This document shows, one piece after another, positions 1 to 64,000 of a DNA stretch of 64,000 bases. The position numbers and the translations under genes were made by a program. Numbering within the stretch: the stretch's first letter is position 1; every line of letters begins with the position of its first letter. The notes under the pieces are model-generated. The model had not been told where the DNA came from. It did no database searches and was given only the letters and a program-made list of their open reading frames with translations. Source of the DNA: a virus (Duplodnaviria > Heunggongvirae > Uroviricota > Caudoviricetes); IMG/VR virus record IMGVR_UViG_3300028042_000001, positions 92,944-156,943 of that record. The stretch is one strand, 5' to 3'.

Positions 1-33
1 AGAATCTCGGTTCGAGTCCGAGGTTGCCCACAA
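1..33 (+). tRNA. partial tRNA (3' end only, cut by window start)
   Basis: GGTTCGAGTCCGAGG T-arm followed by an acceptor 3' strand ending ..CCCACA; the 5' half lies outside the window. Confidence 0.45.
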
Positions 34-41
34 TTAAATAT

Positions 42-116
42 GCAGGGTGGAAGTAACGGTAACTTCACTTGTCTCATAAGCAAGAATATTGGCAGTTCGA
101 TTCTGCCCCCTGCGCA
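42..116 (+). tRNA. tRNA-Met/Ile2 (anticodon CAT)
   Basis: acceptor GCAGGG/CCCTGC, D-stem GAAG/CTTC, anticodon stem CTTGT/GCAAG with loop CTCATAA, T-arm GGCAGTTCGATTCTGCC. Confidence 0.65.
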
Positions 117-490
117 ATATTTTATAAAAGGAAATTTATTATGGATCTATGGATATGTGTTGTATGATGGGTTGTATTTGTGATATGTATTTTTATACAT
201 GCTTTAATCATGTGTATTATATTTGACAACTATAATATTAGTGATAATTATAGTGGTTGGATTATAGAATTTCCTAATAAATATAAACGGTTTTTTCTAT
301 TTATGATTGGTGGTGTTTTTTGTTGGGTTTATATTGGGGTTGATTATATTAGATATAAAGTTTCATGTAATATTTTTACAATAATATATAAATGGTTTGG
401 TACAAAATAATATATAAGGAGATATATATGTATAGTAACGGAGGAATTGGTTTTTTATAAGTAATTCAACTTAACTTATAGGAGACTAAA

Positions 491-850
491 ATGAGCAGAA
501 CGTACAGAAGAAGAAAGGGTGAAAAGCCTTCGTCTTGGATAACACATGAATATATATGTGTTGATGAATATACACGTAAAGATAAAGTTATTTTAATATC
601 ATGGATACGTGGATTGTGGAAAGATATTCCTAGAACTGGAAATGATTTAAAAAAACATCTTGCTATATATCATGCTGATGGTTATAGTCATATGAATCAT
701 GTTCCTTCTTGGTTTGTGAATCAGTATTTTACACGCAAGGATAGAGCAAAAGAAAGGCAAGAGCTTAAACGAATTATGAAACGTGGTGGTGAATATGATG
801 ATTATTCATTTCGACCATATAGAAGGGGTGCTCTTTGGGAATGGTGGTGA
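491..850 (+). CDS. hypothetical basic protein (119 aa)
   Basis: ORF with upstream GGAG; K/R-rich N-terminus; no recognisable motif. Confidence 0.4.
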   Translation: MSRTYRRRKGEKPSSWITHEYICVDEYTRKDKVILISWIRGLWKDIPRTGNDLKKHLAIYHADGYSHMNHVPSWFVNQYFTRKDRAKERQELKRIMKRGGEYDDYSFRPYRRGALWEWW

Positions 851-1192
851 ATACAAGGGTATTAAATTAAAGGAATAACGTTATGAAGCAGAAAGAGTTT
901 ATTGAATATATGATAAAAGAAGTTGATAAGTTTTCTGGTGAGATGGATGATTATGATGAGATGGACTTTGAAGAATGGTATGATCAATGGGATGCATTTA
1001 TGACCGATTGAATCATAAAGAACGTGTATATTGGGTGCTCCCATTAATCTTGCTATTAGAACGCTGGATATACATATGAATAGGTTGGCTACTCCAAAAA
1101 AAAAGTAGTCGTGAAATAGCATATAATAATACATATATTATATGGAATGATACTAACGTAATGGGTAAGACGGACACATAACCGTCAATAAT

Positions 1193-1266
1193 GGTCTTGT
1201 CATCCAACGGTTCGGATAGTAGGTTTTCAACCTAAAAATCGGAGTTCGATTCTCCGCAAGATCGCA
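1193..1266 (+). tRNA. tRNA-Glu (anticodon TTC)
   Basis: acceptor GGTCTTG/CAAGATC, anticodon loop TTTTCAA, T-arm GGAGTTCGATTCTCC. Confidence 0.65.
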
Positions 1267-1271
1267 TATAT

Positions 1272-1363
1272 TCTCTTGATAGCCTATTTCTGATCAGATG
1301 GGCGAGTAAAGTTCTCATAAAGGGACATTGGGTATTGTAGGTTCGAATCCTACCAAGAGAGCA
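1272..1363 (+). tRNA. atypical long tRNA-like element (92 nt)
   Basis: perfect 7-bp acceptor pairing TCTCTTG/CAAGAGA and canonical T-arm GTAGGTTCGAATCCTAC; the D and anticodon arms cannot be folded canonically. Confidence 0.35.
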
Positions 1364-1368
1364 AAAAT

Positions 1369-1443
1369 GCCTATTAAACATTTATTGGATGATGTCTGCT
1401 CTTGTAAAGCAGGGAAGGGAGATCGTTACTCTCAATAGGCTCA
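1369..1443 (+). tRNA. tRNA-Thr (anticodon TGT)
   Basis: acceptor GCCTATT/AATAGGC; anticodon stem CTGCT/AGCAG with loop CTTGTAA. Confidence 0.6.
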
Positions 1444-1513
1444 AGTACATTACGAACTTCTTGTTTGTATAAATACTATTATAGGTATTTACTTCACAAC
1501 AGGAGATTGGTAA

Positions 1514-2167
1514 ATGAGAAAAGGAATGAGTTGTTCTGAATCTGGTAAATTAGGAGCATTGAAATCAAAGGTCATACAAGAAACAAAGTTACAAGATAGA
1601 AAAGAAAATTATTACATGATACCAAAATTATGTGAGTATTGTGGTAATATAATAAAATATAAGAAAAGACATAATAGGTTCTGTAATAGATCATGTTCAG
1701 CTTCTTTTAATAATAAAGGAGTTAGGAGACATGGAAATTCAGATAATAACAAAAAAGAGAAGGTTTGTTTGTGGTGTGGTGGATCAGATTTCAGTAAAAA
1801 TTCTAAGAAATTTTGCTCTATGGAATGTCATCACAAATATGAATATTATATATTTATTAATAAATGGAAACTTGGTATTGATAATGGCAACAGAAAAAAT
1901 TGCATAGCAAACCAGATAAGAAGGTATTTATTTGATAAGTATAATAATAAATGTTCAAGGTGTGGATGGAAAGAGATAAATCCAATCACAAATAAAGTTC
2001 CTCTCGAAATAGAACATATTGATGGTAATCATAAAAATAATAATGAATATAATCTTGATTTGATATGTCCTAATTGCCATTCTTTAACACCAACATATAA
2101 ATTATTGAATAAAGGTAATGGACGTTATTATCGTAAAAAACGATATAATTCTGGAAAGAGTTATTAA
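1514..2167 (+). CDS. HNH endonuclease, Cys-rich, putative homing endonuclease
   Basis: C-terminal HNH motif EIEHIDGNHKNN..LICPNCH; multiple CxxC pairs; TATAAATA (T4 late-promoter-like) 39 nt upstream. Confidence 0.75.
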   Translation: MRKGMSCSESGKLGALKSKVIQETKLQDRKENYYMIPKLCEYCGNIIKYKKRHNRFCNRSCSASFNNKGVRRHGNSDNNKKEKVCLWCGGSDFSKNSKKFCSMECHHKYEYYIFINKWKLGIDNGNRKNCIANQIRRYLFDKYNNKCSRCGWKEINPITNKVPLEIEHIDGNHKNNNEYNLDLICPNCHSLTPTYKLLNKGNGRYYRKKRYNSGKSY

Positions 2168-2188
2168 ATTAAAACAAAGGAGATATAA

Positions 2189-2842
2189 ATGAAAGAAAAT
2201 TATTGTCATATAGTTGGAATTATTGATTGTTCTGGATCTATGGTTGGATTAGAAAATGATGTAATTGGTGGGTTTAATAAATTTGTTGATGATCAAAGAA
2301 AAGCAAAAGGTACAGCAACTATGTCTTTAATTCAATTTGATGATGGTTATTATTCAGATTTTGAATTTGTTAATATTAATGATGTTCCTGATTTAAATCG
2401 TGATACTTATATTCCTCGTGGTATGACTGCATTGTATGATGCTATTGGAAAAACTATTAATTCTACAGGAGAGGTTCTTAAAAATATGAATGAAAATGAT
2501 CGTCCTGATCGGGTTGTTGTTTTTATTCAAACTGATGGACAAGAAAATAGTTCTTTAGAATATAATGCAAATTCAATAAAGCAAATGATTAACAAACAAG
2601 AAGAAATGTATAATTGGTCTTTTGTTTTTCTTGGCGCTAATATTAATGCAAAAAGTACAGCTAATATTATTGGTATTGATAAAAAAATGTCAATGACTTT
2701 TGCCGCAAATAGTAAAGGAACAACTTCAGCGTTTAATTCTGTATCTGAGAATCTTTCTGCTGTTCGGTGTGGAACTAAATTAAATATGTGTTATGAGAGT
2801 AAAGATTATAGTGCTCAAGCTGATGCAGGTCTTCATATTTAA
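2189..2842 (+). CDS. von Willebrand factor type A (vWA) domain protein
   Basis: N-terminal MIDAS motif IIDCSGSM (DxSxS) and vWA-like length/layout; RBS AAGGAG. Confidence 0.6.
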   Translation: MKENYCHIVGIIDCSGSMVGLENDVIGGFNKFVDDQRKAKGTATMSLIQFDDGYYSDFEFVNINDVPDLNRDTYIPRGMTALYDAIGKTINSTGEVLKNMNENDRPDRVVVFIQTDGQENSSLEYNANSIKQMINKQEEMYNWSFVFLGANINAKSTANIIGIDKKMSMTFAANSKGTTSAFNSVSENLSAVRCGTKLNMCYESKDYSAQADAGLHI

Positions 2843-2927
2843 TATAAAAACCCTTGACATTCATTAAAAATATGATTATAGTATTTTTAATGAATAATGT
2901 ATATTAAATTTTGAGGAGGATTACATC

Positions 2928-3185
2928 ATGAAATACAATCAAATAGTTAATAAAATTCGTAGTGTTGTTTATAGTTGTGAAACTAATGAGCAATTAGATG
3001 TTGCTTGTAAATATTCATTTTTGTTAATTGATAATTATTTCATAATTAACAAAAATGATAATATTGATGAACGATATGATAAAATTTTTTTAAAGAATGA
3101 AATGTATAATTGGCTTAAATTTATTACTGTTAATAATAATAACATTAACAGTAGAATTATTGGTGTATGTGAAAAAGAAATATAA
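2928..3185 (+). CDS. hypothetical protein (85 aa)
   Basis: ORF with GAGGAGG RBS. Confidence 0.4.
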   Translation: MKYNQIVNKIRSVVYSCETNEQLDVACKYSFLLIDNYFIINKNDNIDERYDKIFLKNEMYNWLKFITVNNNNINSRIIGVCEKEI

Positions 3186-3193
3186 AAAAAAAT

Positions 3194-3268
3194 GGGGCAT
3201 TAGCCCACGCTGGTAGAGGCACAAGGTTTAAGCCCTTGATAGGATCGGTTCGACTCCGATATGCCCTA
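3194..3268 (+). tRNA. tRNA with anticodon TAA (Leu by standard code) but short variable arm
   Basis: acceptor GGGGCAT/ATGCCCT, anticodon stem CAAGG/CCTTG, loop TTTAAGC, T-arm ATCGGTTCGACTCCGAT; paralog of the tRNA at 15761. Confidence 0.6.
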
Positions 3269-3636
3269 ATTATATGCTGAAATTCCTTTGAATAGGTATG
3301 GATACATAATGGTTTGATTCCATGATTTCAGCTCCATTTTTTTGGATGTATAAATAATAATATGAAATCGTTTAGAGAGTTAAATAATAATGATGTTTGT
3401 GTAAATTGCAAACATTGGCTGAAATTAATGAAGCAACATTCTCATCGTAATACATGATATTGTAGAAAAATAGGAAACAAACCTTCTTTATTTGATAAAT
3501 GGGATGTTACTGATTTTGATAATACATGTATTGATTATAAAAGAAGGAAAAAAATAAAATGAAATTTTATAAACATAAACAGGAAAAATACAAAGGAATT
3601 TAGACCATACATACAATATCGGTCTATATTCACTAT

Positions 3637-3711
3637 GGATCGGTGGCGCAACTGGATTAGCGCATCAGGTTTTTACCCTGAATGTTGAGAGTTCGAATCT
3701 CTCTCGATCCA
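3637..3711 (+). tRNA. tRNA-Lys (anticodon TTT)
   Basis: acceptor GGATCGG/TCGATCC, anticodon stem CAGG/CCTG with loop TTTTTAC, T-arm GAGAGTTCGAATCTCTC. Confidence 0.75.
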
Positions 3712-3760
3712 CAATAATGAATGTTATGAAAAGCTTTAAAAAATGTAAAAAAATAAAAAT

Positions 3761-3837
3761 GCGGATTGATAAGTTAAGGGTTTTGACAAACAGTTTTCCA
3801 AACTGTAAATATGGAGTTCGACTCTCCCGATCCGCTC
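3761..3837 (+). tRNA. tRNA-Gly (anticodon TCC)
   Basis: acceptor GCGGATT/GATCCGC, anticodon stem ACAGT/ACTGT with loop TTTCCAA, T-arm GGAGTTCGACTCTCC. Confidence 0.7.
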
Positions 3838-4123
3838 AATAATGGAATTTATGAATTGGTTTAAGAGAATATTTCATATACATAAATGGTTTTTATTATC
3901 ATATGAATGGTGATGCTATGCGTATTTGTGTTAAGTGTGAATGTATTCAAATTAAGAATAACAATAAATGGAATAAGAAATGAAAGTATCAAGAAACAAC
4001 AATCATAGAAGTAACTCGTATATTATGGCTATTACGCCTGTATGTGTGTCTGTGCGCTTTTTTGATGCGTATCCTATAGTGAAAACTATGTAGCTCATTT
4101 CCTTTATATTAGGAAAACCTGAA

Positions 4124-4160
4124 GGGGGAAATGAGATTAAATCTTGTTTCCCCCTTTTTT
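4124..4160 (+). terminator. rho-independent terminator
   Basis: GGGGGAAA...TTTCCCCC hairpin followed by TTTTTT. Confidence 0.6.
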
Positions 4161-4261
4161 ATTGATCTTTGAAAATAGAATATTGAAAGTATGGTATATC
4201 CATAACTATCACTATACCAATAAGTATAAATATTAATATACTTATAAAATAGGAGATTGTA

Positions 4262-4867
4262 ATGGATATAACTATAGCTAATGTAAAAAGGTTAATTAAA
4301 GATGGATTTACACAGAAACAAATTGCAGAAGAATTTGATATTAGCCCATCTGGATTAAGATATTGGTTAAAAAAATATAATTTAAAAACTAATTATATGG
4401 TTGATAGAAGAACATGGACTGACGATATGCTTATTGAAGCAGTTTCTAAATCTATTAGTATAGCTGATGTTATACGAAATATTGGTTTATCATTAAGACC
4501 GGGGAATTATCCAACAATTAACAAAGTTATAAAACGCCTTGATCTTGATATATCACATTTTAAAGGAAAATCTCATGGTAATGGTGGTATTGTGTATGAG
4601 TTAGAAGATGTTATGATTAGAAATTCTCCATATTCAAGAACATCTTTAAAGAGGAGGTTGTTAAAATGTAATATGATAGAGAATATATGTGATATATGTG
4701 GTATTGGTGAATGGAATAATAAACCAATTGTGATGGTACTCGATCATATAAATGGAATTAATAATGATCATCGTAGAGAAAATTTGCGAATGATATGTCC
4801 TAATTGTAACAGCCAACAAAATACCTTTTGTCGTAGAAATAAAAATGGGGGTATAGCTCAGAGGTAG
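4262..4867 (+). CDS. HNH endonuclease with N-terminal HTH, putative homing endonuclease
   Basis: HTH-like FTQKQIAEEFDISPSGLRYWLKKY; HNH motif LDHINGINNDHRRENL..CPNCN; TATAAATA at 4225-4232 upstream; 3' end overlaps the next tRNA. Confidence 0.75.
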   Translation: MDITIANVKRLIKDGFTQKQIAEEFDISPSGLRYWLKKYNLKTNYMVDRRTWTDDMLIEAVSKSISIADVIRNIGLSLRPGNYPTINKVIKRLDLDISHFKGKSHGNGGIVYELEDVMIRNSPYSRTSLKRRLLKCNMIENICDICGIGEWNNKPIVMVLDHINGINNDHRRENLRMICPNCNSQQNTFCRRNKNGGIAQR

Positions 4868-4919
4868 AGCATTACCGTGAAATGGTATGTGTCGAAAGCT
4901 CGAAACTTTCTATCCCCAC
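4847..4919 (+). tRNA. tRNA-like (anticodon GAA, Phe?) with imperfect acceptor stem
   Basis: D-arm TAGCTCAGAGGTAGAGC, anticodon loop GTGAAAT, T-stem GAAAG/CTTTC; two mismatches at the base of the acceptor stem. Confidence 0.45.
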
Positions 4920-4927
4920 AAACATAT

Positions 4928-5011
4928 GGAGAGTTGGCAGAATGGCTATTGCACCCGGCTGTAACCCGGCAGTACCTTTTTAGGTTCTTGGTTCGAGTCC
5001 AAGGCTCTCCA
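4928..5011 (+). tRNA. tRNA-Tyr (anticodon GTA), long variable arm
   Basis: acceptor GGAGAGT/GCTCTCC, anticodon stem CCGG/CCGG with loop CTGTAAC, long variable arm, T-arm TTGGTTCGAGTCCAA. Confidence 0.65.
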
Positions 5012-5040
5012 CAATTTATAATATATATATAACAAAAGAC

Positions 5041-5068
5041 TTGACTTTAAATTTATATAGTGTATAGT
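5041..5068 (+). promoter_or_regulatory. sigma70-like promoter (TTGACT-16-TATAGT) with conserved leader, copy 1 of 3
   Basis: consensus-like -35/-10; followed by leader CATACTTGAGACAAACATTAATTATGGAGAACATAATG, which recurs at 53702 and 51799. Confidence 0.5.
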
Positions 5069-5108
5069 GTATTCATACTTGAGACAAACATTAATTATGG
5101 AGAACATA

Positions 5109-5471
5109 ATGACAATTGACGTAGAAAAATTTCTCAAAGAATATATGAATGAAATGGAAATTAGACTTAATCGATTAGAAAACAGCATTAAACCACGAGG
5201 AATTATATGTGGTCAGAATTGGATTGTTAGAGTTAAAGGTATTTGTGTTACTCCTGAATTTGATAAAGATGGTCAAACAACAGGTGTAGTTAAAAATAAT
5301 GATCCTGATCTTGTTATGAGATTTGTTCAAGAAGATGCTGAAATGCTTGCTTCTACAACAACTAACGGTGCTGGTGATAAAGGTGAATCTGTTATATGGG
5401 CAGATGCAGTAAGGGATTTAATTGAAGAACTTAAACCTCAACTTGAAATATTGAAGAATCGTAAAAAATAA
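5109..5471 (+). CDS. hypothetical protein (start chosen at second ATG, after GGAGA)
   Basis: ORF; RBS GGAGA lies 7 nt upstream of ATG 5109; the track start at 5067 is inside the conserved leader. Confidence 0.45.
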   Translation: MTIDVEKFLKEYMNEMEIRLNRLENSIKPRGIICGQNWIVRVKGICVTPEFDKDGQTTGVVKNNDPDLVMRFVQEDAEMLASTTTNGAGDKGESVIWADAVRDLIEELKPQLEILKNRKK

Positions 5472-5477
5472 ATAAAT

Positions 5478-5563
5478 GGATGCTGTCAGTAAGGTTAGAT
5501 GGTCTAACGGTTGGTTGTAACCCAACTCCCAAAGGGCATGAGGTTCGATTCCTCCGGTATCCA
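5478..5563 (+). tRNA. type II tRNA (apparent anticodon GTA; long variable arm)
   Basis: acceptor GGATGCT/GGTATCC (with G-U pairs), anticodon stem GTTGG/CCAAC with loop TTGTAAC, variable stem CCC/GGG, T-arm GAGGTTCGATTCCTC. Confidence 0.5.
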
Positions 5564-5918
5564 CAAAAATTGAGGTAGTATTATTATTATGTTTATACCA
5601 GATTGTATTATATATTCAGAAGTAAGACCGTCACCAATTATCACATATTATATCGTTGCTATGTTTGATCATAGTGGTGATTGTGATAAATGGCATTATA
5701 CTAATCCTGAAGTATGGGTATAAATTTAAAGAAGTAACGGATATATTATGAAATTAAAAAGATCAAAGATTAAAAAATTTCATGAAGGTGATGTGTATAA
5801 TTTCGTGAATGGTGTTGCAAAAGTTCCTAATATGTTTTTTGGTAGAGGTATAACAAGAGAACAAGCAACAGTATCATTAAAAGATTTTAATATTTTTATT
5901 AAAAAATAGATTATTTAT

Positions 5919-6095
5919 GCCACATTAGCTCAGTGGGTAGAGCGGTTGGAAAAGCGTCATAATTGATTTTTGTATTTAATATTGTATAATAGACTTAATT
6001 AATCCATTATACAATATGATTATAAGAATGATTGTACATAATTTCTTATAATGTTATTTAAATTAATTGCACAGGTTCGAATCCTGTATGTGGCT
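5919..6095 (+). tRNA. tRNA gene interrupted by ~110-nt AT-rich intervening sequence (possible intron)
   Basis: 5' part GCCACAT TA GCTCAGTGGGTAGAGC (acceptor plus D-arm); 3' part ACAGGTTCGAATCCTGT ATGTGGC, T-arm plus a perfectly complementary acceptor strand, about 130 nt downstream. Confidence 0.5.
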
Positions 6096-6216
6096 CATAG
6101 TATAAGTTGTCAAGTAGCTCTTGACTGATGTGGGAGTTTTTCAGTTCCTTCCTACAAAGAATATATAAGCGCTGATAATATTGCAATAATCGGTAATAAC
6201 TGACCAAATTTGTACA

Positions 6217-6292
6217 TCAGAATGTAGGCTAATGGTAAGCCCTTCCTCTTGGACAGGAAAAATTAGAGGTTCGAGTCCTCTCATTCTGACCA
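6217..6292 (+). tRNA. tRNA-Pro (anticodon TGG)
   Basis: acceptor TCAGAATG/CATTCTGA, anticodon stem TTCCT/AGGAA with loop CTTGGAC, T-arm AGAGGTTCGAGTCCTCT, CCA encoded. Confidence 0.75.
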
Positions 6293-6680
6293 TTTTTATT
6301 ATATTAAATAGATGATATCACAGTTGAGGGATATGAGAGTAGGATTTAATTCACAATCTCATTGAAATTACCTATGTATTACGAGGGTTGATCTCCTTAA
6401 TCTATTTGTTTTAGACCAATAATACTGATACGCAAGCGGTCTATTTAGTATAATATTTTTACTTGAATTAAAAATTAAAAAAAAAAGAGGATATTATGAA
6501 AATTTTTTGGAAAGTTGATGACGGATATGTTAATAATGTAGAGCATATGACTGAAATTCCTGATGAAGATTTGGAAGGAATGTCACCAGATGTTAGAAAA
6601 ATGGAAATTGATGAATGGGTTTCTGACGATTTCTCTCAAAATATTTCTTTTGAGATTATCAGAGAAGAATCATAATTAAT

Positions 6681-6856
6681 GTCCTTCGTTGGCTGTCGTA
6701 TGTGAATTTCCTTACAAGGAGCGCATATTAACCATGAATCGGATATGCGAAATTGTAAATACGGATCATGAACTGGTATTAACTTGATACCTGAAGATGG
6801 AACCCTGAAGCTACTGTAAGGGTAGATAAGGCAAGGTTCGATTCCTTGGAAGGGCA
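6681..6856 (+). other. tRNA-like element: T-arm plus acceptor 3' end, with complementary acceptor 5' strand 170 nt upstream (insertion or fragment)
   Basis: CAAGGTTCGATTCCTTG GAAGGGC A at 6832-6856 pairs with GTCCTTC at 6681-6687; intervening sequence has no canonical D/anticodon arms. Confidence 0.3.
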
Positions 6857-6880
6857 CATTTTAATTGACATTGCATGGGT

Positions 6881-6943
6881 ACAGGTGTACAATGAAAGCT
6901 CATATCTTTCATGTAGTGGGTTCGATACCCATACATGCAACCA
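6881..6943 (+). tRNA. tRNA-Met (anticodon CAT), compact D-arm
   Basis: acceptor TTGCATG/CATGCAA plus CCA; anticodon stem TGAAAG/CTTTCA with loop CTCATAT; T-arm GTGGGTTCGATACCCAT. Confidence 0.6.
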
Positions 6944-7026
6944 AAAATAATAATGATAATGTGAAAAAAAAAATGAATATATAATATTAGAAATGTTTAT
7001 AGTTGAAAAACCTGATCAGGAAATAT

Positions 7027-7100
7027 GGTCTTGTGGCTCATTGGTAGAGCGGTACGTTGTCAGCGTATTTTAAGAGGGTTCGATTCCCTTCAAGATCGCA
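7027..7100 (+). tRNA. tRNA-Asp (anticodon GTC)
   Basis: acceptor GGTCTTG/CAAGATC, D-arm GGCTCATTGGTAGAGC, anticodon loop TTGTCAG, T-arm GAGGGTTCGATTCCCTT. Confidence 0.75.
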
Positions 7101-7350
7101 TGAGGATTATTATTTAATTCTCTTTGATAGTAGGTACATACTGTTATTAATTTAACACCATGAACCGTGGGATGAAAAATATTCCCAAAAGTTTAGGGTA
7201 GAGAATGATCTTATTAACCATTTGATTATATCTATCCTTGGTGAAGATGCGAGAGTAGTAAGGTAGCTGTGGTGGTATATCTGAAATCAACCATTAGTAG
7301 CCTAAAAAATTATTGTTAGATTAATAACTATTCGATGAGTAGTTATTGAT

Positions 7351-7424
7351 GTGACAGTAGCTCAAAGGTTAGATCATGTGGCTGTGACCCACAAGATGAG
7401 GGTTCGATTCCCTCCTGTCACCCA
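7351..7424 (+). tRNA. tRNA-His (anticodon GTG)
   Basis: acceptor GTGACAG/CTGTCAC, D-arm TAGCTCAAAGGTTAGA, anticodon stem TGTGG/CCACA with loop CTGTGAC, T-arm GAGGGTTCGATTCCCTC, CCA. Confidence 0.75.
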
Positions 7425-7450
7425 TTTAAATTAAAAAGGATATATATTAT

Positions 7451-7771
7451 ATGAAAGTGATTGATGCAGGACATACATATTTACTTGATGATAACAAATC
7501 ACCAACAAATACTACAACATTAACATTTATGAAGGATGCTAAAATAAATGGAGATGGTTATGAAGGAACAACTAATCAGGAAGTTTTACGAGCATTAATA
7601 GATCGTATTAAATTTCTAGAAGGGCAAGTTCATCATAGATTTAATGATGATATTATTGGTCATCTTAGGATGGCATTGGTTCTTCATGAAGAACGACATT
7701 TAGAACGATTAGTAGAACGAGGAGAATCTATAGAAAATATTAAACCTAAAATTACTGGACATTTTGTATGA
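7451..7771 (+). CDS. hypothetical protein (106 aa)
   Basis: ORF with AAGGA RBS; ATGA overlap with the next gene. Confidence 0.45.
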   Translation: MKVIDAGHTYLLDDNKSPTNTTTLTFMKDAKINGDGYEGTTNQEVLRALIDRIKFLEGQVHHRFNDDIIGHLRMALVLHEERHLERLVERGESIENIKPKITGHFV

Positions 7772-8130
7772 ATAATAAGGAATTGTTATTTTCTATAACA
7801 AAGAAAGATTTTGATTTGTATTGGTTTTCTGGAACTGGTGCTGGTGGTCAAGGACGTAATAAGCTTCAGAACAGCCTTAGATTGTCTCATAGACCATCAG
7901 GAGCATCATCAACAGGGCAAAGTAGTAAAAGTAGAGTTGCTAATCAGAAAGAGGCATTTAAAGGTATTATGGAACATCCTAAGTTTAAGATGTGGTATAA
8001 TAAAAAAATTATGGAGTGCTTATATGAAGAAACAACTGAAGAAAAAATTAAAAAACAAATGATTCCTGATAATCTACGAATAGAAGGTAAAGATGATAAA
8101 GGTAGATGGAATAAAATTATAGAAGATTAG
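7768..8130 (+). CDS. ArfB/RF-1-domain-like GGQ-motif protein (putative peptidyl-tRNA hydrolase / ribosome rescue factor)
   Basis: FSGTGAGGQGRNKLQNSLRLSHRPSGASSTGQSSKSRVANQKEAF parallels the ArfB GGQ domain pattern (..GAGGQHVNKT.TAI.L.....Q.R....N), followed by a basic tail. Confidence 0.6.
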   Translation: MNNKELLFSITKKDFDLYWFSGTGAGGQGRNKLQNSLRLSHRPSGASSTGQSSKSRVANQKEAFKGIMEHPKFKMWYNKKIMECLYEETTEEKIKKQMIPDNLRIEGKDDKGRWNKIIED

Positions 8131-8193
8131 TCTAGGGGTTAAGGCATCTCGCTTACATCGAGAATAACACTGGTTCGAATCCAGTATCTTCTA
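8121..8193 (+). tRNA. tRNA-Val (anticodon TAC)
   Basis: acceptor AGAAGAT/ATCTTCT, anticodon stem TCTCG/CGAGA with loop CTTACAT, T-arm CTGGTTCGAATCCAG; 5' end overlaps the stop of the upstream CDS. Confidence 0.7.
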
Positions 8194-8201
8194 AATTATA
8201 T

Positions 8202-8423
8202 ATGGTGAATATTATGGCATTAGTTAATGGAAAGATTTTAAAAGGTGATGATTGTCCTTATAAGAATATTTGTGATTTTATGATAACTGCCTGTAATGGC
8301 GAAGGATGTCCATTTTTGTTTAAAGATAATCATTTTTGTGAGTTTTCTTGTGGTGCCTCTAGATTTTATGCTCTTATGGAAAAATCAGAAAAATCAGAAA
8401 AAAATAAATATAAGAGTAAATAA
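8202..8423 (+). CDS. hypothetical Cys-rich small protein
   Basis: ORF; several Cys residues, no recognisable motif; GAAAAATCA x2 repeat at 3' end. Confidence 0.4.
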   Translation: MVNIMALVNGKILKGDDCPYKNICDFMITACNGEGCPFLFKDNHFCEFSCGASRFYALMEKSEKSEKNKYKSK

Positions 8424-8443
8424 ATTAAAAGAGAGAATTTATT

Positions 8444-9454
8444 ATGAATTTTAGAAAATATAGTTCTATAGAAAATACATACAGAACAAAAACAATTAAT
8501 TATATTGTTGAATGTGGATATTCTTCTGGTATATGGGTTTCTTCTTTAAAAATTCATGGTGCTAATTATAGTTATTGGAGTGATGGTGATGTTGTAAAAA
8601 AAGCTAGAAAATCAGGATTTCTTGAAGGAGAATCATTTTATGGAGATTCAACATTTAATTATGATCAAAATATATTGAATATGTTTAACAATCTTAAAAA
8701 GCAAGGAGATTTTAGTACTCTTACTGTATATGGAGAAATATATGGAGGAATATACAATCATCCTAATGTAGAAGCTATTAAAAATGTTAAAAAAGTTCAG
8801 AAAGAGGTACAATATAGACCTGATGTTAATTTTATTGTTTTTGATATAAGAGTTGATGATATATTATTAGATCATTATACTGTTGTTGAATTATGTGATC
8901 AATTTGGATTTTTTCACGTACCTGTGTTGGGAATGGGATCTTTTTATGATTTAATGAAAACTCCTGTTGTATTTCCTGATCCTCTTGGTATAATGTTGGG
9001 TTATCCAAAGTTAGAAGATAATGATGCAGAAGGATGGGTGTTAAAACCTGTTATGCCAGAATTTTTTAATAATGGTTCAAGAGTTATTCTTAAAGGTAAA
9101 AATCCTTCCTTTTCTGAAAAAAATGGTGGAAAAAAAGGAAAAATTCATAATACAATAATTGAGATGTCAAAAGAAGGAGATTATATCAAAGAAGAATTAT
9201 TGTTATATATTAATGAAAACAGACTGAGAAATGTATTATCTCATGGGGAGATTTGTAAAATAACTCAAAAAGATTTTGGTAAATTATTAGGATTATTTTC
9301 TAAGGATATTTTTGTTGATTTTTTGAAAGATAATAAAGATAAATTTGATATTATTGATAAGAAAGAACAAATCACTATAAAGAGAATTATGAACAAAACT
9401 GCTGGTGATATTATCCGGTTAAATTTTCTAAATATTATAGATGGTGAATTTTAG
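8444..9454 (+). CDS. rnlB: RNA ligase 2 (T4 Rnl2-like)
   Basis: KYSSIEN N-terminus; nucleotidyltransferase motif I KIHGANYS (T4 Rnl2 KIHGTN); EGWVLKP..NNGSRVILKGKN.SFSEK and KDFGKLLGL blocks match T4 Rnl2 closely. Confidence 0.9.
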   Translation: MNFRKYSSIENTYRTKTINYIVECGYSSGIWVSSLKIHGANYSYWSDGDVVKKARKSGFLEGESFYGDSTFNYDQNILNMFNNLKKQGDFSTLTVYGEIYGGIYNHPNVEAIKNVKKVQKEVQYRPDVNFIVFDIRVDDILLDHYTVVELCDQFGFFHVPVLGMGSFYDLMKTPVVFPDPLGIMLGYPKLEDNDAEGWVLKPVMPEFFNNGSRVILKGKNPSFSEKNGGKKGKIHNTIIEMSKEGDYIKEELLLYINENRLRNVLSHGEICKITQKDFGKLLGLFSKDIFVDFLKDNKDKFDIIDKKEQITIKRIMNKTAGDIIRLNFLNIIDGEF

Positions 9455-9700
9455 ATGGATATTATAAAAACAGGAATTGATGTATTACTTGTTAGCTGTA
9501 TTAATGATAGTAATACATTAACTATAGGTGATGTTTATGAAGTTTTAATATATCAAAATATTCCTCTTGAAAATACATATACTATTGGTGTTATTAATGA
9601 TACTGGTATTTTTGCCAAATATGATGCTAAAACATTTTCTATGGTTTATATTAAACCTGATGTTATATTAAATGATCCTAAACCAGAAGGGCCATTATAA
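9455..9700 (+). CDS. hypothetical protein (81 aa)
   Basis: ORF abutting neighbours (TAGATG junction). Confidence 0.4.
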   Translation: MDIIKTGIDVLLVSCINDSNTLTIGDVYEVLIYQNIPLENTYTIGVINDTGIFAKYDAKTFSMVYIKPDVILNDPKPEGPL

Positions 9701-10168
9701 ATGTCTGCTATAGCTTTTTCTCAAAGTGCGTATGATGAATTTGATAGTAAAGGTAAAACCACAGTAAAACGGTTTTTTAAGTCAAAAGGATTTTTTTGTT
9801 ATCCTGATGATGAGGAACGAGGAATTGATCTTCATTTTTCAAAAAAAGATCATCCAGATATTTATATAGAAGTAGCGGTAAGACATTATTTTGATTGGCC
9901 GTTGTATGATTGGAAAATAAAAGCACCATGGGAAACAATTCATATTTTACGAAGAAAGGCTAAATATGGAAGACCTGAACCGTTTTGGTATGGCGATAAA
10001 GCATACTTATTCGAACTTAATAGAAGTATGGAACAAGCTTTTGTTATAAGACCTTGTGATTTACAAAAGAAATATTTAAAACTTCTAACTAATGTTCGTG
10101 GGAAGGAATGGATTTATGATATTCCTGTAGAAGAATTTAAAATATTTGATTTAAGAATGCATCAGTAG
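9701..10168 (+). CDS. hypothetical protein (155 aa)
   Basis: ORF; no recognisable motif. Confidence 0.45.
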   Translation: MSAIAFSQSAYDEFDSKGKTTVKRFFKSKGFFCYPDDEERGIDLHFSKKDHPDIYIEVAVRHYFDWPLYDWKIKAPWETIHILRRKAKYGRPEPFWYGDKAYLFELNRSMEQAFVIRPCDLQKKYLKLLTNVRGKEWIYDIPVEEFKIFDLRMHQ

Positions 10169-10234
10169 TCAAATTGGATTGGCACAAGATTACGAATCTT
10201 GATTGATGTGGGTTCGACTCCCATCTGGTGCTCA
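10159..10234 (+). tRNA. tRNA-Arg (anticodon ACG)
   Basis: acceptor GCATCAG/CTGGTGC, anticodon stem CAAGA/TCTTG with loop TTACGAA, T-arm TGGGTTCGACTCCCA. Confidence 0.6.
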
Positions 10235-10240
10235 AAATAT

Positions 10241-10316
10241 GCGTCTGTAGCTCAGTTGGAAGAGCACGAGATTTCTACTCTCGGTGTCGGAGGTTCGATC
10301 CCTCTCAGGCGTTCCA
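10241..10316 (+). tRNA. tRNA-Arg (anticodon TCT)
   Basis: acceptor GCGTCTG/CAGGCGT, D-arm TAGCTCAGTTGGAAGAGC, anticodon stem CGAGA/TCTCG with loop TTTCTAC, T-arm GGAGGTTCGATCCCTC, CCA. Confidence 0.75.
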
Positions 10317-10339
10317 TAATTAATATAAAGGAGGATGAT

Positions 10340-10840
10340 ATGGAAAGGGTGATAGTGTTAAATTATGATTATAGTTTTCTAAATGTTGTTTCTCCTGAAA
10401 AGGCTTTTTCTTATATAGCTCGTGGAAAGGTTATTGTTGAAAAAGTAGCGGATAAGGTCTTGACAACTGCTGAAAAATCATTTAAAATACCTGTAATTGT
10501 TCGGTTCTCTTATATGATAAGACAAATATATAAGAGAAAAATACCATGGAGTAAGCGTAATGTGTGTATCAGAGATAATTATACCTGTGCATACTGTGGT
10601 GTAAAAAGTGATATAATGACAGTTGATCATGTTATACCTAAAGCTCATGGAGGAAAAAACACTTTTGATAATTGTGTTGCATCATGTAAGAAATGTAATA
10701 ATAAAAAAGGTGATAAAACATGTAAAGAAATAGGAATGTTTCCTTCTCATAATAGAACACATCCTACTGTTTCTGACTTCATGCGATTATGGTATAAACA
10801 ATATAATGTAAATGATATTATAAAATCAATATGGGAGTGA
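10340..10840 (+). CDS. HNH endonuclease
   Basis: CAYCGVKSDIMTVDHVIPKAHGGKNTFDNCVASCKKCNNKKG HNH motif; RBS AAGGAGGA; the track ORF start at 10199 is translated tRNA sequence, so the start was moved to the ATG at 10340. Confidence 0.75.
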   Translation: MERVIVLNYDYSFLNVVSPEKAFSYIARGKVIVEKVADKVLTTAEKSFKIPVIVRFSYMIRQIYKRKIPWSKRNVCIRDNYTCAYCGVKSDIMTVDHVIPKAHGGKNTFDNCVASCKKCNNKKGDKTCKEIGMFPSHNRTHPTVSDFMRLWYKQYNVNDIIKSIWE

Positions 10841-10844
10841 TAAT

Positions 10845-11057
10845 ATGAGTACAACTGCATTAGATATACAAAAATTTAATTTATGCGAATATAAAGCTAG
10901 AGAAAATGATATTATTATTGATGTTAAATCTGAAGGATTTTTATTGACAAGAAGATCAGATTATTGTATACTTGGAAAAATCTTAACTGTAGAAGAGATG
11001 TATAGTTATTTTTGTGGTTATGAATCAGGATTAGATAAGGGGTTGTCTGATAGTTAA
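10845..11057 (+). CDS. hypothetical protein (70 aa)
   Basis: ORF only. Confidence 0.35.
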   Translation: MSTTALDIQKFNLCEYKARENDIIIDVKSEGFLLTRRSDYCILGKILTVEEMYSYFCGYESGLDKGLSDS

Positions 11058-11078
11058 ATATTAATACGAGGGTATATT

Positions 11079-11486
11079 ATGAATTTTAATCCATATGGTG
11101 TTTGGGAAGTTACTACAGAAGGTGATTGTGAAGGAAGAAGCATAACACATCTTGGTACATTTACGGGTTATTTTGATGTTATAGCTTTAAATCTTGCAAA
11201 ATCTTGTTATTATACTCTTGATTTTAAAAGAATTGATATTGGTAATAATTTAGTTCCTACAAAAAATGAAGTGTCTGTTCGTATTTGGGAAATGGGAAAC
11301 AATATTAAACAATACGAACAATTATTAACAGATCGTGATGTTTATATTAAAGAAAGTAAATTTTTTAAATCTGTTATTATTTGCACTAATAATCCTATAT
11401 CTGAGGAAGAAGCAGAAGCATTAAAAGCTAGAAACTTACTTATTGAAAAAGGCTTTGATGTTGAATCAATAAAAAAATATATATAG
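11079..11486 (+). CDS. hypothetical protein (135 aa)
   Basis: ORF with GAGGG RBS. Confidence 0.45.
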   Translation: MNFNPYGVWEVTTEGDCEGRSITHLGTFTGYFDVIALNLAKSCYYTLDFKRIDIGNNLVPTKNEVSVRIWEMGNNIKQYEQLLTDRDVYIKESKFFKSVIICTNNPISEEEAEALKARNLLIEKGFDVESIKKYI

Positions 11487-11491
11487 TATAT

Positions 11492-11563
11492 GTCTATGTT
11501 CGATGGTTCGGTGTGCTGTCTGCAAAATAGTAAATAAGGGTTCGATTCCCTTCATAGACTCCA
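11492..11563 (+). tRNA. tRNA-Cys? (anticodon GCA)
   Basis: acceptor GTCTATG/CATAGAC perfect; anticodon loop CTGCAAA with a G-U-containing stem; T-arm AAGGGTTCGATTCCCTT; CCA. Confidence 0.55.
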
Positions 11564-11567
11564 ACAT

Positions 11568-11664
11568 GGTATGTGCCGACCAAAGGTGGTCAGCAAGATT
11601 TGAAATCTTGTGGCATGTCTGATGAGGGCATGGGGTTCAATTCCTACACATACCGCATTAATTA
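11568..11664 (+). tRNA. tRNA-Ser (anticodon TGA), type II
   Basis: acceptor GGTATGTG/CACATACC, anticodon stem CAAGA/TCTTG with loop TTTGAAA, long variable arm GGCATG..CATGCC-like, T-arm GGGGTTCAATTCC. Confidence 0.75.
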
Positions 11665-11710
11665 AATATATAGTATATTTAATAATATATAATATAAAAA
11701 GGAGATTATT

Positions 11711-12157
11711 ATGAGGTATGAAGGATGTACAAGTGAAACAGATGCAATAGTAGAAGATATTACAAGAGAAGAATTTCCAAATCTTGATGGAGCAAATATT
11801 ATGATTGTTATGGATACCAAAAAAAAGGTATCTGGTGGTCGTTATGTTATTGCACGTATTAAGAAAATGAATGATGAATTAAAGTTTTTTACTGCTAACG
11901 ATTATGGTATTACATATGATTATGTAATGTTTATAGATAAAGTTATTTTTGATGAGCTTAATTATGATGATAAAAAAAGAATAATTTATCATGAATTATG
12001 TCATTGTGAAGTTGATCCTAGTAAAAATAATCCTTATGGGATAAAAGATCATGAAATTCAAGGATTCCATGATGAATTATCTTATAATGAAGATGATCCT
12101 AGATGGAATGAACGGGTTAGTGCTGTTGCTGAATCTATTTATGATGATGACGAATAA
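11711..12157 (+). CDS. hypothetical protein with HExxH motif (possible metallopeptidase-like)
   Basis: YHELCHCE contains HExxH; AAGGAG RBS; acidic C-terminus. Confidence 0.4.
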   Translation: MRYEGCTSETDAIVEDITREEFPNLDGANIMIVMDTKKKVSGGRYVIARIKKMNDELKFFTANDYGITYDYVMFIDKVIFDELNYDDKKRIIYHELCHCEVDPSKNNPYGIKDHEIQGFHDELSYNEDDPRWNERVSAVAESIYDDDE

Positions 12158-12182
12158 TATACAAAATAATACACATTAACTA

Positions 12183-12211
12183 TTGACTTTATATTTAATG
12201 TGTATTATAAT
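12183..12211 (+). promoter_or_regulatory. sigma70-like promoter TTGACT-17-TATAAT followed by inverted and direct repeats
   Basis: consensus -35/-10; downstream IR AATAACCATTAT/ATAATGGTTATT and direct repeat ATTATGGTAGTTAATGAT x2. Confidence 0.45.
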
Positions 12212-12316
12212 AACCATTATGGTAGTTAATGATTACTATAATGGTTATTATGGTAGTTAATGATCATGAAGCAGAAACACCAGAAGTACAAGAAGAAATA
12301 ATAAAATAAAAAATAT

Positions 12317-12390
12317 GGCTCGTTAGCTCATTGGAAGAGCGTTTGGCTGATCACCAAAAGAGATAGGATCGTTACCTGTACGAGCTACCA
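12317..12390 (+). tRNA. tRNA-Ile? (anticodon GAT)
   Basis: acceptor GGCTCGT/ACGAGCT, D-arm TAGCTCATTGGAAGAGC, anticodon stem TTTGG/CCAAA with loop CTGATCA, CCA; T-loop non-canonical. Confidence 0.55.
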
Positions 12391-12472
12391 CATAAAAATG
12401 AACCTCTATTTATATTTATACAAATGGAAATAGAGGTTCATAATATGATTAGTTATAAAAGAGTAAAAAAAT

Positions 12473-12560
12473 GACCATGGGTGGTTCGTCTAATTAGGGA
12501 GGACACTTACCCGTTATGTGGTTTGAAATATAGGTTCGATTCCTATACGATTCATGGTCA
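12473..12560 (+). tRNA. long tRNA-like element (88 nt)
   Basis: perfect acceptor pairing GACCATG/CATGGTC and T-arm ATAGGTTCGATTCCTAT; internal arms not resolvable by eye. Confidence 0.35.
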
Positions 12561-13051
12561 TTTTTTTATTACTAAGGATATATCATGATAAAACACATAA
12601 TTCTGCTGATGTGTTTGTGATGGATATTGCTCAAACATATGATGGATTAAAAGTTATAGAGTATAATACATTTAATTCTGCTGGATTATATGCCTGTGAT
12701 GTTGGTAATATAATTGATGGTATAAACAATTTCTTACAAGAACCATGTTGAGGTTCATTACCTCTTCATGAGAACGGACTATGCGTAAGTAGTCTTCCTA
12801 AGTGGTACGCAACCATGTAGGGCAAAATCAATAAGTCTTTTTGAAGGACATGTGTTGATGTTGTGGTGAAAATCCATATTACGATCCAATGGGGCTATAC
12901 TTGGGAGGACTGAATGGCTTGCAACCAATCGGGCAGGGTTCAATTCCCTGTAGTTCCACAATATATTTTTCAGCGATATCAGCCACTAAAGCTGATAACG
13001 GTGTTCTTAATCACTTAACAGAATGCGAAGGAGTAGTGACCGGACTGAAAC

Positions 13052-13125
13052 GCTACATGGTGAAATGTTATCACAAAGGGATATATGACCCTTAGTTTCA
13101 GGTTAAATTCCTGATGTAGCAACCA
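13052..13125 (+). tRNA. tRNA-like with apparent 8-nt anticodon loop (ATATATGA)
   Basis: acceptor GCTACAT/ATGTAGC, D-stem GTGA/TCAC, anticodon stem AAGGG/CCCTT enclosing 8 nt, T-arm TCAGGTTAAATTCCTGA. Confidence 0.4.
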
Positions 13126-13133
13126 TTTTTAAT

Positions 13134-13217
13134 GGAAGTATGGCAGAGTATGGTAATGTACCTGATTGCTAATCAGTGGTCAAGGAAACTTGCGTAGGTT
13201 CGAATCCTACTACTTCC
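13134..13217 (+). tRNA. tRNA-Ser (anticodon GCT), type II
   Basis: acceptor GGAAGTA/TACTTCC, D-arm TGGCAGAGTATGGTAATG, anticodon stem CTGA/TCAG with loop TTGCTAA, long variable arm, T-arm GTAGGTTCGAATCCTAC. Confidence 0.7.
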
Positions 13218-13272
13218 TCATATTATGATTATCATGTAGATAATATTAAATTAATTCAAAAGGAGAGTTATT

Positions 13273-13617
13273 ATGGAAGGAGTAGATTTCCCAAAAGTAA
13301 ATAAAGAAGAAGATCAAGGTCAAGGTCAAGAGGCATTTACAGTTTCTGCTGAAATGCTTTTAGCTCAAATTGTACAGGCTGTTGGGGAAGAATTTGTTAT
13401 TATTCCAACTTCAGGATGGCAAAAAATTGTTACTACTATTCAAGATTATTCTAAATCAGCACAAAATTCACTCACAAATGATGAAGATTTACTAAAAATT
13501 TTAGAAGGTCTTGGTATTCCTGTAATTCCTGTTAGTCTTGCACCAAAACAGGAAGAAAGCCTTATTATTATGCCAAATGATACACCTAAAGGCGAATCTA
13601 AAATAATTATTCCATAA
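13273..13617 (+). CDS. hypothetical protein (114 aa)
   Basis: ORF with AAGGAG RBS. Confidence 0.45.
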   Translation: MEGVDFPKVNKEEDQGQGQEAFTVSAEMLLAQIVQAVGEEFVIIPTSGWQKIVTTIQDYSKSAQNSLTNDEDLLKILEGLGIPVIPVSLAPKQEESLIIMPNDTPKGESKIIIP

Positions 13618-13664
13618 ATTATGTTTTATATGCGTTAATGAAATTTATAAAAAAAAGGTAAATA

Positions 13665-14603
13665 ATGAAAAGAAAAACACTTAAAGCAGTATTAAGAAAA
13701 AAGTTTGATCATTTTGTTAAATCTATAGAAGATGATAAAGTAAGGCAACTTGTAAATAATAATTCTATTATTACTGGTGGATGTATTGCTTCTATGTGGT
13801 TAAAAGAAAAAGTCAATGATTATGATATTTATTTTACAAATAAAGAAACTGTTTTAGCTGTATGTAATTATTATTGTGATAAATTTAATGACTATAATGG
13901 AACTCAAAAATTCTCTATTATTGATGGTACTATTCCTGTTGAAGATTATAAGATTGATGGTGTTTATGTAAGTCAATCTTGGTATGATAATAATGTTACA
14001 GAAGGACGTATAAAAATTAGAATAGAATCTGCTGGTATTGCATCAGTACCAGATATAGATTATGAAGATGCTGATTTTGATAATGATGATAATGATGATA
14101 ATGATGATGAAATTAATGTTGATGATACACAGGAACAATATAGACCTGTTTATATTTCTGCTAATGCTATTACTTTAGATAATGATATACAACTTATCAT
14201 TCGTTTTTTTGGTGATGCTAAAGAAATTCATTCTAATTATGATTTTGAACATTGTAAATGTTGGTGGTCTTCTGTAGATAATATATTAGAATGTCCTTCT
14301 AAATCATTAGAATGTTTGTTAGCACGAGATTTAGTATATTCTGGTAGTAAATATCCTTTAGCTTCTATTATAAGATCTCGGAAATTTATTAATAGGGGTT
14401 TTACTATTAATGCAGGTCAATATTTAAAAATGTGTATTGAACTTAATAGTTATGATCTTACAGATTTAAATGTCCTTGAAGATCAATTAACTGGTGTGGA
14501 TGCTTATTGGTTTTCTGAAATGCTTGCATGTGTTGATACTGATAAATTATCAACATCAGAAGATAATTCCTATATGTTTGAATTGATAAATAAGTTTTTT
14601 TAG
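13665..14603 (+). CDS. hypothetical protein with highly acidic tract
   Basis: 312-aa ORF; DIDYEDADFDNDDNDDNDDEINVDD acidic low-complexity region (GATGATAAT tandem codons). Confidence 0.5.
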   Translation: MKRKTLKAVLRKKFDHFVKSIEDDKVRQLVNNNSIITGGCIASMWLKEKVNDYDIYFTNKETVLAVCNYYCDKFNDYNGTQKFSIIDGTIPVEDYKIDGVYVSQSWYDNNVTEGRIKIRIESAGIASVPDIDYEDADFDNDDNDDNDDEINVDDTQEQYRPVYISANAITLDNDIQLIIRFFGDAKEIHSNYDFEHCKCWWSSVDNILECPSKSLECLLARDLVYSGSKYPLASIIRSRKFINRGFTINAGQYLKMCIELNSYDLTDLNVLEDQLTGVDAYWFSEMLACVDTDKLSTSEDNSYMFELINKFF

Positions 14604-14682
14604 CTTGACAAATATAATCTCATATTGTATGATAATTTATCAACAATACAAAATATTAATATTACAATATGAGAGGTTTATT

Positions 14683-15057
14683 ATGATTGAAGACTTAATA
14701 ATGGCTAAGAAATATATATCAAAAGCAAACAGAGCATCAAAAAAAGGATTAGATTTTACACTTACTTTTGCTCAATATAAAAGGTTGATGTCTAGAAAAA
14801 CTTGCGCTTATTCTGGTCTTAGATTTTCTGAAATTAATGAAAAACGTGCATGGAAAAATGAATGGTTAGGACTTACTCTTGATCGTATTGATAATAGTAA
14901 AGGATATATTCAAGGTAACGTGGTTCCTGTGTGTAATGGAGTTAATCAATTAAAAGGACAGTGGGAAAATCCTCTTCTTCCTTTTGATGAAAAAACAACT
15001 ATAAAAATCATTACAAAAATTATGTTAGCTAAGAATAATCTTGACATTCTTGATTAG
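14683..15057 (+). CDS. HNH-family endonuclease (LDRIDN..GN type)
   Basis: LTLDRIDNSKGYIQGNVVPVCNGVNQLKGQW motif; start moved to the ATG after GAGAGG RBS; TTGACA-17-TATGAT promoter at 14605. Confidence 0.6.
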   Translation: MIEDLIMAKKYISKANRASKKGLDFTLTFAQYKRLMSRKTCAYSGLRFSEINEKRAWKNEWLGLTLDRIDNSKGYIQGNVVPVCNGVNQLKGQWENPLLPFDEKTTIKIITKIMLAKNNLDILD

Positions 15058-15107
15058 ATCTGATATATTGTATTTATAAATCAGATTAATTCATCAAAAG
15101 GAATAAT

Positions 15108-15473
15108 ATGTCTCGTAAAATAAAGATTAATCAGGCAACAAGAAGAACTGCTCAAATTATTGTACAGAATATCTTAAAGCCTACTTATTTTAAAGAAGGT
15201 GTTCCTCTTGACGAAATAGCTGATGCTCTTAGAGATATGGGTATAACTATGATTATGGAGGATAACACTGAATGGTCTGGTTTTTTAGTAGGATCTACTG
15301 GTGAAGCTTTTATTCGTCTTGCTCCAACAACTACTTCTGTGTTTGGAAATAGTTGGTGTAATAAAAATATTATTTTTTACGAGCCATATGATAACACAGG
15401 GTTATTAATCACTTGGTATAAATGTGAATCTAGAAGATATGAAAAATTTGAAGTTATAGGCTATATTTCATAG
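15108..15473 (+). CDS. hypothetical protein (121 aa)
   Basis: ORF with AAAGGA RBS. Confidence 0.45.
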   Translation: MSRKIKINQATRRTAQIIVQNILKPTYFKEGVPLDEIADALRDMGITMIMEDNTEWSGFLVGSTGEAFIRLAPTTTSVFGNSWCNKNIIFYEPYDNTGLLITWYKCESRRYEKFEVIGYIS

Positions 15474-15528
15474 TATATAATAATATTAATAATGATAAAT
15501 AATTATCAAAAAAAAAAGGAGATTTATT

Positions 15529-15750
15529 ATGGCATTACTTAAAAAGAAGAAAAATTACGCTAAAGTTATGAGTTCTTTTACACAGGTTGTTACAGACCTT
15601 CAGGAAATTTCAGATCGAGAAGAATCTAATATAGAAGCTTTTATCGAAAAACGGAATGATATTAATAGTAAAATTGATACATCTGAGGCAGAAATGAAAA
15701 ATTGTAAAACTGCTATTGATAATGTTAGGAATATATTTCCTAATGTATAA
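15529..15750 (+). CDS. hypothetical protein (73 aa)
   Basis: ORF with AAGGAG RBS. Confidence 0.4.
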   Translation: MALLKKKKNYAKVMSSFTQVVTDLQEISDREESNIEAFIEKRNDINSKIDTSEAEMKNCKTAIDNVRNIFPNV

Positions 15751-15760
15751 CTAATAGAAA

Positions 15761-15835
15761 GGGGTATTACTCCACGCTGGTAGAGAGAATAGGCTTAGAC
15801 CCTATACAGGATCGGTTCGACTCCGATATACCCTA
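15761..15835 (+). tRNA. tRNA with anticodon TAG (Leu by standard code), short variable arm
   Basis: acceptor GGGGTAT/ATACCCT, anticodon stem ATAGG/CCTAT with loop CTTAGAC, T-arm ATCGGTTCGACTCCGAT identical to the tRNA at 3194. Confidence 0.6.
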
Positions 15836-15844
15836 AATTTTATT

Positions 15845-16072
15845 ATGATTTGTAATTCATGTTTCCATAATTGGAATGAAATAATAAAAATCCATCCGCA
15901 TTTTATGAATGATGATGGATTTCTTATTTATATATGTGATATATGTTATAGTGAAACCCAAAATCCCTTATCTGAGGATGATATTATATATAAACCCGAA
16001 ATAAAAAAATCCAATCATAACAAAGTTATATACAATCATATGATATGTTTAAATTATAAATATTTATATTGA
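15845..16072 (+). CDS. hypothetical Cys-rich protein (75 aa)
   Basis: ORF; CNSC..CDIC pattern. Confidence 0.35.
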   Translation: MICNSCFHNWNEIIKIHPHFMNDDGFLIYICDICYSETQNPLSEDDIIYKPEIKKSNHNKVIYNHMICLNYKYLY

Positions 16073-16132
16073 CATTTTTATTTATAAGTAGTATATTTTA
16101 TATAATATAATTTATTTCTAAAGGAGATTCAA

Positions 16133-16465
16133 ATGAAAACTACTGATATAAGATATTGTGTTGAATACACATATAATGGCCCTTCCAGTGATTTTTTTCC
16201 TATAAAATCAAAACGTTTTTTTACAAAACAAAATAATGTTTCTAAGTTTCTTATCGATATTAAAGAAAAAAAAGGTGATAATATTTATTGTTATAATCCT
16301 ATTGTATATATGTCTATATTTGAACGATGGGGTAATGCAACAGTTGATAGTATGGTTGAATCATATGAAAAATCATTAATTATTGAAGAAATTAATTTAA
16401 AAAAGAAAAAGCAACGTGCTCTTTCTAAATTATCAGAAGAAGATCGTAAAATATTATGCTTATAG
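16133..16465 (+). CDS. hypothetical protein (110 aa)
   Basis: ORF with AAGGAG RBS; TTGACA-17-TATATT promoter at 16069. Confidence 0.4.
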   Translation: MKTTDIRYCVEYTYNGPSSDFFPIKSKRFFTKQNNVSKFLIDIKEKKGDNIYCYNPIVYMSIFERWGNATVDSMVESYEKSLIIEEINLKKKKQRALSKLSEEDRKILCL

Positions 16466-16785
16466 GAGAAAATATGAAAAATTTATTTATTGCGTTACTG
16501 TTGGTAATTTGTACATGTTCTTTATCTGTTGCTGGTAATATTGCTACAGTATTAGTTCCTGCTGAATGTAAAACTATTCAAAGTGCAACATATTCATCAG
16601 GTGGTGGAAAAAAGATGGTGGTATATGCTAAAATTCATTGTATAATGGATGATGGATCTGATGTTTTATTTTTGGCATATAAAATTAGTGCATCTGGTAT
16701 GATGGGATTTGGAAGATGGACATTACCAGAAAGGATTAATATTATCAGATCTAATAAATTGAAAAATAAAGCAGAATGGAAATAA
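16456..16785 (+). CDS. small secreted protein (signal peptide)
   Basis: N-terminal MKNLFIALLLVICTCSLSVAG hydrophobic signal-like segment. Confidence 0.45.
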   Translation: MLIGENMKNLFIALLLVICTCSLSVAGNIATVLVPAECKTIQSATYSSGGGKKMVVYAKIHCIMDDGSDVLFLAYKISASGMMGFGRWTLPERINIIRSNKLKNKAEWK

Positions 16786-16795
16786 GAGGGATTTT

Positions 16796-17338
16796 ATGGG
16801 TAAATTATTTAGTCGTTTAGAATATGATCGTGATGTATTTTTAAAGAATAGGGATACTATAGCTCTTGCTACATGCAAACTTATTATTGGAGAAATTCAT
16901 CGTGATCCAAATAAAGATAGATCGGATAATAATGTTCTTAAAATATTAAAAGTATTAAGAAAAATGACATTAAAAAGTCCTATAAAAGATCCATTACTTA
17001 TTGATATGATTGATAAATATCTTCCTGCATTTATATCTAACATTGATGTTATACAATGGCTGAAATCTATTTATTCGTATGATGATATTTTGTCTATGAA
17101 TAAAAAGGCATATTCTATTATTGGAATAGCAAAACAACATTTTAAAGATAATGAAATAAATTCAAAATTTATTAAAGAATTTATTGATGATGTTTTGACT
17201 AAAGGAAAGGAATCATATAATAATGGTGGTGTTATTGTTCCTTATGAACTGAAATTAGATAGTGATATTGTAAATGAATTATTTAGTGCTACTCAATCTA
17301 AAAGAAAAGGAGTTAATATTAATGAAACATTCGATTGA
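16796..17338 (+). CDS. hypothetical protein (180 aa)
   Basis: ORF with GAGGG RBS. Confidence 0.45.
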   Translation: MGKLFSRLEYDRDVFLKNRDTIALATCKLIIGEIHRDPNKDRSDNNVLKILKVLRKMTLKSPIKDPLLIDMIDKYLPAFISNIDVIQWLKSIYSYDDILSMNKKAYSIIGIAKQHFKDNEINSKFIKEFIDDVLTKGKESYNNGGVIVPYELKLDSDIVNELFSATQSKRKGVNINETFD

Positions 17339-17612
17339 TAATGTAAATAAAAACGCTATCAATAATCTATTAAATAATCAAGTTGAGGATAATATAGTAA
17401 TTTACACATTATTAACTATGCTTGTCGGGTATATGGGTAAGGTTGTTTATTCTGATAAAGATGTTGAAAAACATAGAATGATTGTTAAAACTATTTTTTC
17501 TGATCATAATATTAATACTATTGATGATTTAAATAAAAGAATGAAAGAATGTGCAGAAGAAGTTAAAAAATGTAGATTAAATTCATTAAAACCATTAAAA
17601 GGAATACACTAA
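17322..17612 (+). CDS. hypothetical protein (start moved to the ATG after AAGGAG)
   Basis: ORF; RBS AAGGAG 12 nt upstream of ATG 17322. Confidence 0.4.
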   Translation: MKHSIDNVNKNAINNLLNNQVEDNIVIYTLLTMLVGYMGKVVYSDKDVEKHRMIVKTIFSDHNINTIDDLNKRMKECAEEVKKCRLNSLKPLKGIH

Positions 17613-20156
17613 TTGTATACATTTTGTAAAAAATATGGAAATAAAATATTTCTTAGAGAACATAATTCACCAGAACCATCATCAATAACGAAACACCATT
17701 GGAATTTATATTACGAATCACCTCATGGCAAATTTTCTTCTATTAATGGTAAATCGTTAAGAAGAGATACATTTTCTACTGTTAGAGAAGCTGTTAAAAA
17801 TCAGAAAGAAAATGAAAAATATGTTAATATTTATGGTGCTAAGACATTTGGTTATCAGTATATAAGAGATGTATTTCTTAATAGCCCTCCTATATCTCCT
17901 TTAGATTTGTATATTGCTAATATAGATATAGAAACTGGAAGAGATAAATATGGTTATTCTAGTGCAGAGGATGCTCGATGTCCTATTACATCTATAACTA
18001 TTCATGATATATCAAGAGATATATATACTGTTTGGGGGTATCATATTGATGGTTATGCTCCAAAAAAAGATAATGTTAGATATATTAATTGTAGTGATGA
18101 AAAACATATGCTTGATAAATTTACGGTTTTTTTAGCATGTAGGCATCCAGATGTTATTACTGGATGGAATGTAGAACAATATGATATTACTTATATTATT
18201 AATAGAGTACATAATATAATGCCTCATAGTGATGAGATTATAAAATCTTTATCACCTTTTGGTATTGTTAATGAAAAAGAATCTCGTGATGCTTTTGGTA
18301 ATTCTCACCAAATATATGATATTGTAGGTATATCTATATTAGATTATTTACATCTGTTTAAAAAATTCACATATAAAACACCAGAAAATTATAAATTAGA
18401 TACTATAGCTAATATGATTCTCGGTGATAAAAAAATTGATTATTCTGAATATGATAACCTTCAGGATTTGTATAATAGAAATTATGAATTATTTATTGAT
18501 TATAATATAAAAGATGTTGAAATTGTAACAAGACTTGATCATAAATTAAAATTATTTGATCTTATTTTATCTGTTGCTTATAAAGCAGGAATAAATTATA
18601 ATGATGTTGTTAGTCCAGTTACTACATGGGATATATTAATATATAATGCTGTTATGGATCAGAATATTGTTCCTTCTTGTCGTATGCCTTCCAGTGAATC
18701 TGGACATTATGTGGGTGCTTATGTAAAAGAACCTATTCCGGGTATGTATAAATGGATTATGTCTTGTGATCTTAATTCACTTTATCCTCATTTACAAATG
18801 GGTATTAATATATCTCCTGAAAAACGAATATCAGATAATGAATTACCAAAAGAATTATCTGATCTTCGCAGTATGTTAAATGGAACAATATCTGGTATTC
18901 AATTACTTCTTGATGAAAAATTGGATACATCTATTTTACAACATTATGATGTTACTCTTTCTCCTAATGGACAATTTTATAAAAGGGATGCTGATGGCTT
19001 TATTCCTGTTATATTAGAGGGGTTGTATGATGAAAGAAAGGCTGTAAAACGGTCTATGCTTGATGATAAACAAAAGATGGAAGATGATAATACTGTAGAT
19101 TTATCTGATCAAATATCACAAAAAAATACACTTCAAATGGCTCTTAAAATTCTTATGAATTCTGAATATGGAGCTATGGCTAATAAATATTTTAGATATT
19201 TTGACCTCAGAAATGCAGAAGCAGTAACATCTTCAGGCCAATTAGCTATTATGTGGGTAGCAAAACATCTTAATATATTTCTCAATTCTATGTTAGAAAC
19301 AGAAAATAATGATTATATTATTGCTATTGATACTGATAGTGTTTATCTTAATCTTGAATACCTTGTTGAAAAAGGAATACCTAAAGGAACATCTGATGAT
19401 AACAAAGTTGAAATTTTATCTAGATGGGCTACACAAGTACTTGAACCTAAAATAGATAAAATATATGATAATTTAGCTCAATATGTCAATGCTCATAAAC
19501 AAAAGATGGTTATGGCTCGTGAGGTAATAGCTAATAAAGGCTTCTGGACAGGCAAGAAGCGGTATGCATTGAACGTTTATGATAATGAGGGTGTTCGGTA
19601 TGCAAAACCTCATACAAAGATTATGGGGCTAGAGTGTGTTCGTTCTTCTGTTCCTGAATTTTGTAGAAATAATATAAAAGATGGTATTATTAATATATTA
19701 ACAAAAGATGAGAAAATGCTTCAAGAATTTGTTAATAATATTAATAATGATTTTTTAAAGCAAAAACCTGAAGATATATCGTTTCCAAGAGGTACTAACA
19801 ATATAGAAAAATGGATAGGGAGTGATGGATTTCCAAAAAAAGGATGTCCTATTCATGTGAGAGGGTGTATTGTATATAATAAATATCTTGATGATAATGG
19901 ATTTATTGATGAAAGAATAAAATCAGGAGATAAGATTAAATTTTGTAATCTAAAACAGCCTAATATATTTAGATCTTATGTTGTATCTTTTCCTCCTGCA
20001 ATGAATAAACATTTTTATGAAGAATTAGTTGAAAGTATTGATTATGATAAACAATGGGAAGGAACATTTTATAAACCAATAAATTCTATAATGGAATGTG
20101 TTGGGTGGAGTGCAGAAGCAATTAATAAAATAGAACAATTAGGAGAGGCGTATTAA
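17613..20156 (+). CDS. family B DNA polymerase (T4 gp43-like), TTG start
   Basis: exo motif ANIDIETG; polymerase motifs CDLNSLYPH (motif A), KILMNSEYGA (motif B), IAIDTDSVY (motif C); no intein or intron interruption. Confidence 0.9.
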   Translation: MYTFCKKYGNKIFLREHNSPEPSSITKHHWNLYYESPHGKFSSINGKSLRRDTFSTVREAVKNQKENEKYVNIYGAKTFGYQYIRDVFLNSPPISPLDLYIANIDIETGRDKYGYSSAEDARCPITSITIHDISRDIYTVWGYHIDGYAPKKDNVRYINCSDEKHMLDKFTVFLACRHPDVITGWNVEQYDITYIINRVHNIMPHSDEIIKSLSPFGIVNEKESRDAFGNSHQIYDIVGISILDYLHLFKKFTYKTPENYKLDTIANMILGDKKIDYSEYDNLQDLYNRNYELFIDYNIKDVEIVTRLDHKLKLFDLILSVAYKAGINYNDVVSPVTTWDILIYNAVMDQNIVPSCRMPSSESGHYVGAYVKEPIPGMYKWIMSCDLNSLYPHLQMGINISPEKRISDNELPKELSDLRSMLNGTISGIQLLLDEKLDTSILQHYDVTLSPNGQFYKRDADGFIPVILEGLYDERKAVKRSMLDDKQKMEDDNTVDLSDQISQKNTLQMALKILMNSEYGAMANKYFRYFDLRNAEAVTSSGQLAIMWVAKHLNIFLNSMLETENNDYIIAIDTDSVYLNLEYLVEKGIPKGTSDDNKVEILSRWATQVLEPKIDKIYDNLAQYVNAHKQKMVMAREVIANKGFWTGKKRYALNVYDNEGVRYAKPHTKIMGLECVRSSVPEFCRNNIKDGIINILTKDEKMLQEFVNNINNDFLKQKPEDISFPRGTNNIEKWIGSDGFPKKGCPIHVRGCIVYNKYLDDNGFIDERIKSGDKIKFCNLKQPNIFRSYVVSFPPAMNKHFYEELVESIDYDKQWEGTFYKPINSIMECVGWSAEAINKIEQLGEAY

Positions 20157-21247
20157 TGAGTGTATTAGATAGAGTATTAAAATCAATAAACAATCCATAT
20201 GCAACAATAGCAAAGGATGGTTTAATATGTGGTGATATTTCTGGATATATAGATACAGGAATTTATACATTAAATGGTCTTATTTCTGGGCAAATGATTG
20301 ATGGAGGATTCCCAAAAGGAAAAGTAGTTGCTCTTGCCGGAGAAAAAGGTACAGGAAAAACTTTTATATTACTTAATTCTTTAAGAAAATATCTTGATTC
20401 AAATTTAAAAGCAGAAGTAATTTTATTTGAATCTGAAGGTGCTCTTACTAAAGAATTATTAATAGATAGGGGAATAGATATTAATCGTGTTGCTATTATC
20501 CCTGTTGCTACTGTAGAAGAACTTCGATATCAATCTCTTGTTATATTAGAAACATTAGAAGAATATTTGTCTGAAACCGGAGAATATCCTGAAGTTGTAA
20601 TGTGTTTGGATTCTCTTGGTATGCTAGGAACAGAATTTGAGCAAAATACATCTAGAACTAATGATAATAAAGCTGATATGGGTAAAAGAGCGCAGTTAAT
20701 CAAATCTGTTTTTAGAAATATCACTCTCAAATTAAGTCTTTTACAAGTGTCTATGATTATTACTAATCATACATACAAAGGTATGGGAAAATATGATCCT
20801 ACTAAAATGGGTGGTGGTCAAGGATTAGAATTTGCCGCATCTATTATTATTTTCCTTAATAAATCTGCTGTTCGTGAGGATTCTCCGTCTGGAAAAGGAA
20901 AAGATAGAATTAAACATCTTATAGGAAATAATATTACTTTTATTGTGCATAAAGGTAGAATGACTATCGAAGGATCAAGAGCTATTTTAGGACTTGATTT
21001 TAAGAAAGGTATTGATCAATATGCAGGATTGCTTCCTCTGCTTATTTCTAGTGGTGTGTTTGAAAAGAAAGGATCATGGATTAGTCATAATGGTGATAAT
21101 ATAGCTCAAGGTGATAAACAATTTTATAAAAATATTGATGAAATTATTAATAATGATATAATTACAGAATTAGAACCATATATTGTAGAAAAGTTTTGTT
21201 ATGGAGTAGTTGATAAAAATCAAAATAAGGAATCTGAAGATGAATGA
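20156..21247 (+). CDS. uvsX: UvsX/RecA-family recombinase
   Basis: Walker A LAGEKGTGKTF; block VMCLDSLGMLG..RAQLIKSVFR..IITNHTYKGMGK..KMGGGQG parallels T4 UvsX (DSLGNLA..INHTY..MGGG). Confidence 0.85.
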   Translation: MSVLDRVLKSINNPYATIAKDGLICGDISGYIDTGIYTLNGLISGQMIDGGFPKGKVVALAGEKGTGKTFILLNSLRKYLDSNLKAEVILFESEGALTKELLIDRGIDINRVAIIPVATVEELRYQSLVILETLEEYLSETGEYPEVVMCLDSLGMLGTEFEQNTSRTNDNKADMGKRAQLIKSVFRNITLKLSLLQVSMIITNHTYKGMGKYDPTKMGGGQGLEFAASIIIFLNKSAVREDSPSGKGKDRIKHLIGNNITFIVHKGRMTIEGSRAILGLDFKKGIDQYAGLLPLLISSGVFEKKGSWISHNGDNIAQGDKQFYKNIDEIINNDIITELEPYIVEKFCYGVVDKNQNKESEDE

Positions 21248-21503
21248 AAATGATAAGATACCAATTAAAAACGAAAAAAATATAAATTATATTACAGTTC
21301 CAGATGGTGATTATGAAGGTGTTTCTTATAAGATTAATAACGTTGAAGTTATTGAAGATGAAAAGGGAAATTTTCTCAAATTTGATTATGATGTTAAAGG
21401 TCTTAATGAAGGAGACGAAAAAGAGTTTGAACATTACCTTGGAGATTTTATTATTAAATCTCTTGAAGATTTTTTAGAAACAAATAAAGGCAAAGAGATA
21501 TAA
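21240..21503 (+). CDS. hypothetical protein (start moved to internal ATG)
   Basis: AAGGA RBS 7 nt upstream of ATG 21240; overlaps the uvsX stop. Confidence 0.4.
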   Translation: MNENDKIPIKNEKNINYITVPDGDYEGVSYKINNVEVIEDEKGNFLKFDYDVKGLNEGDEKEFEHYLGDFIIKSLEDFLETNKGKEI

Positions 21504-21516
21504 TGGAATATAGACT

Positions 21517-22005
21517 TTAATAACTATAACATAAATGGTGATTATATTTTGTGCAAATTCTTTGTATATTAGATGTTAATATGTTGAAAAATAATCCTGC
21601 TTCTTTAGCAGAATAGAATATTTTTCCGTTTATTATCCATTTTTTTGAACATGGATTGTTTTTTCCTGTATGATATATAATCATCTTTTTGATAGTATTT
21701 GGAGAATGTTTTTTTCCTATTGCTTTAAGTCTTATTTTATTTTTGGTTTCTATAGAATGATGTTTTCCGTACATAGGATTTTCTTTACCACATGCATAAA
21801 ATGATAATTGACCAGATGACATATATTTCCATGCGAACTCACAACCAGAATCACCAGTAAGCATAAACAACCATTTATGAAGAGCAATATGATGTTTTAA
21901 TGAAACACGAATAATATTACAAGGATCATCAACAAATTCCTTTGATTTATGTTTTAATAAACAACGAGGGGTGATATGATGCTTGTGATAAATACATTTA
22001 GACAT
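21517..22005 (-). CDS. HNH homing endonuclease with NUMOD-like repeats (Mob-like); only minus-strand gene
   Basis: [32 protein letters not shown] core plus repeated NPMYGKHHS / [14 protein letters not shown]3-like motifs; inserted between uvsX and the helicase. Confidence 0.7.
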
Positions 22006-22106
22006 GAGCTTTCATCCAAAGAAAGTTTAATTTTAGAGAGGTATTTGAACTTGTAATTCTTATACCTCTTGTTATTATTTATACGTTTTAATTTAAAGGA
22101 GATACC

Positions 22107-23561
22107 TTGATACCAATTAGAATAGAAGAAGTAATCATCAACCAATTAATATATAATGAAGAATATTATAGAAAAGTATATCCTCATATAGAAAAAGATT
22201 ATTTTGGTGAGAGAATAGAATCTCTTTTATTTGAAGTAATTAAAGAATATGTTGATGAATATAAGGTGTCTCCATCTATAGATACAATATCACTTCTTAT
22301 CAATAAAAAAGATGGGATAAATGGAGACGAAATAGAAGAAATTAATGAATATATTAATGAGTTATTAACATCTCCTGCTAATTTTCCTAAAATTGATTCT
22401 ATCATAGATCAAACAGAGGATTTTTGTCAAGAAAAGTCTATGTATAATGCTATTGTTGATGCAATGGCTATTATTAATGGTGATGATACCAAACGGACTA
22501 AAAATACTATTCCTGAAATGATGAGAGATGCGTTAAAGGTTTCTTTTAATTCATCTATTGGTCTTGATTATTCAGAAGCAGAAGAGCGGTATGATAAACT
22601 GCATCAGCTTAGAAATAAATTAAAATTTGATATTGAAGCATTAAATATCATTACTAAAGGAGGTCTTGAAGATAAAACCCTTAATTGTGTTCTTGCTTCT
22701 ACAGGGGTAGGTAAGACTATTTTTATGTGCCATTGTGCCGCTTCTGCTCTTACTCAGGGAAAAAATGTTCTTTATATTACTATGGAAATGTCTGAAGAAA
22801 AGATTGCAGAACGTATTGATGCAAATCTTATGGATGTTGAAGTTGATGATTTTGAGCATATGGATAAAGATACTTTTGTTTCTAAATTCAAGAAAGTTGT
22901 TGATGGTAATGGATTTCTTAGCAAATTATTCGGTATAAAAAAGAAAAAGAAGTTAGGAAGATTATTTGTTAAAGAATATCCAACTGGTGCTGGTAATGCT
23001 GATCATTTTAGATTTCTTTTAGATGAATTACAACTCAAAAAAGGGTTTGTTCCTGATTTTATTGTAATTGATTATATTAATATTTGTTCATCTACTAGAA
23101 TTCTTCCCATGGCAGGATCATATGCATTTGTTAAATCTATTGCTGAAGAACTTCGTGGATTAGCTGTGGAATATAAACTTCCTATATTAACAGGAACACA
23201 AACAAACAGAGGAGGGTTTTCTAATTCTGATATTGATATGACTGATACTTCAGAATCTATCGGACTTCCACAAACATTAGATCTTTATATAGCTTTGATG
23301 TCTAATGATCAAATGGCTAAAGCTGGAAGAATTGCATTAAAACAGTTAAAAAATAGGTATAGAGATGAAAATAAGAATAGATATTTCTCTATTGGATTAG
23401 ATAAACCAAAAATGAGATTTTTTCATGTCGATGATTGGAATAAGAGTATGGATGACGAATCATCTCAAGAACTTAGACCTATAGAAGATGAAGATTTTGT
23501 AAATGTAGATACAAGTAATAAAATTAAAAAAACTAATAGATTTGAAGGAATTAATATATGA
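22107..23561 (+). CDS. replicative DNA helicase (T4 gp41 / DnaB-like), TTG start
   Basis: LNCVLASTGVGKTIFMC..GKNVLYITMEMSEEKIAERIDANLMDV matches the T4 gp41 Walker A / RecA-fold blocks; AAGGAG RBS. Confidence 0.85.
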   Translation: MIPIRIEEVIINQLIYNEEYYRKVYPHIEKDYFGERIESLLFEVIKEYVDEYKVSPSIDTISLLINKKDGINGDEIEEINEYINELLTSPANFPKIDSIIDQTEDFCQEKSMYNAIVDAMAIINGDDTKRTKNTIPEMMRDALKVSFNSSIGLDYSEAEERYDKLHQLRNKLKFDIEALNIITKGGLEDKTLNCVLASTGVGKTIFMCHCAASALTQGKNVLYITMEMSEEKIAERIDANLMDVEVDDFEHMDKDTFVSKFKKVVDGNGFLSKLFGIKKKKKLGRLFVKEYPTGAGNADHFRFLLDELQLKKGFVPDFIVIDYINICSSTRILPMAGSYAFVKSIAEELRGLAVEYKLPILTGTQTNRGGFSNSDIDMTDTSESIGLPQTLDLYIALMSNDQMAKAGRIALKQLKNRYRDENKNRYFSIGLDKPKMRFFHVDDWNKSMDDESSQELRPIEDEDFVNVDTSNKIKKTNRFEGINI

Positions 23562-23782
23562 ATAATATACAACATATAAAACCATTTTATGCTCCACCAG
23601 AAGTTCAAGATGATTTACGTGAAGATGGTTTAACGTTAATGGGAATTAATATATCAGGAAATTTTAAACATTATAATAAACGTCCTATGACTAAAAAAGA
23701 GATTGACAATATTATACAGATATTATATAATGTTCTTATTAATGAAAACAATTTATCAAGTGAATGGGATCAAACATCATAA
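23558..23782 (+). CDS. hypothetical protein (74 aa)
   Basis: ORF overlapping the helicase stop (ATGA). Confidence 0.35.
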   Translation: MNNIQHIKPFYAPPEVQDDLREDGLTLMGINISGNFKHYNKRPMTKKEIDNIIQILYNVLINENNLSSEWDQTS

Positions 23783-24651
23783 GGAGATATGTAATGATAG
23801 ATAAATGTATATATTGTATAGGAAACGATAAATATAATGAAATATCTGATGATTTATTGGTTAATTTCGGCCCTGCCGCTATATTTTGTCCTTATTGTGG
23901 TAGATGTTTAGAAAAAATAGATTATAAGAAGAAACAAAAACCTACAGTTAGATTAAGAGAAAATGGACTTGATACAGGAGAAACTGAAGAACATCATCCT
24001 GCATACGCTCAATTACAATTTTCTAGACAATCGGGAGGGTGTGATAATTTATATGGATCTGCTGTATCACATCAAGAAACAATTTCTATGCGTGTTAGTA
24101 GATCATATAAACATGTATCAAATTATTCTGAACGGTATTTTGCCGAACACACTCCTATTATTGAAATTAGGATGACTCATTCTCAGTTTTCACAGGCAAT
24201 AACTTCTATGAATATGGGTAGTGGTGTTCCTGTAACTCTTGAAATGTTAAAAGGTCAAAGATTTCCTAGATGTGAAGAAAAAACTGTTTCTGAAATAGCT
24301 AATGATGGATTAGATGAAACTTTTAATAATTTTGCTGATAAAATATCAAAAGGAGAACGTAGGCTTCATCAAATTATAGAAAAAAAGGGTACTATTCTAA
24401 AAAAAGAAAGAGAAGAAATTATCAATATATATAATATGTTGATGCAAGAGTTGAGAGATAATATACCATTTCTTCATAAGTGTATGGTTGAAGCTTATGA
24501 AAAAACTGCTCAAAGTTCTAAAGCGGATATAGAGGCATTTTATACGAATGCAATAATGCGGATGGGAGAAGAAGCAATAAATCATAAAAAAATAAATCAT
24601 ATATTAAATGATTCAGGAAGCCTTGATATTATTGATGTGGAGGAAATATGA
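23764..24651 (+). CDS. hypothetical protein with N-terminal zinc ribbon
   Basis: CIYCIGN..CPYCGRC pattern; 295 aa. Confidence 0.45.
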   Translation: MGSNIIRRYVMIDKCIYCIGNDKYNEISDDLLVNFGPAAIFCPYCGRCLEKIDYKKKQKPTVRLRENGLDTGETEEHHPAYAQLQFSRQSGGCDNLYGSAVSHQETISMRVSRSYKHVSNYSERYFAEHTPIIEIRMTHSQFSQAITSMNMGSGVPVTLEMLKGQRFPRCEEKTVSEIANDGLDETFNNFADKISKGERRLHQIIEKKGTILKKEREEIINIYNMLMQELRDNIPFLHKCMVEAYEKTAQSSKADIEAFYTNAIMRMGEEAINHKKINHILNDSGSLDIIDVEEI

Positions 24652-25385
24652 AATTAGCATTTGGTAGTGATTTCCATTTTGAGTTTTATCATAGTATAAT
24701 TGATGCAAAAAAAATGATATCAAAATGGAAATTTGATAAAGATACCGACATGATTGTTATAGCAGGAGATCTTCATGTTGGTGCTAAAAAAGTATTTAAA
24801 TTATTAACATTTATATATGATATACATAAAATTCCTATTATATATGTTCCCGGAAATCATGAATACTATAATTCATCATTTTATAGAGAAAATGATCATT
24901 TTTATAGAAAAGGTATAAGTCACGAAGGAAAATTTTATATTCTTTTACAAAATAGCGTATCATTTGGTGATAAGAAATTTTATGGATGTATGGGTAATAT
25001 TGATGGTTCTTATAAGCATATTTCTATAGATACTCATGGATCATTAAATGACTTCCATAAGATCAAAGACTTTAATAAACATGATGCTAAGGGAAGACGA
25101 GAATTTGATTTTTTGCTTAAAAATGTAGAAAAAGATTCTGTTGTTATTACTCACACCATGCCTTCACCTAAATGTATTTCAGAACGATATAAAGGGGATC
25201 ATTATAATCCTTGTTTTACTAATGATTGGTCTGAGATAATATACACAAATGAACCAAGAGTTTGGATTTGTGGTCATACTCATGATAGTGTTAATATACA
25301 AATTGATAATACTTTTGTTGTTGCTAATCCTTTTGGATATCCACATGAAAATGTTAATTGGGAATGGGTGAATATTCATGTGTGA
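24648..25385 (+). CDS. calcineurin-like metallophosphoesterase
   Basis: motifs GSDFHFE, AGDLHVG (GDxHG), PGNHEYY (GNHE), CGHTHD (GHTH). Confidence 0.75.
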   Translation: MKLAFGSDFHFEFYHSIIDAKKMISKWKFDKDTDMIVIAGDLHVGAKKVFKLLTFIYDIHKIPIIYVPGNHEYYNSSFYRENDHFYRKGISHEGKFYILLQNSVSFGDKKFYGCMGNIDGSYKHISIDTHGSLNDFHKIKDFNKHDAKGRREFDFLLKNVEKDSVVITHTMPSPKCISERYKGDHYNPCFTNDWSEIIYTNEPRVWICGHTHDSVNIQIDNTFVVANPFGYPHENVNWEWVNIHV

Positions 25386-25821
25386 TGACATATTAGAATT
25401 TCAGGGTGAATATAGATGGTTGTCTAATTTTTGGCCTGTAATTATACAATATGAAGGGTATAAATTTCCTTCTAATGAGCATTTTTATCAAGCTATGAAA
25501 TTTAAAGAAACTCGTTGGGATTTTTTTACTAAATGCAGAAATCCTAAAAAAGAAGCAAGGAAAATTCCCTATAATTATACACATAACCTATGGAATAAAT
25601 ATAAAGTTGGTATTATGTGGGCAGGACTTCATATTAAATTTCAAGATTATATATTAAAAGACAAATTATTAAATACTGGTAATGTTGAAATTGTTGAAGG
25701 TAATAGTTGGCATGATAATTTCTGGGGAAATTGTTTGTGTGATAAATGCAAGAATATTGATGGAGAAAATATTCTTGGAAAATATTTGATGTTGATAAGA
25801 GAGGAAATAAAAAATGGATAA
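25378..25821 (+). CDS. NADAR (YbiA/DUF1768) domain protein
   Basis: FQGEYRWLSNFWP..YKFPSNEHFYQAMKF signature of the NADAR family. Confidence 0.75.
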   Translation: MCDDILEFQGEYRWLSNFWPVIIQYEGYKFPSNEHFYQAMKFKETRWDFFTKCRNPKKEARKIPYNYTHNLWNKYKVGIMWAGLHIKFQDYILKDKLLNTGNVEIVEGNSWHDNFWGNCLCDKCKNIDGENILGKYLMLIREEIKNG

Positions 25822-26761
25822 TAAACGAAGATTTTTATTAACGCATTATGATCTTGATGGTGTTGCGGCTGATATTTTGATGTCTAACATGTATATGTTT
25901 GAAAAGAAGCATATGTGTGGCTACGCAAAAATAAAAGAGAAAATTGATAATGGAGAATTGAGTGGGTATGATTCTGGTGTTATTACTGATGTTAGTCTTG
26001 CACCAGAACAATTTTCTTTTATTTCTAAAGAATATAAAGATAAATTATTATATATTGATCATCATAAACCTAGTATTAATGCCGTTAGTAATAATGAATA
26101 TAAATCTACATGTGTTGTTGATACAACATTCAGTGCCTCTGGGTTGATATTTCAAACTTTTTTCAAGAAATTAAAAAAAGTTCCTCATGTTGTTGATTTT
26201 GTTATTGCAGTTGATGCTTATGATATGTGGAGAATAGATACCAATATAGATAATTTTAAGAAAGGGTATGATCTTAATGTTCTTTTTTGGAAATATGGAT
26301 ATTTTGATTTTTATGATCGTTTTTTTGATAATATGTCTTTTAACTTTTCAAGCACAGAAAAAAAATATATAAGTGATCATAAAAAAGAAAGAGATGATCA
26401 TATAATTCATTCTGATAAAACAGATTTCGGTAATAATTCTCTTTTGGTATTAGATGCTCCTGCTGATTATGTTAATGATTTTACTATTCAATTACCAGAT
26501 TATGATATATATTTTATGGTTTGTACGACTAGAGAAGGTACATTAACTCTTTCTATGAGATCCAAATTAAATGGAGTTGAAAGTGATCTTGGTAATGTAG
26601 CAAAAAATGCAAAAAATATGTTTGATTATATTATATCTGCTGGTGGTCATCCTAAAGCCGCTGGTATTGATTTTTTTGAAAATACATCTATTGATGATAT
26701 TCTTACTGTTGTTGAATATGTTAATGATACTATGGAAGCTAATGAGTTAATTCCATTTTGA
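25814..26761 (+). CDS. DHH/DHHA1 family phosphoesterase (NrnA-like)
   Basis: motif I THYDLDGVAAD, motif III IDHHKP, DHHA1 SAGGHPKAAG. Confidence 0.7.
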   Translation: MDNKRRFLLTHYDLDGVAADILMSNMYMFEKKHMCGYAKIKEKIDNGELSGYDSGVITDVSLAPEQFSFISKEYKDKLLYIDHHKPSINAVSNNEYKSTCVVDTTFSASGLIFQTFFKKLKKVPHVVDFVIAVDAYDMWRIDTNIDNFKKGYDLNVLFWKYGYFDFYDRFFDNMSFNFSSTEKKYISDHKKERDDHIIHSDKTDFGNNSLLVLDAPADYVNDFTIQLPDYDIYFMVCTTREGTLTLSMRSKLNGVESDLGNVAKNAKNMFDYIISAGGHPKAAGIDFFENTSIDDILTVVEYVNDTMEANELIPF

Positions 26762-27054
26762 ATAATCTTAATAAGAATCAAAAGAAATTTATTACTTATG
26801 CATTAAACCATTTTGGTGATGAATCTGATAATATACGATTAAAAGATTTAAATTCTTTTGCAAAAGATAATGATTTAATTCTTCCTACATCATTTTTAAA
26901 GAATCATTGCCGTAAAAATCAACAAACAAGAGGGTATTATGATTTGACTCTTGCAGGTATAAAACCAAAAATAAAATCAAAAGTAGAAGAATCATTATTG
27001 GAATTTAAAAGTTCAGAAAATGTGATTTTGGATACTTCAGCTTTTATTAAATAA
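26758..27054 (+). CDS. hypothetical protein (TTG start?)
   Basis: ORF only; followed by terminator. Confidence 0.3.
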   Translation: MNNLNKNQKKFITYALNHFGDESDNIRLKDLNSFAKDNDLILPTSFLKNHCRKNQQTRGYYDLTLAGIKPKIKSKVEESLLEFKSSENVILDTSAFIK

Positions 27055-27076
27055 AAAAAATAATTAATTATTTCAA

Positions 27077-27109
27077 GGGATATAGCATAAATGCTATATC
27101 CCTTTTTTT
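27077..27109 (+). terminator. rho-independent terminator
   Basis: GGGATATAGCAT..ATGCTATATCCC hairpin plus TTTTTTT. Confidence 0.65.
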
Positions 27110-27148
27110 GTTTGTTATAAATAATAGTATAAAATTAGAGGATAAAAT

Positions 27149-27376
27149 ATGTCAGTAGAAAAATCATATGAAGAATTTGTAATTATTCATGAAAAAAAGC
27201 TTATGTCTAAGGATGTTGATTCTGTAGAGAATGGCATTGTTAGTGTTATTAACAGAGCATCATCTATATTAGGAAATATAGATGATGGTGAGTTAGATAA
27301 AGTTAATGAATTGTTTGATAAAGGAATGTTATTATTAAAGAAAATACTTAACAAACATGATTTATATGAAATATGA
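27149..27376 (+). CDS. hypothetical protein (75 aa)
   Basis: ORF with GAGGA RBS. Confidence 0.35.
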   Translation: MSVEKSYEEFVIIHEKKLMSKDVDSVENGIVSVINRASSILGNIDDGELDKVNELFDKGMLLLKKILNKHDLYEI

Positions 27377-27888
27377 ATAAATTATTTAAAGAATTTATAT
27401 TAGAAATTGCTAGAATTGTTCGGTTTGATCAAGATATAGCAGATAATATACAAAAAACATACATATCTAAAAATTCAAAAAATGATAATAAAGATGTTTT
27501 GTTATTATATAATAAAATAAATAATATTGCTAAAAAATATAATGCTAAGATAGATAAAACATCTTTCATAGGTCATTTAAATGATAGAATAGTTGAACGT
27601 AATATTTCTTATGATGATATATTTAAATTATTTCTTAAAGTATCTAAACAAACATCATTTTTTGATGATTTATCAATCCAAAATAAAGGATATATAAATC
27701 ACCAACGAAGAAAATATGGCCCTCAAATTCTTTATCCTTCTAAAAATATACACATCGGAACAGAAATTACTAAAGAAAATGGAAAATATAATATAGTGGT
27801 TAGATCTGTAATGGGTAAATATAGTTCAGGAACTATAAAAAAATTAAAGAAATGGACACCAACACCAAAATTGTATTTTGTAAAATAA
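27373..27888 (+). CDS. hypothetical protein (171 aa)
   Basis: ORF, ATGA overlap with upstream gene. Confidence 0.4.
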   Translation: MNKLFKEFILEIARIVRFDQDIADNIQKTYISKNSKNDNKDVLLLYNKINNIAKKYNAKIDKTSFIGHLNDRIVERNISYDDIFKLFLKVSKQTSFFDDLSIQNKGYINHQRRKYGPQILYPSKNIHIGTEITKENGKYNIVVRSVMGKYSSGTIKKLKKWTPTPKLYFVK

Positions 27889-27889
27889 T

Positions 27890-28246
27890 ATGGATATATT
27901 AACAGAAGAAAATTATATAGGAGTTGCTATGCATCATTATGATAATATTCAATGTAATACTATTGAAGAATTTCAAAACGATATGTATAGGATTATTTGT
28001 ATAAAAAAATTAATAGACAGATATATATCTTCAGGAAACATAAATTTAAGACTTATACTAAACCATATAATTGTTATTAATAATTCTTTTGGAGAAATTA
28101 CATTTGAATTATTAAAACTAAGACTTGGAAATAAATATTATCCAGTGATCAAAGCGATTTTAGTATTTTTAAAATATATAGAGTCTGATATATGGAATGA
28201 AATACAAGAAGATTCTAAAATATTTAACGAACTTAGGAGATTATAA
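27890..28246 (+). CDS. hypothetical protein (118 aa)
   Basis: ORF. Confidence 0.4.
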   Translation: MDILTEENYIGVAMHHYDNIQCNTIEEFQNDMYRIICIKKLIDRYISSGNINLRLILNHIIVINNSFGEITFELLKLRLGNKYYPVIKAILVFLKYIESDIWNEIQEDSKIFNELRRL

Positions 28247-29019
28247 TGGCAGGGATAATTGATGCTATATATACATTTAGATTTTTAAAACTACTTTCTA
28301 CTAAATGGGAAAATACTGATGCTTTTAAGTTAGATATTATTGATAAAGATGGAAAACCCTTAAAGAAAAGTAAAGATTTAACAACAACAAAAGAGAAGAA
28401 ATCTTATACATCTTTTGTTCGTCTTGTTTTTAAATTGAAACGTTTAATGGGTACTATACCCGGAGGAAAATCAGCCGTTGCTCGTTATGGTGCGGCATTA
28501 GCATTATTAAAAGAACATAAAGAAGAGGTATGTCAAATGGGAATTAATTTCAACATCCTTACAGAAGGATTAAATAAATATATAAAAGAAGAGGTTTCTA
28601 CTGGAACTGGTGGTATAGAAGGAAAAGAACAACCTATCGGAAAAAAAGGCGAGATAAAAAAACGTAAAGATAATAAATCTAAACAAGAAGTGATAGATAA
28701 AGGAACAAAAGAATCTAATAAAAATGAAGAGACTAACTATTCATATCAAGTTATTGGAGACGTTGTTGTTCGTGTCGATGAATTAAAGCGTGTGGTAAAA
28801 AAACGAGTCCATGGAAATAAACGTCAAAAGAAACGAGAATATGTTCCTACTAAAAGAAGAACAAGAACTGGAAGAAAGAAACTTAGAGGAGGTCAAAAGG
28901 CGAAATGGAAGAGATCTCATAAGAAGGCATACAGAAAGGCTCATACAGGATCAGCGGCTCATAAAAGAAAACGATCTATGAAAAAGAGTAATAAATATAA
29001 TCATAGAGGAAAAAAATAA
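28246..29019 (+). CDS. hypothetical protein with extremely basic C-terminal tail
   Basis: C-terminal ~70 aa K/R-rich (KRQKKREYVPTKRRTRTGRKKLRGGQKAKWKRSHKK..). Confidence 0.45.
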   Translation: MAGIIDAIYTFRFLKLLSTKWENTDAFKLDIIDKDGKPLKKSKDLTTTKEKKSYTSFVRLVFKLKRLMGTIPGGKSAVARYGAALALLKEHKEEVCQMGINFNILTEGLNKYIKEEVSTGTGGIEGKEQPIGKKGEIKKRKDNKSKQEVIDKGTKESNKNEETNYSYQVIGDVVVRVDELKRVVKKRVHGNKRQKKREYVPTKRRTRTGRKKLRGGQKAKWKRSHKKAYRKAHTGSAAHKRKRSMKKSNKYNHRGKK

Positions 29020-29060
29020 TTGACATTTAATCGCTCATGATCTATAATTATAAGTTATGA
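29010..29060 (+). promoter_or_regulatory. sigma70-like promoter TTGACA-17-TATAAT embedded in a 14-bp-arm hairpin
   Basis: TTTAAATCGCTCAT / ATGAGCGATTTAAA inverted repeat flanks the -10 hexamer; immediately upstream of the primase gene. Confidence 0.5.
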
Positions 29061-30076
29061 GCGATTTAAACATAGACATTACATATATTGGAAGGTTATC
29101 TTCTAGAATTGATCAATTTAAAAAGGTTAGGAGAAATGTATGGAATGCCCGTTGTCCTATATGCGGAGATAGTAAAAAAAATAAATTCAAGAAAAGATTT
29201 TATATATTTCTTGACAAAGGCAAGTATTTCACTAAATGTCATAATTGCCCAGATGCTAATTATGAATTTTCTTTCTTTTTGAAAATTCATCACCCTGATT
29301 TATATAATGAATATCTTATTGAAAAATTACCCCAAAAAACATCATTAAAGAAAAATAGGTTTAAACATATAAAGGATATTGTTCCTAAAAAAATTCATTG
29401 TAATGGATTTGATTATAATAATTTAAAACGATTTAACGAATTAAATATATCACATCCTGCTAGAATTTATGTAGAAAAAAGAAAAATACCAAATAATTTA
29501 ATATATTATTGTGATAATTTTTCTTTATTTATAGATAGTTTAAATATAAATCATTATAAAATATCATACAAAAATTCAAATGAACCTAGAATAATCATTC
29601 CTTTTTATAGAGAAGATGGATTATCTACAGTATTTCAAGCAAGAGCATTTTCTAAACAAGAAGGACTTCGATATATAACTATTAAAGAAGATGATCAAGA
29701 GAGTAAAATATATGGTTTGGAAAGAATAGATAAGAGAAAGCCTGTATATTGCGTTGAGGGGCCGATTGATTCTGTTATGATACCAAACTGTATTGCTATG
29801 TCTGGAATATCCACAAGGCTTCCTGATGGTATAGATGAATATATATTTATATTTGATAATGAACCGAGGAATATTGATGTTGTTAAAAATATGAGAAAAC
29901 GATTAAGACAAGGACATAAAGTTGTTATAATGCCAGAAAGAATAAAATTTGATGATTTGAATGATATGAAAGTTAAAGGTGGTATGAGTTCAAAGAAAAT
30001 ACTTGACGTGATTAATTCAAACATATATAATGGTGATGTTGGTTATATGAAACTAAAAGAATGGAGCAGATTATGA
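29057..30076 (+). CDS. DNA primase (T4 gp61-like; Zn ribbon plus Toprim)
   Basis: RCPICGDSKKNKFKKRFY..CHNC zinc ribbon; EPRIIIPFY, RYITI, KIYGLERI, VYCVEGPIDSVMI, IFDNEPRN blocks parallel T4 gp61. Confidence 0.85.
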   Translation: MSDLNIDITYIGRLSSRIDQFKKVRRNVWNARCPICGDSKKNKFKKRFYIFLDKGKYFTKCHNCPDANYEFSFFLKIHHPDLYNEYLIEKLPQKTSLKKNRFKHIKDIVPKKIHCNGFDYNNLKRFNELNISHPARIYVEKRKIPNNLIYYCDNFSLFIDSLNINHYKISYKNSNEPRIIIPFYREDGLSTVFQARAFSKQEGLRYITIKEDDQESKIYGLERIDKRKPVYCVEGPIDSVMIPNCIAMSGISTRLPDGIDEYIFIFDNEPRNIDVVKNMRKRLRQGHKVVIMPERIKFDDLNDMKVKGGMSSKKILDVINSNIYNGDVGYMKLKEWSRL

Positions 30077-30321
30077 GAATTAAAATAAGAGCAAAAGATG
30101 TTATAAATGTTTGTGAAAAATATGAAGCATATATAGAACTTAATAATAAAAATGTTAAACGTATTATTAATAGTGATGATACGTTTAATGAAATTTGTTA
30201 TCTTTGCAAGGAATCTTTTTTTGTTAATATAAAACATATGGCAGAATATGCTGATAATTCTAATTTTCCGTATCTAATAATCAACCAAAAAGAATTCAAC
30301 AAAATGGAAAAATATTTATGA
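30061..30321 (+). CDS. hypothetical protein (86 aa)
   Basis: ORF. Confidence 0.35.
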   Translation: MEQIMRIKIRAKDVINVCEKYEAYIELNNKNVKRIINSDDTFNEICYLCKESFFVNIKHMAEYADNSNFPYLIINQKEFNKMEKYL

Positions 30322-31184
30322 TATTAAAAGACCAAGAAGTTAGAGTATGGGGCCAAACTCCATGTAGTAAAAAAGAATCTATTAATTGGATCGAAGCGGC
30401 AGGAAGAACTTGTTATAGATCTGAAGATAAAATAATTGATGGTTCTGGTATAAAATTTGTTAAAAATATATGGAAAAGAAACCATTATTCAGTTTTAGAA
30501 CATTCTAATATTGTTTTAAGAACACGTATAAAATCAAAATTTCCTAATATGGCATTAATAAAAGAGAAATCTGTTTTTGATTCTAAATATTTCTCTTTTT
30601 GTATTCATCATGATCATGTTTATATTTCTGGTAATTGGCGATCATGGATAGAATTTTATAAAGCTTTACGAGGTAATGATGATATAATGACAATCGATAA
30701 TATTATTGATTTTCTAGAATCAGAAACATATGAAGTAATAAAAGACAATCAATGTGTTCCTAATCAACTAAAAGCTATCACAGTAGAGTTTATTACTGAT
30801 AGAGCAGTTACACATGAATTAGTTAGACATAGGCCAGCAAGCTATTCCCAAGAGTCTCAGAGATATGTTCGTTATGGTGATATAACGTTTATCAAACCTT
30901 CATGGTTTGATAAAATCGAAGATGGTTCATATGAACGGGTTATTTTTAATAATTCATGTAAATCTATAGAAACGCAGTATAAAGGATTGCTTGCTATTGG
31001 TATGAAAGCAGAAGATGCTAGAGTTATTCTTCCAAACTGTACCGCTACAAAAATAATCATGACTGCTAGTATTCCTGAATGGAAACATGTATTTTTTCTT
31101 AGAACAAGCAAGGCGGCATACCCACAAATACGCAATATTATGATACCTGTTCAAGAAATATTTAATATTAATAAATGGATATAA
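30318..31184 (+). CDS. thyX: flavin-dependent thymidylate synthase ThyX
   Basis: ThyX signature VRHRPASYSQESQRY (RHRxxSxxxESxRY). Confidence 0.85.
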   Translation: MILKDQEVRVWGQTPCSKKESINWIEAAGRTCYRSEDKIIDGSGIKFVKNIWKRNHYSVLEHSNIVLRTRIKSKFPNMALIKEKSVFDSKYFSFCIHHDHVYISGNWRSWIEFYKALRGNDDIMTIDNIIDFLESETYEVIKDNQCVPNQLKAITVEFITDRAVTHELVRHRPASYSQESQRYVRYGDITFIKPSWFDKIEDGSYERVIFNNSCKSIETQYKGLLAIGMKAEDARVILPNCTATKIIMTASIPEWKHVFFLRTSKAAYPQIRNIMIPVQEIFNINKWI

Positions 31185-31185
31185 T

Positions 31186-31485
31186 ATGATTAATACAATT
31201 GTTTATTTAACTAATATAGCATGTGTTGGTATTGTTTTATTTATTTCTTTATGTGTTCTTATATGGTCTTTTATATGTTTGCATGAATATATAACTAATA
31301 GAATAAAAACAAAAAAAATAACAAAGATGAATACATCTTTTCATCTTAAATTTGACGAGATGAAAAGATATTGTGGTTCTGAATTTCCAATAGTCGAAGA
31401 TATATCATCATATATACATAATAATGCATTTGATATTGTAAATTTTAGAGATTTTTTACGAATAAAATATAAAAACAAGGAGTAA
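31186..31485 (+). CDS. small membrane protein
   Basis: N-terminal hydrophobic segment INTIVYLTNIACVGIVLFISLCVLIWSFICL. Confidence 0.4.
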   Translation: MINTIVYLTNIACVGIVLFISLCVLIWSFICLHEYITNRIKTKKITKMNTSFHLKFDEMKRYCGSEFPIVEDISSYIHNNAFDIVNFRDFLRIKYKNKE

Positions 31486-31487
31486 TA

Positions 31488-33434
31488 ATGGGATGTTTTG
31501 AAACAGACTTGCAACGATATATTCATATATCTAAATATGCAAGATGGATAGAAGAGGAAAATCGAAGAGAAACATGGGAAGAATCTGTGGGGAGATTTAT
31601 AGATTTCTGGGAAAATAAGAAAGTTGGTATAGGAAATGTGTCATTAATAGAAGATCCTGAAATTCTTGGAGATATTGAAAAAGCTATATTGAGATGTGAT
31701 ATAATGCCTTCTATGCGTGGTATGATGACTGCTGGAAAGGCTCTTGAACGGGATAATATTGCGCTTTATAATTGTACTGCAAGCGCTGTTATCCATCCTG
31801 CCATTTTTTCTGAGGCATTTTATATATTAATGAATGGTTGTGGTTTTGGTTTTTCTGTTGAAAGGCAATATATCAATGAATTGCCAGAAATTGCAGAAGA
31901 ATTGTTTGAAACAGAAACTACTTTAATCATTAGAGATTCAAAAATTGGATGGGCTACTGGATTGAAAGAATTGATTTCTATGTTATATAATGGACAAATT
32001 CCTAAATGGGATCTTTCTAAGGTTCGTCCTGCTGGTGCTCGTTTAAAAACCTTTGGTGGTAGAGCTTCTGGCCCTGAACCTCTTAATAAATTATTTATTC
32101 ATGTAGTATCATTATTTAAAAATGCTTCTGGAAGAAAATTAACTTCTATTGAATGTCATGATCTTATGTGTTATATTGCTGATACTGTTATTGTTGGATC
32201 TGTTCGTAGAGCGGCATTAATATCATTATCTAACCTTACTGATGATCGTATGAGAAGAGCAAAAGATGGACAATGGTGGATGGTTGCTCCTCATAGAGCA
32301 CTTGCTAATAATTCTGTATCATATACAGAAAAACCTGATCTAGATTCATTTTCGAAGGAGTGGAGAACTCTTTATAAAAGTAAATCAGGAGAAAGAGGTA
32401 TATGGAATAGTGAAGGTGCTAAAAAATTGTCAATAGAACAAGGAAGGCCAAATGCTGAAGATTATAATTTTATACCTAATCCTTGTGGAGAAGTATCTAT
32501 TCGTCATACCGGAGGCGTGTGTAATTTAACAGAAGTTATGATACGACCTAAAGATAGTCTTAATATGATAAAAAAGAAAATTAGACTTGCTACTATTATG
32601 GGAACTATTCAAGCAACATTAACTAATTTTCGTTTTTTGAGAAAGGTATGGAAAACAAATGCAGAAGAAGAGAGATTATTAGGTGTATCTTTGACAGGTA
32701 TTATGGATCATAAAATATTTAATAATCAATCATCTAAAAAAGAAATTAGTGATTGGTTTGGTATTGACTCTGATTTAGAAACAATACTTGATTATTTACG
32801 GGAATATTCACATAAAGTAAATAAACGATGGGCTAAAAAACTTAATATTAATAGTACAGGACATGTTTGTGTTATAAAACCATCAGGAACTGTTTCTATT
32901 TTGACAGGAACATCTTCTGGTATTCATCCTAGATATGGACAATATTATATAAGACGTGTAAGAAATGATAAAAAAGATCCTCTTTCTCAATTAATGATAT
33001 CAGAAGGTATTCCTTATGTTGATGAAGGAGATAAATATGTATTTTCTTTTTATGTCAAATCTCCTGATCATTCTGTAATTCAATGTGATATTGGAGCAAT
33101 GAAACAATTAGAAATATGGAAAATTTATAAAGAAAATTGGTGTGATGGTAATCCTTCTCAAACAATTTATTATAATGATGATGATTATTTCGCTATTGCT
33201 GATTGGTTGTGGAAAAATTGGGATGTTGTTGGAGGATTATCATTTTTCCCTTACACTGATGCATCTTATACTAATGCTCCTCTTGAAGAAATATCAGAAG
33301 AAATATATAATAAATCATTAGAAACATTTCCTAAAGATATAAATTGGGAAATGTTGTCTAATTTTGAACTGAAGGACAGTACAGAGTCTGCAATGACATT
33401 AGCATGTTCTGGAGATAATTGTTCGTTAGTATAA
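31488..33434 (+). CDS. nrdJ: ribonucleotide reductase, class II-like (NPCGE active site), single chain
   Basis: FIPNPCGEVSI catalytic Cys/Glu motif typical of class II RNR; 648 aa; no adjacent beta subunit gene. Confidence 0.75.
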   Translation: MGCFETDLQRYIHISKYARWIEEENRRETWEESVGRFIDFWENKKVGIGNVSLIEDPEILGDIEKAILRCDIMPSMRGMMTAGKALERDNIALYNCTASAVIHPAIFSEAFYILMNGCGFGFSVERQYINELPEIAEELFETETTLIIRDSKIGWATGLKELISMLYNGQIPKWDLSKVRPAGARLKTFGGRASGPEPLNKLFIHVVSLFKNASGRKLTSIECHDLMCYIADTVIVGSVRRAALISLSNLTDDRMRRAKDGQWWMVAPHRALANNSVSYTEKPDLDSFSKEWRTLYKSKSGERGIWNSEGAKKLSIEQGRPNAEDYNFIPNPCGEVSIRHTGGVCNLTEVMIRPKDSLNMIKKKIRLATIMGTIQATLTNFRFLRKVWKTNAEEERLLGVSLTGIMDHKIFNNQSSKKEISDWFGIDSDLETILDYLREYSHKVNKRWAKKLNINSTGHVCVIKPSGTVSILTGTSSGIHPRYGQYYIRRVRNDKKDPLSQLMISEGIPYVDEGDKYVFSFYVKSPDHSVIQCDIGAMKQLEIWKIYKENWCDGNPSQTIYYNDDDYFAIADWLWKNWDVVGGLSFFPYTDASYTNAPLEEISEEIYNKSLETFPKDINWEMLSNFELKDSTESAMTLACSGDNCSLV

Positions 33435-33894
33435 TACATAACATAATGGTATGATAAACGATATTATCATACCATTATTGTATATAAAATAAAATATAGG
33501 ATAAACAATGACATTAAAAATGTGTGAATATATTTCATATAAAAAATATATAATATATATTAAATCGTGGGATGAATGGCAAACAGCAATTCGTTCTCAT
33601 CTATTTAAAAACCCAATGAGAATAACATGAAAATAAATATAGAATGCCCAGAATGTGATGCAGTTTGTAATGTTAAACATGATATGGATGATGAATTATA
33701 CATAATTTCATTTTGTCCGTGTTGTGGATGTGATATAGAAGAAGATGATATGTATTATGCATATTATAATGAATAAATGATTTAGATATTGACTTTTATT
33801 TTAATATACACTATATTAAAATAAAATATTAAAAGGTTCTGATTGTATATATAATATTAGAACCTTTTAATATATATAAAAACGGAGATATAAA

Positions 33895-34704
33895 ATGAAA
33901 AATATTATTGGTATTATTTTAATAGGAGTATTTTGTTATTCCTCTTCTGCTGTTGCTTCAATAATGAATGATGATGGATGCCCTAAACAAACATGTGAGA
34001 CTATAGAAGTACATGAATCTCATACATACACAACAACAGAAGAGGTTGTTACTCATTATACATCTGAAGTTGTATCAGAATATCAAATTCAATGGGATAA
34101 TAATATTAATATTAATAATAGCGATAATAATAGCGATAATAATAGCGATAATAATAGCGATAATAATAGAAATAATAACAGTCGTTATAATGATATAAGA
34201 AGAACATGGAATAAAAACGGTACTTGTAGTGTTACTATGGATAGTAATCTGCATTCTGGCTGGCATAATAGATGGTCTTCTAATGATAATATCATAATTA
34301 GTAATATTAATGGTTTTACTCATTATGATATCAATGATATTAATGAATGCGCTTTTTATCTAAATGCGTTATCAACTAATAATAGAAGTGGTGGTAATAA
34401 TAGAAATGGTGGTAATAATAGAAATGGTGGTAATAATAGAAATGGTGGTAATAATAGTACCGGGTATTTATCACGAAATATATCATTCATTGATATATAT
34501 TCTACTAGCTTCTTTACAACATCACACACAGATTCTTATGATTATTTTTCTACTATATGTACTTATGATATAGATCCTTTCGAATGTCCTGAAAATAATT
34601 GTGAAGATGATAACTCCCCCGTACCTGAACCATCAACTATGTTACTATTTGGTGTTGGTATTTTCAGTATAGGATTATTTAACATAAAAAAAATAAAAAA
34701 ATAG
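33895..34704 (+). CDS. secreted tandem-repeat protein with PEP-CTERM-like C-terminal anchor
   Basis: signal peptide MKNIIGIILIGVFCYSSSAVASI; NSDN x4 (12-nt repeats) and RNGGNN x4 (18-nt repeats); C-terminus PVPEPSTMLLFGVGIFSIGLFNIKKIKK. Confidence 0.6.
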   Translation: MKNIIGIILIGVFCYSSSAVASIMNDDGCPKQTCETIEVHESHTYTTTEEVVTHYTSEVVSEYQIQWDNNININNSDNNSDNNSDNNSDNNRNNNSRYNDIRRTWNKNGTCSVTMDSNLHSGWHNRWSSNDNIIISNINGFTHYDINDINECAFYLNALSTNNRSGGNNRNGGNNRNGGNNRNGGNNSTGYLSRNISFIDIYSTSFFTTSHTDSYDYFSTICTYDIDPFECPENNCEDDNSPVPEPSTMLLFGVGIFSIGLFNIKKIKK

Positions 34705-34777
34705 TTGCTTTTTTTATATAGTCATGTTATATTCTTTTTATTGAATTGTATTTAACAATTATACATTAGAGGAAAAC

Positions 34778-35044
34778 ATGACTAATAAAAATAAAATCAA
34801 AATTTTAATAGAAATTGCTGAAGATAATAATGTTCTTGTTGAACGTGGTAATATGATTCGATGGGATGGATCTATTGGATCTCAATTTCGATATAATATC
34901 AAAAAGAATGTAATTCGTTTTGAATGTAGAAAATTATCATCTACATTATGGACACGTATTAGTTCTCATAGTATTAAAGATTTAAATATCAATTTATGGA
35001 CAGGGAATATGAACTTAGTCAATAAAAAACAAAATAGGTATTGA
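34778..35044 (+). CDS. hypothetical protein (88 aa)
   Basis: ORF with GAGGAAAA RBS. Confidence 0.35.
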   Translation: MTNKNKIKILIEIAEDNNVLVERGNMIRWDGSIGSQFRYNIKKNVIRFECRKLSSTLWTRISSHSIKDLNINLWTGNMNLVNKKQNRY

Positions 35045-35105
35045 CTTTTATTATAATATATTGTATATTAATTGAAAATAATAATAATAATAAAGGAGAA
35101 TTATT

Positions 35106-35339
35106 ATGAAAGATCTTGAAAATTTTAAATCAATAATTACTGAAGTTATTGAATGGGAAGAAGCTATTATTGATATGAATCAAAAAGGTATTAAAATTCC
35201 TAAAGTTTGTTCTCGTAAAATGCATGAATCTTTTGATGCCGCTCTTGAATGTATAGCTCATCTTAGGAATGAAGGTTTAGATAATATTGATTTAGCAGAA
35301 GTTGTTATCGAAATTATGAATATGAATATTAACAAATAA
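35106..35339 (+). CDS. hypothetical protein (77 aa)
   Basis: ORF with AAGGAG RBS. Confidence 0.35.
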   Translation: MKDLENFKSIITEVIEWEEAIIDMNQKGIKIPKVCSRKMHESFDAALECIAHLRNEGLDNIDLAEVVIEIMNMNINK

Positions 35340-35352
35340 GGATACCTATATC

Positions 35353-35613
35353 ATGGCACATTTTTATGGAAGTGTTCAAGGACATAAAGGATCAGTAACC
35401 CGTACTGGTTCAAAAAACTCTGGATATAATGCTACTGTTGCTTCTTGGGAAGGCGCTGTAACAGTTGTTGCTTGGTATAATGAAGAGAAAAATGAAGATT
35501 GGGTTACTGTCCGTTTAACTACATGGAAAGGTGCTGGTAAAGATGTTCCTTTGTATCGTGGCCCTGTTAATGGTAATGAATCGTCTAAATATATTCAAAA
35601 TGGAATTGAATGA
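35353..35613 (+). CDS. hypothetical protein (86 aa)
   Basis: ORF. Confidence 0.4.
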   Translation: MAHFYGSVQGHKGSVTRTGSKNSGYNATVASWEGAVTVVAWYNEEKNEDWVTVRLTTWKGAGKDVPLYRGPVNGNESSKYIQNGIE

Positions 35614-35660
35614 GATTTATAATGAAAACTAATATTTTAACAGCAAAAAATTATTAATGA

Positions 35661-35852
35661 ATGTCTAGTTTGTATCAAGGAGATCAAATGAAATTTACAG
35701 TAAAAAAATGTAATTGTGGTCGTGTTTGTAATCCTTTTCAATTGAGTATTGTTGATGATACTTGGTTAAAAAATAATATAGAATATTATCAATATAAATG
35801 TCCTCAATGCAGAAAAACTCATGTAATTGAGGTTGTGCATGAAGAAAAATAA
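35661..35852 (+). CDS. hypothetical zinc-ribbon protein
   Basis: CNCGRVC..CPQCRK. Confidence 0.35.
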   Translation: MSSLYQGDQMKFTVKKCNCGRVCNPFQLSIVDDTWLKNNIEYYQYKCPQCRKTHVIEVVHEEK

Positions 35853-36114
35853 ATTATTTAATATTAATAATAATGTATGGGTTAAACTTAATGATTATGG
35901 AATGTTAATTCATAAAAAACATTACAATAAATATAAAACAGAATATATTCCTCCTCATAAAGATGATGAAGGATGGAGTAAATTTCAATTATGGACTCTG
36001 ATGAGTATATATGGAAAATATATGTATAATGGTTGTAATATTCCATTCGAAACTGATATTTTGTTTAATGTACCACAAGAAAAAGATACAAATCTATTGA
36101 CATCTTATAAATAA
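35827..36114 (+). CDS. hypothetical protein (95 aa)
   Basis: ORF. Confidence 0.35.
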   Translation: MRLCMKKNKLFNINNNVWVKLNDYGMLIHKKHYNKYKTEYIPPHKDDEGWSKFQLWTLMSIYGKYMYNGCNIPFETDILFNVPQEKDTNLLTSYK

Positions 36115-36164
36115 TATGTTATAGTTTTTTATATTAATTGAAACTATAATTATAGAGGTTTATT

Positions 36165-37556
36165 ATGAATGAATTTTTAAATAAAGTACCACAAAAAGAA
36201 TCAATCATCTGGAAGACTTTAATCGATGCTGGATATCAAACATATCTAGTTGGTGGTGCTGTAAGAGATATTCTTTTGTGTGAATCTCCTAAAGATTTTG
36301 ATTTTGCTACAAAAGCAACGCCTTCTGATATTAGTAATGTTTTTGAAAACAGTAATTTTAAATTGGATTTTGTTGGAGCATCTTTCGGTGTTATGATGAT
36401 TGATGATATTGAGGTCGCTACTTTCCGAGGAGATCGGTATTTTGGTGGTGGAGACAAGGATGTAGAAATAACATATGTTGATAATATCGATGAAGATCTT
36501 TCTAGGAGGGACTTCACTATCAACGCAATGGCTATGTCTCCTAATGGAAATCTTATTGATCCTTTTGATGGAGAAGCTGATTTAATTAATCATGATTCTA
36601 TTATAATTCGGTTTGTTGGTAATCCTGAAGATCGGATTAATGAAGATCCAAACAGAATTATGAGAGCATTCCGGTTCTCTGCTAGGTTTGATGCTGATTT
36701 TGCTAGAACAACAGCAGTTGCGTTAAATAATAATATAGATAAAGTCAATATGATCGCTCCTGAACGTATTCGATTAGAAATAATTAAAACTTTAAAATCT
36801 ACTAAAGATTCTTCTATATTTTGGGAATTGCTTCGTAACAGTGGTGCTTTGGATATTATATTTCCTGAGATGGGCTATGGATGGAAACATGATCATGGTA
36901 ATCATCATCCAGAAGATGTATGGACTCATAATATGCTTGCTGGTGATTATATAAAAGGAGAAAGACCTTTGCTTAAATTAGCAGGATACCTTCATGATGT
37001 TGGAAAACCTGCGTCATATGATCCTGAAAAAAGAACATTTTATGAACATCATACTATGGGAGCTGATATTATTAGAGAAAGGCTTTCGTTATTGAAATTT
37101 TCTAATGAAGAGATTCGATATATTGTTAATCTTACATTGGTTCATATGGATGGAACACGAGGTATGTCTGATAAAGCTCGTAGGCGTTTAAAGAATAAAT
37201 TAGGTAGATATGATATTAATTGGGAAGAATATCTTACTATTCGTGTTGCTGATAGACATGCTAATCTTTCACGCCCCGATTTTACAGTAAAACAAATCAA
37301 TGATTATATTGAAATGTTTACAATAGATGAAGTTGTACCTATTAGTGTTAATTCTCTTGTATTGTCTGGTGGTCAGATTATAGATATATTTAACTTGACA
37401 CCATCTCCTATTGTTGGTAATATACAAAGAGAGTTGTTAAGATTAGTTGTAGAAAATGGTGATCAATTTAATACAATTCCTCGTCTTGTAGATCATATAA
37501 TGGATGTGTTTGATATTGAACCTGATTTTATAAAAGTTCAGAAATTAACAAAATAA
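36165..37556 (+). CDS. cca: tRNA nucleotidyltransferase (CCA-adding enzyme) with HD domain
   Basis: N-terminal polymerase-beta head LVGGAVRDILL..PKDFDFAT; C-terminal HD motif YLHDVGKP and HH pairs. Confidence 0.8.
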   Translation: MNEFLNKVPQKESIIWKTLIDAGYQTYLVGGAVRDILLCESPKDFDFATKATPSDISNVFENSNFKLDFVGASFGVMMIDDIEVATFRGDRYFGGGDKDVEITYVDNIDEDLSRRDFTINAMAMSPNGNLIDPFDGEADLINHDSIIIRFVGNPEDRINEDPNRIMRAFRFSARFDADFARTTAVALNNNIDKVNMIAPERIRLEIIKTLKSTKDSSIFWELLRNSGALDIIFPEMGYGWKHDHGNHHPEDVWTHNMLAGDYIKGERPLLKLAGYLHDVGKPASYDPEKRTFYEHHTMGADIIRERLSLLKFSNEEIRYIVNLTLVHMDGTRGMSDKARRRLKNKLGRYDINWEEYLTIRVADRHANLSRPDFTVKQINDYIEMFTIDEVVPISVNSLVLSGGQIIDIFNLTPSPIVGNIQRELLRLVVENGDQFNTIPRLVDHIMDVFDIEPDFIKVQKLTK

Positions 37557-37559
37557 CTA

Positions 37560-37600
37560 TTGACATAAGAGATTGTATATGTTATAATCTCTTATGTCAA
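37560..37600 (+). promoter_or_regulatory. sigma70 consensus promoter TTGACA-17-TATAAT embedded in a 15-bp-arm hairpin
   Basis: TTGACATAAGAGATT / AATCTCTTATGTCAA perfect inverted repeat spans -35 through -10; sits between the cca stop and the next ORF. Confidence 0.5.
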
Positions 37601-37623
37601 ATGTATTAAATTTGACATAAGAT

Positions 37624-37923
37624 GTGTTTATGAATAAATATACGTTAAGTAGTAATGAGTATAAGGAGTTTGTGAGGGATCATTTTTTTCGGCCATACCA
37701 AAACAGGATATCGAAAAGCGAGAAGCCATTAGCTTTTTCACAGAAAGACTATGACCTAATTCCTGATTATGTGGCAAGACACCCAGATTGGGCTGAAAAA
37801 GTCTTCAGACGAATATCTAACATATTCAAAACGATAGAAACTGGTGTTTTTCCTTCTGATTTATCAGCAATGGTTATAATGACAGAATGTGCAAAGCGTG
37901 GTGTGGTGATTGAATATACATAA
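37624..37923 (+). CDS. hypothetical protein (99 aa)
   Basis: ORF. Confidence 0.4.
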   Translation: MFMNKYTLSSNEYKEFVRDHFFRPYQNRISKSEKPLAFSQKDYDLIPDYVARHPDWAEKVFRRISNIFKTIETGVFPSDLSAMVIMTECAKRGVVIEYT

Positions 37924-37963
37924 CAATAACAATAACGTTATTATTAATTAAAGGAGATTTATT

Positions 37964-38230
37964 ATGGGAAATTTAGATAAAGAAGTAGGAAAGACTGTAG
38001 GTGGAAATCAATGGGTACGAGTAATTGGTACTCCTATTTCTGTTGAAGAAATGGCTCGACAAGATGCTAATGTATCTACTTTTAATCAGCCTGTATTTAC
38101 TACTGCTTGTGATAATGCTGGTATTAAAATTACCAAGCGACAAGCTTCTAAATGGAATAATAAAAAAGGAGCCGCATACAATTTTCGTAACAAGATTGAT
38201 ATGAATGGTTTTGTTGCTCCTGTTGTTTAG
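37964..38230 (+). CDS. hypothetical protein (88 aa)
   Basis: ORF with AAGGAG RBS. Confidence 0.4.
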   Translation: MGNLDKEVGKTVGGNQWVRVIGTPISVEEMARQDANVSTFNQPVFTTACDNAGIKITKRQASKWNNKKGAAYNFRNKIDMNGFVAPVV

Positions 38231-38373
38231 TACAAAACAAAAGCGTGAGATATCAAATGCAATTCAGGAAGTTTTAAGAAATACAAATCATCCTGAATTG
38301 CCTCATAGAGAGATACAATTTGATATACATATTAAAGGCGCTGAAAATTGGTCGTATGCTCATATAACTAATA

Positions 38374-38697
38374 ATGGATCTTGTGTTAAACCATCAGTTA
38401 ATGAATGGAATGAATATTAAGATAAAATGTGTAAAGGAATTTAATATGAAAAATAAAAGTTGGAAAGAACGGGCACTTGAATGTGTTAATGATTACCCTC
38501 ACAACACATTTAAAACAGAAGATGTTCGTGTATGGGCTTATGGACATGGATTAGAAAAACCTAAGAATTGTAGATCGTGGGGGGGAGTAATCCTAGAAGC
38601 AAAGAAGCGAGGAATGGTTAAAAGTGTTGGATTTATGTTGGTTGATAATCCTAAAGCACATAAAACCCCTGCATCAGTATGGAAACGTATTAATTAG
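38374..38697 (+). CDS. hypothetical protein
   Basis: ORF (true start may be an internal ATG). Confidence 0.35.
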   Translation: MDLVLNHQLMNGMNIKIKCVKEFNMKNKSWKERALECVNDYPHNTFKTEDVRVWAYGHGLEKPKNCRSWGGVILEAKKRGMVKSVGFMLVDNPKAHKTPASVWKRIN

Positions 38698-38729
38698 TGT
38701 AATAAAAATAAATTTAAAGGAGAATTATT

Positions 38730-39503
38730 ATGGGAAAAGGTAAATTGCATGAATTGTTGGCTGTAGAATCTGATTTGGAAGGACGTGCTCGAAATATTAT
38801 GAACGAAACACGCAAAGTATTTTCTGACAAGGCTGTTTTGTTTATGGGTGCGGTTCGTAGTTATAATCCATTTGTTGATGATGGTATTGATTATCCTTCT
38901 GAATATCAGGAGCTTACCTCTACTGTTGATGAAAAACTTTCTTATACAGGAAAAACAATTGTACAATATTATGATGCTTTGTTGCAAAAGGAAGCTACTA
39001 ATCAAGTAGCTAAAGCAGATCTTATTGTTGATGGTGTTGTTATTGCATCGAATTTACCTGCTACGTTCCTTTTAGGTATGGAATCACGTCTTCGTAAAGT
39101 ACGAGAGGTATATGAAAAAATTCCTACTTTGTCTATCGGTACTGAATGGCAAAAAGATGAATCAAAAGGAGAAGGTGTATGGTGTGTTGCACATCCTGAA
39201 GAGACTATGAAGACTGAAAAGACAGTCAAATCTAAAGTCCTTTATGATGCAAAGTTTCCTAAAGCAAATGAGGGCGGTCAATCAATCCCTGCTGTAATTG
39301 ATAAATGGACAGAAACAGTTAATGTTGGTAAATATACTAAACATGTTTGGTCTGGAATGGTTTCTCCTGCTCGTAAATCTGAATTGCTTGATCGTATTGA
39401 TACATTGCTTCGTGCTGTTAAAAAGGCTCGTCAAAGAGCAAATAGTACTGAAGTAGTAAAAGTTAATGTTGGTAAAGCGTTAATGGATTATATCAATGGG
39501 TAA
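38730..39503 (+). CDS. hypothetical protein (257 aa)
   Basis: ORF with AAGGAG RBS. Confidence 0.45.
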   Translation: MGKGKLHELLAVESDLEGRARNIMNETRKVFSDKAVLFMGAVRSYNPFVDDGIDYPSEYQELTSTVDEKLSYTGKTIVQYYDALLQKEATNQVAKADLIVDGVVIASNLPATFLLGMESRLRKVREVYEKIPTLSIGTEWQKDESKGEGVWCVAHPEETMKTEKTVKSKVLYDAKFPKANEGGQSIPAVIDKWTETVNVGKYTKHVWSGMVSPARKSELLDRIDTLLRAVKKARQRANSTEVVKVNVGKALMDYING

Positions 39504-39819
39504 AGTATTAACAAATTCTGAGGGAGAGATTATATCTCTCTCTCAGATTAAGGATATAGAATTTTCTTCATACGAAATGGATTCAGATGTTACTATAGGA
39601 GATTTTCTTACAGAATTATTAGCTACATTGTGGTCTGAAAAGGATGAATTTAGTGGAAAACATCCTTTTGGAAATTCTGGTTGGGAATATGATTTATATA
39701 GACCTCTTATAGAACATGGTATTATTGAAGGGAGTTTTGATGAATACGGTGATTTTGAAGATTTTGATCAGCGTCTTGCAGATAAAATAATACTTGACAT
39801 TATCCTTTTGGATTATTAA
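39496..39819 (+). CDS. hypothetical protein (107 aa)
   Basis: ORF overlapping the upstream stop. Confidence 0.4.
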   Translation: MGKVLTNSEGEIISLSQIKDIEFSSYEMDSDVTIGDFLTELLATLWSEKDEFSGKHPFGNSGWEYDLYRPLIEHGIIEGSFDEYGDFEDFDQRLADKIILDIILLDY

Positions 39820-39965
39820 AGTATATAAATAGAATTGATGAACAGTTTTAGTGTCTGGTGTTAGTTTAATAAAATACAACATGAATGTTGTATAATAAGT
39901 GTCAGTTTTTTGTTCATCCAGTTTTATGACAAATGTGTTTTATTAGTTATTATAAAATCCAAACA

Positions 39966-40058
39966 ATCGAAGGTCAAAGGTTCGATTCCTTTCCTGGCAT
40001 CTATGCTTATTAATATAGATGTGGTAATCATAGATGCCGGGTAGCTCAGTGGTAGAGT
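39966..40058 (+). other. tRNA-fragment mosaic: T-arm plus acceptor-3' segment placed upstream of its complementary acceptor-5' plus D-arm segment
   Basis: AAAGGTTCGATTCCTTT CCTGGCA (39976-39999) and TGCCGGG TA GCTCAGTGGTAGAG (40035-40057) are mutually complementary at the acceptor strands, separated by a 35-nt hairpin-forming spacer. Confidence 0.35.
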
Positions 40059-40124
40059 GTCATTATAAGAATGAGAATTTATAATAAAACGAACAAATAC
40101 GGAATAAGTCAAACACTACGATAG

Positions 40125-40186
40125 CTCAGTGGTAGAGCGCCTGTATATTAAACAGTATGTGGTAGGTTCAATTCCTACTCGTAAAT
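40125..40186 (+). tRNA. tRNA-like gene with imperfect acceptor stem and ambiguous anticodon loop
   Basis: D-arm TAGCTCAGTGGTAGAGC, T-arm GTAGGTTCAATTCCTAC, anticodon region CTGT ATATTAA ACAG; acceptor ACTACGA/TCGTAAA has two terminal mismatches. Confidence 0.4.
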
Positions 40187-40263
40187 GACTAGGGGAATAT
40201 GGAAGGATATCTGTATTCCCCATTTTTTTTATAAAAAATAGATAATAATGTTTGGAGTTATAA

Positions 40264-40596
40264 ATGAGATCAAATAAAAAACCTATTCCTACAGAGCCTT
40301 ATCCTCGTCTTATATGGTATCAAGAGAAAAAGCAACCATCAACACCCGAAGAGATTAAAATACTCACAGATAGATATTATGACGTTTCTTATAATAGATT
40401 AGAGAAGATTTTTCCTAATGCAGAACCTGATAGTCTTCATGAACTTGCTGTAGAAAAAGCTAAAGTTCTTGTTGAATGTGAGATTAATTTACCAACTATT
40501 ATGAAAAAAGTGTTAGTTGAATCAAAAAAAGAACATATTATTACTAAAGATATGTTAGAGAAGTCTGATAATTTCCTTCAATGGTATCAGGAGTAA
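40264..40596 (+). CDS. hypothetical protein (110 aa)
   Basis: ORF. Confidence 0.4.
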   Translation: MRSNKKPIPTEPYPRLIWYQEKKQPSTPEEIKILTDRYYDVSYNRLEKIFPNAEPDSLHELAVEKAKVLVECEINLPTIMKKVLVESKKEHIITKDMLEKSDNFLQWYQE

Positions 40597-40597
40597 T

Positions 40598-41251
40598 ATG
40601 CTACCTGATATATTAAAAGAAGTGCAACAAGTTTTACGAACAAACATTATAGTTCATTGTAAAGATCATAATGATGAAAGAGTTAATTCTAGTTTAACTG
40701 AAGAGCGTGTAATAAAATTATTAAAATCTAATTTTGATATTATTATTCCTTGTGTAAGATATTGGTATGATGTTATAATAATTGATGGTGATAAAAAATT
40801 ATATTGCAATATAAAATGTACAGTATCTTCTAAAAGAACGGCTGATAATGTAGGATCAATAAAAGGGTTATCTTATGCTGTTACAGGAAATATCCCTAAT
40901 AAAAGCAATGATATCCGTAAAATATATTCGTATATGATGAATAATTGTGCTGATACTGATGTTGATTATTATTTTATAATAGCGGATAAAAAAAATTCTA
41001 AATTATCATTTGTAACTTCGCTTAAATTATTAAATGAAGTTACAATGAATTATCATAACTTACCGTTTCAGTGTGTATGGCATAATAATAGAATATTGGT
41101 GGAAAAATCATATAAAGAATTTATTAATCAAGTAATGTTACCTGTTTTGACTGCTCATAAAAAAAGTAAAGATAATCATCAATTTATTATAGATGTAATA
41201 GAAAAAAATACTAATTTAGATTATGATAATAAATTAGTAAGCGTTGTGTAA
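40598..41251 (+). CDS. hypothetical protein (possible PD-(D/E)XK-like nuclease)
   Basis: YWYD..IIIDGDKKLYCNIKC resembles a D..(D/E)xK catalytic core, but weakly. Confidence 0.35.
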   Translation: MLPDILKEVQQVLRTNIIVHCKDHNDERVNSSLTEERVIKLLKSNFDIIIPCVRYWYDVIIIDGDKKLYCNIKCTVSSKRTADNVGSIKGLSYAVTGNIPNKSNDIRKIYSYMMNNCADTDVDYYFIIADKKNSKLSFVTSLKLLNEVTMNYHNLPFQCVWHNNRILVEKSYKEFINQVMLPVLTAHKKSKDNHQFIIDVIEKNTNLDYDNKLVSVV

Positions 41252-41491
41252 TTATTCTATTGACAAAATGTAATTATACTGTATAATGAATACATGTTTG
41301 ATATAATAATTAAATAATGATGTGGGTGTGTGTAATGAAAAAATATGATGAAGTAAAACTTATACCTAAATTCGAGAATGATATAATTTATATTGTTGCT
41401 GAAGTAATATATACTGGAATTATATCTCTTTTTCCTAAATCGGGTGGTTTTCTTGTTTCTGCTGATGTTAAAAATCTTATTAGGATATGAT

Positions 41492-41662
41492 ATGGAAATT
41501 TTATGTAATGAATGTTTTCAACCGTTGATAGTGCATGAATATGATATTGGAATTTATGTTGATACTTGTGATTGTCAGAAGGAAAAATATGAAATACTAG
41601 ATGAAGAATTATCTAACGAAATAGAAAATCTTCTTTCTGATTATGATATACTTCATAAATAG
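41492..41662 (+). CDS. hypothetical small Cys-rich protein
   Basis: CNEC..CDC pattern; TTGACA-16-TATAAT promoter at 41260. Confidence 0.3.
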   Translation: MEILCNECFQPLIVHEYDIGIYVDTCDCQKEKYEILDEELSNEIENLLSDYDILHK

Positions 41663-41698
41663 AAAACAATAAAAAAAAATTACAACTGAGAATATTAA

Positions 41699-42271
41699 AT
41701 GAAACCTACCGTACTAATTATTAACGGCCATCCACGAACAGGAAAAGATACGTTTTGTGATTTCGCAATACCATATTATAATTCTGTTAAATATAGTAGT
41801 GTTGATACTGTGAAAGAGATAGCAACTATTATGGGGTGGGATAAAACAAAAACCCCTCATAATAGAGAAATGTTGTCTTCTCTTAAAGATTTTACAACTA
41901 AATGGTTTGATATGAGTTTTAATGAAATGATTCGTCTTATCGATTATGAGAATGAATTTAATAAAAATCCTTTAGGCTCACTGATCATCAAAAATACAAC
42001 TGATTTTATATTTTTGATGATCAGAGAGCCTAAAGAAATCAAAAAAGTATGTGCGTGGTGTTTAGATAAAGAAATAGATTGTTATACTGTTTGTGTTACT
42101 CGAACAGGATCAGAAATTACTGAATTTAGTAATCATGCAGATCAACATGTTAATGAAATGGTATATGATGTATATATATCTAATAATTCGTCTATTGAAA
42201 AATTTAAATCTATTTCTGAACGGTTTTTTAATGATGTTTTGTCTGGTGAAATGAAAAAACAATTATTATAG
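41699..42271 (+). CDS. deoxynucleoside monophosphate kinase (T4 gp1-like)
   Basis: LIINGHPRTGKDTFCDFAIPYYNSVKYS parallels T4 gp1 N-terminus (LSGVKRSGKDTTADFI..YSAVKYQ). Confidence 0.65.
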   Translation: MKPTVLIINGHPRTGKDTFCDFAIPYYNSVKYSSVDTVKEIATIMGWDKTKTPHNREMLSSLKDFTTKWFDMSFNEMIRLIDYENEFNKNPLGSLIIKNTTDFIFLMIREPKEIKKVCAWCLDKEIDCYTVCVTRTGSEITEFSNHADQHVNEMVYDVYISNNSSIEKFKSISERFFNDVLSGEMKKQLL

Positions 42272-42279
42272 GAATTATT

Positions 42280-42591
42280 ATGAAAAAGATTATATTAACT
42301 ATTATGATTTTATTATTTATGCCTGTGGTATCTATTGCTGATGGATCATTTTATATAAGTTTTAATGATGGATATCATATTAATTCTGTTGGAGTTGGAT
42401 ATAGAAATACACAACATAGAGTTAGATATCATCATACATATGTACGGAATAATATACGATATTATAGGAATGGATATTCTCATATTCATAGGCAAGCAGG
42501 GAGGATATACGTTAATGATTATAATTGTGCTCCTGTTGTCGTTGTTCCTTCTGGAAGATATTATAATACATCAACATATTATCATTATTAA
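42280..42591 (+). CDS. small secreted Tyr/His/Arg-rich protein
   Basis: signal peptide MKKIILTIMILLFMPVVSIADG. Confidence 0.4.
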   Translation: MKKIILTIMILLFMPVVSIADGSFYISFNDGYHINSVGVGYRNTQHRVRYHHTYVRNNIRYYRNGYSHIHRQAGRIYVNDYNCAPVVVVPSGRYYNTSTYYHY

Positions 42592-42644
42592 TCAGCGCTT
42601 ATTTTCGGATAAGTAAATTATAAATCTCTAATAATGGAGAACAC

Positions 42645-42830
42645 ATGGAAAAAACATACAGGATCGGTAAAAAGTATGTGAAGGGTGATCGTAAAGGAAA
42701 GCGATTCACTGAAACTATTAATATTAAATCAGGGAAAACAATTCATAGTTTTCTTTGGGATCTTACTAATTCTTTCGATATGAATAGATGCACATATATC
42801 GTAGAATGGTATCGAGAAATATCTAATTAG
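42645..42830 (+). CDS. hypothetical protein (61 aa)
   Basis: ORF with GGAGA RBS. Confidence 0.3.
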   Translation: MEKTYRIGKKYVKGDRKGKRFTETINIKSGKTIHSFLWDLTNSFDMNRCTYIVEWYREISN

Positions 42831-42878
42831 ATATATTATTAATTGAGTCTCCTAAATAGTATCAAAGGAGACTCAATT

Positions 42879-43349
42879 ATGCATCAACTTAAACAAAGAG
42901 ATATACAATCTGTAAGAAGTAAAATATTAAAAGAAGACCAAGACGGTGTTTGTTTAATATGTGGCAACGAACCAAAGATTCCTTGTCTTGATCATAGTCA
43001 TAAAAAAAGAACAAAAGGTACAGGTTTAGTTAGAGGAGTTTTATGTTCATCTTGTAATATTTTTATAGCAAAATCAGAGAATAATTGTGTTCGGTATGGT
43101 ATTGCTCAAAAAGATCTTCCTAACATACTAAGAAAAACTGCTGATTATTTGGAAAGAGAACATTATCATTATATACATCCATCAGAAGCACCAAAACCAA
43201 AGAAACTAAAGAAACGTAGCTATAATGTGCTTAAAAAGGCGTATAAAGGACGTGCAAAGTTCCCACCATACCCAAAGTCGGGTAAGCTAACAAAACCTCT
43301 CAGAACGCTATATAAGACTTATAATATATTACCTTCATTTTATGCTTGA
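42879..43349 (+). CDS. endonuclease VII (T4 gp49-like Holliday junction resolvase)
   Basis: GVCLICGNEPKIPCLDHSHKKRTKGTGLVRGVLCSSCN matches the EndoVII Zn-binding/HNH-like core (CLICQ..HLDHDH..GKVRGLLCNLCN); start taken at ATG 42879 after the hairpin. Confidence 0.75.
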   Translation: MHQLKQRDIQSVRSKILKEDQDGVCLICGNEPKIPCLDHSHKKRTKGTGLVRGVLCSSCNIFIAKSENNCVRYGIAQKDLPNILRKTADYLEREHYHYIHPSEAPKPKKLKKRSYNVLKKAYKGRAKFPPYPKSGKLTKPLRTLYKTYNILPSFYA

Positions 43350-43419
43350 CATAAAAACATTAATCGGTTATATTCTTTTTTATTAAATAACGAATAAAAA
43401 AAAAAATAATGGAGAATTT

Positions 43420-43704
43420 GTGATGAAAACAAGGACAGCGGCTGTTGTTGTAAATCGGTTAAATAAAGCATTCCCTGATATCAAAGGTCTTAAAAAAATA
43501 TCAGAGACTAAAATTTTCCTTGGTGATGTAGCTGAAGGATTTGAAATTGATAATCTTCCTGCTTGTGATTATTATACTAATCTTGAAGGAAGTCATTATA
43601 CTTATGGAGTACATAATAAGTTATGGAATCTTGTTGTAGATTGTGGGTGGTTTGTTGAGTGTTATGATCCCGGAACATATTACGCATTTCCCGTATATGG
43701 ATAA
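43420..43704 (+). CDS. hypothetical protein (94 aa)
   Basis: ORF with GGAGAA RBS. Confidence 0.4.
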   Translation: MMKTRTAAVVVNRLNKAFPDIKGLKKISETKIFLGDVAEGFEIDNLPACDYYTNLEGSHYTYGVHNKLWNLVVDCGWFVECYDPGTYYAFPVYG

Positions 43705-43709
43705 TTATT

Positions 43710-44804
43710 ATGCATGTTATTGATTATTTAAAGGTAAATTCATTAGAAAAACTAAAAGATGAATTTGGAATTAAGGTTAGAGAATATAATAATGGTTTGG
43801 TTGTTTTGAATTATGATCAAATAAATTCACCAAAATATCATCCTATAATTAAAGAATGTAGAGGGTTGATTATAGATATAATTACATTAAAACCAGTATC
43901 TAGGACATTTAATAGATTTTTTAATCTTAATGAAAATGAGCGTGATAATTTTAATTCGTTTCGTCTTGAAAGAGTTGAAGAAAAAGCTGATGGATCTTTG
44001 ATATCTGTTTATTGGTATGATGATAAATGGAATATTGCTACAAGAGGAACAGCATATGCAGAAGGAGAAACTAATACTGGTATAACCTATCATCAGTTGT
44101 TTCTTAATATAATTGGTGTCCCTCTTGATGAATTTATGAAAGATCAATTTAGAAATGAATCATATACATTCGAATTATGTTCTGTATATAATAAAGTAGT
44201 AAAATTATATACAGAGCCTACTATTTACTTATTGAATGCTGTTGAGGTGATAACAGGTATTGAACGTAATAAAGATTCTCTCGATTGTATAGCGGATACT
44301 CTTAATGTAAAACGTCCTAATATATATAATATTGACTTTGCGAGTATTATTAGTTCTTTTGAACAATTCCCTGCAACAGAAGAGGGATATGTTCTTATTG
44401 ATATGGAAGGTAATCGAGTAAAGGTTAAAAATCCTGCATATGTTAATTTACATCATTTAAAAGGAAACGGGCCGTTATCCCCTAAAAGAATAACTAATGT
44501 TGTTTTTAGTGGGGAAACTGATGAAGTTCTTGAATATTTCCCAGAATATACTGAAATATTTGATCCTTATGAAAAATCATACAATCATTTGATAAAGGAA
44601 ATTAAATATGTTTTTTCTGAATTAACCCGGATGGCTTTGAATCAGAAAGATTATGCAGAAAGAGCTGTTAAATTTAATTATTCAGGAATTTTATTTTCAT
44701 TAAGAAAAGGATTGACATTAAAAGAATCTATTGGTAAAATAGGTATTGAAAGTAAGGTTGTCTTACTAGAACAGTTTTTAAAAATATATAACGGAGATTT
44801 ATAA
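43710..44804 (+). CDS. rnlA: RNA ligase 1 (T4 RnlA-like)
   Basis: nucleotidyltransferase motif I EEKADGSLIS (KxDGS), motif EGYVLID; 364 aa, size and layout of T4 Rnl1. Confidence 0.7.
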   Translation: MHVIDYLKVNSLEKLKDEFGIKVREYNNGLVVLNYDQINSPKYHPIIKECRGLIIDIITLKPVSRTFNRFFNLNENERDNFNSFRLERVEEKADGSLISVYWYDDKWNIATRGTAYAEGETNTGITYHQLFLNIIGVPLDEFMKDQFRNESYTFELCSVYNKVVKLYTEPTIYLLNAVEVITGIERNKDSLDCIADTLNVKRPNIYNIDFASIISSFEQFPATEEGYVLIDMEGNRVKVKNPAYVNLHHLKGNGPLSPKRITNVVFSGETDEVLEYFPEYTEIFDPYEKSYNHLIKEIKYVFSELTRMALNQKDYAERAVKFNYSGILFSLRKGLTLKESIGKIGIESKVVLLEQFLKIYNGDL

Positions 44805-45328
44805 TGGGTGTAAATAAAACAGAAGGTGTTGGTATTCAGTATTCAAATGAAGAAGTTCATCGATTTGCAATGGCTATGATTGATGGTATTTTTTCTGACT
44901 TAACAGGAGGTAATACAGAAACTGCAATTCCTGTAGTTAATGATAAACAACATACAGGAAATGTAAAAACCAAGAAGGAAACTTATAGTGAAAATATTCG
45001 ATTTTCGTATTATGGTTGTGTTGGGCAATGCACAAAACATAATGGTGTTTTTGTTATTGCTTCTAATGTCGATGTAGAATTAGGAGTTGTGTTTTATGGT
45101 ATTTCTTATTGCTCTCCTAAAGATGTTTATGATAAACATATAGGAAAATCATTAGCAATGGCTGATCTTGATGATTTAAAAAATGTTGAGCTTGCTGGTA
45201 AGAAGCATCATGAAATTAATGCTCGTATTTTTAGTGATATAATTGCTAATAATGATGCTCCTTCATGGGCTGTGGGTATGATTTCTCGTGAATTGATTAA
45301 TCATTTATCAGAGGCATTTAATGATTAA
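44804..45328 (+). CDS. hypothetical protein (174 aa)
   Basis: ORF overlapping rnlA stop. Confidence 0.4.
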   Translation: MGVNKTEGVGIQYSNEEVHRFAMAMIDGIFSDLTGGNTETAIPVVNDKQHTGNVKTKKETYSENIRFSYYGCVGQCTKHNGVFVIASNVDVELGVVFYGISYCSPKDVYDKHIGKSLAMADLDDLKNVELAGKKHHEINARIFSDIIANNDAPSWAVGMISRELINHLSEAFND

Positions 45329-45593
45329 CTCAAACACACGAAAGACAAATAATAATTTTATTAGTTTAGGAATTGTTATTTATGTTATTTCTATCATTTT
45401 TGGTTCTTATATTGGTATGTGGGTATGTTTTATTGGAGGGATTGTTAATATAATTGATGGATGGAATCATGATCCTGTTCAATCTATGGTAATCGCTATC
45501 GGTGTAGCTAAATTCTTCTTTTCTGGTGTTGTTGGTTGGGTTACTTTCTTTATTGGTATTGCTATTGGTAATGGTTTCATAAGAAAAGGATGA
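45321..45593 (+). CDS. small membrane protein (2-3 TM)
   Basis: hydrophobic segments IVIYVISIIFGSYIGMWVCFIGGIV and VIAIGVAKFFFSGVVGWVTFFIGIAIG. Confidence 0.4.
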   Translation: MINSNTRKTNNNFISLGIVIYVISIIFGSYIGMWVCFIGGIVNIIDGWNHDPVQSMVIAIGVAKFFFSGVVGWVTFFIGIAIGNGFIRKG

Positions 45594-45832
45594 TGATGCT
45601 TGAGTTATTCTTATTATTTATTGGTGTTGCTATTGCTGGATGGTTATCAGTTTCATATGCTATCCAGCAATACAAAACAATGAATATATACTTTCATGAA
45701 GGTATATACACAAAAGCAGTGTTTAGTTTTATGTGTATGATATGTTCTCCTATTATTTTTATTTTAGGAGTATTATTCGACCTTGTATTAATACAGATGT
45801 TTTTCATATTTACAACAGGACATTTATTCTAA
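45590..45832 (+). CDS. small membrane protein
   Basis: hydrophobic segments LELFLLFIGVAIAGWL and FSFMCMICSPIIFILGVLF. Confidence 0.4.
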   Translation: MMMLELFLLFIGVAIAGWLSVSYAIQQYKTMNIYFHEGIYTKAVFSFMCMICSPIIFILGVLFDLVLIQMFFIFTTGHLF

Positions 45833-46737
45833 TGATACTTTTAGATTATTCAGCAGTAGCTATCGCAAATATTATGTTTTCTATAAAAAGAGAAGGGGAG
45901 ATTCTTACTAATCCTTTCGCTCTTCATATGATTTTAAATTCTATAAGGAGAGCAAATAAACAATTTTCTTCTGAGTTTGGTTCTATGATTATTTGTTGTG
46001 ATGGAGGTAATAATTGGAGAAAACGTGTATTTCCTTTTTATAAATATAAACGAAAGAAAGACAAGAAAATGTCTGATGTTGATTGGGATCTTATATATGA
46101 ATGTCTTGATTTTGCTAAAAAAGAAATTAACGATGGATTTCCATATCAAGTAGTAGAAGACAATGAAGCAGAAGCAGATGATATTATTGGTATTCTTGCT
46201 AAACATTCTACTAATACAAAAGAGCATACTGTTGTTGTATCAAATGATAAGGATTTTGTTCAACGACATTCTGAATTTGTATGTCAGTGGAGGCCATGTG
46301 AGAAGGCATTTGTAAGAAATCCAGATCCTAAATTATTTCTTAAAGAACTTATCCTTAGAGGAGATTCTGATGATGGAGTTCCTAATATAAAATCACCAGA
46401 CAATATTTTTACACTTGATGGTGTTAAACAAAAATCTATGTTTAAAAAAGAGCTTGACATATGGCTTTATGATGATGATAATATGTTTTTAGAAGAATTG
46501 GATATTAAAATCGCAAAAACTTTCAAAAAAGGAGAAACTATTAATAGCATCCCTTCTAAAAATTTTGTAAGAAATAGACAATTGATTGATCTTGATTATA
46601 CACCTTCTCATATTAAAGATAGAATAATGAACAGTTTTAATAAAGGAACGAAGAAAGCTAATAAATCAAAAATGGTTAAGTTTTTCATGAAGAACAAATT
46701 AAGATTTCTTCAAGAAAGAATTAATGACTTTATGTAA
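45832..46737 (+). CDS. rnh: RNase H / 5'-3' exonuclease (T4 rnh-like, FEN family)
   Basis: HMILNSIRRANKQF, IICCDGGNNWRKRVFPFYKYKRKK, AEADDIIGIL, VVVSNDKDFVQ parallel T4 RNase H blocks (HLILNSIK..IDNAKSGYWRRDFAYYYKKNR..EADDHIAVL..ISSDGDFTQL); start uncertain. Confidence 0.8.
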   Translation: MILLDYSAVAIANIMFSIKREGEILTNPFALHMILNSIRRANKQFSSEFGSMIICCDGGNNWRKRVFPFYKYKRKKDKKMSDVDWDLIYECLDFAKKEINDGFPYQVVEDNEAEADDIIGILAKHSTNTKEHTVVVSNDKDFVQRHSEFVCQWRPCEKAFVRNPDPKLFLKELILRGDSDDGVPNIKSPDNIFTLDGVKQKSMFKKELDIWLYDDDNMFLEELDIKIAKTFKKGETINSIPSKNFVRNRQLIDLDYTPSHIKDRIMNSFNKGTKKANKSKMVKFFMKNKLRFLQERINDFM

Positions 46738-46746
46738 GGAGACATA

Positions 46747-47493
46747 ATGACAAAACAAACAGTATATTTCCCTGAAATATTTCAAATGGTTGGGGAAGCA
46801 GAAACACGAAAGGATAAAATTGCAGTATTACATAAGTATCAGCATGTTAAAGGGTTTTTCGATATTATCAAATTATCATATGATCCTAAATGTGAATGGG
46901 TTGTGTCTAGAGAAGATATCGAATATCTAAAATATCATGATATGGACATTCCTGATTATGATTTGGCTCCTACCACATTATTTCTTGAAGCTAGACGTAG
47001 ATTATATAATTTTACTAATGCAAGAAAGCCTAAATTTAAAAAAGAAAAGGTAAAAACTTTAATTGCTCGAATGTTTTCAGGTCTTTATCATGAAGAGATC
47101 GAATTATTTAAACAAATGGTTGATGGACGTATAGAAGAGAGAGGATTAACCGAAAACCTAGTAAGAGAAGCATTTCCGGGTTTGTTGAATGATATGGGAG
47201 ATGAATCTGTTGAGGAAACATCAAGATTAACAGAAGGAAATATGCTTTCTAATACAAAACCTCCTAGTGTTAATAAACATCCTTCTGAAGCTCCTCCTGC
47301 TCCAAAACCTAAATCTAAAGATAAGATTAAAAATAAAGTTTCTGTTAAAAAAAGTAAATTAGATTTAGTTAAAACTGAAATTCATGATTCTCTCAGACAA
47401 AAGAAATCAAAATCATCAATTGCAAAAGAATATAAGATTTCTATTTCTGGGTTTAATAATTGGTTGAAGAAAAATCCATTAGAGGAATCATAA
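46747..47493 (+). CDS. hypothetical protein (248 aa), basic C-terminal region
   Basis: ORF with AAGGAG RBS. Confidence 0.45.
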   Translation: MTKQTVYFPEIFQMVGEAETRKDKIAVLHKYQHVKGFFDIIKLSYDPKCEWVVSREDIEYLKYHDMDIPDYDLAPTTLFLEARRRLYNFTNARKPKFKKEKVKTLIARMFSGLYHEEIELFKQMVDGRIEERGLTENLVREAFPGLLNDMGDESVEETSRLTEGNMLSNTKPPSVNKHPSEAPPAPKPKSKDKIKNKVSVKKSKLDLVKTEIHDSLRQKKSKSSIAKEYKISISGFNNWLKKNPLEES

Positions 47494-47759
47494 TGCCATC
47501 ATATGAATTTTGTTGTGATAAATGTAAATATAATTTTTCTGTTGTAAATAAAATTATAAACAGAGATATTCCTTTATCAGAACCATGTCCTGCTTGTGGT
47601 ATAGATGAAAATATGATATATAGGGTTTTTTCGCATTCTGGTACTATTGGTATTGATACTCTTAAAGCTGATAGACGTATGGAACAATCAGGAGTTCAAC
47701 AAGCTCTTGAACGTATAAGGGATAGTCATAAAGACGCTGATATGAAATGGAAGGGGTAA
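47460..47759 (+). CDS. FmdB-family zinc-ribbon protein
   Basis: MPSYEFCCDKCKYNF..SEPCPACG. Confidence 0.55.
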   Translation: MVEEKSIRGIIMPSYEFCCDKCKYNFSVVNKIINRDIPLSEPCPACGIDENMIYRVFSHSGTIGIDTLKADRRMEQSGVQQALERIRDSHKDADMKWKG

Positions 47760-48161
47760 TATATTATATATTATGAATAAACCTATTGACAAACATAAAA
47801 AAATATGTTATTGTGGTGAATGTCTTCATTGTAGAGATGATTATGGAATTGTATTTTGTGATCATTTCTATGTTTGTATTGAAAAAGATGAAGATAATAA
47901 TTATATAAAATGTAAACAATGTATTAATAAAGGAGTTTTTTGACATGGGTAAAATTATTCTTATTGGTATTATTATTTTTTTTGTAATCATGACATATAA
48001 AGAATATAGAAAGTATAATAAATTTATGACAGCGGAGGATAAAAGAAGAAAAAGTAAAATAAATTTAGAAACTAAGATAATTGAAGTGGAGACAGTTATT
48101 TCTGATAAATGTATCAAAGAAATGTCTTCAAAAATTAATGATTTAAAAGGAGAATAATATA

Positions 48162-49505
48162 ATGATTGTTAGAAAAATTGCTGGTATGTTGAGAGTTGGT
48201 GGTATGATGAGAGTTGCTATTCCTGTAATGTTGCTTGTAGCTACTTTAATGATAGCTCCTATGATGGTTGGTGTTAATGATGCAGGACAGCGAACAGTGG
48301 TTCAATATCTTAATGGTACTATGACTGTTAAATTTGATGCTGGTTGGTATCCTAAATTGGCAGGAAAAACAATCGAATATAATGATTTTATCACATTCGA
48401 TTTTGATAGATCTAAAGCTGAAGGTGGTGTAGCCACACTAGATCAGGCAGGTATTTCAGTAAGATATCAGGATGGTGGTATGGGAACTGTTTTTGGTAAG
48501 GCTCGGTTTGCTCTTCCTAATGATGAACAAACTATGCTAGAACTTAATAAAGCATTTAGATCGCATTCTGGTCTTGCTAACAAACTCATTAAACCAGTTA
48601 CAGAAGAGGCTATGAACCTTACTGCTGGTTTAATGCGGTCTGAAGAAGCTTATGCTACAAAACGTGCTATTTTCACACAATTAGCAAAGTCTCAAGTAAA
48701 TAAAGGTAAATTCGAAACAAAACTTGAAACAACTTCTATAAAGGATGAAGCTACTGGAAAAACTGTATGGAAAGAAGTTCCTATTATTGCTCTTGATAAG
48801 AATAAAATGCCTATTCATATTTCTTCAGATCTTGTTGATTTTGGTCTTAGTCTTGCAAGTTTTCAACTAAATGATCCGGGATTCGAGAAATCAACAATGA
48901 AGCAAATCTCAGACAAGCGTGATGCTACTATGGCTATCATTACTGCTAAAGCTAATGCTGAACGAGCAAAGCAAGAGGCTATTACTGCTGAAGAAAAAGG
49001 TAAAGCTAATGTAATGACTGCTAAATATGAGCAAGAAGTAGAAAAAGAAAAAGCTGTTGTTGTTGCTGAAAGAGAAAGAAAAGTAGCTGTTATTGCGGCA
49101 AATCGTAAAGTTGAGGTTGCGGAACAAGCTAAACTCGAAGCTCTTGTTGTTGCAGAACGTAAAGTTGCTGTTGCAGAACAAGCTAAACTCGAAGCTGAAC
49201 AGAAGAAACTTATGGCTAAAGAGTATAAACAAGAACAAATACTTCGTGGTGAAGGTGATGGTGCTTATAAACGTCTTGTGATGCAAGCTGATGGTGCTCT
49301 TGAACAAAAGCTTGATGCTTATATTCAAGTACAGAACGCATATGCTAAAGAATTTGGTAAGCAAAAATGGGTTCCTGAAATTCAAATGGGTTCATCTGGT
49401 TCTGAAGGTGGAAATGAAGCGGCTAATTTGATTAATCTCCTTTCTGCTAAAGCTCTTACTGATCTTGGACTTGATCTTAAAGTGCCTAATATGGTAAAAC
49501 AATAA
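48162..49505 (+). CDS. SPFH/band-7 flotillin-like protein with EA-rich coiled coil
   Basis: N-terminal TM VAIPVMLLVATLMIAPMMVG; C-terminal AEQAKLEA / AERKVAV repeats typical of flotillin EA repeats; internal ~54-nt direct repeat at 49106-49200. Confidence 0.5.
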   Translation: MIVRKIAGMLRVGGMMRVAIPVMLLVATLMIAPMMVGVNDAGQRTVVQYLNGTMTVKFDAGWYPKLAGKTIEYNDFITFDFDRSKAEGGVATLDQAGISVRYQDGGMGTVFGKARFALPNDEQTMLELNKAFRSHSGLANKLIKPVTEEAMNLTAGLMRSEEAYATKRAIFTQLAKSQVNKGKFETKLETTSIKDEATGKTVWKEVPIIALDKNKMPIHISSDLVDFGLSLASFQLNDPGFEKSTMKQISDKRDATMAIITAKANAERAKQEAITAEEKGKANVMTAKYEQEVEKEKAVVVAERERKVAVIAANRKVEVAEQAKLEALVVAERKVAVAEQAKLEAEQKKLMAKEYKQEQILRGEGDGAYKRLVMQADGALEQKLDAYIQVQNAYAKEFGKQKWVPEIQMGSSGSEGGNEAANLINLLSAKALTDLGLDLKVPNMVKQ

Positions 49506-49536
49506 TATATAGTTAATTAGTAAATATGAGTATTTA

Positions 49537-49570
49537 AAAGGCAATCATTGTATAAGTGATTGCCTTTTTT
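49537..49570 (+). terminator. rho-independent terminator
   Basis: AAAGGCAATCA..TGATTGCCTTT hairpin plus TTTTT. Confidence 0.65.
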
Positions 49571-49593
49571 GTAGTATAACTAAAGGTGATATT

Positions 49594-49965
49594 ATGGCTG
49601 ATTTATGTAAGCAGTGTTCTATTGAGTGGTTTGGAGAAGATTGTGAAGATTTTGTATATGAAAGAAGCCTTAAACTTCCTGTGGGTATGGGATGGGGAGT
49701 TTTTTGTGAAAGTTGTGGTGTTATTTGTGTGAATGATCTTGGAGAATGTATAAGTAAAGATTGCCCTATCCATGGTGGTCTTTTACCAAATATATCAAAA
49801 GATGTCATAAGAGCTATACAGAAAGGAGATTTTGAAGATAATGAAACAATAGATACTGCTTGTGCAAAAAGATTATTGAATATATGTAAAGATTATGGTG
49901 GTGATGGAGTAGAGGCAACCAATTTTATTAAATTAGCATGTAGAAAAATAGGAGTTTATATATGA
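49594..49965 (+). CDS. hypothetical Cys-rich protein (123 aa)
   Basis: ORF with AAAGG RBS. Confidence 0.4.
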   Translation: MADLCKQCSIEWFGEDCEDFVYERSLKLPVGMGWGVFCESCGVICVNDLGECISKDCPIHGGLLPNISKDVIRAIQKGDFEDNETIDTACAKRLLNICKDYGGDGVEATNFIKLACRKIGVYI

Positions 49966-50010
49966 CTTTAAAAAAAAACTGATATAAAATCTAATACAAA
50001 AATTAGTGTA

Positions 50011-50298
50011 ATGAAAGCCCCTTGGTCATTTGGAGTTGATATCCTTATTACTCAAGGAAAATATGTTGTTACCGATGTTATTTTTAAAGAACGCAAAGAA
50101 GGTGATTATATAAATCCTTCATTCAATCTAGATTCTAATAATACTCAACAACTCATGGATCAATTATGGGTAGCTGGTTTCCGACCATCAGAAGGTAGTG
50201 GATCTGCTGGTGCGTTAAAAGCAACAGAGAATCATTTACAGGATATGAGGAATATTATTTTCAGTAGTATTGATTTTGTAAAGAAGGAAAAAAAATGA
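50011..50298 (+). CDS. hypothetical protein (95 aa)
   Basis: ORF. Confidence 0.4.
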   Translation: MKAPWSFGVDILITQGKYVVTDVIFKERKEGDYINPSFNLDSNNTQQLMDQLWVAGFRPSEGSGSAGALKATENHLQDMRNIIFSSIDFVKKEKK

Positions 50299-50454
50299 AA
50301 TCATTACATATTATATGCGCTAAGTGTGGGTCAGAAGAAATAGAAACATTAATAAGGACACCAAATACAGAAACGTGTGGAGTATGTTTTGTGTGTAGGG
50401 ATTGCTCTACTATGACATGGCCTGAAGAATTACAAGAATATTATAAGGAAAGAT

Positions 50455-50664
50455 ATGAAAAGAATAGATAATATAATGCAGTATTTTAAATATGATCATC
50501 TCCCTAAAGAATTACAGGAGGTTTCAAAACCCTGTGGTGATTTAGCAAAAGAAATTGATGAATATATGAATATCCATATATTTAGTGTTAATGAAGATGA
50601 ATGGTATGAGGGAATGCGAAAACTTCTTGAAGCAAAGGATTGTTTTGTCCGGGCAAAGGTATAA
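50455..50664 (+). CDS. hypothetical protein (69 aa)
   Basis: ORF. Confidence 0.35.
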   Translation: MKRIDNIMQYFKYDHLPKELQEVSKPCGDLAKEIDEYMNIHIFSVNEDEWYEGMRKLLEAKDCFVRAKV

Positions 50665-50870
50665 TTATGCCTTTATATGAATATAAATGTGATAATTGTG
50701 AATCTATATTTGAAAAAATTCAATCAATTTCTAATCGTAATATTCCTTTATCACAACCATGTCCAGAATGTAAAGAAATTGGATATATTATAAGTTTAAT
50801 GTCATCTGCTAATTTTAAAATTAATGGATATTCTGAAGCAAATGGGTATTCAAAACAAGGAAAAAAATAA
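50640..50870 (+). CDS. FmdB-family zinc-ribbon protein (paralog of 47460)
   Basis: MPLYEYKCDNCESIF..SQPCPECK. Confidence 0.5.
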   Translation: MFCPGKGIIMPLYEYKCDNCESIFEKIQSISNRNIPLSQPCPECKEIGYIISLMSSANFKINGYSEANGYSKQGKK

Positions 50871-51142
50871 TGTTTATTAATATAGAAATTGTTGTTGTTA
50901 TTATTATATTTATTATTATATTTATCATACATATGGGTAATAATATTAATATGCTTGTAGATATAGTTGAAAAACAAACAAAATCATTAACATTACTTAA
51001 TGATAGATTAAATAATCATAAACAACATATAAATTATATAGTAGAAAGTACTAAACCTATCATTAAATATATTTATATGTATGGTACAGATAAAGATATA
51101 AAAGATCTTAAACAAGCGTTGCAACGATGGGGTGATGAATAA
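50870..51142 (+). CDS. hypothetical membrane-anchored protein
   Basis: N-terminal hydrophobic INIEIVVVIIIFIIIFIIH. Confidence 0.35.
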   Translation: MFINIEIVVVIIIFIIIFIIHMGNNINMLVDIVEKQTKSLTLLNDRLNNHKQHINYIVESTKPIIKYIYMYGTDKDIKDLKQALQRWGDE

Positions 51143-51818
51143 TATGATGCACAAATTTAAACAGCATATTTATGATGATGTGGGGAGAATTTATGAATTT
51201 GATAATGGTAGTCGGTATTATAGTGTAACTACTGCATTGGGTGCTACAGGAGATAAAAGCTTCCTTGATGCATGGAAGAAACGATTAGGCAAGCAACGAG
51301 CAGAGGCAGAACTAAAATATGCCGGGGATATTGGTACTCAAATGCATGAATCTCTTGAATATTATCTTATATATAAAGAAGAGCCTGAAAATTATCCAAA
51401 TTCTGTTGTTAAAAATCTTTCTAAACAAATCATTCCATATCTTGATCGTAATGTTTCTGATGTTTTTGCTACAGAAAAGGTATTATATTCTAATAATCTT
51501 AAATTAGCTGGTACTGCTGATGGAATTGTTCATTATCGACTAAAATCAGGTATTTTTCCTGTTATTCTTGATTTTAAAACATCTAAAAAATTAAAACAAA
51601 TTAAATGGATGCATGATTATTTTCTTCAGTTGGCTATATATGCTATTATGATGGAAGAATTATATGGTCAGCCTATAAATTCTGGTGTATTATTATTTGC
51701 ATACAAACAAGTACGGAATATAAATAAAGAATTTATCGTTAATTTAACAAAGTATAAACAAATTGCTATAAAAAGAATAGAAATGTTTCATAAAATGATT
51801 GACATATCTGTTAAATAG
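51132..51818 (+). CDS. PD-(D/E)XK nuclease (RecB/Cas4/lambda-exo-like fold)
   Basis: motifs MHESLE, AGTADGIVHY, ILDFKTSKK (DxK), QLAIYAIM (QxxxY). Confidence 0.6.
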   Translation: MMNNMMHKFKQHIYDDVGRIYEFDNGSRYYSVTTALGATGDKSFLDAWKKRLGKQRAEAELKYAGDIGTQMHESLEYYLIYKEEPENYPNSVVKNLSKQIIPYLDRNVSDVFATEKVLYSNNLKLAGTADGIVHYRLKSGIFPVILDFKTSKKLKQIKWMHDYFLQLAIYAIMMEELYGQPINSGVLLFAYKQVRNINKEFIVNLTKYKQIAIKRIEMFHKMIDISVK

Positions 51819-51826
51819 TGTATAAT
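51799..51826 (+). promoter_or_regulatory. sigma70-like promoter TTGACA-16-TATAAT with conserved leader, copy 2 of 3
   Basis: followed by CATACTGATTGAGACATACATTTTATTATGGAGAACATTATGAC, homologous to the leaders at 5069 and 53730. Confidence 0.5.
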
Positions 51827-51870
51827 GATTACATACTGATTGAGACATACATTTTATTATGGAGAACATT

Positions 51871-52443
51871 ATGACTGATGAGCAGAAGATTAAGAGACTT
51901 GAAGAAATTCAAAAAACAATATTTGATCTAGCAGAAAAAGCAGAGAATGTTATAATTTCTTATGGATCTGCTAATGATGTTCGATCTGCTCTTCTTCAGA
52001 TCAGGAAAGAAAGTTTGAATTTATTTGAAGTTGTTTCTGATATTGAGATTGAATTTAATAATTCTAAAGAAGATCCTTCCAATGATGGTATAGTTCCTTT
52101 TGAAGAAGATGAATTAACGCCTCTAATTAAAGATCATACTTGTAGTAAAGATGATGATCGTGTTATTATATTTTTTACTGGTGCTAAGAAAATTAATAAA
52201 AAACATAATGAGAAGTTTTTCCCTAATGTTCCTCTTGATAAATTTCGTATGACTCAAGGAAAACGATATATTAAAGTAATTCGTGGTGGAAGTGTTCATT
52301 GTTTTATTGACCGCATCAATGGTGATGTATTAAAAGCGGCTTCGTGGAATGCTCCTGCAAAACATGCCCGTGGTAATATATGGGATGATGATAATGGTCT
52401 TAATTGTATGTCTGAATATGGTGCGGCTTACCTTAGAGGATGA
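51871..52443 (+). CDS. hypothetical protein
   Basis: ORF; start taken at the second ATG after GGAGA (alternative in-frame start at 51859). Confidence 0.45.
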   Translation: MTDEQKIKRLEEIQKTIFDLAEKAENVIISYGSANDVRSALLQIRKESLNLFEVVSDIEIEFNNSKEDPSNDGIVPFEEDELTPLIKDHTCSKDDDRVIIFFTGAKKINKKHNEKFFPNVPLDKFRMTQGKRYIKVIRGGSVHCFIDRINGDVLKAASWNAPAKHARGNIWDDDNGLNCMSEYGAAYLRG

Positions 52444-52955
52444 TATGACTATTATTATTAGTATAGGTGCGCCTAATCCTGTAATATATGATGTTTTTAA
52501 AGATGATGATCGTGTTATTATTGTTGATGATAACACGATTAAAGGAGAAGATATTGATATGATGAATGCAAGGATACATAAATTTGAATTGATTGATTAT
52601 GATTATGATTATTTTGAGAAATATACTGAATATGATTGGAACCAATTATCAAATGATGTAAATTCTATTAATATTTTATTAATTATATCAAAGATGTTTA
52701 TTTGTAAAATTTTTGTAACTTATTTTATTAGTTATTGGTGTTGTAATAAAATGATGTTTAGTGTTAGTGGGTATTTACCTAAAAAAATAAGGGAAAATAA
52801 AAAATGAAAAATGCACAACTTGTAATGGTGATTTTGTTGATAATTGAATTTTTTGCACATAATAATAGATTAAATAAATTTAATAGTAAAGGATCATCAG
52901 GAATAAATTTATTATCTTCTATTATAAGGATGTCTGTTATTATCGGTGTTCTTTA

Positions 52956-53234
52956 TTGGGGAAATTTCTGGATATGAAACATTTTAATTATGAATCAATA
53001 TGTAAAGAATTATTAAATCTTCTTATAATAAAAATAAGCGAGTCTTGTGATGATTGTGAATATCTTAATTATTCTACATCAGCTATAAGCTCTTATTGTG
53101 AAAGTTCATTAAGTCCTATGAATAATGGATTTATGGATGGAGAATATGGGTGTAAATATCATTCACAAATTATTAAATTAAAAAAAACATATTCAATTAT
53201 ATTGGATGAAACAAAACAGGAGAATAAATTATGA
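52956..53234 (+). CDS. hypothetical Cys-rich protein
   Basis: ORF. Confidence 0.35.
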   Translation: MGKFLDMKHFNYESICKELLNLLIIKISESCDDCEYLNYSTSAISSYCESSLSPMNNGFMDGEYGCKYHSQIIKLKKTYSIILDETKQENKL

Positions 53235-53318
53235 TCGATGATATAATTATGTATTGTGATGAATGTGGATGGGTTACTATTGATGCAGAAGATGTTCATA
53301 TTACCATGAATTTAAAAA

Positions 53319-53681
53319 ATGATAACGTTGAATATAATGATACATGTTCTAATGATGATTGTGATTGTAGATTATTTAATTCAAGGAGAGCACATGTATA
53401 ATGTTAATGAGGAAAATTATGATGATGGTGTTGATTTTGCAGATGGTGATTGGTCTGATGGATGGCATGAACGTTGCGGTAACACATTATTTAAAGAAAA
53501 ATCTATATACGCTTTAACATTTATGGAATTTAGAGATAAAGAATTTATTTGTATATTTAAAGATGGTGATTTTTCTCCATTAGCATCTATTCATGGTAAT
53601 TATGATGTTGTTTATCCTCCTCTTTTGCCCCTTTGTAATCAATTAAGGATAACATCAGTAAAGAAATATTCATGTGCATAA
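53319..53681 (+). CDS. hypothetical protein
   Basis: ORF; true start probably at the internal ATG near 53394 after GGAGAG. Confidence 0.35.
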   Translation: MITLNIMIHVLMMIVIVDYLIQGEHMYNVNEENYDDGVDFADGDWSDGWHERCGNTLFKEKSIYALTFMEFRDKEFICIFKDGDFSPLASIHGNYDVVYPPLLPLCNQLRITSVKKYSCA

Positions 53682-53701
53682 TTAATTAATAAATAATGTG
53701 C

Positions 53702-53729
53702 TTGACTTTTATGATAAGTAGTGTATAAT
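53702..53729 (+). promoter_or_regulatory. sigma70-like promoter TTGACT-16-TATAAT with conserved leader, copy 3 of 3
   Basis: followed by CATACTTGAGACAAACATTACTTATTATGGAGACTACATCATGA; here the first ATG opens a 5-codon mini-ORF overlapping the main start. Confidence 0.5.
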
Positions 53730-53774
53730 ATATCCATACTTGAGACAAACATTACTTATTATGGAGACTACATC

Positions 53775-55004
53775 ATGATCAATTCAGTTATTACTTCTTA
53801 TTACCTCGAATCATTTAAAACTGATCTTAAAATTGCATGTAAAAAGATGAAAGTTGATTATGATGTGGTTGTTGGAGAAAAACGTGTAATTGCTTCTATT
53901 CCTTATAATCAAGCAGATACTTCATCATTTTCTTCTTTTTATGATGTTTGGGGATATGATGTAGTTATCAATATTCATGATATTGATAAAATGACTGATA
54001 CTGGTTATGAATATCTTGGCTGTATTAAAGATGATGGATTATTGTCTGTTCATCCTAATGATAATGCTGATTTTGATATATCTTCTATGGATCAAATTAA
54101 AACCTTTCCTTGTGATCGTTGTGGTCGCAATCATTCTCGTAATATAATTCATGTTTTTCGTAAAGATGGTAAAGTTACCGTTTATGGATCTACATGTGCA
54201 AAAACTAAATTTGGTATTGATGTTAATGTTTTGATTGCTAAATTTAGTAAAATTAAAGAGCAATTTGGGTTTGCTGATTATGATGATATGGATACTTATG
54301 GTGGATTTGGTAAAGGATGGAAATTCATTAATGCAGATATCTTTATTCCTATGTCATATTATGAGATTGTAGAACATGGTTATGTATCTGCATCTAAAGT
54401 ATATGATGATGGATGTGGTATATCTACTGCTGAAACTGTTGAAAGTGATTATTTTCAAATGATTGATGGTAATAATACTATCAGAAAGGAATTTGATTGG
54501 AATACAAATAATATCGAATTTGATTTTGACGATTTTATGGTATGGGCGAAAGGATTTATCAATGATATGGATTCTAATGATTTTAAGTTCAATATGGAAG
54601 GTGCATTTACCTCTATAGAAGAAGGATATGTTCATCCTCGTACTAAAGGGTTTGTATCATATCTTGCATTTAAATTTTGGTATGACAATAAAAAAGTATG
54701 TATTCCTATAGATACTTTTAATGAAGATTATTCTGATATGCCTATTGGTTTTAAATTTAAGAATCTCACAGTAGAAATTATTAATGAATATACTTTTGAA
54801 GGAAATTATGGAACAACTCATATTTACACTATGAAAGGTGTTGATGATGGTGTAAAATATAAATGGTTTGCATCAAAAGAATTAGATACTAATTATATTC
54901 ATATACTAACATCAGGCACTGTTAAGGATCATGAAAATGATGTTCGTTATGGTAAATCATGTGTTATTACTCGATGCAGAGCAAAAGCTATAGTAGAGGA
55001 CTGA
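53775..55004 (+). CDS. hypothetical protein (410 aa) with CxxC..C Zn-binding patch
   Basis: ORF; CDRCGRNHSRN..CAKT; start set at the ATG after GGAGA. Confidence 0.45.
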   Translation: MINSVITSYYLESFKTDLKIACKKMKVDYDVVVGEKRVIASIPYNQADTSSFSSFYDVWGYDVVINIHDIDKMTDTGYEYLGCIKDDGLLSVHPNDNADFDISSMDQIKTFPCDRCGRNHSRNIIHVFRKDGKVTVYGSTCAKTKFGIDVNVLIAKFSKIKEQFGFADYDDMDTYGGFGKGWKFINADIFIPMSYYEIVEHGYVSASKVYDDGCGISTAETVESDYFQMIDGNNTIRKEFDWNTNNIEFDFDDFMVWAKGFINDMDSNDFKFNMEGAFTSIEEGYVHPRTKGFVSYLAFKFWYDNKKVCIPIDTFNEDYSDMPIGFKFKNLTVEIINEYTFEGNYGTTHIYTMKGVDDGVKYKWFASKELDTNYIHILTSGTVKDHENDVRYGKSCVITRCRAKAIVED

Positions 55005-55005
55005 T

Positions 55006-55263
55006 ATGGCAGATATAAAAATAACATCTCCTGATAAAAAGCAAATAATGGTTAGAAAAGTGCATGATATACAGGAAGAATTGTATGAAATGCTACCTCC
55101 TGATACAAATGTTATCAGAGAGACTATACATGATAGAAAATGGGAAGATGCAGAAAGTCTTATATCCGATTATATGAACACTTTACACTGGAAGATTCAA
55201 TCACTTAAAGAATCTAGAAAGATGATAAAACGTATTATAAGTCAAAATAAAGGATTATTATAA
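55006..55263 (+). CDS. hypothetical protein
   Basis: ORF. Confidence 0.35.
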   Translation: MADIKITSPDKKQIMVRKVHDIQEELYEMLPPDTNVIRETIHDRKWEDAESLISDYMNTLHWKIQSLKESRKMIKRIISQNKGLL

Positions 55264-55586
55264 TGTATTATTTTGATAATAAAAGACAAACTGGCCGCAC
55301 CACAAGAATGATTGATGACGCATTAGAATCATTTATGGATGGGTGGGATATTATTATAACAGCATTTACATTAAGTTATTCTCTTGATATTCAAAATTTG
55401 ATGTGTTATAAAATGGAAGCATATGGTATTAAATTTAATGCGTCAAAATATATTATTAATGTTTGTGGTCGTGAAATGATATTTACTAGACATATTGAAA
55501 ATATCAATTATGTCCGGGAATGTCATTATATAAAACATAATAAAACTTATTTATTATTCGAGGATCATTATAATGGTAAAATGTAA
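55263..55586 (+). CDS. hypothetical protein
   Basis: ORF. Confidence 0.35.
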   Translation: MYYFDNKRQTGRTTRMIDDALESFMDGWDIIITAFTLSYSLDIQNLMCYKMEAYGIKFNASKYIINVCGREMIFTRHIENINYVRECHYIKHNKTYLLFEDHYNGKM

Positions 55587-55830
55587 TTATAGTCGTGGAT
55601 GGGCAGGTAATTGTACTAATAGTAGAAATAATACATCACCATATTGTGATGCACATGATGGCGTTCCTTGTGTGTCCTGTGGAGAACAAGCAACACACGA
55701 ATGTTCAGAAGAAACAAAACAATTTTTGAGAGATGATTTGATTCAATATGTTATGAAAGAAGGTAGAGGCCATTTTAATGCTAAAAATGTTAAAGAAATT
55801 ATTGATTGTATATTCGAGAATAATAAATGA
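55573..55830 (+). CDS. hypothetical Cys-rich protein
   Basis: ORF. Confidence 0.35.
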   Translation: MVKCNYSRGWAGNCTNSRNNTSPYCDAHDGVPCVSCGEQATHECSEETKQFLRDDLIQYVMKEGRGHFNAKNVKEIIDCIFENNK

Positions 55831-56075
55831 TACTTAAAACAAAATATAGTATTGATGATAATGTTATATTTCAAACACAATCATCAGGAAAACCCTTGAC
55901 AGGATGGATACATCATGTTAAGATGCAGGTGTTCAAAGTAGAAACTAAAGGTAATGTAAGAATGTGTAATCATACTATCATTATATATTATCAAATAAAA
56001 GATACATTAGGAAGAATTTGGATTGCTCTTGAAGAAGATATTAAAGGGTTAAGAAGAGATTTAATAAAATTATAA
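55827..56075 (+). CDS. hypothetical protein
   Basis: ORF. Confidence 0.35.
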   Translation: MILKTKYSIDDNVIFQTQSSGKPLTGWIHHVKMQVFKVETKGNVRMCNHTIIIYYQIKDTLGRIWIALEEDIKGLRRDLIKL

Positions 56076-56090
56076 CAGAGGAAATTTATT

Positions 56091-56444
56091 ATGAGTGTAA
56101 TGAAACCAACAGCAGGAGAAGTATCATCTCTTAAAGGTACTGAAATTATTTATGTGTTTGATGAATCTAATGGAGATATACTTAACGGAAAGGTGTGTAA
56201 AGCTTATGTAGCTCAATCTGATGTTGATAAAGGTATCACTATTATGGGCCATCTTCCTGATGATGGTGATGATGTGCCTGATTGTGTAATTCAATGTTGT
56301 AATTCTCATGGAAACCCTGATAGTGAGGATTATATAGAAATTCTTAATAAATACATCACATTAATAAAATCAGGAGTTTTTGAAGATAATACTGCTAGTG
56401 GTGGTGATGTATATTATATGAATGAATCTTGTGCTTTTAGTTAA
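56091..56444 (+). CDS. hypothetical protein
   Basis: ORF with GAGGAAA RBS. Confidence 0.4.
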   Translation: MSVMKPTAGEVSSLKGTEIIYVFDESNGDILNGKVCKAYVAQSDVDKGITIMGHLPDDGDDVPDCVIQCCNSHGNPDSEDYIEILNKYITLIKSGVFEDNTASGGDVYYMNESCAFS

Positions 56445-56476
56445 AAAAAAAATAATAACCTAAAAAAGGTAATATC

Positions 56477-56923
56477 ATGATTAAATTAAATAAACTCGAC
56501 AAACCTAATACCATCTACGCAGAAGTTATTGAAGATGGTGCTTTGACTCAATTTATAACTGCTATGGAACAACATTTTACTGTTCGTGGTGCGCTTATGC
56601 CTGATGCTCATTTAGGATATACTTTGCCTATTGGTGCTGTTATCGAAACTGAGGGTGTTGTATATCCTTCTTATGTTGGTTTTGATATTGGGTGTGGTGT
56701 GTGTGCTCTTCCTTTATCATGTAGAACTGGTGATATCAAACATAAAGCTCATCGAATTTATGAAATGATTAAACGTAATGTTCCTGTGGGATTTAATAAA
56801 CATAAAAACTCTGTTAAAGAGTCGTATAATTTTTTAGTAAATAAAGATAATTGTACTAAAACTATGCATGAAATTTATCATAATAAAAATGGTGATCTTC
56901 AGCTTGGTACTCTTGGGGGTGGT
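56477..56923 (+). CDS. rtcB: RtcB RNA ligase, exon 1
   Basis: RGALMPDAHLGYTLPIGAV, GFDIGCGV, ..LGTLGGG at exon end (conserved GTLGGGNHFIE is completed by exon 2); the ORF continues into the intron for 10 codons before a stop. Confidence 0.8.
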
Positions 56924-57991
56924 AAAATGACTGCTTCCAGCCCAAGAGGATAATCTAAATATACTGAAATCTCTTCTGATTGACTTGGAAATCCAGTAGC
57001 GAGGATGACAGGGGGCAAGCGTAAAGGTAGCCTGAGAGACTGAGTGAAGAGACTCAACAAAATGTGAGAAGCGACAGTCCGATCTACAGTATAACCTTAC
57101 GGGAAGCTGTAGAGACAACCAGAAATGAGTTGTCCGTTGTTTCAATGAAATGGTATCAAATATCCTGTTTGTATAAATAATATAAACAGGAGGATTTATG
57201 TTAGATAATATTTCAAACAATGATTTTAGTTATATCGTAGGATTTTTACAAGGTGATGGTAATTATTACAAACAATCAAGAAATCGGGGAAAAGTAACAA
57301 TAGAGTTATCTATTAGAGATAAAAATATTATAACCAAGATGATTGATAACCTCTCAGAATATAAATGTTATTATTCTGAGAGGAAAAGAAATACTAATTT
57401 TAAAGATTGTTTTGAATCTTGTAAATTAAGTATTTATGAAAAACGGTTCAGGGATGAAATAGAAAAATACATTCCTGAAGGAAACAAATCACATATTATA
57501 GAACCACCTTTAAAAGAAGATTGGTTTTCTTCGTTTGATTATTTAAGAGGAATATATGATGCTGATGGTAGTATTGGTATAACTGGTAATAATAGACCGT
57601 TTATATCATTATGTACTGATTCAAAACCGTTAAAACAGTTTGTAATAAGAATATTAAATGATAATATTGGTATTGTAAAACGCATAAATCGTAACAAAAG
57701 AGACAATATATATAATATTGTTTGTTACGATGAAGATGCTGTTAATTTTGCTGATTTATTATATAATAATTCTGATATGTATTTAGACAGAAAGTTTGTT
57801 AGTTATAAAAAAATACAATCATGGGTTAGAACCACACCAAAACGAAAGGGAACTAAGAAAACATGGTTGCCTATTGAAGATAAAATAATAATGAATAATG
57901 ATTATTCATTAGATGAAAAGGTTATCTTACTCAATCGTAGTAAAAGTTCTATCAAGACTAGAATATGGAGAAACAATAGTAACAAAACATG
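56924..57991 (+). mobile_element. group I intron in rtcB carrying a LAGLIDADG homing endonuclease gene
   Basis: exon 1 ends with U; P1-like pairing CTCTTGGG / CCCAAGAG across the 5' splice site; intron ends with G immediately before exon 2 codon AAT (N of NHFIE); locally GC-richer structured core 56950-57170. Confidence 0.7.
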
Positions 57992-57992
57992 A
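57198..57992 (+). CDS. LAGLIDADG homing endonuclease (double motif), intron-encoded
   Basis: YIVGFLQGDGNYY and YLRGIYDADGSIG motifs; TATAAATA at 57172-57179 with AGGAGG RBS; stop codon overlaps the 3' splice site. Confidence 0.75.
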   Translation: MLDNISNNDFSYIVGFLQGDGNYYKQSRNRGKVTIELSIRDKNIITKMIDNLSEYKCYYSERKRNTNFKDCFESCKLSIYEKRFRDEIEKYIPEGNKSHIIEPPLKEDWFSSFDYLRGIYDADGSIGITGNNRPFISLCTDSKPLKQFVIRILNDNIGIVKRINRNKRDNIYNIVCYDEDAVNFADLLYNNSDMYLDRKFVSYKKIQSWVRTTPKRKGTKKTWLPIEDKIIMNNDYSLDEKVILLNRSKSSIKTRIWRNNSNKT

Positions 57993-58681
57993 ATCATTTT
58001 ATTGAGATTGGTATTGATGATTATGATTGTCCTTGGATTATTATTCACTCTGGATCAAGAGGAGTTGGTCATGGATGTGCTACTCATTATATGAAAACTG
58101 CTCATCCTAATAATAAAGCAGGAGAAGGTCATTATGGATTCATGGTTGATTCTGATAATGGTAAAAATTATATAAAAGATCTTAATTTTTGTTTGGATTT
58201 TGCTTTATTGAATCGTAAAGTTATGTTGCGGTTAGTTGTTGATTCTATTAAACAACTTGGTATTGAATGTAGTGGTGATTGGGAAAATATGATTAACAGG
58301 AATCATAATCATGCAGAGTCTAAAGATGGTATTCATTGGATTCATCGTAAAGGTGCTACTCATGCAGAGAATGGTATGCTTGGAGTAATTCCGGGTAATA
58401 TGCGTGATGGTTCATTTATTGTAAGAGGACTTGGTAATGAAGATGCTTTATGTTCGTCATCTCATGGCGCTGGCCGGGTTCTTGGACGTAGAAAGGCTAA
58501 AGAGAATCTTGACCTTAATGAGTTCAAGGATACTATGGAAGGTATTGTTGCTAATGTGGATTCTGGTACTCTTGATGAATCTCCTATGGCTTATAAAAAT
58601 ATATTTGATGTAATGCGTCTTCAGGATGGTCTTGTTGATGTTATTACTCATATTAAACCTATTATTAATGTAAAAGGATAG
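57992..58681 (+). CDS. rtcB: RtcB RNA ligase, exon 2
   Basis: NHFIEIG, HSGSRGVGH, HNHA, SSSHGAGR blocks characteristic of RtcB C-terminal half. Confidence 0.8.
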   Translation, partial: NHFIEIGIDDYDCPWIIIHSGSRGVGHGCATHYMKTAHPNNKAGEGHYGFMVDSDNGKNYIKDLNFCLDFALLNRKVMLRLVVDSIKQLGIECSGDWENMINRNHNHAESKDGIHWIHRKGATHAENGMLGVIPGNMRDGSFIVRGLGNEDALCSSSHGAGRVLGRRKAKENLDLNEFKDTMEGIVANVDSGTLDESPMAYKNIFDVMRLQDGLVDVITHIKPIINVKG

Positions 58682-58832
58682 TTATGAATAAACATGAAGT
58701 TGTTGATAGAATTTTAAGTGTTGTTGTTATTGTTGTAGGAGGATATTTTCTTGCTAAAGGTACTCAATGGGAGATCGGGTTGGGTGCATCATTACTTACA
58801 TGGGCAGGTCTCCCATATAAAGGAGAAAAATA

Positions 58833-59300
58833 ATGTCAGATCAAACAGTTTATGTGGGAACTTATATTAAACTTATACTTAAACCTATGAATGAACCTAA
58901 AACAGTAAGATCATGTCCTAATCATCATGACGTATCTGAAGTGGATGATTGGAATTATTGTCCTGTATGTGGAGAGCGTATTGTTACTAAAACATATAAT
59001 GATATCATGTATCCAAGTAAAGATGATATATTTAATAATTCAAATGTAGAATCTGATGATATGCAATCTATCGACCTTATAGAATTGAATGGTGACGAGA
59101 TGATTCTTATTTCTAATATAGTTGATGATAAAACACATTCATATATTGATTTTGAAATGGGTGATGGTGAATATAAATTACATAAAAATACTCGTGTAGC
59201 ATTTATGAATATGTTTAATGATCAGATTCAATGTATTAAGGAAAGTGATTTGGTCTATGGAAGCAAAATTATGAGTGGTATTATTGTTTATTGGAAATGA
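58833..59300 (+). CDS. hypothetical zinc-ribbon protein (155 aa)
   Basis: CPNHH..CPVCGERI. Confidence 0.4.
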   Translation: MSDQTVYVGTYIKLILKPMNEPKTVRSCPNHHDVSEVDDWNYCPVCGERIVTKTYNDIMYPSKDDIFNNSNVESDDMQSIDLIELNGDEMILISNIVDDKTHSYIDFEMGDGEYKLHKNTRVAFMNMFNDQIQCIKESDLVYGSKIMSGIIVYWK

Positions 59301-59436
59301 TATTATTATAATCAGGACTTCTGCATATATCTATTATTTGTGAAAGTCCTGATTTAATTGTTCATATTCATGTATTAAAAACCATCAGTAACATTATACA
59401 AAACAGAACTAAAATATTTATTATACGGATATATAT

Positions 59437-59685
59437 ATGAAAAATAAAGATACTAAATTCCTTCTAAGTTGTAATGATGATAAGCACAATCAATTATGTT
59501 GTAATGATGAATATAAAATTGCCAAACGTTTAAAAAAGAAGGGATATATTAAAAAGATTGAATTCGATCTATTTGATAATGTTGCAACCAATCAGGGAGA
59601 TTTCTTTATTTGGTTATCGAAAAAAGGGATTAAAAAAGTAAAAGAATTGTATATAGAACTTGACATTAATAATAAAATACTGTAA
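59437..59685 (+). CDS. hypothetical protein
   Basis: ORF. Confidence 0.35.
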   Translation: MKNKDTKFLLSCNDDKHNQLCCNDEYKIAKRLKKKGYIKKIEFDLFDNVATNQGDFFIWLSKKGIKKVKELYIELDINNKIL

Positions 59686-59737
59686 AGTATGAGGGTGTAT
59701 ATAATATTTTATTATTATTAAAAAAAGGATAATACAA

Positions 59738-60025
59738 ATGGACATTAAAACAGCAAATGATGTATTTATGACGTTACATCCTCAACATAAAGCTATAGTT
59801 ATTGCAATTCTTAAAGATTGTAGAAAAAAATATATTGTTAGTAATATCAATGTAGATGTTCCTTATTTCTTTTGGAGTATTCATCGTCCTATGTTTGATG
59901 GTATAGATCCTTCAGAATTTTTAGATATTGAAGATCCTAAACAATTTGCTATTCAAGCTGTGTATTATATATCAAATCATATTATTAACGCTATCAAAGA
60001 GGAACGAAATAATGAAGCACAATAA
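59738..60025 (+). CDS. hypothetical protein
   Basis: ORF with AAAGGA RBS. Confidence 0.4.
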   Translation: MDIKTANDVFMTLHPQHKAIVIAILKDCRKKYIVSNINVDVPYFFWSIHRPMFDGIDPSEFLDIEDPKQFAIQAVYYISNHIINAIKEERNNEAQ

Positions 60026-60269
60026 TGTTAAAGTATTAAACGATCTTAATCTTAATCAATCATCAATGTATAATGAAATGATTATTGATTTTTTTAATGA
60101 TTATAACCCTGCCGGCCATCTTCGTTTTGGTCAGGCATTATATAATCATTTTTATGGTATAGTGTTTAATGGATCATATCCTGAGTTGTTTTATTGTGAA
60201 GATAATAATAAAGCTGGTGATATGTTCAGTACATGCCTTGTTGATTATGTAAAAGGTAAGGTTCAATGA
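60012..60269 (+). CDS. hypothetical protein (start moved to ATG 60012)
   Basis: GGAACGAAATA ATG context; overlaps upstream stop. Confidence 0.35.
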   Translation: MKHNNVKVLNDLNLNQSSMYNEMIIDFFNDYNPAGHLRFGQALYNHFYGIVFNGSYPELFYCEDNNKAGDMFSTCLVDYVKGKVQ

Positions 60270-60345
60270 AAGATATAGAATGTCCTTATTGTAAAAAAGG
60301 ACAAAGTATAAATCATGATGATGGTACAGTATGGGATAATATATA

Positions 60346-60567
60346 ATGAAAACATATGGTATATCAATAGATGCTGATAGGGTGGTGATAGATGATAAAA
60401 CAATCATGGTTGGATATATAGGATGGTGGAGTTCATTAGGCGTTAAAACATCTACACAATACACAAGAAAATCATATTATAAAGCTATATCAGATGCTAT
60501 ATCAGATGCTAAACAATACGCTACAGAAAATAGTATTGTTTTTATAAATGAAGGAGGAACATTATGA
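60346..60567 (+). CDS. hypothetical protein
   Basis: ORF. Confidence 0.35.
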   Translation: MKTYGISIDADRVVIDDKTIMVGYIGWWSSLGVKTSTQYTRKSYYKAISDAISDAKQYATENSIVFINEGGTL

Positions 60568-60764
60568 TTATATCAGAAACAATAAAGAAAGCAATATTAC
60601 ATGATGTTGAAAATTGGGGTGGTGCTCTTAATTCTGCCAGTTGGAAATATATAGACACTTATAGAGTAGTAATGAATGACAATGAAACATCAGAATTGTT
60701 TAATAATAACAAAATAATATTAAGAGAAGCAATAATTGAATATATTAATAAATTAGAGATTTGA
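60564..60764 (+). CDS. hypothetical protein
   Basis: ORF. Confidence 0.35.
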   Translation: MIISETIKKAILHDVENWGGALNSASWKYIDTYRVVMNDNETSELFNNNKIILREAIIEYINKLEI

Positions 60765-60765
60765 T

Positions 60766-60993
60766 ATGATGAAATTTCCTACATTATATACGATATCAGT
60801 AGTTAAACATAAAAACTCTATATCACAACCATTATCATCATCTTTATGTATAGATAAACTTATATCGTCTGTATGTATTCCGGGCATATCATGGACAATA
60901 ACATCACAATTATCAAACACAACAATAGTAAGAGAGACAAACCCGGATATATTCCCTTATTATATGATACATGAGGTTAATTTTATATTATGA
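60766..60993 (+). CDS. hypothetical protein
   Basis: ORF. Confidence 0.3.
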   Translation: MMKFPTLYTISVVKHKNSISQPLSSSLCIDKLISSVCIPGISWTITSQLSNTTIVRETNPDIFPYYMIHEVNFIL

Positions 60994-61217
60994 CAAAAGA
61001 TAAAATAATAGAAACTATATTTAAATATATTCCTTATTCAAATCAAATTACAAAGTTAAATACAACAACATCATCAAAAGTAAAATTTGAATGGAGAGGA
61101 TCATTATACGTTGTAGATCATAATGTAATGGTAGATGAACTAAAAGAAGGAATGCTTGTAAGGTCAGATAAAGCTATTCTAATATCAGAGATAATACAAC
61201 TAGGAGCACACCAATAA
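60990..61217 (+). CDS. hypothetical protein
   Basis: ORF. Confidence 0.35.
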   Translation: MTKDKIIETIFKYIPYSNQITKLNTTTSSKVKFEWRGSLYVVDHNVMVDELKEGMLVRSDKAILISEIIQLGAHQ

Positions 61218-61218
61218 T

Positions 61219-61656
61219 ATGAGTACTAATAATATATTCACAGGAACAGTTAAAGTAGAGGCATCAATAGCTTTAAAGGCCGCTCTTAAATGTATATGTT
61301 TTATAGAAAGAAAGAGATCTTATATATTTGAACAAAGAGTACAAGAGATATTAGATACTCCTCCAATAAGAAAATGGTATCATGATAATTATAAGATGAA
61401 TTGGAAACATATATCAAAATGGTTTAAATCTTATCAAATTGTAAATAATAGACAAGAAGCAATTAAATGGGCACATTATATGATAAAATGGTATCATCAT
61501 GTTCCATGGGTTACTTACAAATCAAACGAGTACGAATATTCATTATCTCTTATAAATTTACAACACAATGAATATATATACATTACTCCTCAACAAGGTA
61601 TGATAATCAATAGATATAATAACGGAGAATATAATGAAATGGACAACAAAGAATGA
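61219..61656 (+). CDS. hypothetical protein
   Basis: ORF. Confidence 0.4.
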   Translation: MSTNNIFTGTVKVEASIALKAALKCICFIERKRSYIFEQRVQEILDTPPIRKWYHDNYKMNWKHISKWFKSYQIVNNRQEAIKWAHYMIKWYHHVPWVTYKSNEYEYSLSLINLQHNEYIYITPQQGMIINRYNNGEYNEMDNKE

Positions 61657-61900
61657 CCTTTTTGGATGGGATTATGTTAGTGTATCTACTACTTATAGTG
61701 ATAGCATAGAAAGAGTATATCATCAAGATAACCAGTTGATGTCTCTTACTATTGGAACAACTGCTATAATTATACAAAACAGATTACCATTAGCAGGGAT
61801 AACAAATGGTCTGATGAAAATAAAACCACTAACTCCTAATATTATTAAGAGTGATGAGGAAATTCAAAAAGAAAAGGAAGGATTAAAAGAAAAGGAATAA
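61634..61900 (+). CDS. hypothetical protein ending inside a GLKEKE tandem repeat
   Basis: ORF; stop TAA lies inside an 18-nt tandem repeat that continues in frame. Confidence 0.4.
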   Translation: MKWTTKNDLFGWDYVSVSTTYSDSIERVYHQDNQLMSLTIGTTAIIIQNRLPLAGITNGLMKIKPLTPNIIKSDEEIQKEKEGLKEKE

Positions 61901-61950
61901 TTAAAAGAAAAGGAAGGATTAAAAGAAATAGAAGGATTAAAAGAAATAGA
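61857..61950 (+). repeat. 18-nt tandem repeat GAAGGATTAAAAGAAA(A/T)(G/A) x ~5
   Basis: direct reading; copy 2 carries GG>TA, which creates the TAA stop. Confidence 0.7.
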
Positions 61951-62079
61951 AGGAACCAACAAATGAAATTTTATAATATATGGAAGAATAAATGGAGAGC
62001 AACTGAAGTATGTGAAGAACAATATTCAGGGCCATGGGAAAACGGTAGAATTATATTTTCAACAAAACATTAAATCATT

Positions 62080-62508
62080 ATGACTACATTATTACCAAAC
62101 ACTATATTACCAGTATTAATAGGAACACGATGTAAAGAACCTTGCTCATTTGATCCAATGTGTAGATTATGGTTTGAATCTAAAGATAATCATACTACTG
62201 AAGATAGAGCATGGGGAATGATATATATGATGGAGGATATTAATTGTCCTTTATATAAATGTGATTCGTCCTTAAAAACTGATGATGAAATATATGTAAA
62301 ACTATCTCCTTTCTCTAATATTTATTCTCATTATCCCAAAGACCTTGTATTCGTCCTTTGTAACCATGATGAAAGAAGTAATATGTCTAATATCAAATAT
62401 AAGAAATACGAAGCGTGGGCGAGTATATGTGTCCCTTCTGACCATGTTATTTTATTTGAGGAAGAAGTCGAACCATGGATGTTGGAGTATCATAAACTTA
62501 AAGAATAG
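62080..62508 (+). CDS. hypothetical Cys-rich protein (142 aa)
   Basis: ORF. Confidence 0.4.
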   Translation: MTTLLPNTILPVLIGTRCKEPCSFDPMCRLWFESKDNHTTEDRAWGMIYMMEDINCPLYKCDSSLKTDDEIYVKLSPFSNIYSHYPKDLVFVLCNHDERSNMSNIKYKKYEAWASICVPSDHVILFEEEVEPWMLEYHKLKE

Positions 62509-62724
62509 AAATATAACAATTATGTAATAAATATGATATTTGTTACGATATAGTAATATTATTAATATATAGTGACAATAATTAAAAGACAAATATGTAA
62601 TAAATACGATATATACCATTTATTGATATTCATTTATTACAAATATGTTAGAATAGGGCCGAAATAAATACGATATTTTTGATATTTATTTTTCAATCAA
62701 TAACTTAGAGGAGATCCTTAAATT

Positions 62725-62970
62725 ATGATAAGAGAATGGTGTGATTCATGTGATAATGAAATAACTAATAAAACTCGTAAAGAAATCAATAATATACCAT
62801 GTCATATGTTTTCATTAAAAGGTAAATCAGGGTATCAAGACAGTGAAGGAATGCCCTCTTCAAGACGGTGTGATGGAGTAGTTTTATGTTCTAATTGTTG
62901 GAATAGAGGATGGTCAGCATTTCTTAATCAGTTGAATCTCCCTAAACATAATCATATAACATGGAAATAA
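62725..62970 (+). CDS. hypothetical Cys-rich protein
   Basis: ORF with GAGGAGA RBS. Confidence 0.4.
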   Translation: MIREWCDSCDNEITNKTRKEINNIPCHMFSLKGKSGYQDSEGMPSSRRCDGVVLCSNCWNRGWSAFLNQLNLPKHNHITWK

Positions 62971-63037
62971 CATGAAAAATAATGTATTTGAATGTAGAAA
63001 ACATAATATTCATATATCAAAAAATAGGGAATAATAT

Positions 63038-63313
63038 ATGAATAAGAAAATCAATAAGATAGACAAGTTCCATCATCATGAAGTTATTGATAGAGCAAAT
63101 ATGATATGTGATATTATTGATACTACATTAAGCAATCATCCTGCGTTAAGTTATATTATGCAGGAAAATATTGACAAAGCTATTGAATTGTTATATAATG
63201 TATCTAATAGAGCATGTGGAGAATATTGTAATAATTGTGGAAGTTTTGAAATAAACAATATTAATATTCATTTTAGTGTCTGTGAAGTTTGTAAGAATAT
63301 TCAGAGAAGATAA
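63038..63313 (+). CDS. hypothetical zinc-ribbon protein
   Basis: CGEYCNNCG..CEVCKN. Confidence 0.4.
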   Translation: MNKKINKIDKFHHHEVIDRANMICDIIDTTLSNHPALSYIMQENIDKAIELLYNVSNRACGEYCNNCGSFEINNINIHFSVCEVCKNIQRR

Positions 63314-63483
63314 TAATATATGGAAAGATTATATACAAAAGATGATTTATTATTAATACTCAACTACTTACGTGCTATTAATGATATAAATTCTCAACAT
63401 TATCGATCATTAAAAAATTCTAACATTAAAGATCTATCTCGATTTTTATATAATATAGGTATGATAAAAGGAATATTAGTATA

Positions 63484-63849
63484 ATGAATTTACATCAAAA
63501 ACATTTTAATGGATATGATTGGACAGAATTAGCTCGTGCATGGAATGTCTATATCCCTGATGATTTCTTTATGGGTATTGGTTTTTCATATGGGTTTCAT
63601 CCTACTTGTAAAGATTATGATCCTATTAAATGGATGATATATGGTGCTATAGAGGGATATGATGGAATAAAATCATCTAGAGTGATGTATAAGTTAGCTC
63701 AAGATTGTAGAGAATACCTTTCTTTATTGGGTAATGAGGATACATCTAATTCATATTCAGCTCCTGTATGGTTAGGAATGAGTAAAATAAAAGATGATTG
63801 GACACTTTTATGGTTTGTTTATGAAAATATAGGCTCTATGTGGGATTAA
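63484..63849 (+). CDS. hypothetical protein
   Basis: ORF. Confidence 0.4.
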   Translation: MNLHQKHFNGYDWTELARAWNVYIPDDFFMGIGFSYGFHPTCKDYDPIKWMIYGAIEGYDGIKSSRVMYKLAQDCREYLSLLGNEDTSNSYSAPVWLGMSKIKDDWTLLWFVYENIGSMWD

Positions 63850-63951
63850 TACCATTTTATCAATAATAATAAATTCAATGAGTTAGTATAACTTTCTCTA
63901 GGGGTAAGTATAAACAGTTATTTGTATTCAATTTTTGTAAGGAGGGGCTAT

Positions 63952-64000
63952 ATGTATTATTTATTGTTTCATATTTTCATGGCATTATTAGTATTATTTA
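63952..64000 (+). CDS. partial CDS (membrane protein N-terminus), runs off window
   Basis: AAGGAGGGG RBS then ATG; hydrophobic MYYLLFHIFMALLVLF. Confidence 0.35.
   Translation, partial: MYYLLFHIFMALLVLF

Follow-up and report, generated by a model that had tools for sequence, protein, structure and literature searches.

Why does an uncultured, distantly T4-like phage keep an array of tRNA genes, three RNA ligases, a CCA-adding enzyme and a release-factor-like protein on one stretch of DNA, and do these genes form a single system against host immunity that cleaves tRNA, as an earlier note on the sequence had proposed? This study followed up the proposal on a 64-kb window (the whole stretch of DNA that was analysed), which covers 42% of a source phage record of at least 152.6 kb. 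With a genome size of about 153-157 kb, the phage is under the jumbo range; the window is AT-rich (about 29% GC throughout) and contains a T4-like replication module. All five proteins named in the proposal were found at their positions (7768, 8444, 36165, 43710 and 56477) with intact catalytic motifs, and the Pfam models RF-1, RNA_ligase, PolyA_pol with HD, RNA_lig_T4_1 and RtcB each matched the expected protein; judged from profiles and motifs, the earlier family assignments are right. The repair and tRNA genes (Table 1) are scattered across 58 kb amid replication and nucleotide-metabolism genes, with no operon, and the window is best explained as an early/accessory region with a translation-maintenance repertoire of several separate parts rather than a single system.

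Table 1. Features of the translation-maintenance repertoire, with positions in the window
Feature	Position	Strand	Evidence
tRNA array: 21 tRNA genes (24 relaxed), with small ORFs and HNH endonucleases between them	1..15835	+	ARAGORN, Rfam
tRNA-Lys(UUU)	3637-3712	+	ARAGORN
106-aa ORF, PHROG 2428 (function label: unknown)	7451..7771	+	PHROG
Stand-alone GGQ (RF-1 domain) peptidyl-tRNA hydrolase-like protein, 120 aa	7768..8130	+	Pfam RF-1, PHROG 3122
Rnl2-family ATP-dependent RNA ligase	8444..9454	+	Pfam RNA_ligase and T4_Rnl2_C; TIGR02307 163 bits
Aberrant tRNA, CCA encoded	13051..13125	+	ARAGORN 'tRNA-??? (atat)'; Rfam tRNA 45.3 bits
Gad2-family (Pfam PF26128) Pol-beta nucleotidyltransferase, inside tRNA array	13665..14603	+	precomputed Pfam label
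Calcineurin-type metallophosphoesterase	24648..25385	+	Pfam Metallophos, PHROG 1649
Class II tRNA nucleotidyltransferase (CCA-adding type), C-terminal HD/HDIG domain	36165..37556	+	Pfam, NCBIfam
Isolated tRNA-like gene, anticodon AUU (Asn), weak acceptor stem	40115..40186	+	ARAGORN; Rfam 48.6 bits
Rnl1-family ATP-dependent RNA ligase	43710..44804	+	Pfam RNA_lig_T4_1
RtcB exon 1, 149 codons, ends ..QLGTLGGG	56477..56923	+	Pfam RtcB; three-frame translation
Predicted group I intron, 1068 nt, at GGG/NHF	56924..57991	+	structure read from sequence, homologs, fold
Intron-encoded LAGLIDADG homing endonuclease, 264 aa	57198..57992	+	Pfam LAGLIDADG_3 54 bits
RtcB exon 2, 229 codons, begins NHFIEIG..	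57992..58681	+	Pfam RtcB 188.7 bits

The tRNA array provides an almost complete decoding set and extends upstream of the window start, since bases 1-32 are the 3' part of another tRNA (T-arm and acceptor 3' strand). Across the window, ARAGORN detected 22 tRNAs (25 with a relaxed threshold) and Rfam 17 at its gathering score, so that the earlier count of about 28 was too high. The tRNA-Lys(UUU) listed there was recovered, as was the scarcity of genomic CCA ends, with CCA encoded in just 6-7 of the 25 tRNAs of the relaxed ARAGORN set and missing from 18-19. One aberrant tRNA in the array is initiator-like in its C1-A72 mismatch and GGG/CCC anticodon stem, has an 8-nt loop (AUAUAUGA) and found no counterpart among 250 other tRNAs of the fetched loci.

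The CCA-adding enzyme matched Pfam PolyA_pol in its head (101 bits), PolyA_pol_RNAbd and HD, together with the NCBIfam CCA and HDIG models; the motifs GGxVRD..DxD, RRD and EDxxR are present, and the protein aligned with the CCA-adding enzymes 6IBP and 1MIV. Because most of the phage tRNAs lack an encoded CCA, their maturation is a simpler job for this enzyme than counter-defence. The missing CCA ends, the GC content and the scattering of the genes all favour a housekeeping explanation of the whole set, in which the tRNAs would fit decoding to the strong AT-richness of the genome, the CCA-adding enzyme would only mature CCA-less tRNAs, Rnl1 would serve as a tail-fibre attachment factor like T4 gp63, and the GGQ protein would recycle ribosomes that stall on host mRNAs after these are truncated in mRNA decay induced by the phage. 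We regard this explanation as possible but rather doubtful: without broken RNA, three different RNA ligases are hard to account for, and a gene of the Gad2 anti-defence family lies in the same tRNA array.

The Gad2-family gene had been overlooked in the earlier note. The GG..DYD motif of its product is invariant, and the top 39 PDB matches of the AF2 model (pLDDT 83.2) comprise CCA-adding enzymes and other tRNA nucleotidyltransferases related to them, along with bacterial poly(A) polymerase and a few FAM46/TENT5 proteins; the predicted fold resembles that of CCA-adding enzymes. For Gad2 (Gabija anti-defence 2), an anti-Gabija function has been validated by experiment (Yirmiya et al., bioRxiv 2023 version). 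The product shares with it the PF26128 'Gad2' family, a predicted nucleotidyltransferase character and an occurrence in phages and prophages. The two differ in length (400 aa for Gad2 of SPbetaL7 vs. 312 aa) and in setting, the gene here being placed within a tRNA array.

Both ATP-dependent ligases aligned with their T4 counterparts, Rnl2 with 2HVQ (the KIHG motif-I lysine matches) and Rnl1 with 2C5U (the K-x-DGS motif I matches). T4 Rnl1 has an additional, non-RNA role in tail-fibre attachment. The Rnl1 identified here is 33-37% identical to phage 'RNA ligase' genes, and Rnl1-type genes are labelled 'RNA ligase and tail fiber protein attachment catalyst' in many phage records, which speaks for the structural role assigned to Rnl1 under housekeeping. 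A polynucleotide kinase was not found by Pfam scans of the whole 64-kb window (E<=0.001), and a T4-type Pnk used as phmmer query gave no match in the window plus 10 kb downstream. The sole P-loop ORF (41699-42271) is dNMP-kinase-like. The earlier statement that no kinase is present thus stands for the window, but cannot be inferred for the genome because only 64 of at least 152.6 kb was covered. Within the window, no dedicated 3'-phosphatase for the Rnl1/Rnl2 route was found either; the metallophosphoesterase, located amid replication genes and adjoining NADAR and DHH, is, by family analogy only, a possible candidate for a 3'-end healing enzyme.

The GGQ protein belongs to a conserved family of about 107-137 aa, carries its GGQ motif at residues 26-28 and matched Pfam RF-1 at 36.4 bits (cut-off 35) and PHROG 3122 at 5e-18. 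Its AF2 model (pLDDT 86.5) comes closest in fold to the GGQ domains of RF1/RF2; PrfH ranks 18th and ArfB 46th among the matches. As in ArfB/ICT1, the GGQ domain stands alone without a codon-recognition domain; unlike ArfB/ICT1, the phage protein has neither a long linker nor a basic C-terminal helix. The net charge over its final 50 residues is about +1 (counted by hand), and the C-terminal part of the model consists of helices followed by a beta-hairpin, conserved across the phage family. The previously described GGQ motif, release-factor likeness and location inside the tRNA array were therefore retained, whereas the ArfB-like identity was rejected, as the basic C-terminal tail is missing; by its sequence, the protein is not like ArfB in the feature by which ArfB recognises stalled ribosomes.

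The small ORF upstream overlaps the start of the GGQ gene by 4 nt (ATGA-type coupling); it had no match in a Pfam search and shows no homology to the HD protein that occupies the same position in the relative L216. The GGQ gene and Rnl2 form a mini-cluster within the array, and L216 is syntenic here, with the same tRNA order and an HD protein, GGQ, small ORF, Rnl2 and Gad2-like gene; of the whole repertoire, a relative conserves only this arrangement, in which GGQ, Rnl2 and the Gad2-like gene lie within the tRNA array. In an unrelated 146-kb phage, an RNA ligase and a HAD 'Swiss-army-knife' phosphatase lie at most 3.5 kb upstream of the GGQ gene. Of 80 viral loci that encode a GGQ homolog, tRNA genes of any kind lie within 10 kb in only 27, a ligase, Pnk or HAD gene in 8 and RtcB in 2; these counts are lower bounds given the single-sequence searches. 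The linkage between GGQ and repair genes is therefore lineage-specific, not general. That most GGQ homologs of other phages lack an RNA-repair neighbour agrees with housekeeping, against which stand the recurrent GGQ-Rnl2 adjacency and the HD protein in L216.

The RtcB family and start position given previously were upheld, but a 1068-nt intervening sequence splits the ORF. The exon junction is equal to that of an intronless allele (L091), and the spliced product of 378 aa aligns end to end with uninterrupted homologs of 365-385 aa, at up to 81% identity. An identical split arrangement is present in an ENA assembly of the source phage (L005), and an assembly artefact is therefore unlikely. The intervening sequence has the hallmarks of a group I intron, with U at -1, a 3'-terminal G, a P1 hairpin with a U-G pair at the splice site and a 7-bp P10. 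The ribozyme core (56924-57197) has 40% GC, the homing-endonuclease ORF occupies the 3' part, and the endonuclease stop codon (TGA) straddles the 3' splice site. P1 was also recovered by the MFE fold (fold z = -4.1), and P3, P6, P7, P8 and P9 pair in all five distinct homologs although the sequences differ.

Alternatively, a free-standing homing endonuclease could have broken the gene, leaving non-functional halves or separate polypeptides. An Rfam search of the window gave no group I intron match, and an in-frame ATG overlapping the endonuclease stop (ATGA) just before exon 2 could permit separate translation. This explanation is nevertheless extremely improbable in view of the intron pairings and fold described above, and of exons that are 76-81% identical to intact homologs and retain every catalytic residue, including the metal ligands and the guanylylated His. 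Additionally, Bacillus phage BSP36 and related Bacillus phages carry a group I intron at the identical RtcB site (GGT/AAT, between GGG and NHF), bona fide and Rfam-positive in BSP36, with a homologous LAGLIDADG endonuclease ORF 3' of the ribozyme core. The endonuclease here is 38-39% identical to that counterpart and about 30% identical to endonucleases encoded in introns of Staphylococcus phages. The ribozyme core differs in type from that of the Bacillus phages; it has homologs in the ribonucleotide reductase gene of Roseobacter phage CRP-118, where the intron carries no ORF, and in several IMG/VR contigs. A full RtcB would accordingly be obtainable only after splicing out of a mobile group I intron.

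RtcB ligates a 2',3'-cyclic-phosphate end to a 5'-OH end without a kinase, an established chemistry with which the earlier statement agrees. Its substrates are not predictable from family membership, as exemplified by bacterial RtcB2, which repairs 16S rRNA in 30S subunits, not tRNA (PMC9304027, Tian et al. 2022). The GGQ protein and RtcB could act in this way, like bacterial PrfH-RtcB2, with the peptide released from ribosomes whose 16S decoding centre has been cut, and the rRNA then religated. The two pairs are alike in combining a GGQ release-factor paralog and a short RtcB in one genome; PrfH is the top PDB sequence match of the GGQ protein, and the RtcB is of the short bacterial type (about 375 aa), with a full-length match to the PrfH-coupled model TIGR03073. 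That match of 140 bits is far under the model cut-off of 271.8, and the protein does not reach the cut-off of either NCBIfam short-RtcB model. The 120-aa GGQ protein lacks the damage-recognition domain of PrfH, its fold is closer to RF1/RF2 than to PrfH, its gene adjoins Rnl2 and is 48 kb from RtcB with no operon, and the pair rarely lies within 10 kb in the viral loci. Ribosome repair instead of tRNA repair is thus improbable.

Among known systems, the T4 repair of PrrC-cleaved tRNA-Lys by Pnkp and Rnl1 shares with this phage Rnl1 (with its catalytic lysine) and Rnl2 homologs, a phage-encoded tRNA-Lys(UUU) and the T4-like replication module; the differences are that the healing enzyme Pnkp did not turn up in the 64 kb covered here, and that T4 lacks the RtcB route. 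Rhizobium phage RHph_I1_18 (MN988519.1, 160999-169973) has a CCA-tRNA nucleotidyltransferase, Rnl1, a Gad2-like nucleotidyltransferase (35.5% identical to the one here) and tRNA-Lys(UUU) in one tight, co-directional cluster with tRNA-Gln, Pnk and a Thg1-like enzyme, an arrangement that argues against housekeeping; in the phage analysed here the genes lie apart, and the window yielded neither Pnk nor Thg1. The same repertoire was described in jumbo and large phages by Iyer, Anantharaman, Krishnan, Burroughs and Aravind 2021 (Viruses 13:63; PMC7824862, section 3.4.9), including all three ligases in Burkholderia phages BcepSauron and BcepSaruman, CCA-adding enzymes, ligase-associated Pol-beta nucleotidyltransferases, calcineurin or HD phosphatases and a peptidyl-tRNA hydrolase, and was read as a counter to tRNA-cleaving immunity. 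Compared with that repertoire, rescue here is by a GGQ (RF-1 domain) protein rather than Pth2, the nucleotidyltransferase is PF26128 (Gad2) rather than RlaP (PF10127), the window showed neither a Pnk nor a HAD gene, an intron interrupts RtcB and the genome is smaller than jumbo size. The counter-defence part of the earlier proposal is therefore plausible as a standard comparative-genomic inference for such a repertoire, and not new; what fails is its unity.

Under counter-defence, the CCA-adding enzyme would mature CCA-less phage tRNAs, and its HD domain could clear 2',3'-cyclic or 3'-phosphate ends too. The three ligases would reseal broken RNA, with RtcB directly joining 3'-P or 2',3'>P to 5'-OH ends and Rnl1 and Rnl2 joining 3'-OH to 5'-P ends once these have been healed by enzymes not found in the window. 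The GGQ protein would hydrolyse peptidyl-tRNA where damaged tRNA or mRNA has jammed ribosomes, and the Gad2-family protein, from a validated anti-defence family, would possibly act on RNA 3' ends. Rescue of OLD tRNase toxicity by phage tRNAs is known from the literature. Overall, large phages are already known to carry such a gene set, so that the window adds a fresh example and no new kind of system, and on balance the set probably lets phage translation go on when host tRNA-targeting defences (PrrC, PARIS, OLD, retron or VapC-type effectors) fire.

The five proteins on which the earlier note had built a dispersed tRNA-repair and translation-rescue toolkit were all recovered where it had placed them; the annotation is sound, the ensemble is real, and it is unsurprising to a specialist. 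The source is a metagenomic sequence of at least 152.6 kb, available as the 152,603-bp ENA contig ERZ27262682 k141_26344 and as a 156,943-bp JGI version, and the window therefore represents about 42% of the genome of an uncultured, distantly T4-like phage. GC content in the window is about 29%, with a GC skew that is positive throughout and nearly all ORFs on the plus strand. The window encodes a family B DNA polymerase with 41% identity to cyanomyovirus gp43 and, according to a Pfam scan, a UvsX-like RecA, a DnaB-like helicase, ThyX, a class II ribonucleotide reductase, a T4-type RNase H and endonuclease VII. No DNA-level relative was found among 50,697 phage records (INPHARED), and only one IMG/VR relative was recovered via the DNA polymerase. 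One protein combines a signal-peptide-like N-terminus and Asn-rich repeats (NNSD, GGNNRN) with a C-terminal PEP-CTERM sorting motif, a hint that the host is Gram-negative and has an exosortase.

Coordinates of the features discussed, in the window and in the sequences compared with it
Feature	Sequence	Positions	Remark
Tail of a further tRNA	window	1-32	
HNH-like ORF in tRNA array	window	1514-2167	judged from sequence
HNH or HNH-like ORF in tRNA array	window	4262-4867	HTH match
ORF compared with L216 HD-domain protein	window	7451-7771	
GGQ protein	window	7768-8130	
Rnl2	window	8444-9454	
Endonuclease ORF in tRNA array	window	10199-10840	only one with Pfam HNH match
tRNA with 8-nt anticodon loop	window	13051-13125	
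Gad2-family nucleotidyltransferase (NTase)	window	13665-14603	inside tRNA array; precomputed PF26128 assignment; missed by the earlier note
HNH-like ORF in tRNA array	window	14605-15057	judged from sequence
Metallophosphoesterase (calcineurin-type), NADAR domain protein, DHH phosphoesterase	window	24648-26761	three overlapping genes
PEP-CTERM protein	window	33895-34704	
CCA-type nucleotidyltransferase with HD domain	window	36165-37556	
tRNA-like gene	window	40115-40186	
P-loop ORF	window	41699-42271	
Rnl1	window	43710-44804	
ORF directly after Rnl1	window	44804-45328	
RtcB exon 1	window	56477-56923	plus strand
RtcB insertion	window	56924-57991	plus strand; used in intron comparison
LAGLIDADG ORF	window	57198-57992	plus strand
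RtcB exon 2	window	57992-58681	plus strand
Intron comparison	L003	2159-3278	
Intron comparison	L004	about 1982-2381	
tRNA with 8-nt anticodon loop	L076	5507-5582	unrelated IMG/VR contig
HD-domain protein	L216	9292-10008	syntenic relative
Tad6 match (Pfam PF25188)	L005	15238-15609	assembly of the same phage; about 4.7 kb past window end

The tRNA genes were fewer than the approximately 28 previously estimated, ARAGORN predicting 22 in the window, or 25 when its threshold was relaxed, and Rfam 17 at its gathering score. All but a single gene lie within positions 1-15835, and because the window opens on the tail of a further tRNA, the array extends upstream of it. The tRNA-Lys(UUU) claimed earlier is present, and most tRNAs do lack a genomic CCA, which is encoded by only 6-7 of 25. 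Several endonuclease or endonuclease-like ORFs are interspersed in the array (table). One array tRNA is initiator-like in its C1-A72 mismatch and in the three G-C pairs that close its anticodon stem, yet its anticodon loop has 8 nt (AUAUAUGA) and its CCA is encoded; the window showed no canonical initiator tRNA, and no counterpart of this tRNA was found among 250 tRNAs of the other loci compared. An 8-nt anticodon loop (CUCUUAAC, 'ctta') was also observed in a phage tRNA on the unrelated contig L076. The isolated tRNA-like gene, 24 kb off the array, carries the anticodon AUU (A34, Asn) and two mismatches atop its acceptor stem.

Both T4-type RNA ligases were borne out in position and family, with their active sites intact. 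Rnl1 scored 56.5 bits against Pfam PF09511 (cut-off 28.3) and keeps the KxDGS motif, the motif I lysine (KxDG) lying in 'KADGSL' aligned to T4 'KEDGSL' (2C5U); since its score of 71.7 bits against TIGR02308 is under the equivalog cut-off of 242, it is a divergent member. The alignment to T4 Rnl1, an enzyme with a C-terminal tRNA-specificity domain, ends at query residue 291 of 364. Rnl2 contains the adenylyltransferase (PF09414, 55.9 bits) and C-terminal (PF18043, 63.3 bits) domains, both of which align with 2HVQ, and its KIHG lysine lies in 'KIHGAN' aligned to T4 'KIHGTN'. The earlier note had recognised no polynucleotide kinase, and this observation was extended: Pfam gave no kinase or HAD match for a Pnkp in the window, and phmmer with T4-type Pnk found none in the window and the next 10 kb downstream. 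The window thus differs from the T4 heal-and-seal pathway, whose Pnkp was not found here. Two candidates were rejected, as the sole P-loop ORF is dNMP-kinase-like and the ORF directly after Rnl1 is without a P-loop, a DxDxT motif or a family match.

The putative CCA-adding enzyme was likewise upheld as a CCA-type nucleotidyltransferase, with head-domain motifs A (GGxVRD..DxD), B (RRD) and D (EDxxR) present in an alignment to 6IBP, a PF01743 score of 101 bits, and an HD/HDIG domain at 37.7 and 33.1 bits. Its best NCBIfam and PDB matches are CCA enzymes, all under equivalog cut-offs, and PcnB models match as well. The HD domain of E. coli Cca has phosphatase and 2',3'-cyclic phosphodiesterase activity, and by analogy with that enzyme the phage HD domain may act similarly.

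The RtcB gene begins where it had been placed and belongs to that family, but it is not the contiguous gene described, being interrupted after codon 149. Exon 1 ends ...QLGTLGGG and exon 2 opens NHFIEIG, with 1068 nt between them that comprise a 40%-GC leader and then, out of frame with the exons, a 264-aa LAGLIDADG ORF. The coding sequence is therefore non-contiguous and restored only through splicing. An intronless allele (L091) reads ggtggtggt running straight into aatcac at the same codon, and the same split is seen in L005, the ENA assembly of this phage. The interruption had not been noted in the first reading. A dead or split RtcB is very improbable: once joined, the exons encode 378 aa that align without a break to phage RtcBs lacking the insertion (53% identity) and to metagenomic homologs of equal length (up to 81% identity), and the metal ligands (Asp/Cys/His) and guanylylated histidine are all kept, the motifs DIGCG, GNHF, HSGSRG, NHN and SSHGAGR aligning to P. 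horikoshii D95/C98, N202/H203, H234, H329 and H404. Homologs of RtcB are present in 703 phage records, and those of Rnl1 in 236.

Based on hand analysis, homologs and a parallel in Bacillus phage BSP36, the insertion behaves as a group I intron. The base before the 5' splice site is U and the last intron base is G (..caug). P1 consists of ggtggU, the splice site and aaaaugacu-GCUUCC, is lengthened by CUCUUGGG/CCCAAGAG, and has the U paired with G; a 7-bp P10 pairs intron AAAAUGA with exon 2 UCAUUUU. The MFE fold recovered P1, P8 and P9 (z = -4.1) and contains a hairpin that sequesters the ribosome-binding site of the endonuclease. P3, P6, P7, P8 and P9 pair in 5 distinct homologs though their sequences differ, with covariation in P3 (CUCUUC/GAAGAG vs CCUUUCC/GGAAAGG) and P7 (GACUG/CAGUC vs GACUA/UAGUC), a comparison comprising five sequences with helices assigned by hand. 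The ribozyme core has homologs in several IMG/VR contigs and in Roseobacter phage CRP-118, where an intervening sequence with no ORF interrupts the ribonucleotide reductase gene. Rfam RF00028 gave no match to the window intron at the gathering score, at E<=1 over 1.35 kb or at E<=10 over a 300-nt core. The BSP36 intron, at the identical RtcB codon, scores 72.6 bits with Rfam, and its endonuclease has 38% identity to that of the window; endonuclease and site are therefore shared across unrelated phage lineages with differing ribozyme cores, which suggests that endonuclease and core have been swapped between introns. An intein was considered because LAGLIDADG_3 domains are often intein-borne, and was rejected: the endonuclease lies in a different frame, with stop codons between it and each exon, and Hint blocks are missing.

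For the GGQ protein, the position, the GGQ motif (residues 26-28) and the RF-1 family were upheld; the likeness to ArfB did not extend to the basic tail. The Pfam RF-1 score (36.4 bits) is barely over the cut-off of 35, and PHROG 3122 ('RF-1 domain peptide chain release factor') matched at 5e-18. ArfB probes the empty mRNA channel with a basic C-terminal helix, which is absent here, the C-terminal 50 residues carrying about +12 and -11 charges and the region being kept yet non-basic across 20 homologs. The phage family (approximately 107-137 residues; 156 database clusters, 132 IMG/VR stretches) has an invariant FSGTGAGGQ.RN block. An AF2 model (pLDDT 86.5) matched RF1/RF2 GGQ domains best, with PrfH 18th and ArfB 46th, and the protein thus amounts to a release-factor hydrolase domain on its own.

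Similarities to PrfH and to TIGR03073, the PrfH-coupled RtcB2 equivalog, raise an alternative in which the phage enzymes repair rRNA as PrfH and RtcB2 do. This is quite improbable given the sub-threshold scores (RtcB reaches 140.4 bits against a TIGR03073 cut-off of 271.8) and the missing domain: PrfH (~200 aa) has an N-terminal domain recognising the damaged decoding centre, whereas the 120-aa phage protein has none and aligns through the GGQ domain only, to PrfH residues 110-167. Additionally, PrfH-coupled RtcB2 adjoins prfH, whereas GGQ and RtcB genes are 48 kb apart here.

In the window, the GGQ gene is translationally coupled to a 106-aa ORF and followed by tRNA-Val, a 73-aa ORF and Rnl2. 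The array layout is conserved in the syntenic relative L216, whose proteins are ~60-66% identical and whose tRNA order is the same, with the gene order HD-domain protein, GGQ, 63-aa ORF, Rnl2, HNH. The gene of the 238-aa HD-domain protein overlaps the GGQ gene start, and the protein may be a partner that heals 3' ends for GGQ-Rnl2; the window lacks it, its place there being taken by the 106-aa ORF 7451-7771, which was rejected as its homolog for want of homology. In an unrelated 146-kb phage, an RNA ligase and a HAD 'Swiss-army-knife' phosphatase lie within 3.5 kb upstream of the GGQ gene. Across 80 viral GGQ loci, a tRNA was found within 10 kb in 27 and a ligase, RtcB, Pnk or HAD gene in 8, counts that are a lower bound from single-sequence searches; iterating a mixed-family HMM on this linkage lowered sensitivity and gained nothing. 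The linkage to repair genes is recurrent and modest, not general.

The tRNA array also holds a Gad2-family nucleotidyltransferase with the Pol-beta GG...DxD motif (G38, G39, D52 and D54 invariant in 24 homologs). It gave no match at E<=5, to the ligase-associated RlaP NTases (PF10127) or to any other family, in a Pfam copy without PF26128. Gad2 is a validated anti-Gabija protein and predicted nucleotidyltransferase, experiments having demonstrated this activity only in SPbetaL7 Gad2 and a homolog from Brevibacillus (Yirmiya et al., bioRxiv 2023 version); among the papers available to the search, none describing its mechanism was found. For an AF2 model (pLDDT 83), the top 39 PDB matches were CCA-adding enzymes, related tRNA nucleotidyltransferases, bacterial poly(A) polymerase and a few FAM46/TENT5, with probabilities mostly near 1 and TM-scores of only 0.31-0.41; class II CCA-adding enzymes came closest. 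A homolog is kept at the array end in L216, and in Rhizobium phage RHph_I1_18 another sits in a compact cluster of CCA-nucleotidyltransferase, Thg1-like, Rnl1, Pnk, the Gad2-like gene, tRNA-Lys(UUU) and tRNA-Gln; in Shewanella phage KASIA, Pnk lies 3.5 kb upstream. Because of the CCA-like fold, the array position kept in L216 and the RHph_I1_18 repair cluster, it is conceivable, though improbable, that the enzyme acts on tRNA and hence that Gabija kills via tRNA damage; the idea is weakened by the non-RNA neighbourhoods in Ralstonia phage RSP15 and Pseudomonas phage Cygsa01. If true, Gad2 would beat Gabija by acting on tRNA, mending or remodelling 3' or broken ends, and not by blocking a DNA nuclease, Gabija would, like its OLD and PARIS relatives, kill through in vivo tRNA damage, and the adjacent GGQ-Rnl2 pair (with the HD protein in the relative) would form a ribosome-coupled release, heal and seal cassette.

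Combined, the ensemble is read, with somewhat better than even confidence, as serving counter-defence. Phage tRNAs would replace or supplement host tRNAs, and the CCA enzyme would mature them and might use its HD domain to rid 3' ends of phosphate; RtcB would directly seal 2',3'>P/5'-OH breaks, Rnl1 and Rnl2 would seal healed breaks, the GGQ protein would free ribosomes that hold broken peptidyl-tRNA, and the Gad2-type NTase would contribute anti-defence capacity. A housekeeping role is a less likely alternative, under which the tRNAs match decoding to an AT-rich genome, the CCA enzyme serves maturation only, Rnl1 is a tail-fibre factor and the GGQ protein recycles ribosomes after phage-induced mRNA decay. 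NADAR proteins are a family of ADP-ribose-processing enzymes, and the gene trio containing one may be another anti-defence or nucleotide-signal-degrading cluster. The Tad6-matching gene in L005 is a further candidate anti-defence gene of the same genome.

The repertoire listed by Iyer et al. 2021 (PMC7824862) includes all three RNA ligases in BcepSauron and BcepSaruman, end-healing enzymes (Pnk, HAD, calcineurin, HD), ligase-associated NTases, CCA-adding enzymes and peptidyl-tRNA hydrolase, and was read as a counter to tRNA-cleaving defences. The window phage differs in that a GGQ domain replaces Pth2, the NTase is of Gad2 type, RtcB carries an intron and no kinase is visible in the window, and RHph_I1_18 holds a tighter version of the same toolkit. 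Given that repertoire, the phage counts for RtcB and Rnl1, and RHph_I1_18, this kind of toolkit is already known: the window phage adds one more repertoire of tRNAs, RNA ligases, CCA enzyme and release factor to those linked to tRNA-targeting immunity, and no new principle. Three leads extend from it. A homing-endonuclease intron hits the same catalytic RtcB codon in unrelated phages, with different ribozyme cores. The CCA-like fold and the tRNA and repair-gene setting of the Gad2-family enzyme hint at how Gad2 might work. Finally, the GGQ gene beside an RNA ligase in several phages points to a possible release-and-reseal step for ribosome-bound broken tRNA.

Follow-up and report, generated by a model that had tools for sequence, protein, structure and literature searches.

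Predicted T4-type late promoters precede endonuclease genes in an uncultured phage of the T4 superfamily

The window (the whole 64,000-nt stretch of DNA that was analysed) comes from an uncultured phage that protein comparisons place as a deep-branching member of the T4 superfamily. Its DNA polymerase is ~41% identical to cyanophage gp43, and its T4-superfamily core includes UvsX, gp41-like and gp61-like proteins, and RNA ligases 1 and 2. Identity between proteins of this lineage and their counterparts in cultured T4-like phages reaches at most ~41%, and database comparisons revealed no related deposited genome. By descent, a T4-type late transcription system is expected from this membership. 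Two endonuclease genes lie in a tRNA cluster and a third in an insertion that splits an RtcB gene:

1514..2167, + strand: free-standing HNH endonuclease gene in the tRNA cluster (PHROG HNH families, E = 1e-22)
4262..4867, + strand: free-standing HNH endonuclease gene with an N-terminal HTH (PHROG HNH families, E = 2.8e-43)
56477..56923, + strand: RtcB exon 1 (Pfam RtcB; alignment to PDB RtcB)
56924..57991, + strand: 1,068-nt RtcB insertion, a putative group I intron, whose structured 5′ part (274 nt) precedes the endonuclease ORF
57198..57992, + strand: LAGLIDADG homing endonuclease gene (Pfam LAGLIDADG_3, 54 bits)
57992..58681, + strand: RtcB exon 2 (Pfam RtcB, 188.7 bits; alignment to PDB RtcB)

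The HNH and LAGLIDADG identities proposed in the first-pass annotation hold in these profile comparisons. Pfam alone gives no match in ORF 1514-2167 and matches only HTH domains in ORF 4262-4867. The first HNH gene comes after tRNA-Thr (1369-1442), and the 3′ end of the second overlaps tRNA-Phe (4847-4919). A duplicated cassette was considered for the two HNH sites and rejected. The proteins share only 35% identity in a 63-residue match and no alignment of the upstream DNA is possible, and the sites are therefore independent.

The two RtcB pieces join in frame, exon 1 ending in LGTLGGG and exon 2 opening with NHFIEIG, and the insertion is precisely excisable. Its removal joins GGU GGU to AAU CAU and restores the GGGNHF motif, across which the joined protein aligns without gaps to solved RtcB structures. 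The insertion is preceded by U and has G as its last base, its 5′ part has a predicted fold with z = -3.1, and the stop codon of the LAGLIDADG gene overlaps the 3′ junction. This gene had been called intron-encoded; the precise in-frame junction agrees with that description, but Rfam reports no group I intron in the insertion, even at E <= 1.

The exact octamer TATAAATA stands on the + strand at 1468-1475, 4225-4232 and 57172-57179, in each case on the coding strand of an endonuclease gene, with gaps of 38, 29 and 18 nt from the motif end to the ATG at 1514, 4262 and 57198, respectively. These coordinates, first given in the first-pass annotation, are confirmed. The bare octamer is not enriched in the window, where the two strands together carry 21 copies against 29.3 ± 5.3 expected. 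It shows no strand bias either (10 copies on + and 11 on -, of which 6 and 5 are intergenic). The + strand copies at 16055, 36106 and 39824 lie within or adjoin sigma-A-type promoters and are plainly incidental to them, and those at 46039 and 51719 are intragenic. Such figures, including the five intergenic copies on the non-coding strand, favor the explanation that the three octamers are functionless chance 8-mers in AT-rich spacers. A genome-wide count of the 8-mer had been proposed as a check on the late-promoter interpretation. Such a count would wrongly refute that interpretation, since this phage shows no enrichment of the octamer and even the late region of T4 shows barely any.

Chance is contradicted by the bases that follow the octamer. 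In an 84-kb composite of this phage (the 64-kb window plus 20 kb downstream), the extension TATAAATA.T..TAT occurs in 10 of 21 copies on the + (coding) strand and in 0 of 16 on the - strand (Fisher p = 0.0017; binomial against background 2e-13). Without any prior, TATAAATAAT was recovered de novo as the most strand-biased intergenic 10-mer (8 vs 1). The element so defined spans ~15 nt, with TATAAATA at -13 to -6, T at -4, T at -1, A at +1 and T at +2. Six late-type sites lie in the next 20 kb, and five in the window:

1468..1482, + strand: late-type promoter before HNH gene 1514, TATAAATA followed by cTatTAT, predicted +1 at 1481
3349..3363, + strand: late-type promoter TATAAATAaTaaTAT, with an ATG at the predicted +1 (3362)
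4225..4239, + strand: late-type promoter before HNH gene 4262, TATAAATA followed by tTaaTAT, predicted +1 at 4238
27116..27130, + strand: late-type promoter TATAAATAaTagTAT, predicted +1 at 27129, preceding a conserved 75-aa gene (27149-27376)
57172..57186, + strand: late-type promoter upstream of the LAGLIDADG gene, within the RtcB insertion, TATAAATA followed by aTataAA, predicted +1 at 57185

The full extension is present at 1468 and 4225. Site 57172, with T at position 10 and A as its predicted +1 base, does not match the full extension. Endonucleases make up three of the five promoter-led genes in the window, compared with 7 of ~126 genes overall (hypergeometric p = 0.001), and the element stands at only 3 of ~8 nuclease-type genes.

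Conservation argues against chance as well. Site 27116 is kept in the orthologous spacer of one relative as TTATAAATA[A/T]TAGTATAAAA, in a setting where the proteins are 41% identical, and this copy is the sole TATAAATA in 6.5 kb of that relative's locus. Directly 5′ of the promoter lies a terminator:

27077..27109, + strand: intrinsic terminator, GGGATATAGC...GCTATATCCC then T7

The terminator is conserved in relative L005 with compensatory changes in the stem. The element is also found before true late genes, as the late-promoter interpretation had implied. In this phage, it lies upstream of an operon ending in a 676-aa tail-fibre-like gene (L002:16172). In four relatives (L008, L009, L010 and L023), divergent pairs of the element stand before the operons of gp2 and of the baseplate genes gp53/gp5/gp25/gp6, a layout which is that of T4's own 4/53 junction. 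No sense-strand copy occurs in the first 4 kb of this phage's minus-strand structural block. With the strand-confined extension, the conserved spacer, the divergent pairs shared with T4 and the association with endonuclease genes, chance is a highly improbable account of the three copies.

Alternatively, the sites could be "-10 only" promoters used by the host primary sigma factor, constitutive or early and independent of gp55. TATAAA matches TATAAT at 5 of 6 positions, and two sites outside the window have a -35 match above background and at the right spacing (TTGTCA, 5/6, at L002:15225; TTGTAA, 4/6, at L002:20316). Nevertheless, at 9 of the 11 late-type sites no -35 element is found, the best matches being 2-3 of 6, the same as at random positions. 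The three endonuclease sites are among the background-level cases (best match 3 of 6) and lack TGn. The clear sigma-A-type promoters are a different set: 20 TTGAC[AT]-N16-17-TAnnnT sequences, of which the window holds 18 and the following 20 kb the other 2, and none has TATAAATA as its -10. The baseplate and tail operons of the relatives, in addition, carry the element exactly as T4 late promoters do. Use by the host sigma alone is thus unlikely.

The first-pass annotation had placed the late machinery outside the window. This is partly borne out: a homologue of the late co-activator gp33 lies ~13.6 kb beyond it (Pfam Trans_coact, 45.7 bits, cut-off 25), in the gene order 33-59-32 as in T4, but gp55 was not located in 84 kb. 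T4 proteins, a gp55 profile built from eight members, and PHROG scanning of ORFs of at least ~100 aa revealed no gp55 or gp45 homologue in the window, the 20 kb downstream or any of the relatives' loci. The gp33 homologue speaks against the host sigma, whereas the missing gp55 favors it, and also favors a third explanation, in which the 15-nt element is a real late promoter, but the factor reading it is another small sigma or phage polymerase and the octamer has converged with that of T4. The conserved bases at -4, -1, +1 and +2, which have no counterpart in the T4 late region, point in the same direction. Against such a reader stand the T4-superfamily core genes, the gp33 homologue in T4 gene order, and the promoter architecture of the gp2/baseplate junction, which is the same as in T4. 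In T4, gp33 works with gp55 and gp45 (PMC1524935), and ~70 kb of the genome lay outside the 84 kb of phage DNA searched for gp55. A reader other than gp55 is therefore unlikely.

The earlier late-promoter interpretation is supported, with the caveats given above: the three TATAAATA copies are probably late promoters of the T4 type in this uncultured member of the T4 superfamily. Their reader would presumably be the host RNA polymerase with a late sigma resembling gp55, and the gp33 homologue and a sliding clamp would assist it. All three endonuclease genes would sit within units transcribed at early or middle times, the HNH genes in the tRNA cluster and the LAGLIDADG gene in RtcB. Read-through RNA would fold so that the upstream arm of a hairpin, located 5′ of the late start, pairs with the Shine-Dalgarno (SD) and AUG region. 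RNA from the late promoter would be without this arm and translatable, and endonuclease synthesis is thereby proposed to be confined to the late phase, as has been reported for I-TevI/II/III and segB of T4 and mobE of Aeh1 (PMC2988022). The predicted hairpins are:

1448..1516, + strand: predicted read-through hairpin at HNH 1514, 1448-1468 pairing with 1496-1516 (SD AGGAG and AUG)
4200..4265, + strand: predicted read-through hairpin at HNH 4262, 4200-4215 pairing with 4248-4265 (SD and AUG)
57163..57191, + strand: predicted 12-bp hairpin enclosing the promoter of the LAGLIDADG gene, UCCUGUUUGUAU / AUAUAAACAGGA

The first has a predicted energy of -17.3 kcal/mol (z = -2.6) and the predicted late +1 between its arms, and RNA from 1481 folds at only -3.8 kcal/mol. 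The second is predicted at -15.9 kcal/mol (z = -2.5), compared with -2.0 kcal/mol for RNA from 4238. The third is predicted at -15.4 kcal/mol (z = -3.05), with RNA from 57185 unstructured (-1.6 kcal/mol), and its 3′ arm covers only the first four bases of the SD AGGAGG. All three are lost, in the predicted folds, from RNA starting at motif start + 13. The T4-like parallel drawn in the first-pass annotation (I-TevI, seg, mob) thus extends to predicted RBS hairpins bypassed by the late start. Among 125 genes ranked by RBS occlusion, a coarse measure, 1514, 4262 and 57198 come 6th, 23rd and 46th (Fisher combination p ~0.08). Given this genome-wide control, an RBS-hairpin logic of the I-TevI/segB/mobE type at the three genes is only suggestive.

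Four genes have their ATG exactly at the predicted +1 of a late-type promoter, which suggests leaderless late mRNAs. The following is the weakest candidate because the ORF is short:

3362..3457, + strand: 31-codon ORF containing CxxC, a candidate leaderless gene with no start codon further 5′ and with a stop in the same frame 39 nt upstream

Like I-TevI/II/III, the LAGLIDADG gene is an endonuclease ORF within an insertion in a conserved enzyme gene, with its own predicted late promoter embedded in an earlier transcription unit, a predicted long-transcript hairpin that pairs the RBS and is bypassed by the late start, and a 3′ end entering the 3′ part of the (here putative) intron (PMC2988022). 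It differs in being LAGLIDADG rather than GIY-YIG or HNH, in lying in RtcB rather than td, nrdD or nrdB, in a putative intron that Rfam does not recognise, and in the pairing of only the first half of the SD. The HNH genes resemble segB and mobE, which are likewise free-standing endonuclease genes and combine a late promoter with a hairpin that sequesters the RBS (reviewed in PMC2988022); here both features are predicted. Like ORFs 1514 and 4262, Aeh1 mobE encodes an HNH enzyme, whereas segB is GIY-YIG, and beyond the HNH motif no sequence relationship to these ORFs is detectable. T4 segB lies in T4's tRNA gene cluster, as these two ORFs do here. As in T4, other nuclease genes lack a late promoter of their own (10340, 14605, 40598 and an HNH_3 gene beyond the window).

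T4 late promoters likewise have the octamer at -13 to -6 (PMC1524935). They share with those described here the identical octamer, the lack of a -35, a coding-strand position 20-45 nt before start codons, an overlapping divergent pair where the gene 2/4 side meets the baseplate side with genes 53/5, and gp33 in the 33-59-32 order. Unlike in T4, where gp55 and gp45 are known components, these two were not located here (84 kb of phage and relatives' loci); T -4, T -1, A +1 and T +2 are conserved, whereas the T4 late region has no fixed downstream sequence; and some genes start at the predicted +1, compared with 0 in 50 kb of T4 late genes. Variant T4-like late promoters have the same core element at the same position, with CTAAATA in Aeh1 and a poorly conserved T at -13 in RB49, KVP40 and S-PM2 (PMC1524935). 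The present lineage, in contrast, keeps the full T4 octamer including T -13 and adds a downstream extension rather than relaxing the 5′ end. With T4's octamer before three selfish endonuclease genes, as in T4, our analysis points to a control system already familiar from T4, now in a new lineage of phage and perhaps modified in that certain late genes have their start codon at the first transcribed base.

The three homing-endonuclease genes of the window are each preceded by an exact TATAAATA on the coding strand, at 1468, 4225 and 57172, precisely where the first-pass annotation had placed it. The gap between the motif and the ATG is 38 nt, 29 nt and 18 nt for the genes at 1514, 4262 and 57198, respectively. 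Exact copies also precede two other genes.

Exact copies of TATAAATA upstream of genes in the window
1468, coding strand (+), exact match, before the HNH gene at 1514
3349, coding strand (+), exact match, before a gene
4225, coding strand (+), exact match, before the HNH gene at 4262
27116, coding strand (+), exact match, before a gene
57172, coding strand (+), exact match, before the LAGLIDADG gene at 57198

The octamer is not enriched by number. A count of the kind proposed in the first-pass annotation gives 21 copies on both strands of the window versus 29.3 +/- 5.3 expected from shuffles. The copies divide into 10 on the plus strand and 11 on the minus strand, though essentially all genes lie on the plus strand, and those in intergenic positions number six and five, respectively. 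In 50 kb of T4 late genes, used as a positive control, the raw count is likewise barely above composition; the proposed count is therefore weak in any AT-rich phage, and a plain genome-wide 8-mer count is the wrong test there. In the same control, 14 of 19 octamers lie no more than 150 nt upstream of a same-strand start, and 12 of those 14 have the motif start 22–36 nt before the ATG.

A contig from ENA (ERZ27262682, k141_26344; 152,603 bp, or 152.6 kb) is 99.99% identical to window 53484–63914 and adds about 20 kb (L002 and L003, two loci of this strain variant that continue past the window end), giving an 84-kb composite with the window. Six intergenic octamers are found on the plus strand of the first 10 kb beyond the window, none on the minus strand, and the six have a downstream extension in common. 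Across the composite, TATAAATA.T..TAT occurs in 10 of the 21 plus-strand copies versus 0 of the 16 minus-strand copies (Fisher p = 0.0017), and relative to a background of 1.5% the binomial probability is 2e-13. A search free of priors returned TATAAATAAT as the intergenic 10-mer most biased to the coding strand (8 versus 1), a bias that equals that of the tRNA T-loop sequence and exceeds that of the Shine-Dalgarno 10-mer. The extension statistics and the de novo 10-mer together indicate a functional element of about 15 nt, and the signature TATAAATAnTnnTAT can be used for annotating late genes in this lineage. By this pattern the credible copies in the window are the five at 1468, 3349, 4225, 27116 and 57172, the extension at 57172 being matched in part only. 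The remaining plus-strand octamers lie inside or against sigma-A-type promoters (16055, 36106, 39824) or within genes (46039, 51719); on this context and the extension pattern, these five and all 11 minus-strand copies were dropped as promoters.

The octamer might alternatively serve as the -10 box of ordinary sigma-A-type promoters, a reading that was rejected on comparison of the promoter classes. At the five window sites, the best match to TTGACA at 16–18 nt upstream reaches 2–3 of 6 positions, which is the level of random intergenic DNA. A separate class of 20 clean TTGAC[AT]-N16-17-TAnnnT promoters is present, with 18 in the window and two in the next 20 kb, while the late-type sites number five in the window, an early/middle region, and six in the next 20 kb. 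Window members of the TTGAC[AT] class are intergenic and on the plus strand, for example at 2854, 12183, 29020, 37560, 41260 and 53702, and their -10 regions are often TGTATAAT-like. Judged by its sequence, this class is the early-promoter class of the phage, distinct from the late-type element.

The element also precedes genes of the late kind. An element at L002:16172 lies upstream of the tail-fibre operon, whose last product is 676 aa, and cell-wall hydrolase genes are found in the stretch around this operon. In four relatives with 55–70% marker protein identity (L008, L009, L010 and L023), a short spacer separates the gp2 operon from the baseplate operon (gp53/gp5/gp25/gp6) and has an octamer on either strand, directed towards the operon on its side. 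An IMG/VR relative with proteins 41% identical possesses an orthologue of gene 27149; the upstream terminator is retained there with compensatory changes in the stem, TTATAAATA[A/T]TAGTATAAAA is almost perfectly retained in the same spacer, and the TATAAATA in it is the sole copy within 6.5 kb. These observations support the interpretation of the element as a T4-type late promoter that stands before structural genes and has no -35 box. An orphan TATAAATA(c/t)tatcATGacttaaccc was also noted at L003:20615 and at L023:11338, antisense to the baseplate operon and just past the T4_baseplate gene. Both the phage and a 70% relative keep this copy, from which an antisense late transcript may arise; alternatively, its conservation may be incidental.

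The 676-aa tail-fibre-like protein (L003:10001–12031) is 56–57% identical to proteins of a siphovirus-like element and of a contig binned to a Syntrophobacterales MAG. The 57%-identical homologue in the siphovirus-like element is located between tape-measure/tail genes and a holin and lysin (holin_4_1, GH25 lysin), a position from which the 676-aa protein is taken to be a tail fibre or receptor-binding protein. By sequence comparison, this looks like an exchange of receptor-binding proteins between unrelated phages. Two such homologues are too weak a basis for naming a host.

The window has 29% G+C, genes on one strand and 22 tRNA genes, and it contains a T4-type replication module with UvsX, a gp41-like helicase, a gp61-like primase and RNA ligases 1 and 2. 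The family B polymerase is about 41% identical to cyanophage gp43. No related deposited phage was found at the DNA level by megablast with both window ends, nor a deposited genome of the lineage through two lineage-specific proteins, and a metagenome scan gave two short relatives only. Alongside the called tRNA genes, tRNA-like T-arm/acceptor 3′ halves lie near ~1340, 5542, 6074, 6835, 11634 and 39979 and are called by neither ARAGORN nor Rfam; the one ending at ~6090 has a matching 5′ half at ~5919–5945, from which it is separated by an insertion of ~130 nt. Such sequences may represent tRNA genes that are degenerate or contain an intron. ARAGORN does call a tRNA with a four-base anticodon (atat) at 13051–13125 and, at 40115–40186, a tRNA-Asn whose anticodon, ATT, is unusual. 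At the window end, position 63914 corresponds to an indel of ~187 bp (L002:10431–10618) in the otherwise 99.99%-identical ENA variant, and the ENA contig has no record of several window proteins, the polymerase among them, a hint that the strains differ in a mosaic manner.

A gp55-like late sigma encoded outside the window had been inferred in the first-pass annotation, and part of the expected late machinery is indeed located there. A gp33 homologue at L003:15836–16051 matches Pfam Trans_coact with 45.7 bits (cut-off 25; E = 5.7e-12), is followed by gp59 and gp32 homologues in T4 order, and is present also in the relatives L008 and L023. Beyond gp33-gp59-gp32 comes a minus-strand structural block consisting of T4_baseplate, a tail-tube-like protein and gp2. 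The sigma factor itself was not recovered: gp55 has no match in the window, the 20 kb downstream or the relatives' loci, and gp45, gp44 and gp62 have none in the 84 kb, with about 70 kb of the genome outside both searches. Phmmer with T4 proteins and a profile HMM of eight diverse gp55 sequences were all negative against six-frame ORFs of the window and of further loci; the PHROG scans for gp55, gp45, gp44 and gp62, likewise negative, covered ORFs of roughly 100 aa or more lacking a Pfam assignment, plus a few smaller ones. Apart from the missing gp55, the T4-type late-promoter interpretation is supported.

Of the five window genes that follow the element, three encode homing endonucleases, versus 7 nuclease-type genes among ~126 (hypergeometric p = 0.001). 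The ORFs at 1514 and 4262 belong to PHROG HNH-endonuclease families (E = 1e-22 and 2.8e-43) and lie within a plus-strand tRNA cluster; the ORF at 57198 matches LAGLIDADG_3 with 54 bits and is flanked by two RtcB fragments, so that all three reside in earlier transcription units. A single duplicated cassette was rejected as the source of the two HNH sites: the proteins are no more than distant paralogues, sharing 35% identity across an HNH core of 63 residues, and the DNA upstream of the two genes cannot be aligned, so the sites are independent. The late-type element is missing from the other nuclease genes, those at 10340, 14605, 40598 and 42843 and one of the HNH_3 type beyond the window; they come directly after a tRNA, adjoin the gene before them, or have a promoter of the sigma-A type or a -10-like sequence. 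The ORF at 14605–15057, which has a sigma-A-type promoter upstream, matches HNH/EndoVII-type PHROGs and also the T4 Srd 'anti-sigma / decoy of sigma-70' family (E = 6.6e-25).

The T4 late octamer spans -13 to -6 relative to the transcription start (PMC1524935), and +1 was accordingly set at motif start + 13 for RNA folding, which puts the predicted starts of the five window copies at 1481, 3362, 4238, 27129 and 57185. In the predicted folds of read-through RNA, an arm upstream of +1 pairs with the Shine-Dalgarno/AUG region at 1514, 4262 and 57198 (-17.3, -15.9 and -15.4 kcal/mol; z = -2.6, -2.5 and -3.05), while RNA beginning at the predicted +1 is essentially unstructured at all three. The promoter at 57172 lies within a 12-bp hairpin, of which the 3′ arm reaches into the AGGAGG. 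When SD/AUG accessibility was scored coarsely across the genome as a control, these genes came 6th, 23rd and 46th of 125 in occlusion, ranks that are not exceptional. The hairpins thus fit the model without settling it statistically, and occlusion was dropped as decisive evidence. Ranked 4th of 125 is the endonuclease VII homologue at 42846–43349, whose SD is contained in a perfect 10-bp hairpin (ttgagtctcc...ggagactcaa) reminiscent of T4 gene 49; it has no exact late octamer, and the hairpin loop contains only TCCTAAATA.

The RtcB RNA ligase gene (56477–58681) is split at the conserved GGGNHF motif by an element of 1,068 nt (56924–57991), in which the LAGLIDADG gene lies. Precise excision would join RtcB in frame (...LGTLGGG|NHFIEIG), and the joined protein aligns without gaps at the motif to solved RtcB structures, including 2epg_A. 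The 5′ junction reads ...GGU|AAAAUG..., with U as the last exon base, and the 3′ junction ...ACAUG|AAUCAU, with G as the last base of the insertion. The 5′ part of the insertion is significantly structured (z = -3.1). No Rfam Intron_gpI match was obtained in the insertion at the gathering score or at E <= 1; the 795-nt ORF inside may defeat the covariance model. The description of the LAGLIDADG gene as intron-encoded is therefore well supported by the precise in-frame junction, while the group I assignment is putative.

An ATG coincides exactly with motif start + 13 at five sites.

ATG exactly at motif start + 13
Window 3362, motif at 3349
L002:13243, motif at 13230, strain variant
L002:15238, motif at 15225, strain variant
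L003:12074, motif at 12061, strain variant
L008:17848, motif at 17861, relative

In all five, this ATG is the first possible start in the frame, with an in-frame stop 18–39 nt upstream and no start between them. A good SD is lacking at every one of them, the best being a GGA trinucleotide at 3362, whereas 139 of 164 called genes match the SD over 3 nt or more. The ORFs range from 31 to 137 codons; a holin-like membrane protein and a homologue of Tad6, which inhibits Thoeris, are among their products. The Tad6 homologue (61 bits with Pfam) is at L003:6983–7354, about 4.7 kb beyond the window end, and is predicted to be translated from a leaderless mRNA made from a late-type promoter. T(-1) A(+1) T(+2) are conserved at the predicted start; these bases and four ORFs with an ATG there lend indirect support to +1 at motif start + 13. 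We propose tentatively, with slightly less than even confidence, that in these cases the start codon is joined directly to a gp55-type late promoter, the A of the ATG being +1, and that a subset of late mRNAs is leaderless. The subset would comprise the holin-like membrane protein, the Tad6 anti-Thoeris homologue and several small proteins. An A of ATG at +1 would account for the conservation of T(-1) A(+1) T(+2). If true, a T4-type late system would operate here without Shine-Dalgarno-dependent initiation. No ATG occurs at the predicted +1 in 50 kb of T4 late genes, and a literature search found no leaderless late genes in T4-type phages.

Our analysis supports the presence of the T4 late-promoter and endonuclease-control logic in a new, uncultured lineage of the T4 superfamily. 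The unusual late signal of T4 is kept almost to the base in a deep-branching lineage with proteins at most ~41% identical to those of cultured relatives, and so, it seems, is the way in which selfish endonucleases attach to it, through a late promoter of their own and a ribosome-binding site that is predicted to be masked. The extended consensus and, possibly, leaderless late mRNAs are additions specific to the lineage; beyond the textbook picture stand only the possible leaderless late genes and the intron-like RtcB element. The divergent octamers in the gp2/baseplate spacer of the four relatives have a counterpart in the overlapping divergent pair at the T4 4/53 junction. The combination of an RBS hairpin, here a predicted fold, with a late promoter resembles the arrangement of I-TevI/II/III, segB and mobE (PMC2988022). 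Some T4 endonucleases have their own late promoter and others are 'promoter-less cassettes' (PMC2988022), and the same mixture of promoter-bearing and element-less nuclease genes is observed in this phage.

What the first reader, a model, noticed from the sequence alone, without database searches (positions are those of the whole stretch)
5041..53776. Triplicated promoter plus 5' leader cassette driving three unrelated genes
Three loci share a near-consensus sigma70 promoter, each followed by the same ~40-nt leader. The loci are 5041-5108, 51799-51870 and 53702-53774. The promoter is TTGAC(T/A) N16 TATA(A/G)T, preceded by TAGTG. The leader is CATACT(GAT)TGAGACA(A/T)ACATT..TTATTATGGAGA(A/C).. 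and ends in an ATGGAGAAC/ATG start context. In the third copy the first ATG instead opens a 5-codon mini-ORF (METTS-stop) that overlaps the main start by ATGA. The downstream proteins are unrelated. The conserved leader is therefore a shared cis-regulatory RNA element, an operator or translational control site, which suggests a small co-regulated regulon.
Basis: seen in the sequence. Interest (0 to 1): 0.55.

Follow-up and report, generated by a model that had tools for sequence, protein, structure and literature searches.

The report
Repeated phage early promoter cassette
Three unrelated genes of an uncultivated T4-like phage share a host-type promoter whose first 16 transcribed bases are as conserved as the promoter itself, a pattern already known from strong early promoters of phage T5 and from the promoter cassettes of T4-like phages.

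Summary
Three sites (5041-5111, 51799-51873, 53702-53777) share TTGAC(T/A)-N16-TATA(A/G)T, five variable bases, then CATAC(TGA)TTGAGACA, a variable stretch, GGAGA and ATG.

The window is a 29% GC, distant T4-like phage.

The same cassette sits before the orthologous genes in related metagenomic phages. There the 13-base CATAC+TTGAGACA block stays 11-13/13 identical, while third codon positions, the promoter spacer and the rest of the leader have drifted. It is therefore under selection and is not just a recent duplication.

The block keeps a fixed distance from the -10 box but a variable distance from the ribosome-binding site. It has no RNA structure, no Rfam match and no copies away from promoters. 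I read it as the initial transcribed sequence of one subclass of strong early promoters, not as a translational operator.

T5-like phages show the same design (TATAAT-N6-ATAAATTTGAGAGA). Gene content between copies differs among relatives, as with PeSL cassettes, but the PeSL stem-loop is absent.

The mini-ORF is a coincidence, because its ATG is not conserved.

Verdict: a new member of a known kind, of modest interest.

The parts
5041..5068 (+). Copy c1 promoter: -35 TTGACT (5041-5046), 16-bp spacer ending in TAGTG, -10 TATAGT (5063-5068). It lies directly after tRNA-Tyr (4928-5012).
5074..5089 (+). Copy c1 conserved start-site and initial transcribed block CATACTTGAGACAAAC. The predicted start is A at 5075, 7 nt after the -10.
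   Evidence: the start site is inferred from spacing, not measured
5099..5111 (+). Copy c1 Shine-Dalgarno GGAGA (5099-5103) and true start codon ATG (5109-5111).
   Evidence: gene aa
5109..5471 (+). Gene downstream of c1: 120 aa, no Pfam or NCBIfam family, one weak PHROG hit of unknown function.
51799..51826 (+). Copy c2 promoter: TTGACA, 16-bp spacer, TATAAT (12 of 12 consensus bases). The -35 overlaps the 3' end of the PD-(D/E)XK exonuclease gene (51132-51818).
51832..51850 (+). Copy c2 conserved block CATAC-TGA-TTGAGACATAC, the variant with a 3-nt insertion.
51861..51873 (+). Copy c2 Shine-Dalgarno GGAGA (51861-51865) and true start ATG (51871-51873).
51871..52443 (+). Gene downstream of c2: 190 aa, DUF7717 (PF24835).
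53702..53729 (+). Copy c3 promoter: TTGACT, 16-bp spacer, TATAAT.
53735..53750 (+). Copy c3 conserved block CATACTTGAGACAAAC.
53709..53766 (+). Copy c3 only: a 17-18 bp inverted repeat. The promoter spacer TTTATGATAAGTAGTGT pairs with the leader ACATTACTTATTATGGA, bracketing the -10 box and the conserved block. It could form only in read-through RNA. It is not a feature of the whole family.
   Evidence: z = -2.6; other copies z about 0
53763..53777 (+). Copy c3 Shine-Dalgarno GGAGA (53763-53767) and true start ATG (53775-53777). The ATG at 53761 opens the non-conserved METTS mini-ORF.
53775..55004 (+). Gene downstream of c3: 409 aa, phrog_2319 (unknown function), conserved Cys motif. The C-terminal beta-domain gives weak OB-fold-like matches.

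Best explanation
The three sites belong to one subclass of host-RNA-polymerase (sigma-70-type) early promoters of a T4-like phage, each packaged as a small cassette.

The cassette holds, in order:
- a near-consensus -35 and -10 with a 16-bp spacer;
- a variable 5-nt discriminator;
- a start-site motif C(-1)A(+1)T;
- a conserved initial transcribed sequence ATAC(TGA)TTGAGACA(A)AC (+1 to about +16);
- a short unstructured A/U-rich leader;
- a strong GGAGA ribosome-binding site and the ATG.

The conserved 'leader' is best read as part of the promoter. It would fix the start site and set how efficiently polymerase leaves a very tight promoter, so that each gene behind it is expressed strongly and at once after infection, independently of upstream transcription.

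The cassette also serves as repeated homology at module boundaries in a hyperplastic region. Genes have been gained, lost and moved there between relatives, as in PeSL-type shuffling.

Shown here: the repetition, the block-wise purifying selection, the fixed distance to the -10 box, the lack of RNA structure, the cassette-associated differences in gene content, and the same design in T5-like phages.

Inferred: that transcription starts here, that it is early, and that the block acts through start-site choice or promoter escape.
For: 1. Phage context. The gp43-type DNA polymerase is 41% identical to those of cyanomyophages. RNase H, RNA ligases, 22 tRNAs and one-strand gene order are present.

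2. Orthologous conservation, using relatives found through the c3 protein and not through the motif.
- The cassette lies before the c3 orthologues in L006, L188, L008, L186 and L007.
- It also lies before the DUF7717 orthologues in L008 and L186.

3. Block-wise selection.
- The CATAC+TTGAGACA block is 13/13, 13/13, 12/13 and 11/13 identical.
- In the three relatives at 55-57% protein identity (L008, L186, L007): third codon positions 43-49%, spacer 5-7/16, discriminator 0-1/5, late leader 4-9/14.
- In the close relative L006 (79% protein identity) these same flanks are much less diverged: 59%, 13/16, 4/5 and 11/14.
- The DUF7717 orthologues are only 35-43% identical in protein, yet 13/13 in the block.
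- Information content per column: -35 1.45 bits, -10 1.72, CATAC 2.0, TTGAGACA 1.85, against spacer 0.79, discriminator 0.51 and the later leader 0.35-0.75.

4. The block is always 5 nt after the -10 box but 10-15 nt (more than 60 in L152) before the Shine-Dalgarno.

5. There is no structure, no covariation and no Rfam family. No copy occurs away from a promoter or in antisense.

6. A T5-like phage carries five early promoters sharing TATAAT-N6-ATAAATTTGAGAGA. The T5 N25 and T7 A1 sequences were verified as exact.

7. For N25 the initial transcribed sequence changes productive output up to 25-fold (PMC12464699). Initial transcribed sequences control promoter escape, above all at consensus-like promoters (PMC5961368, PMC10911233).

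8. T4 early promoters are known to carry consensus beyond the -35, TGn and -10 elements (PMC2988021).

9. Gene content between cassettes differs among relatives. L008 has three extra ORFs and two extra cassettes between the exonuclease gene and DUF7717. One of these ORFs lies at 56091-56444 in the window.
Against: - There are no transcript data, so neither the start site nor the timing is measured.
- The host is unknown, so 'sigma-70' rests on consensus only.
- About 20 other consensus-like promoters in the window lack this block. It is therefore not needed for promoter function in general, which leaves room for a subclass-specific regulator.
- T6-G7 in the block matches a motif reported to cause pausing during initial transcription (PMC10911233). 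The block could therefore slow escape and not speed it.
- The information-content figures include two members (L147, L152) that were found with a pattern containing the motif itself.
- Only about 80 of the 153 kb of the source contig could be read.
Confidence: 0.6

Rival explanations
1. The +1 to +16 block is the binding site of a specific trans-acting factor. This could be a phage or host protein acting as an operator on DNA, or a factor that recognises the 5' end of the RNA. It would switch this promoter subclass on or off together, giving a true regulon.
For: - Only a subclass of the phage's promoters carries the block.
- That subclass also shares a 16-bp spacer and TAGTG before the -10 box, whereas most other promoters have 17 bp.
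- The block is as conserved as the -10 box.
- Conservation starts exactly at the predicted start site, as expected for a 5'-terminal RNA motif.
- How T4 shuts off its early promoters is still unexplained (PMC2988021).
Against: - The block is not palindromic and has no repeat structure typical of operators.
- No candidate regulator was identified.
- T5-like phages, which are unrelated, have a very similar TTGAGA-containing block at the same place. That is easier to explain by a shared constraint from RNA polymerase than by a shared regulator.
- In the 44% GC relative L147, a DUF7717-like ORF that matches only the C-terminal half of the c2 protein (50% over 91 aa) is preceded by a shortened variant, ATACTGAACAA.
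Confidence: 0.2
2. The similarity is only a by-product of recombination. The cassettes would be PeSL-like homology patches copied or homogenised by gene conversion, and the leader sequence itself would have no function.
For: - Repeated cassettes lie at module boundaries, and gene content between them differs among relatives.
- The TGA-insertion state does not follow orthology. The window has c2 with it and c3 without; L008 has it in both; L186 has it in neither; the L188 c3 orthologue has it. This suggests exchange between copies or recurrent slippage.
- PeSL recombination has been shown experimentally in RB49 and phi1 (PMC2839356).
Against: - Copying alone would conserve the spacer, the discriminator and the late leader equally. 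Instead these have diverged to near-random while the 13-nt block stays 85-100% identical between genomes.
- Homogenisation within a genome cannot keep different genomes alike.
Confidence: 0.08
3. The leader is a translational control element. It could be a structured RNA, a protein-binding translational operator at the ribosome-binding site, or an upstream mini-ORF coupled to the main start.
For: - The Shine-Dalgarno GGAGA is conserved.
- c3 has a mini-ORF overlapping the start.
- c3 also has an inverted repeat that would bury part of the Shine-Dalgarno in read-through RNA.
Against: - There is no consensus structure and no paired columns. Fold z-scores are not significant for c1 and c2.
- The upstream ATG is absent in L006, L008a and L186.
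- The distance from the conserved block to the Shine-Dalgarno varies.
- The sequence around the start codon is not conserved beyond GGAGA.
- No Rfam family matches.
Confidence: 0.05

Closest known systems
PeSL (promoter-early stem-loop) cassettes of T4-like phages (Arbiol et al. 2010, PMC2839356; Comeau et al. 2014, PMC4122927)
   Same: - Small repeated cassettes in hyperplastic regions of T4-like genomes.
- Each holds a near-consensus sigma-70 promoter with the Shine-Dalgarno and ATG of the next gene at its 3' end, in front of unrelated small genes.
- Insertions, deletions and gene displacement between relatives coincide with cassette positions.
   Different: - No stem-loop or terminator lies next to the promoter.
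- The hallmark here is a conserved initial transcribed block, which the PeSL papers do not describe.
- Mini-circle formation and recombination were not tested.
Early promoters of phage T5 (PN25 and relatives) with their conserved initial transcribed sequence
   Same: - A family of very strong host-polymerase promoters within one phage.
- They share the -35 and -10 boxes and also the first roughly 14 transcribed bases: TATAAT-N6-ATAAATTTGAGAGA in a T5-like phage, against TATAAT-N5-C-ATAC(TGA)TTGAGACA here.
- Both have CAT at the start and TTGAGA a few bases downstream.
- For N25 this region strongly modulates productive initiation (PMC12464699).
   Different: - The phage lineage is unrelated, and the sequences are similar but not homologous in any demonstrable way.
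- The position of TTGAGA differs by 2 nt (+5 to +10 here, +7 to +12 in T5).
- The function of the block here is inferred, not measured.
T4 early promoters (UP/-35/TGn/-10 'uber' promoters; Hinton 2010, PMC2988021)
   Same: - They are recognised by unmodified host polymerase immediately after infection.
- Their alignments show consensus outside the canonical elements.
- Many precede non-essential genes of unknown function.
   Different: - The -35 here is TTGAC(A/T), not T4's GTTTAC-type.
- The TG abuts the -10 box and is not a canonical TGn.
- The spacer is 16 bp.
T4 hairpin-sequestered ribosome-binding sites with an internal promoter (lysozyme gene e, soc, I-TevI; from my own knowledge of the T4 literature)
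   Same: In c3, and in the SprT copy outside the window, the promoter lies inside an inverted repeat. Only read-through RNA could fold and cover the region just before the Shine-Dalgarno.
   Different: - The T4 cases use late promoters.
- Here the hairpin is found in 2 of 11 copies and is not conserved in orthologues, so it does not explain the shared leader.

Membership tests
PeSL cassette (T4-like phages) | Located in a T4-like myovirus genome, in a hyperplastic region of small variable genes | tested here: met
   T4-type DNA polymerase, RNase H and RNA ligases are present. Many small ORFs of unknown function surround c2 and c3, and their content varies among relatives.
PeSL cassette (T4-like phages) | Strong sigma-70-like early promoter (-35 and -10 boxes) | tested here: met
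   10 to 12 of 12 consensus bases with a 16-bp spacer. This is by sequence only; activity was not measured.
PeSL cassette (T4-like phages) | Adjacent stem-loop acting as a terminator, just upstream of the promoter | tested here: not met
   The 60 nt upstream of the -35 box fold no better than shuffles in all 11 copies (z from -1.2 to +1.0). No terminator-like site was found.
PeSL cassette (T4-like phages) | Shine-Dalgarno and start codon of the downstream gene at the 3' end of the element | tested here: met
   GGAGA lies 5-7 nt before the ATG in all three copies.
PeSL cassette (T4-like phages) | Insertions, deletions or replacements between close relatives coincide with the elements | tested here: met
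   L008 has three extra ORFs and two extra cassettes between the exonuclease gene and DUF7717, and one ORF is displaced. The relatives are distant, so exact breakpoints cannot be mapped.
PeSL cassette (T4-like phages) | Recombination between copies produces mini-circles | not testable with these tools
   This needs inverse PCR on infected cells or on virion DNA.
Strong phage early promoter with a conserved initial transcribed sequence (T5 N25 type) | Several promoters in one phage share the first 10-20 transcribed bases as well as the core elements | tested here: met
   Three copies plus one diverged copy in this phage; 2-4 copies in the relatives L008 and L186.
Strong phage early promoter with a conserved initial transcribed sequence (T5 N25 type) | The conserved block is positioned relative to the start site, not relative to the ribosome-binding site | tested here: met
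   It is always 5 nt after the -10 box, and 10 to more than 60 nt before the Shine-Dalgarno.
Strong phage early promoter with a conserved initial transcribed sequence (T5 N25 type) | The block changes abortive/productive initiation or promoter strength | not testable with these tools
   This needs in vitro transcription or reporter assays. It is known for N25 (PMC12464699).
Cis-regulatory leader RNA (riboswitch, attenuator or protein-binding structured leader) | Conserved secondary structure supported by covariation | tested here: not met
   RNAalifold predicts 0 pairs on 10 leaders. Single-sequence z-scores are not significant. No Rfam hit was found.
Upstream-ORF or translational coupling element | Upstream start codon and short ORF conserved in relatives | tested here: not met
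   The ATG is replaced by GCG, ACG, CAC or AAG in L006, L186 and L008a.

The most novel reading that the evidence does not exclude
The +1 to +16 block (ATACTTGAGACAAAC) could be the recognition site of a still unknown phage factor. That factor would act on the DNA or on the 5' end of the nascent RNA, and would switch one subclass of early promoters on or off together. This would be a dedicated early-shutoff or timing mechanism in a lineage of T4-like phages, for which no such operator is known.
Probability: 0.15. Interest if true: 0.6.

Novelty: new member of a known kind. Interest (0 to 1): 0.3.

Why it matters
The finding gives a clean comparative case that the first roughly 16 transcribed bases can be under selection as strong as on the -10 box itself, in uncultivated phages. 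This supports the view that the initial transcribed sequence belongs to the definition of a promoter.

The resemblance to the T5 early promoters (CAT start, TTGAGA a few bases in) hints at a general recipe for very strong host-polymerase promoters. That recipe could be tested and used in expression design.

The finding also extends the idea of promoter cassettes at module boundaries to a distant, low-GC branch of T4-like phages that lacks the PeSL stem-loop.

It does not reveal a new kind of regulatory system.

Tried and rejected
1. Near-identity BLAST of the c2-c3 region against GenBank phages found nothing.

2. An exact-pattern scan of IMG/VR with the late leader (TTGAGACAWACATT...TGGAGA) gave only two chance hits inside coding sequence.

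3. My single metagenome scan used a pattern with one T too many (CATACT + TTGAG). It could match only the c2-type variant, so almost all 119+ hits are chance. That scan is spent.

4. The corrected pattern on IMG/VR and on GTDB genomes gave mostly chance hits. Only L147 and L152 are real family members.

5. The search for related loci in IMG/VR found nothing for the c3 protein, the c3 alignment or the c1 protein. For c2 it found one distant locus.

6. Three look-ups of proteins from the first 3 kb of the window were 'not on record'. Only about 80 of the contig's 153 kb could be read.

7. Ideas considered and dropped:
- A second promoter inside the leader: the spacing is wrong.
- A MotA-box middle promoter: no TGCTT box is present and the -35 is perfect.
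- Complementarity to another site in the window: no antisense match.
- A family-wide hairpin bracketing the -10 box: found only in c3 and the SprT copy.
- A sigma-dependent pause from the -10-like CATACT: possible, but the element order differs from lambda PR' and it cannot be tested here.

8. A structure prediction of the c3 protein gave only weak OB-fold-like matches (E >= 0.007), which are not enough to assign a function.


Full report
**What is there.** Each has this layout:
- TTGAC(T/A), a 16-bp spacer ending in TAGTG, and TATA(A/G)T;
- five variable bases;
- CATAC, an optional TGA (c2 only), and TTGAGACA(A/T)ACATT;
- 6-9 variable bases, then TGGAGA, 5-7 bases and ATG.

c1 and c3 share an exact 19-mer. 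Only 0.05 matches are expected by chance even with three mismatches allowed. A profile of the three copies recovers them at E of about 1e-19 to 1e-20, and nothing else in the window comes close. The three downstream proteins are unrelated to each other:
- c1: 120 aa, no family;
- c2: 190 aa, DUF7717;
- c3: 409 aa, phrog_2319, with a weak OB-fold-like C-terminal domain.

**Context.** The window has 29% G+C and all its genes lie on the + strand. It carries 22 tRNA genes, a T4-type DNA polymerase 41% identical to those of cyanomyophages, RNase H, two RNA ligases, ribonucleotide reductase and a CCA-adding enzyme. It is therefore a distant, uncultivated T4-like phage. It matches a 152.6-kb ENA metagenome contig exactly, apart from one insertion or deletion near 63912. 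The window holds about 20 further intergenic TTGACA-N17-TATAAT promoters, each with a different leader. The three sites are thus a subclass, marked by the 16-bp spacer, the TAGTG and the shared downstream block.

**Corrections to the description.**
- The real start codons are the second ATGs (5109, 51871, 53775), as in the gene calls on the source contig.
- 'ATGGAGA' is AT plus the Shine-Dalgarno GGAGA.
- The METTS mini-ORF of c3 exists, but its ATG is not conserved. Orthologous or paralogous copies read GCGGAGA, CACGGAGA, ACGGAGA or AAGGAGA.
- The TG directly abuts TATAAT, so this is not the canonical TGn extended -10.

**More copies and relatives.** A diverged fourth copy lies about 1.7 kb before the window start, in front of a SprT-like protease gene. 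I found homologues of the c3 protein and fetched their contigs. This route does not depend on the motif.
- The cassette lies in front of the c3 orthologue in L006 (79% protein identity), L188 (57%), L008 (56%), L186 (53%) and L007 (53%). It has largely decayed in L187 (37%).
- It also lies in front of the DUF7717 orthologue in L008 and L186.
- L008 has four copies within 4 kb.
- Two higher-GC relatives from IMG/VR (L147, L152; 43-44% GC) carry CATACGATTGAGACAG. L147 encodes a ribonucleotide reductase 61% identical to the window's. Both also carry many promoters with a shortened variant, GGATACTGAACAA(C/T)AAC.

**Selection, not just duplication.** Table 1 compares the window's c3 cassette with its orthologues.

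Table 1. Identity to the window's c3 cassette and gene, by segment.

| Segment | L006 | L008 | L186 | L007 |
|---|---|---|---|---|
| CATAC+TTGAGACA block (13 nt) | 13/13 | 13/13 | 12/13 | 11/13 |
| -10 box | 5/6 | 6/6 | 6/6 | 6/6 |
| Third codon positions of the downstream gene | 59% | 43% | 46% | 49% |
| Promoter spacer | 13/16 | 7/16 | 7/16 | 5/16 |
| Discriminator | 4/5 | 0/5 | 0/5 | 1/5 |
| Next 14 leader bases | 11/14 | 4/14 | 6/14 | 9/14 |

The DUF7717 orthologues are only 35-43% identical in protein, yet 13/13 in the block. Table 2 gives information content per column over 12 copies. Two of the 12 copies were found with a pattern containing the motif, so those figures are slightly inflated. 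The orthologue comparison in Table 1 is not affected.

Table 2. Mean information content per column over 12 copies.

| Segment | Bits |
|---|---|
| -35 box | 1.45 |
| -10 region | 1.72 |
| CATAC | 2.0 |
| TTGAGACA | 1.85 |
| Spacer | 0.79 |
| Discriminator | 0.51 |
| Beyond +17 | 0.35-0.75 |

Simple copying or gene conversion would conserve all segments alike. This pattern means purifying selection on +1 to about +16.

**What kind of element.**
- The block always begins 5 nt after the -10 box, so the A of CATAC falls where transcription is expected to start.
- Its distance to the Shine-Dalgarno varies from 10 to 15 nt, and exceeds 60 nt in L152.
- The leaders have no significant fold, and ten aligned leaders give zero consensus pairs.
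- No Rfam family matches.
- The motif never occurs away from a promoter or in antisense.

The element is therefore tied to the promoter and start site, not to translation initiation. It is not a structured RNA.

**Closest known designs.**
1. *T5 early promoters.* I recalled the T5 PN25 sequence and verified it as an exact 52/52 match in T5-like genomes. In one such genome, five early promoters share TATAAT-N6-ATAAATTTGAGAGA. This is the same design: a CAT start and TTGAGA a few bases downstream. The T7 A1 promoter, also verified, starts ATCGAGAGGGACAC. For N25 the initial transcribed sequence changes productive output up to 25-fold (PMC12464699). Such sequences control promoter escape, especially at consensus-like promoters that hold the polymerase tightly (PMC5961368, PMC10911233).
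2. *T4 early promoters.* They are known to carry consensus beyond the canonical elements (PMC2988021).
3. *PeSL cassettes of T4-like phages* (PMC2839356, PMC4122927). These are repeated promoter, Shine-Dalgarno and ATG units at module boundaries in hyperplastic regions. Here, too, gene content between copies differs among relatives. L008 has three extra ORFs and two extra cassettes between the PD-(D/E)XK exonuclease gene and DUF7717. One of those ORFs lies downstream of the c3 gene (56091-56444) in the window and in L006. The TGA-insertion state does not follow orthology, which suggests exchange between copies or recurrent slippage. The defining PeSL stem-loop is absent, however. I therefore do not file these as PeSLs, although they may play the same evolutionary role.

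**Most likely mechanism.** This is a subclass of strong early promoters whose functional unit runs from -35 to about +16. It is followed by an unstructured leader and a strong ribosome-binding site, and it gives immediate, autonomous expression of whichever gene sits behind it. I put this at about 0.6.

The main rival, at about 0.2, is that the block binds a specific factor that co-regulates the subclass. In favour of the rival, most promoters in the phage lack the block. Against it, the block is not palindromic, no regulator was identified, and unrelated T5-like phages have nearly the same block.

A pure recombination relic (0.08) and a translational element (0.05) are largely excluded by the data above.

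**Limits.**
- There are no transcript data.
- The host is unknown.
- Only about 80 of 153 kb of the genome could be read.
- One large database scan was wasted on a mistyped pattern.

**Verdict.** The thing itself is a new member of a known kind, of modest interest.

Noticed in passing
window 2854-2920, 12183-12250, 14605-14670, 29020-29075, 37560-37625; also L004 at about window 65851: Many other sigma-70-like promoters in this phage lie inside long inverted repeats. One arm is in the promoter spacer and the other just after the -10 box, for example TTGACATAAGAGATT...AATCTCTTATGTCAA at 37560. Of 20 promoters, 8 fold with z < -2, against 10 of 60 random windows; the extreme values are -8.5, -5.7 and -5.4. 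This could be a composite terminator-promoter in which the hairpin forms only in read-through RNA.
   Followed up: partly
window 29020-29060: The promoter TTGACA-N17-TATAAT ends 8 nt before the ATG of the 339-aa ORF (29057-30076), with no Shine-Dalgarno. The mRNA may be leaderless, and the start codon lies in the 3' arm of an inverted repeat.
   Followed up: no
window 56477-58681: The RtcB RNA ligase gene is split into two ORFs (56477-56953 and 57989-58681) by a LAGLIDADG homing endonuclease ORF (57198-57992). RtcB is uninterrupted in relatives L006, L007 and L188, and split in the same way in L187.
   Followed up: partly
window 13051-13125 and 40115-40186: ARAGORN reports a tRNA with a four-base anticodon (atat), which may be a frameshift suppressor or an artefact. 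It also reports an isolated tRNA-Asn with the unusual anticodon ATT, far from the main tRNA cluster. Rfam confirms only the latter as a tRNA (48.6 bits).
   Followed up: no
window 1-16000: A dense tRNA cluster of 21 genes is interleaved with RNA-repair and translation-related genes. These include RNA ligase 2 (8444-9454), an RF-1 domain protein (7768-8130), HNH endonucleases, and a protein matching the Gad2 Pfam family, PF26128 (13665-14603). A CCA-adding enzyme lies at 36165-37556.
   Followed up: no
L009, L012, L013, L017, L022, L037, L048 and others (marine metagenome and IMG/VR contigs): A recurrent marine viral locus carries TTGACT-N17-TATAAT-ATCCG-CATACTTTGAGAAA in front of a gene with remote similarity to the NAD-dependent DNA ligase of T5-like phages. 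It has the same start-site and TTGAGA design in yet another phage group. It was found by a motif pattern, so the match is partly circular.
   Followed up: partly
window 63912: The window and the ENA contig k141_26344 are identical from 43775 to 63911 and then go out of register. There is therefore an insertion or deletion at about 63912. A second contig of 156,943 bp (JGI) also encodes the c3 protein, so the window probably comes from a different assembly of the same phage.
   Followed up: partly
window 34096-34466: The 269-aa ORF (33895-34704) contains tandem 12-nt and 18-nt repeats, which encode low-complexity Asn/Asp/Ser/Gly-rich runs.
   Followed up: no
window 41260-41317: The promoter TTGACA-N16-TATAAT is followed by GAATACATGTTTGATATAA, which is 64% identical to c1 over 59 nt. 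It may be a decayed member of the same cassette family, or a chance resemblance.
   Followed up: partly
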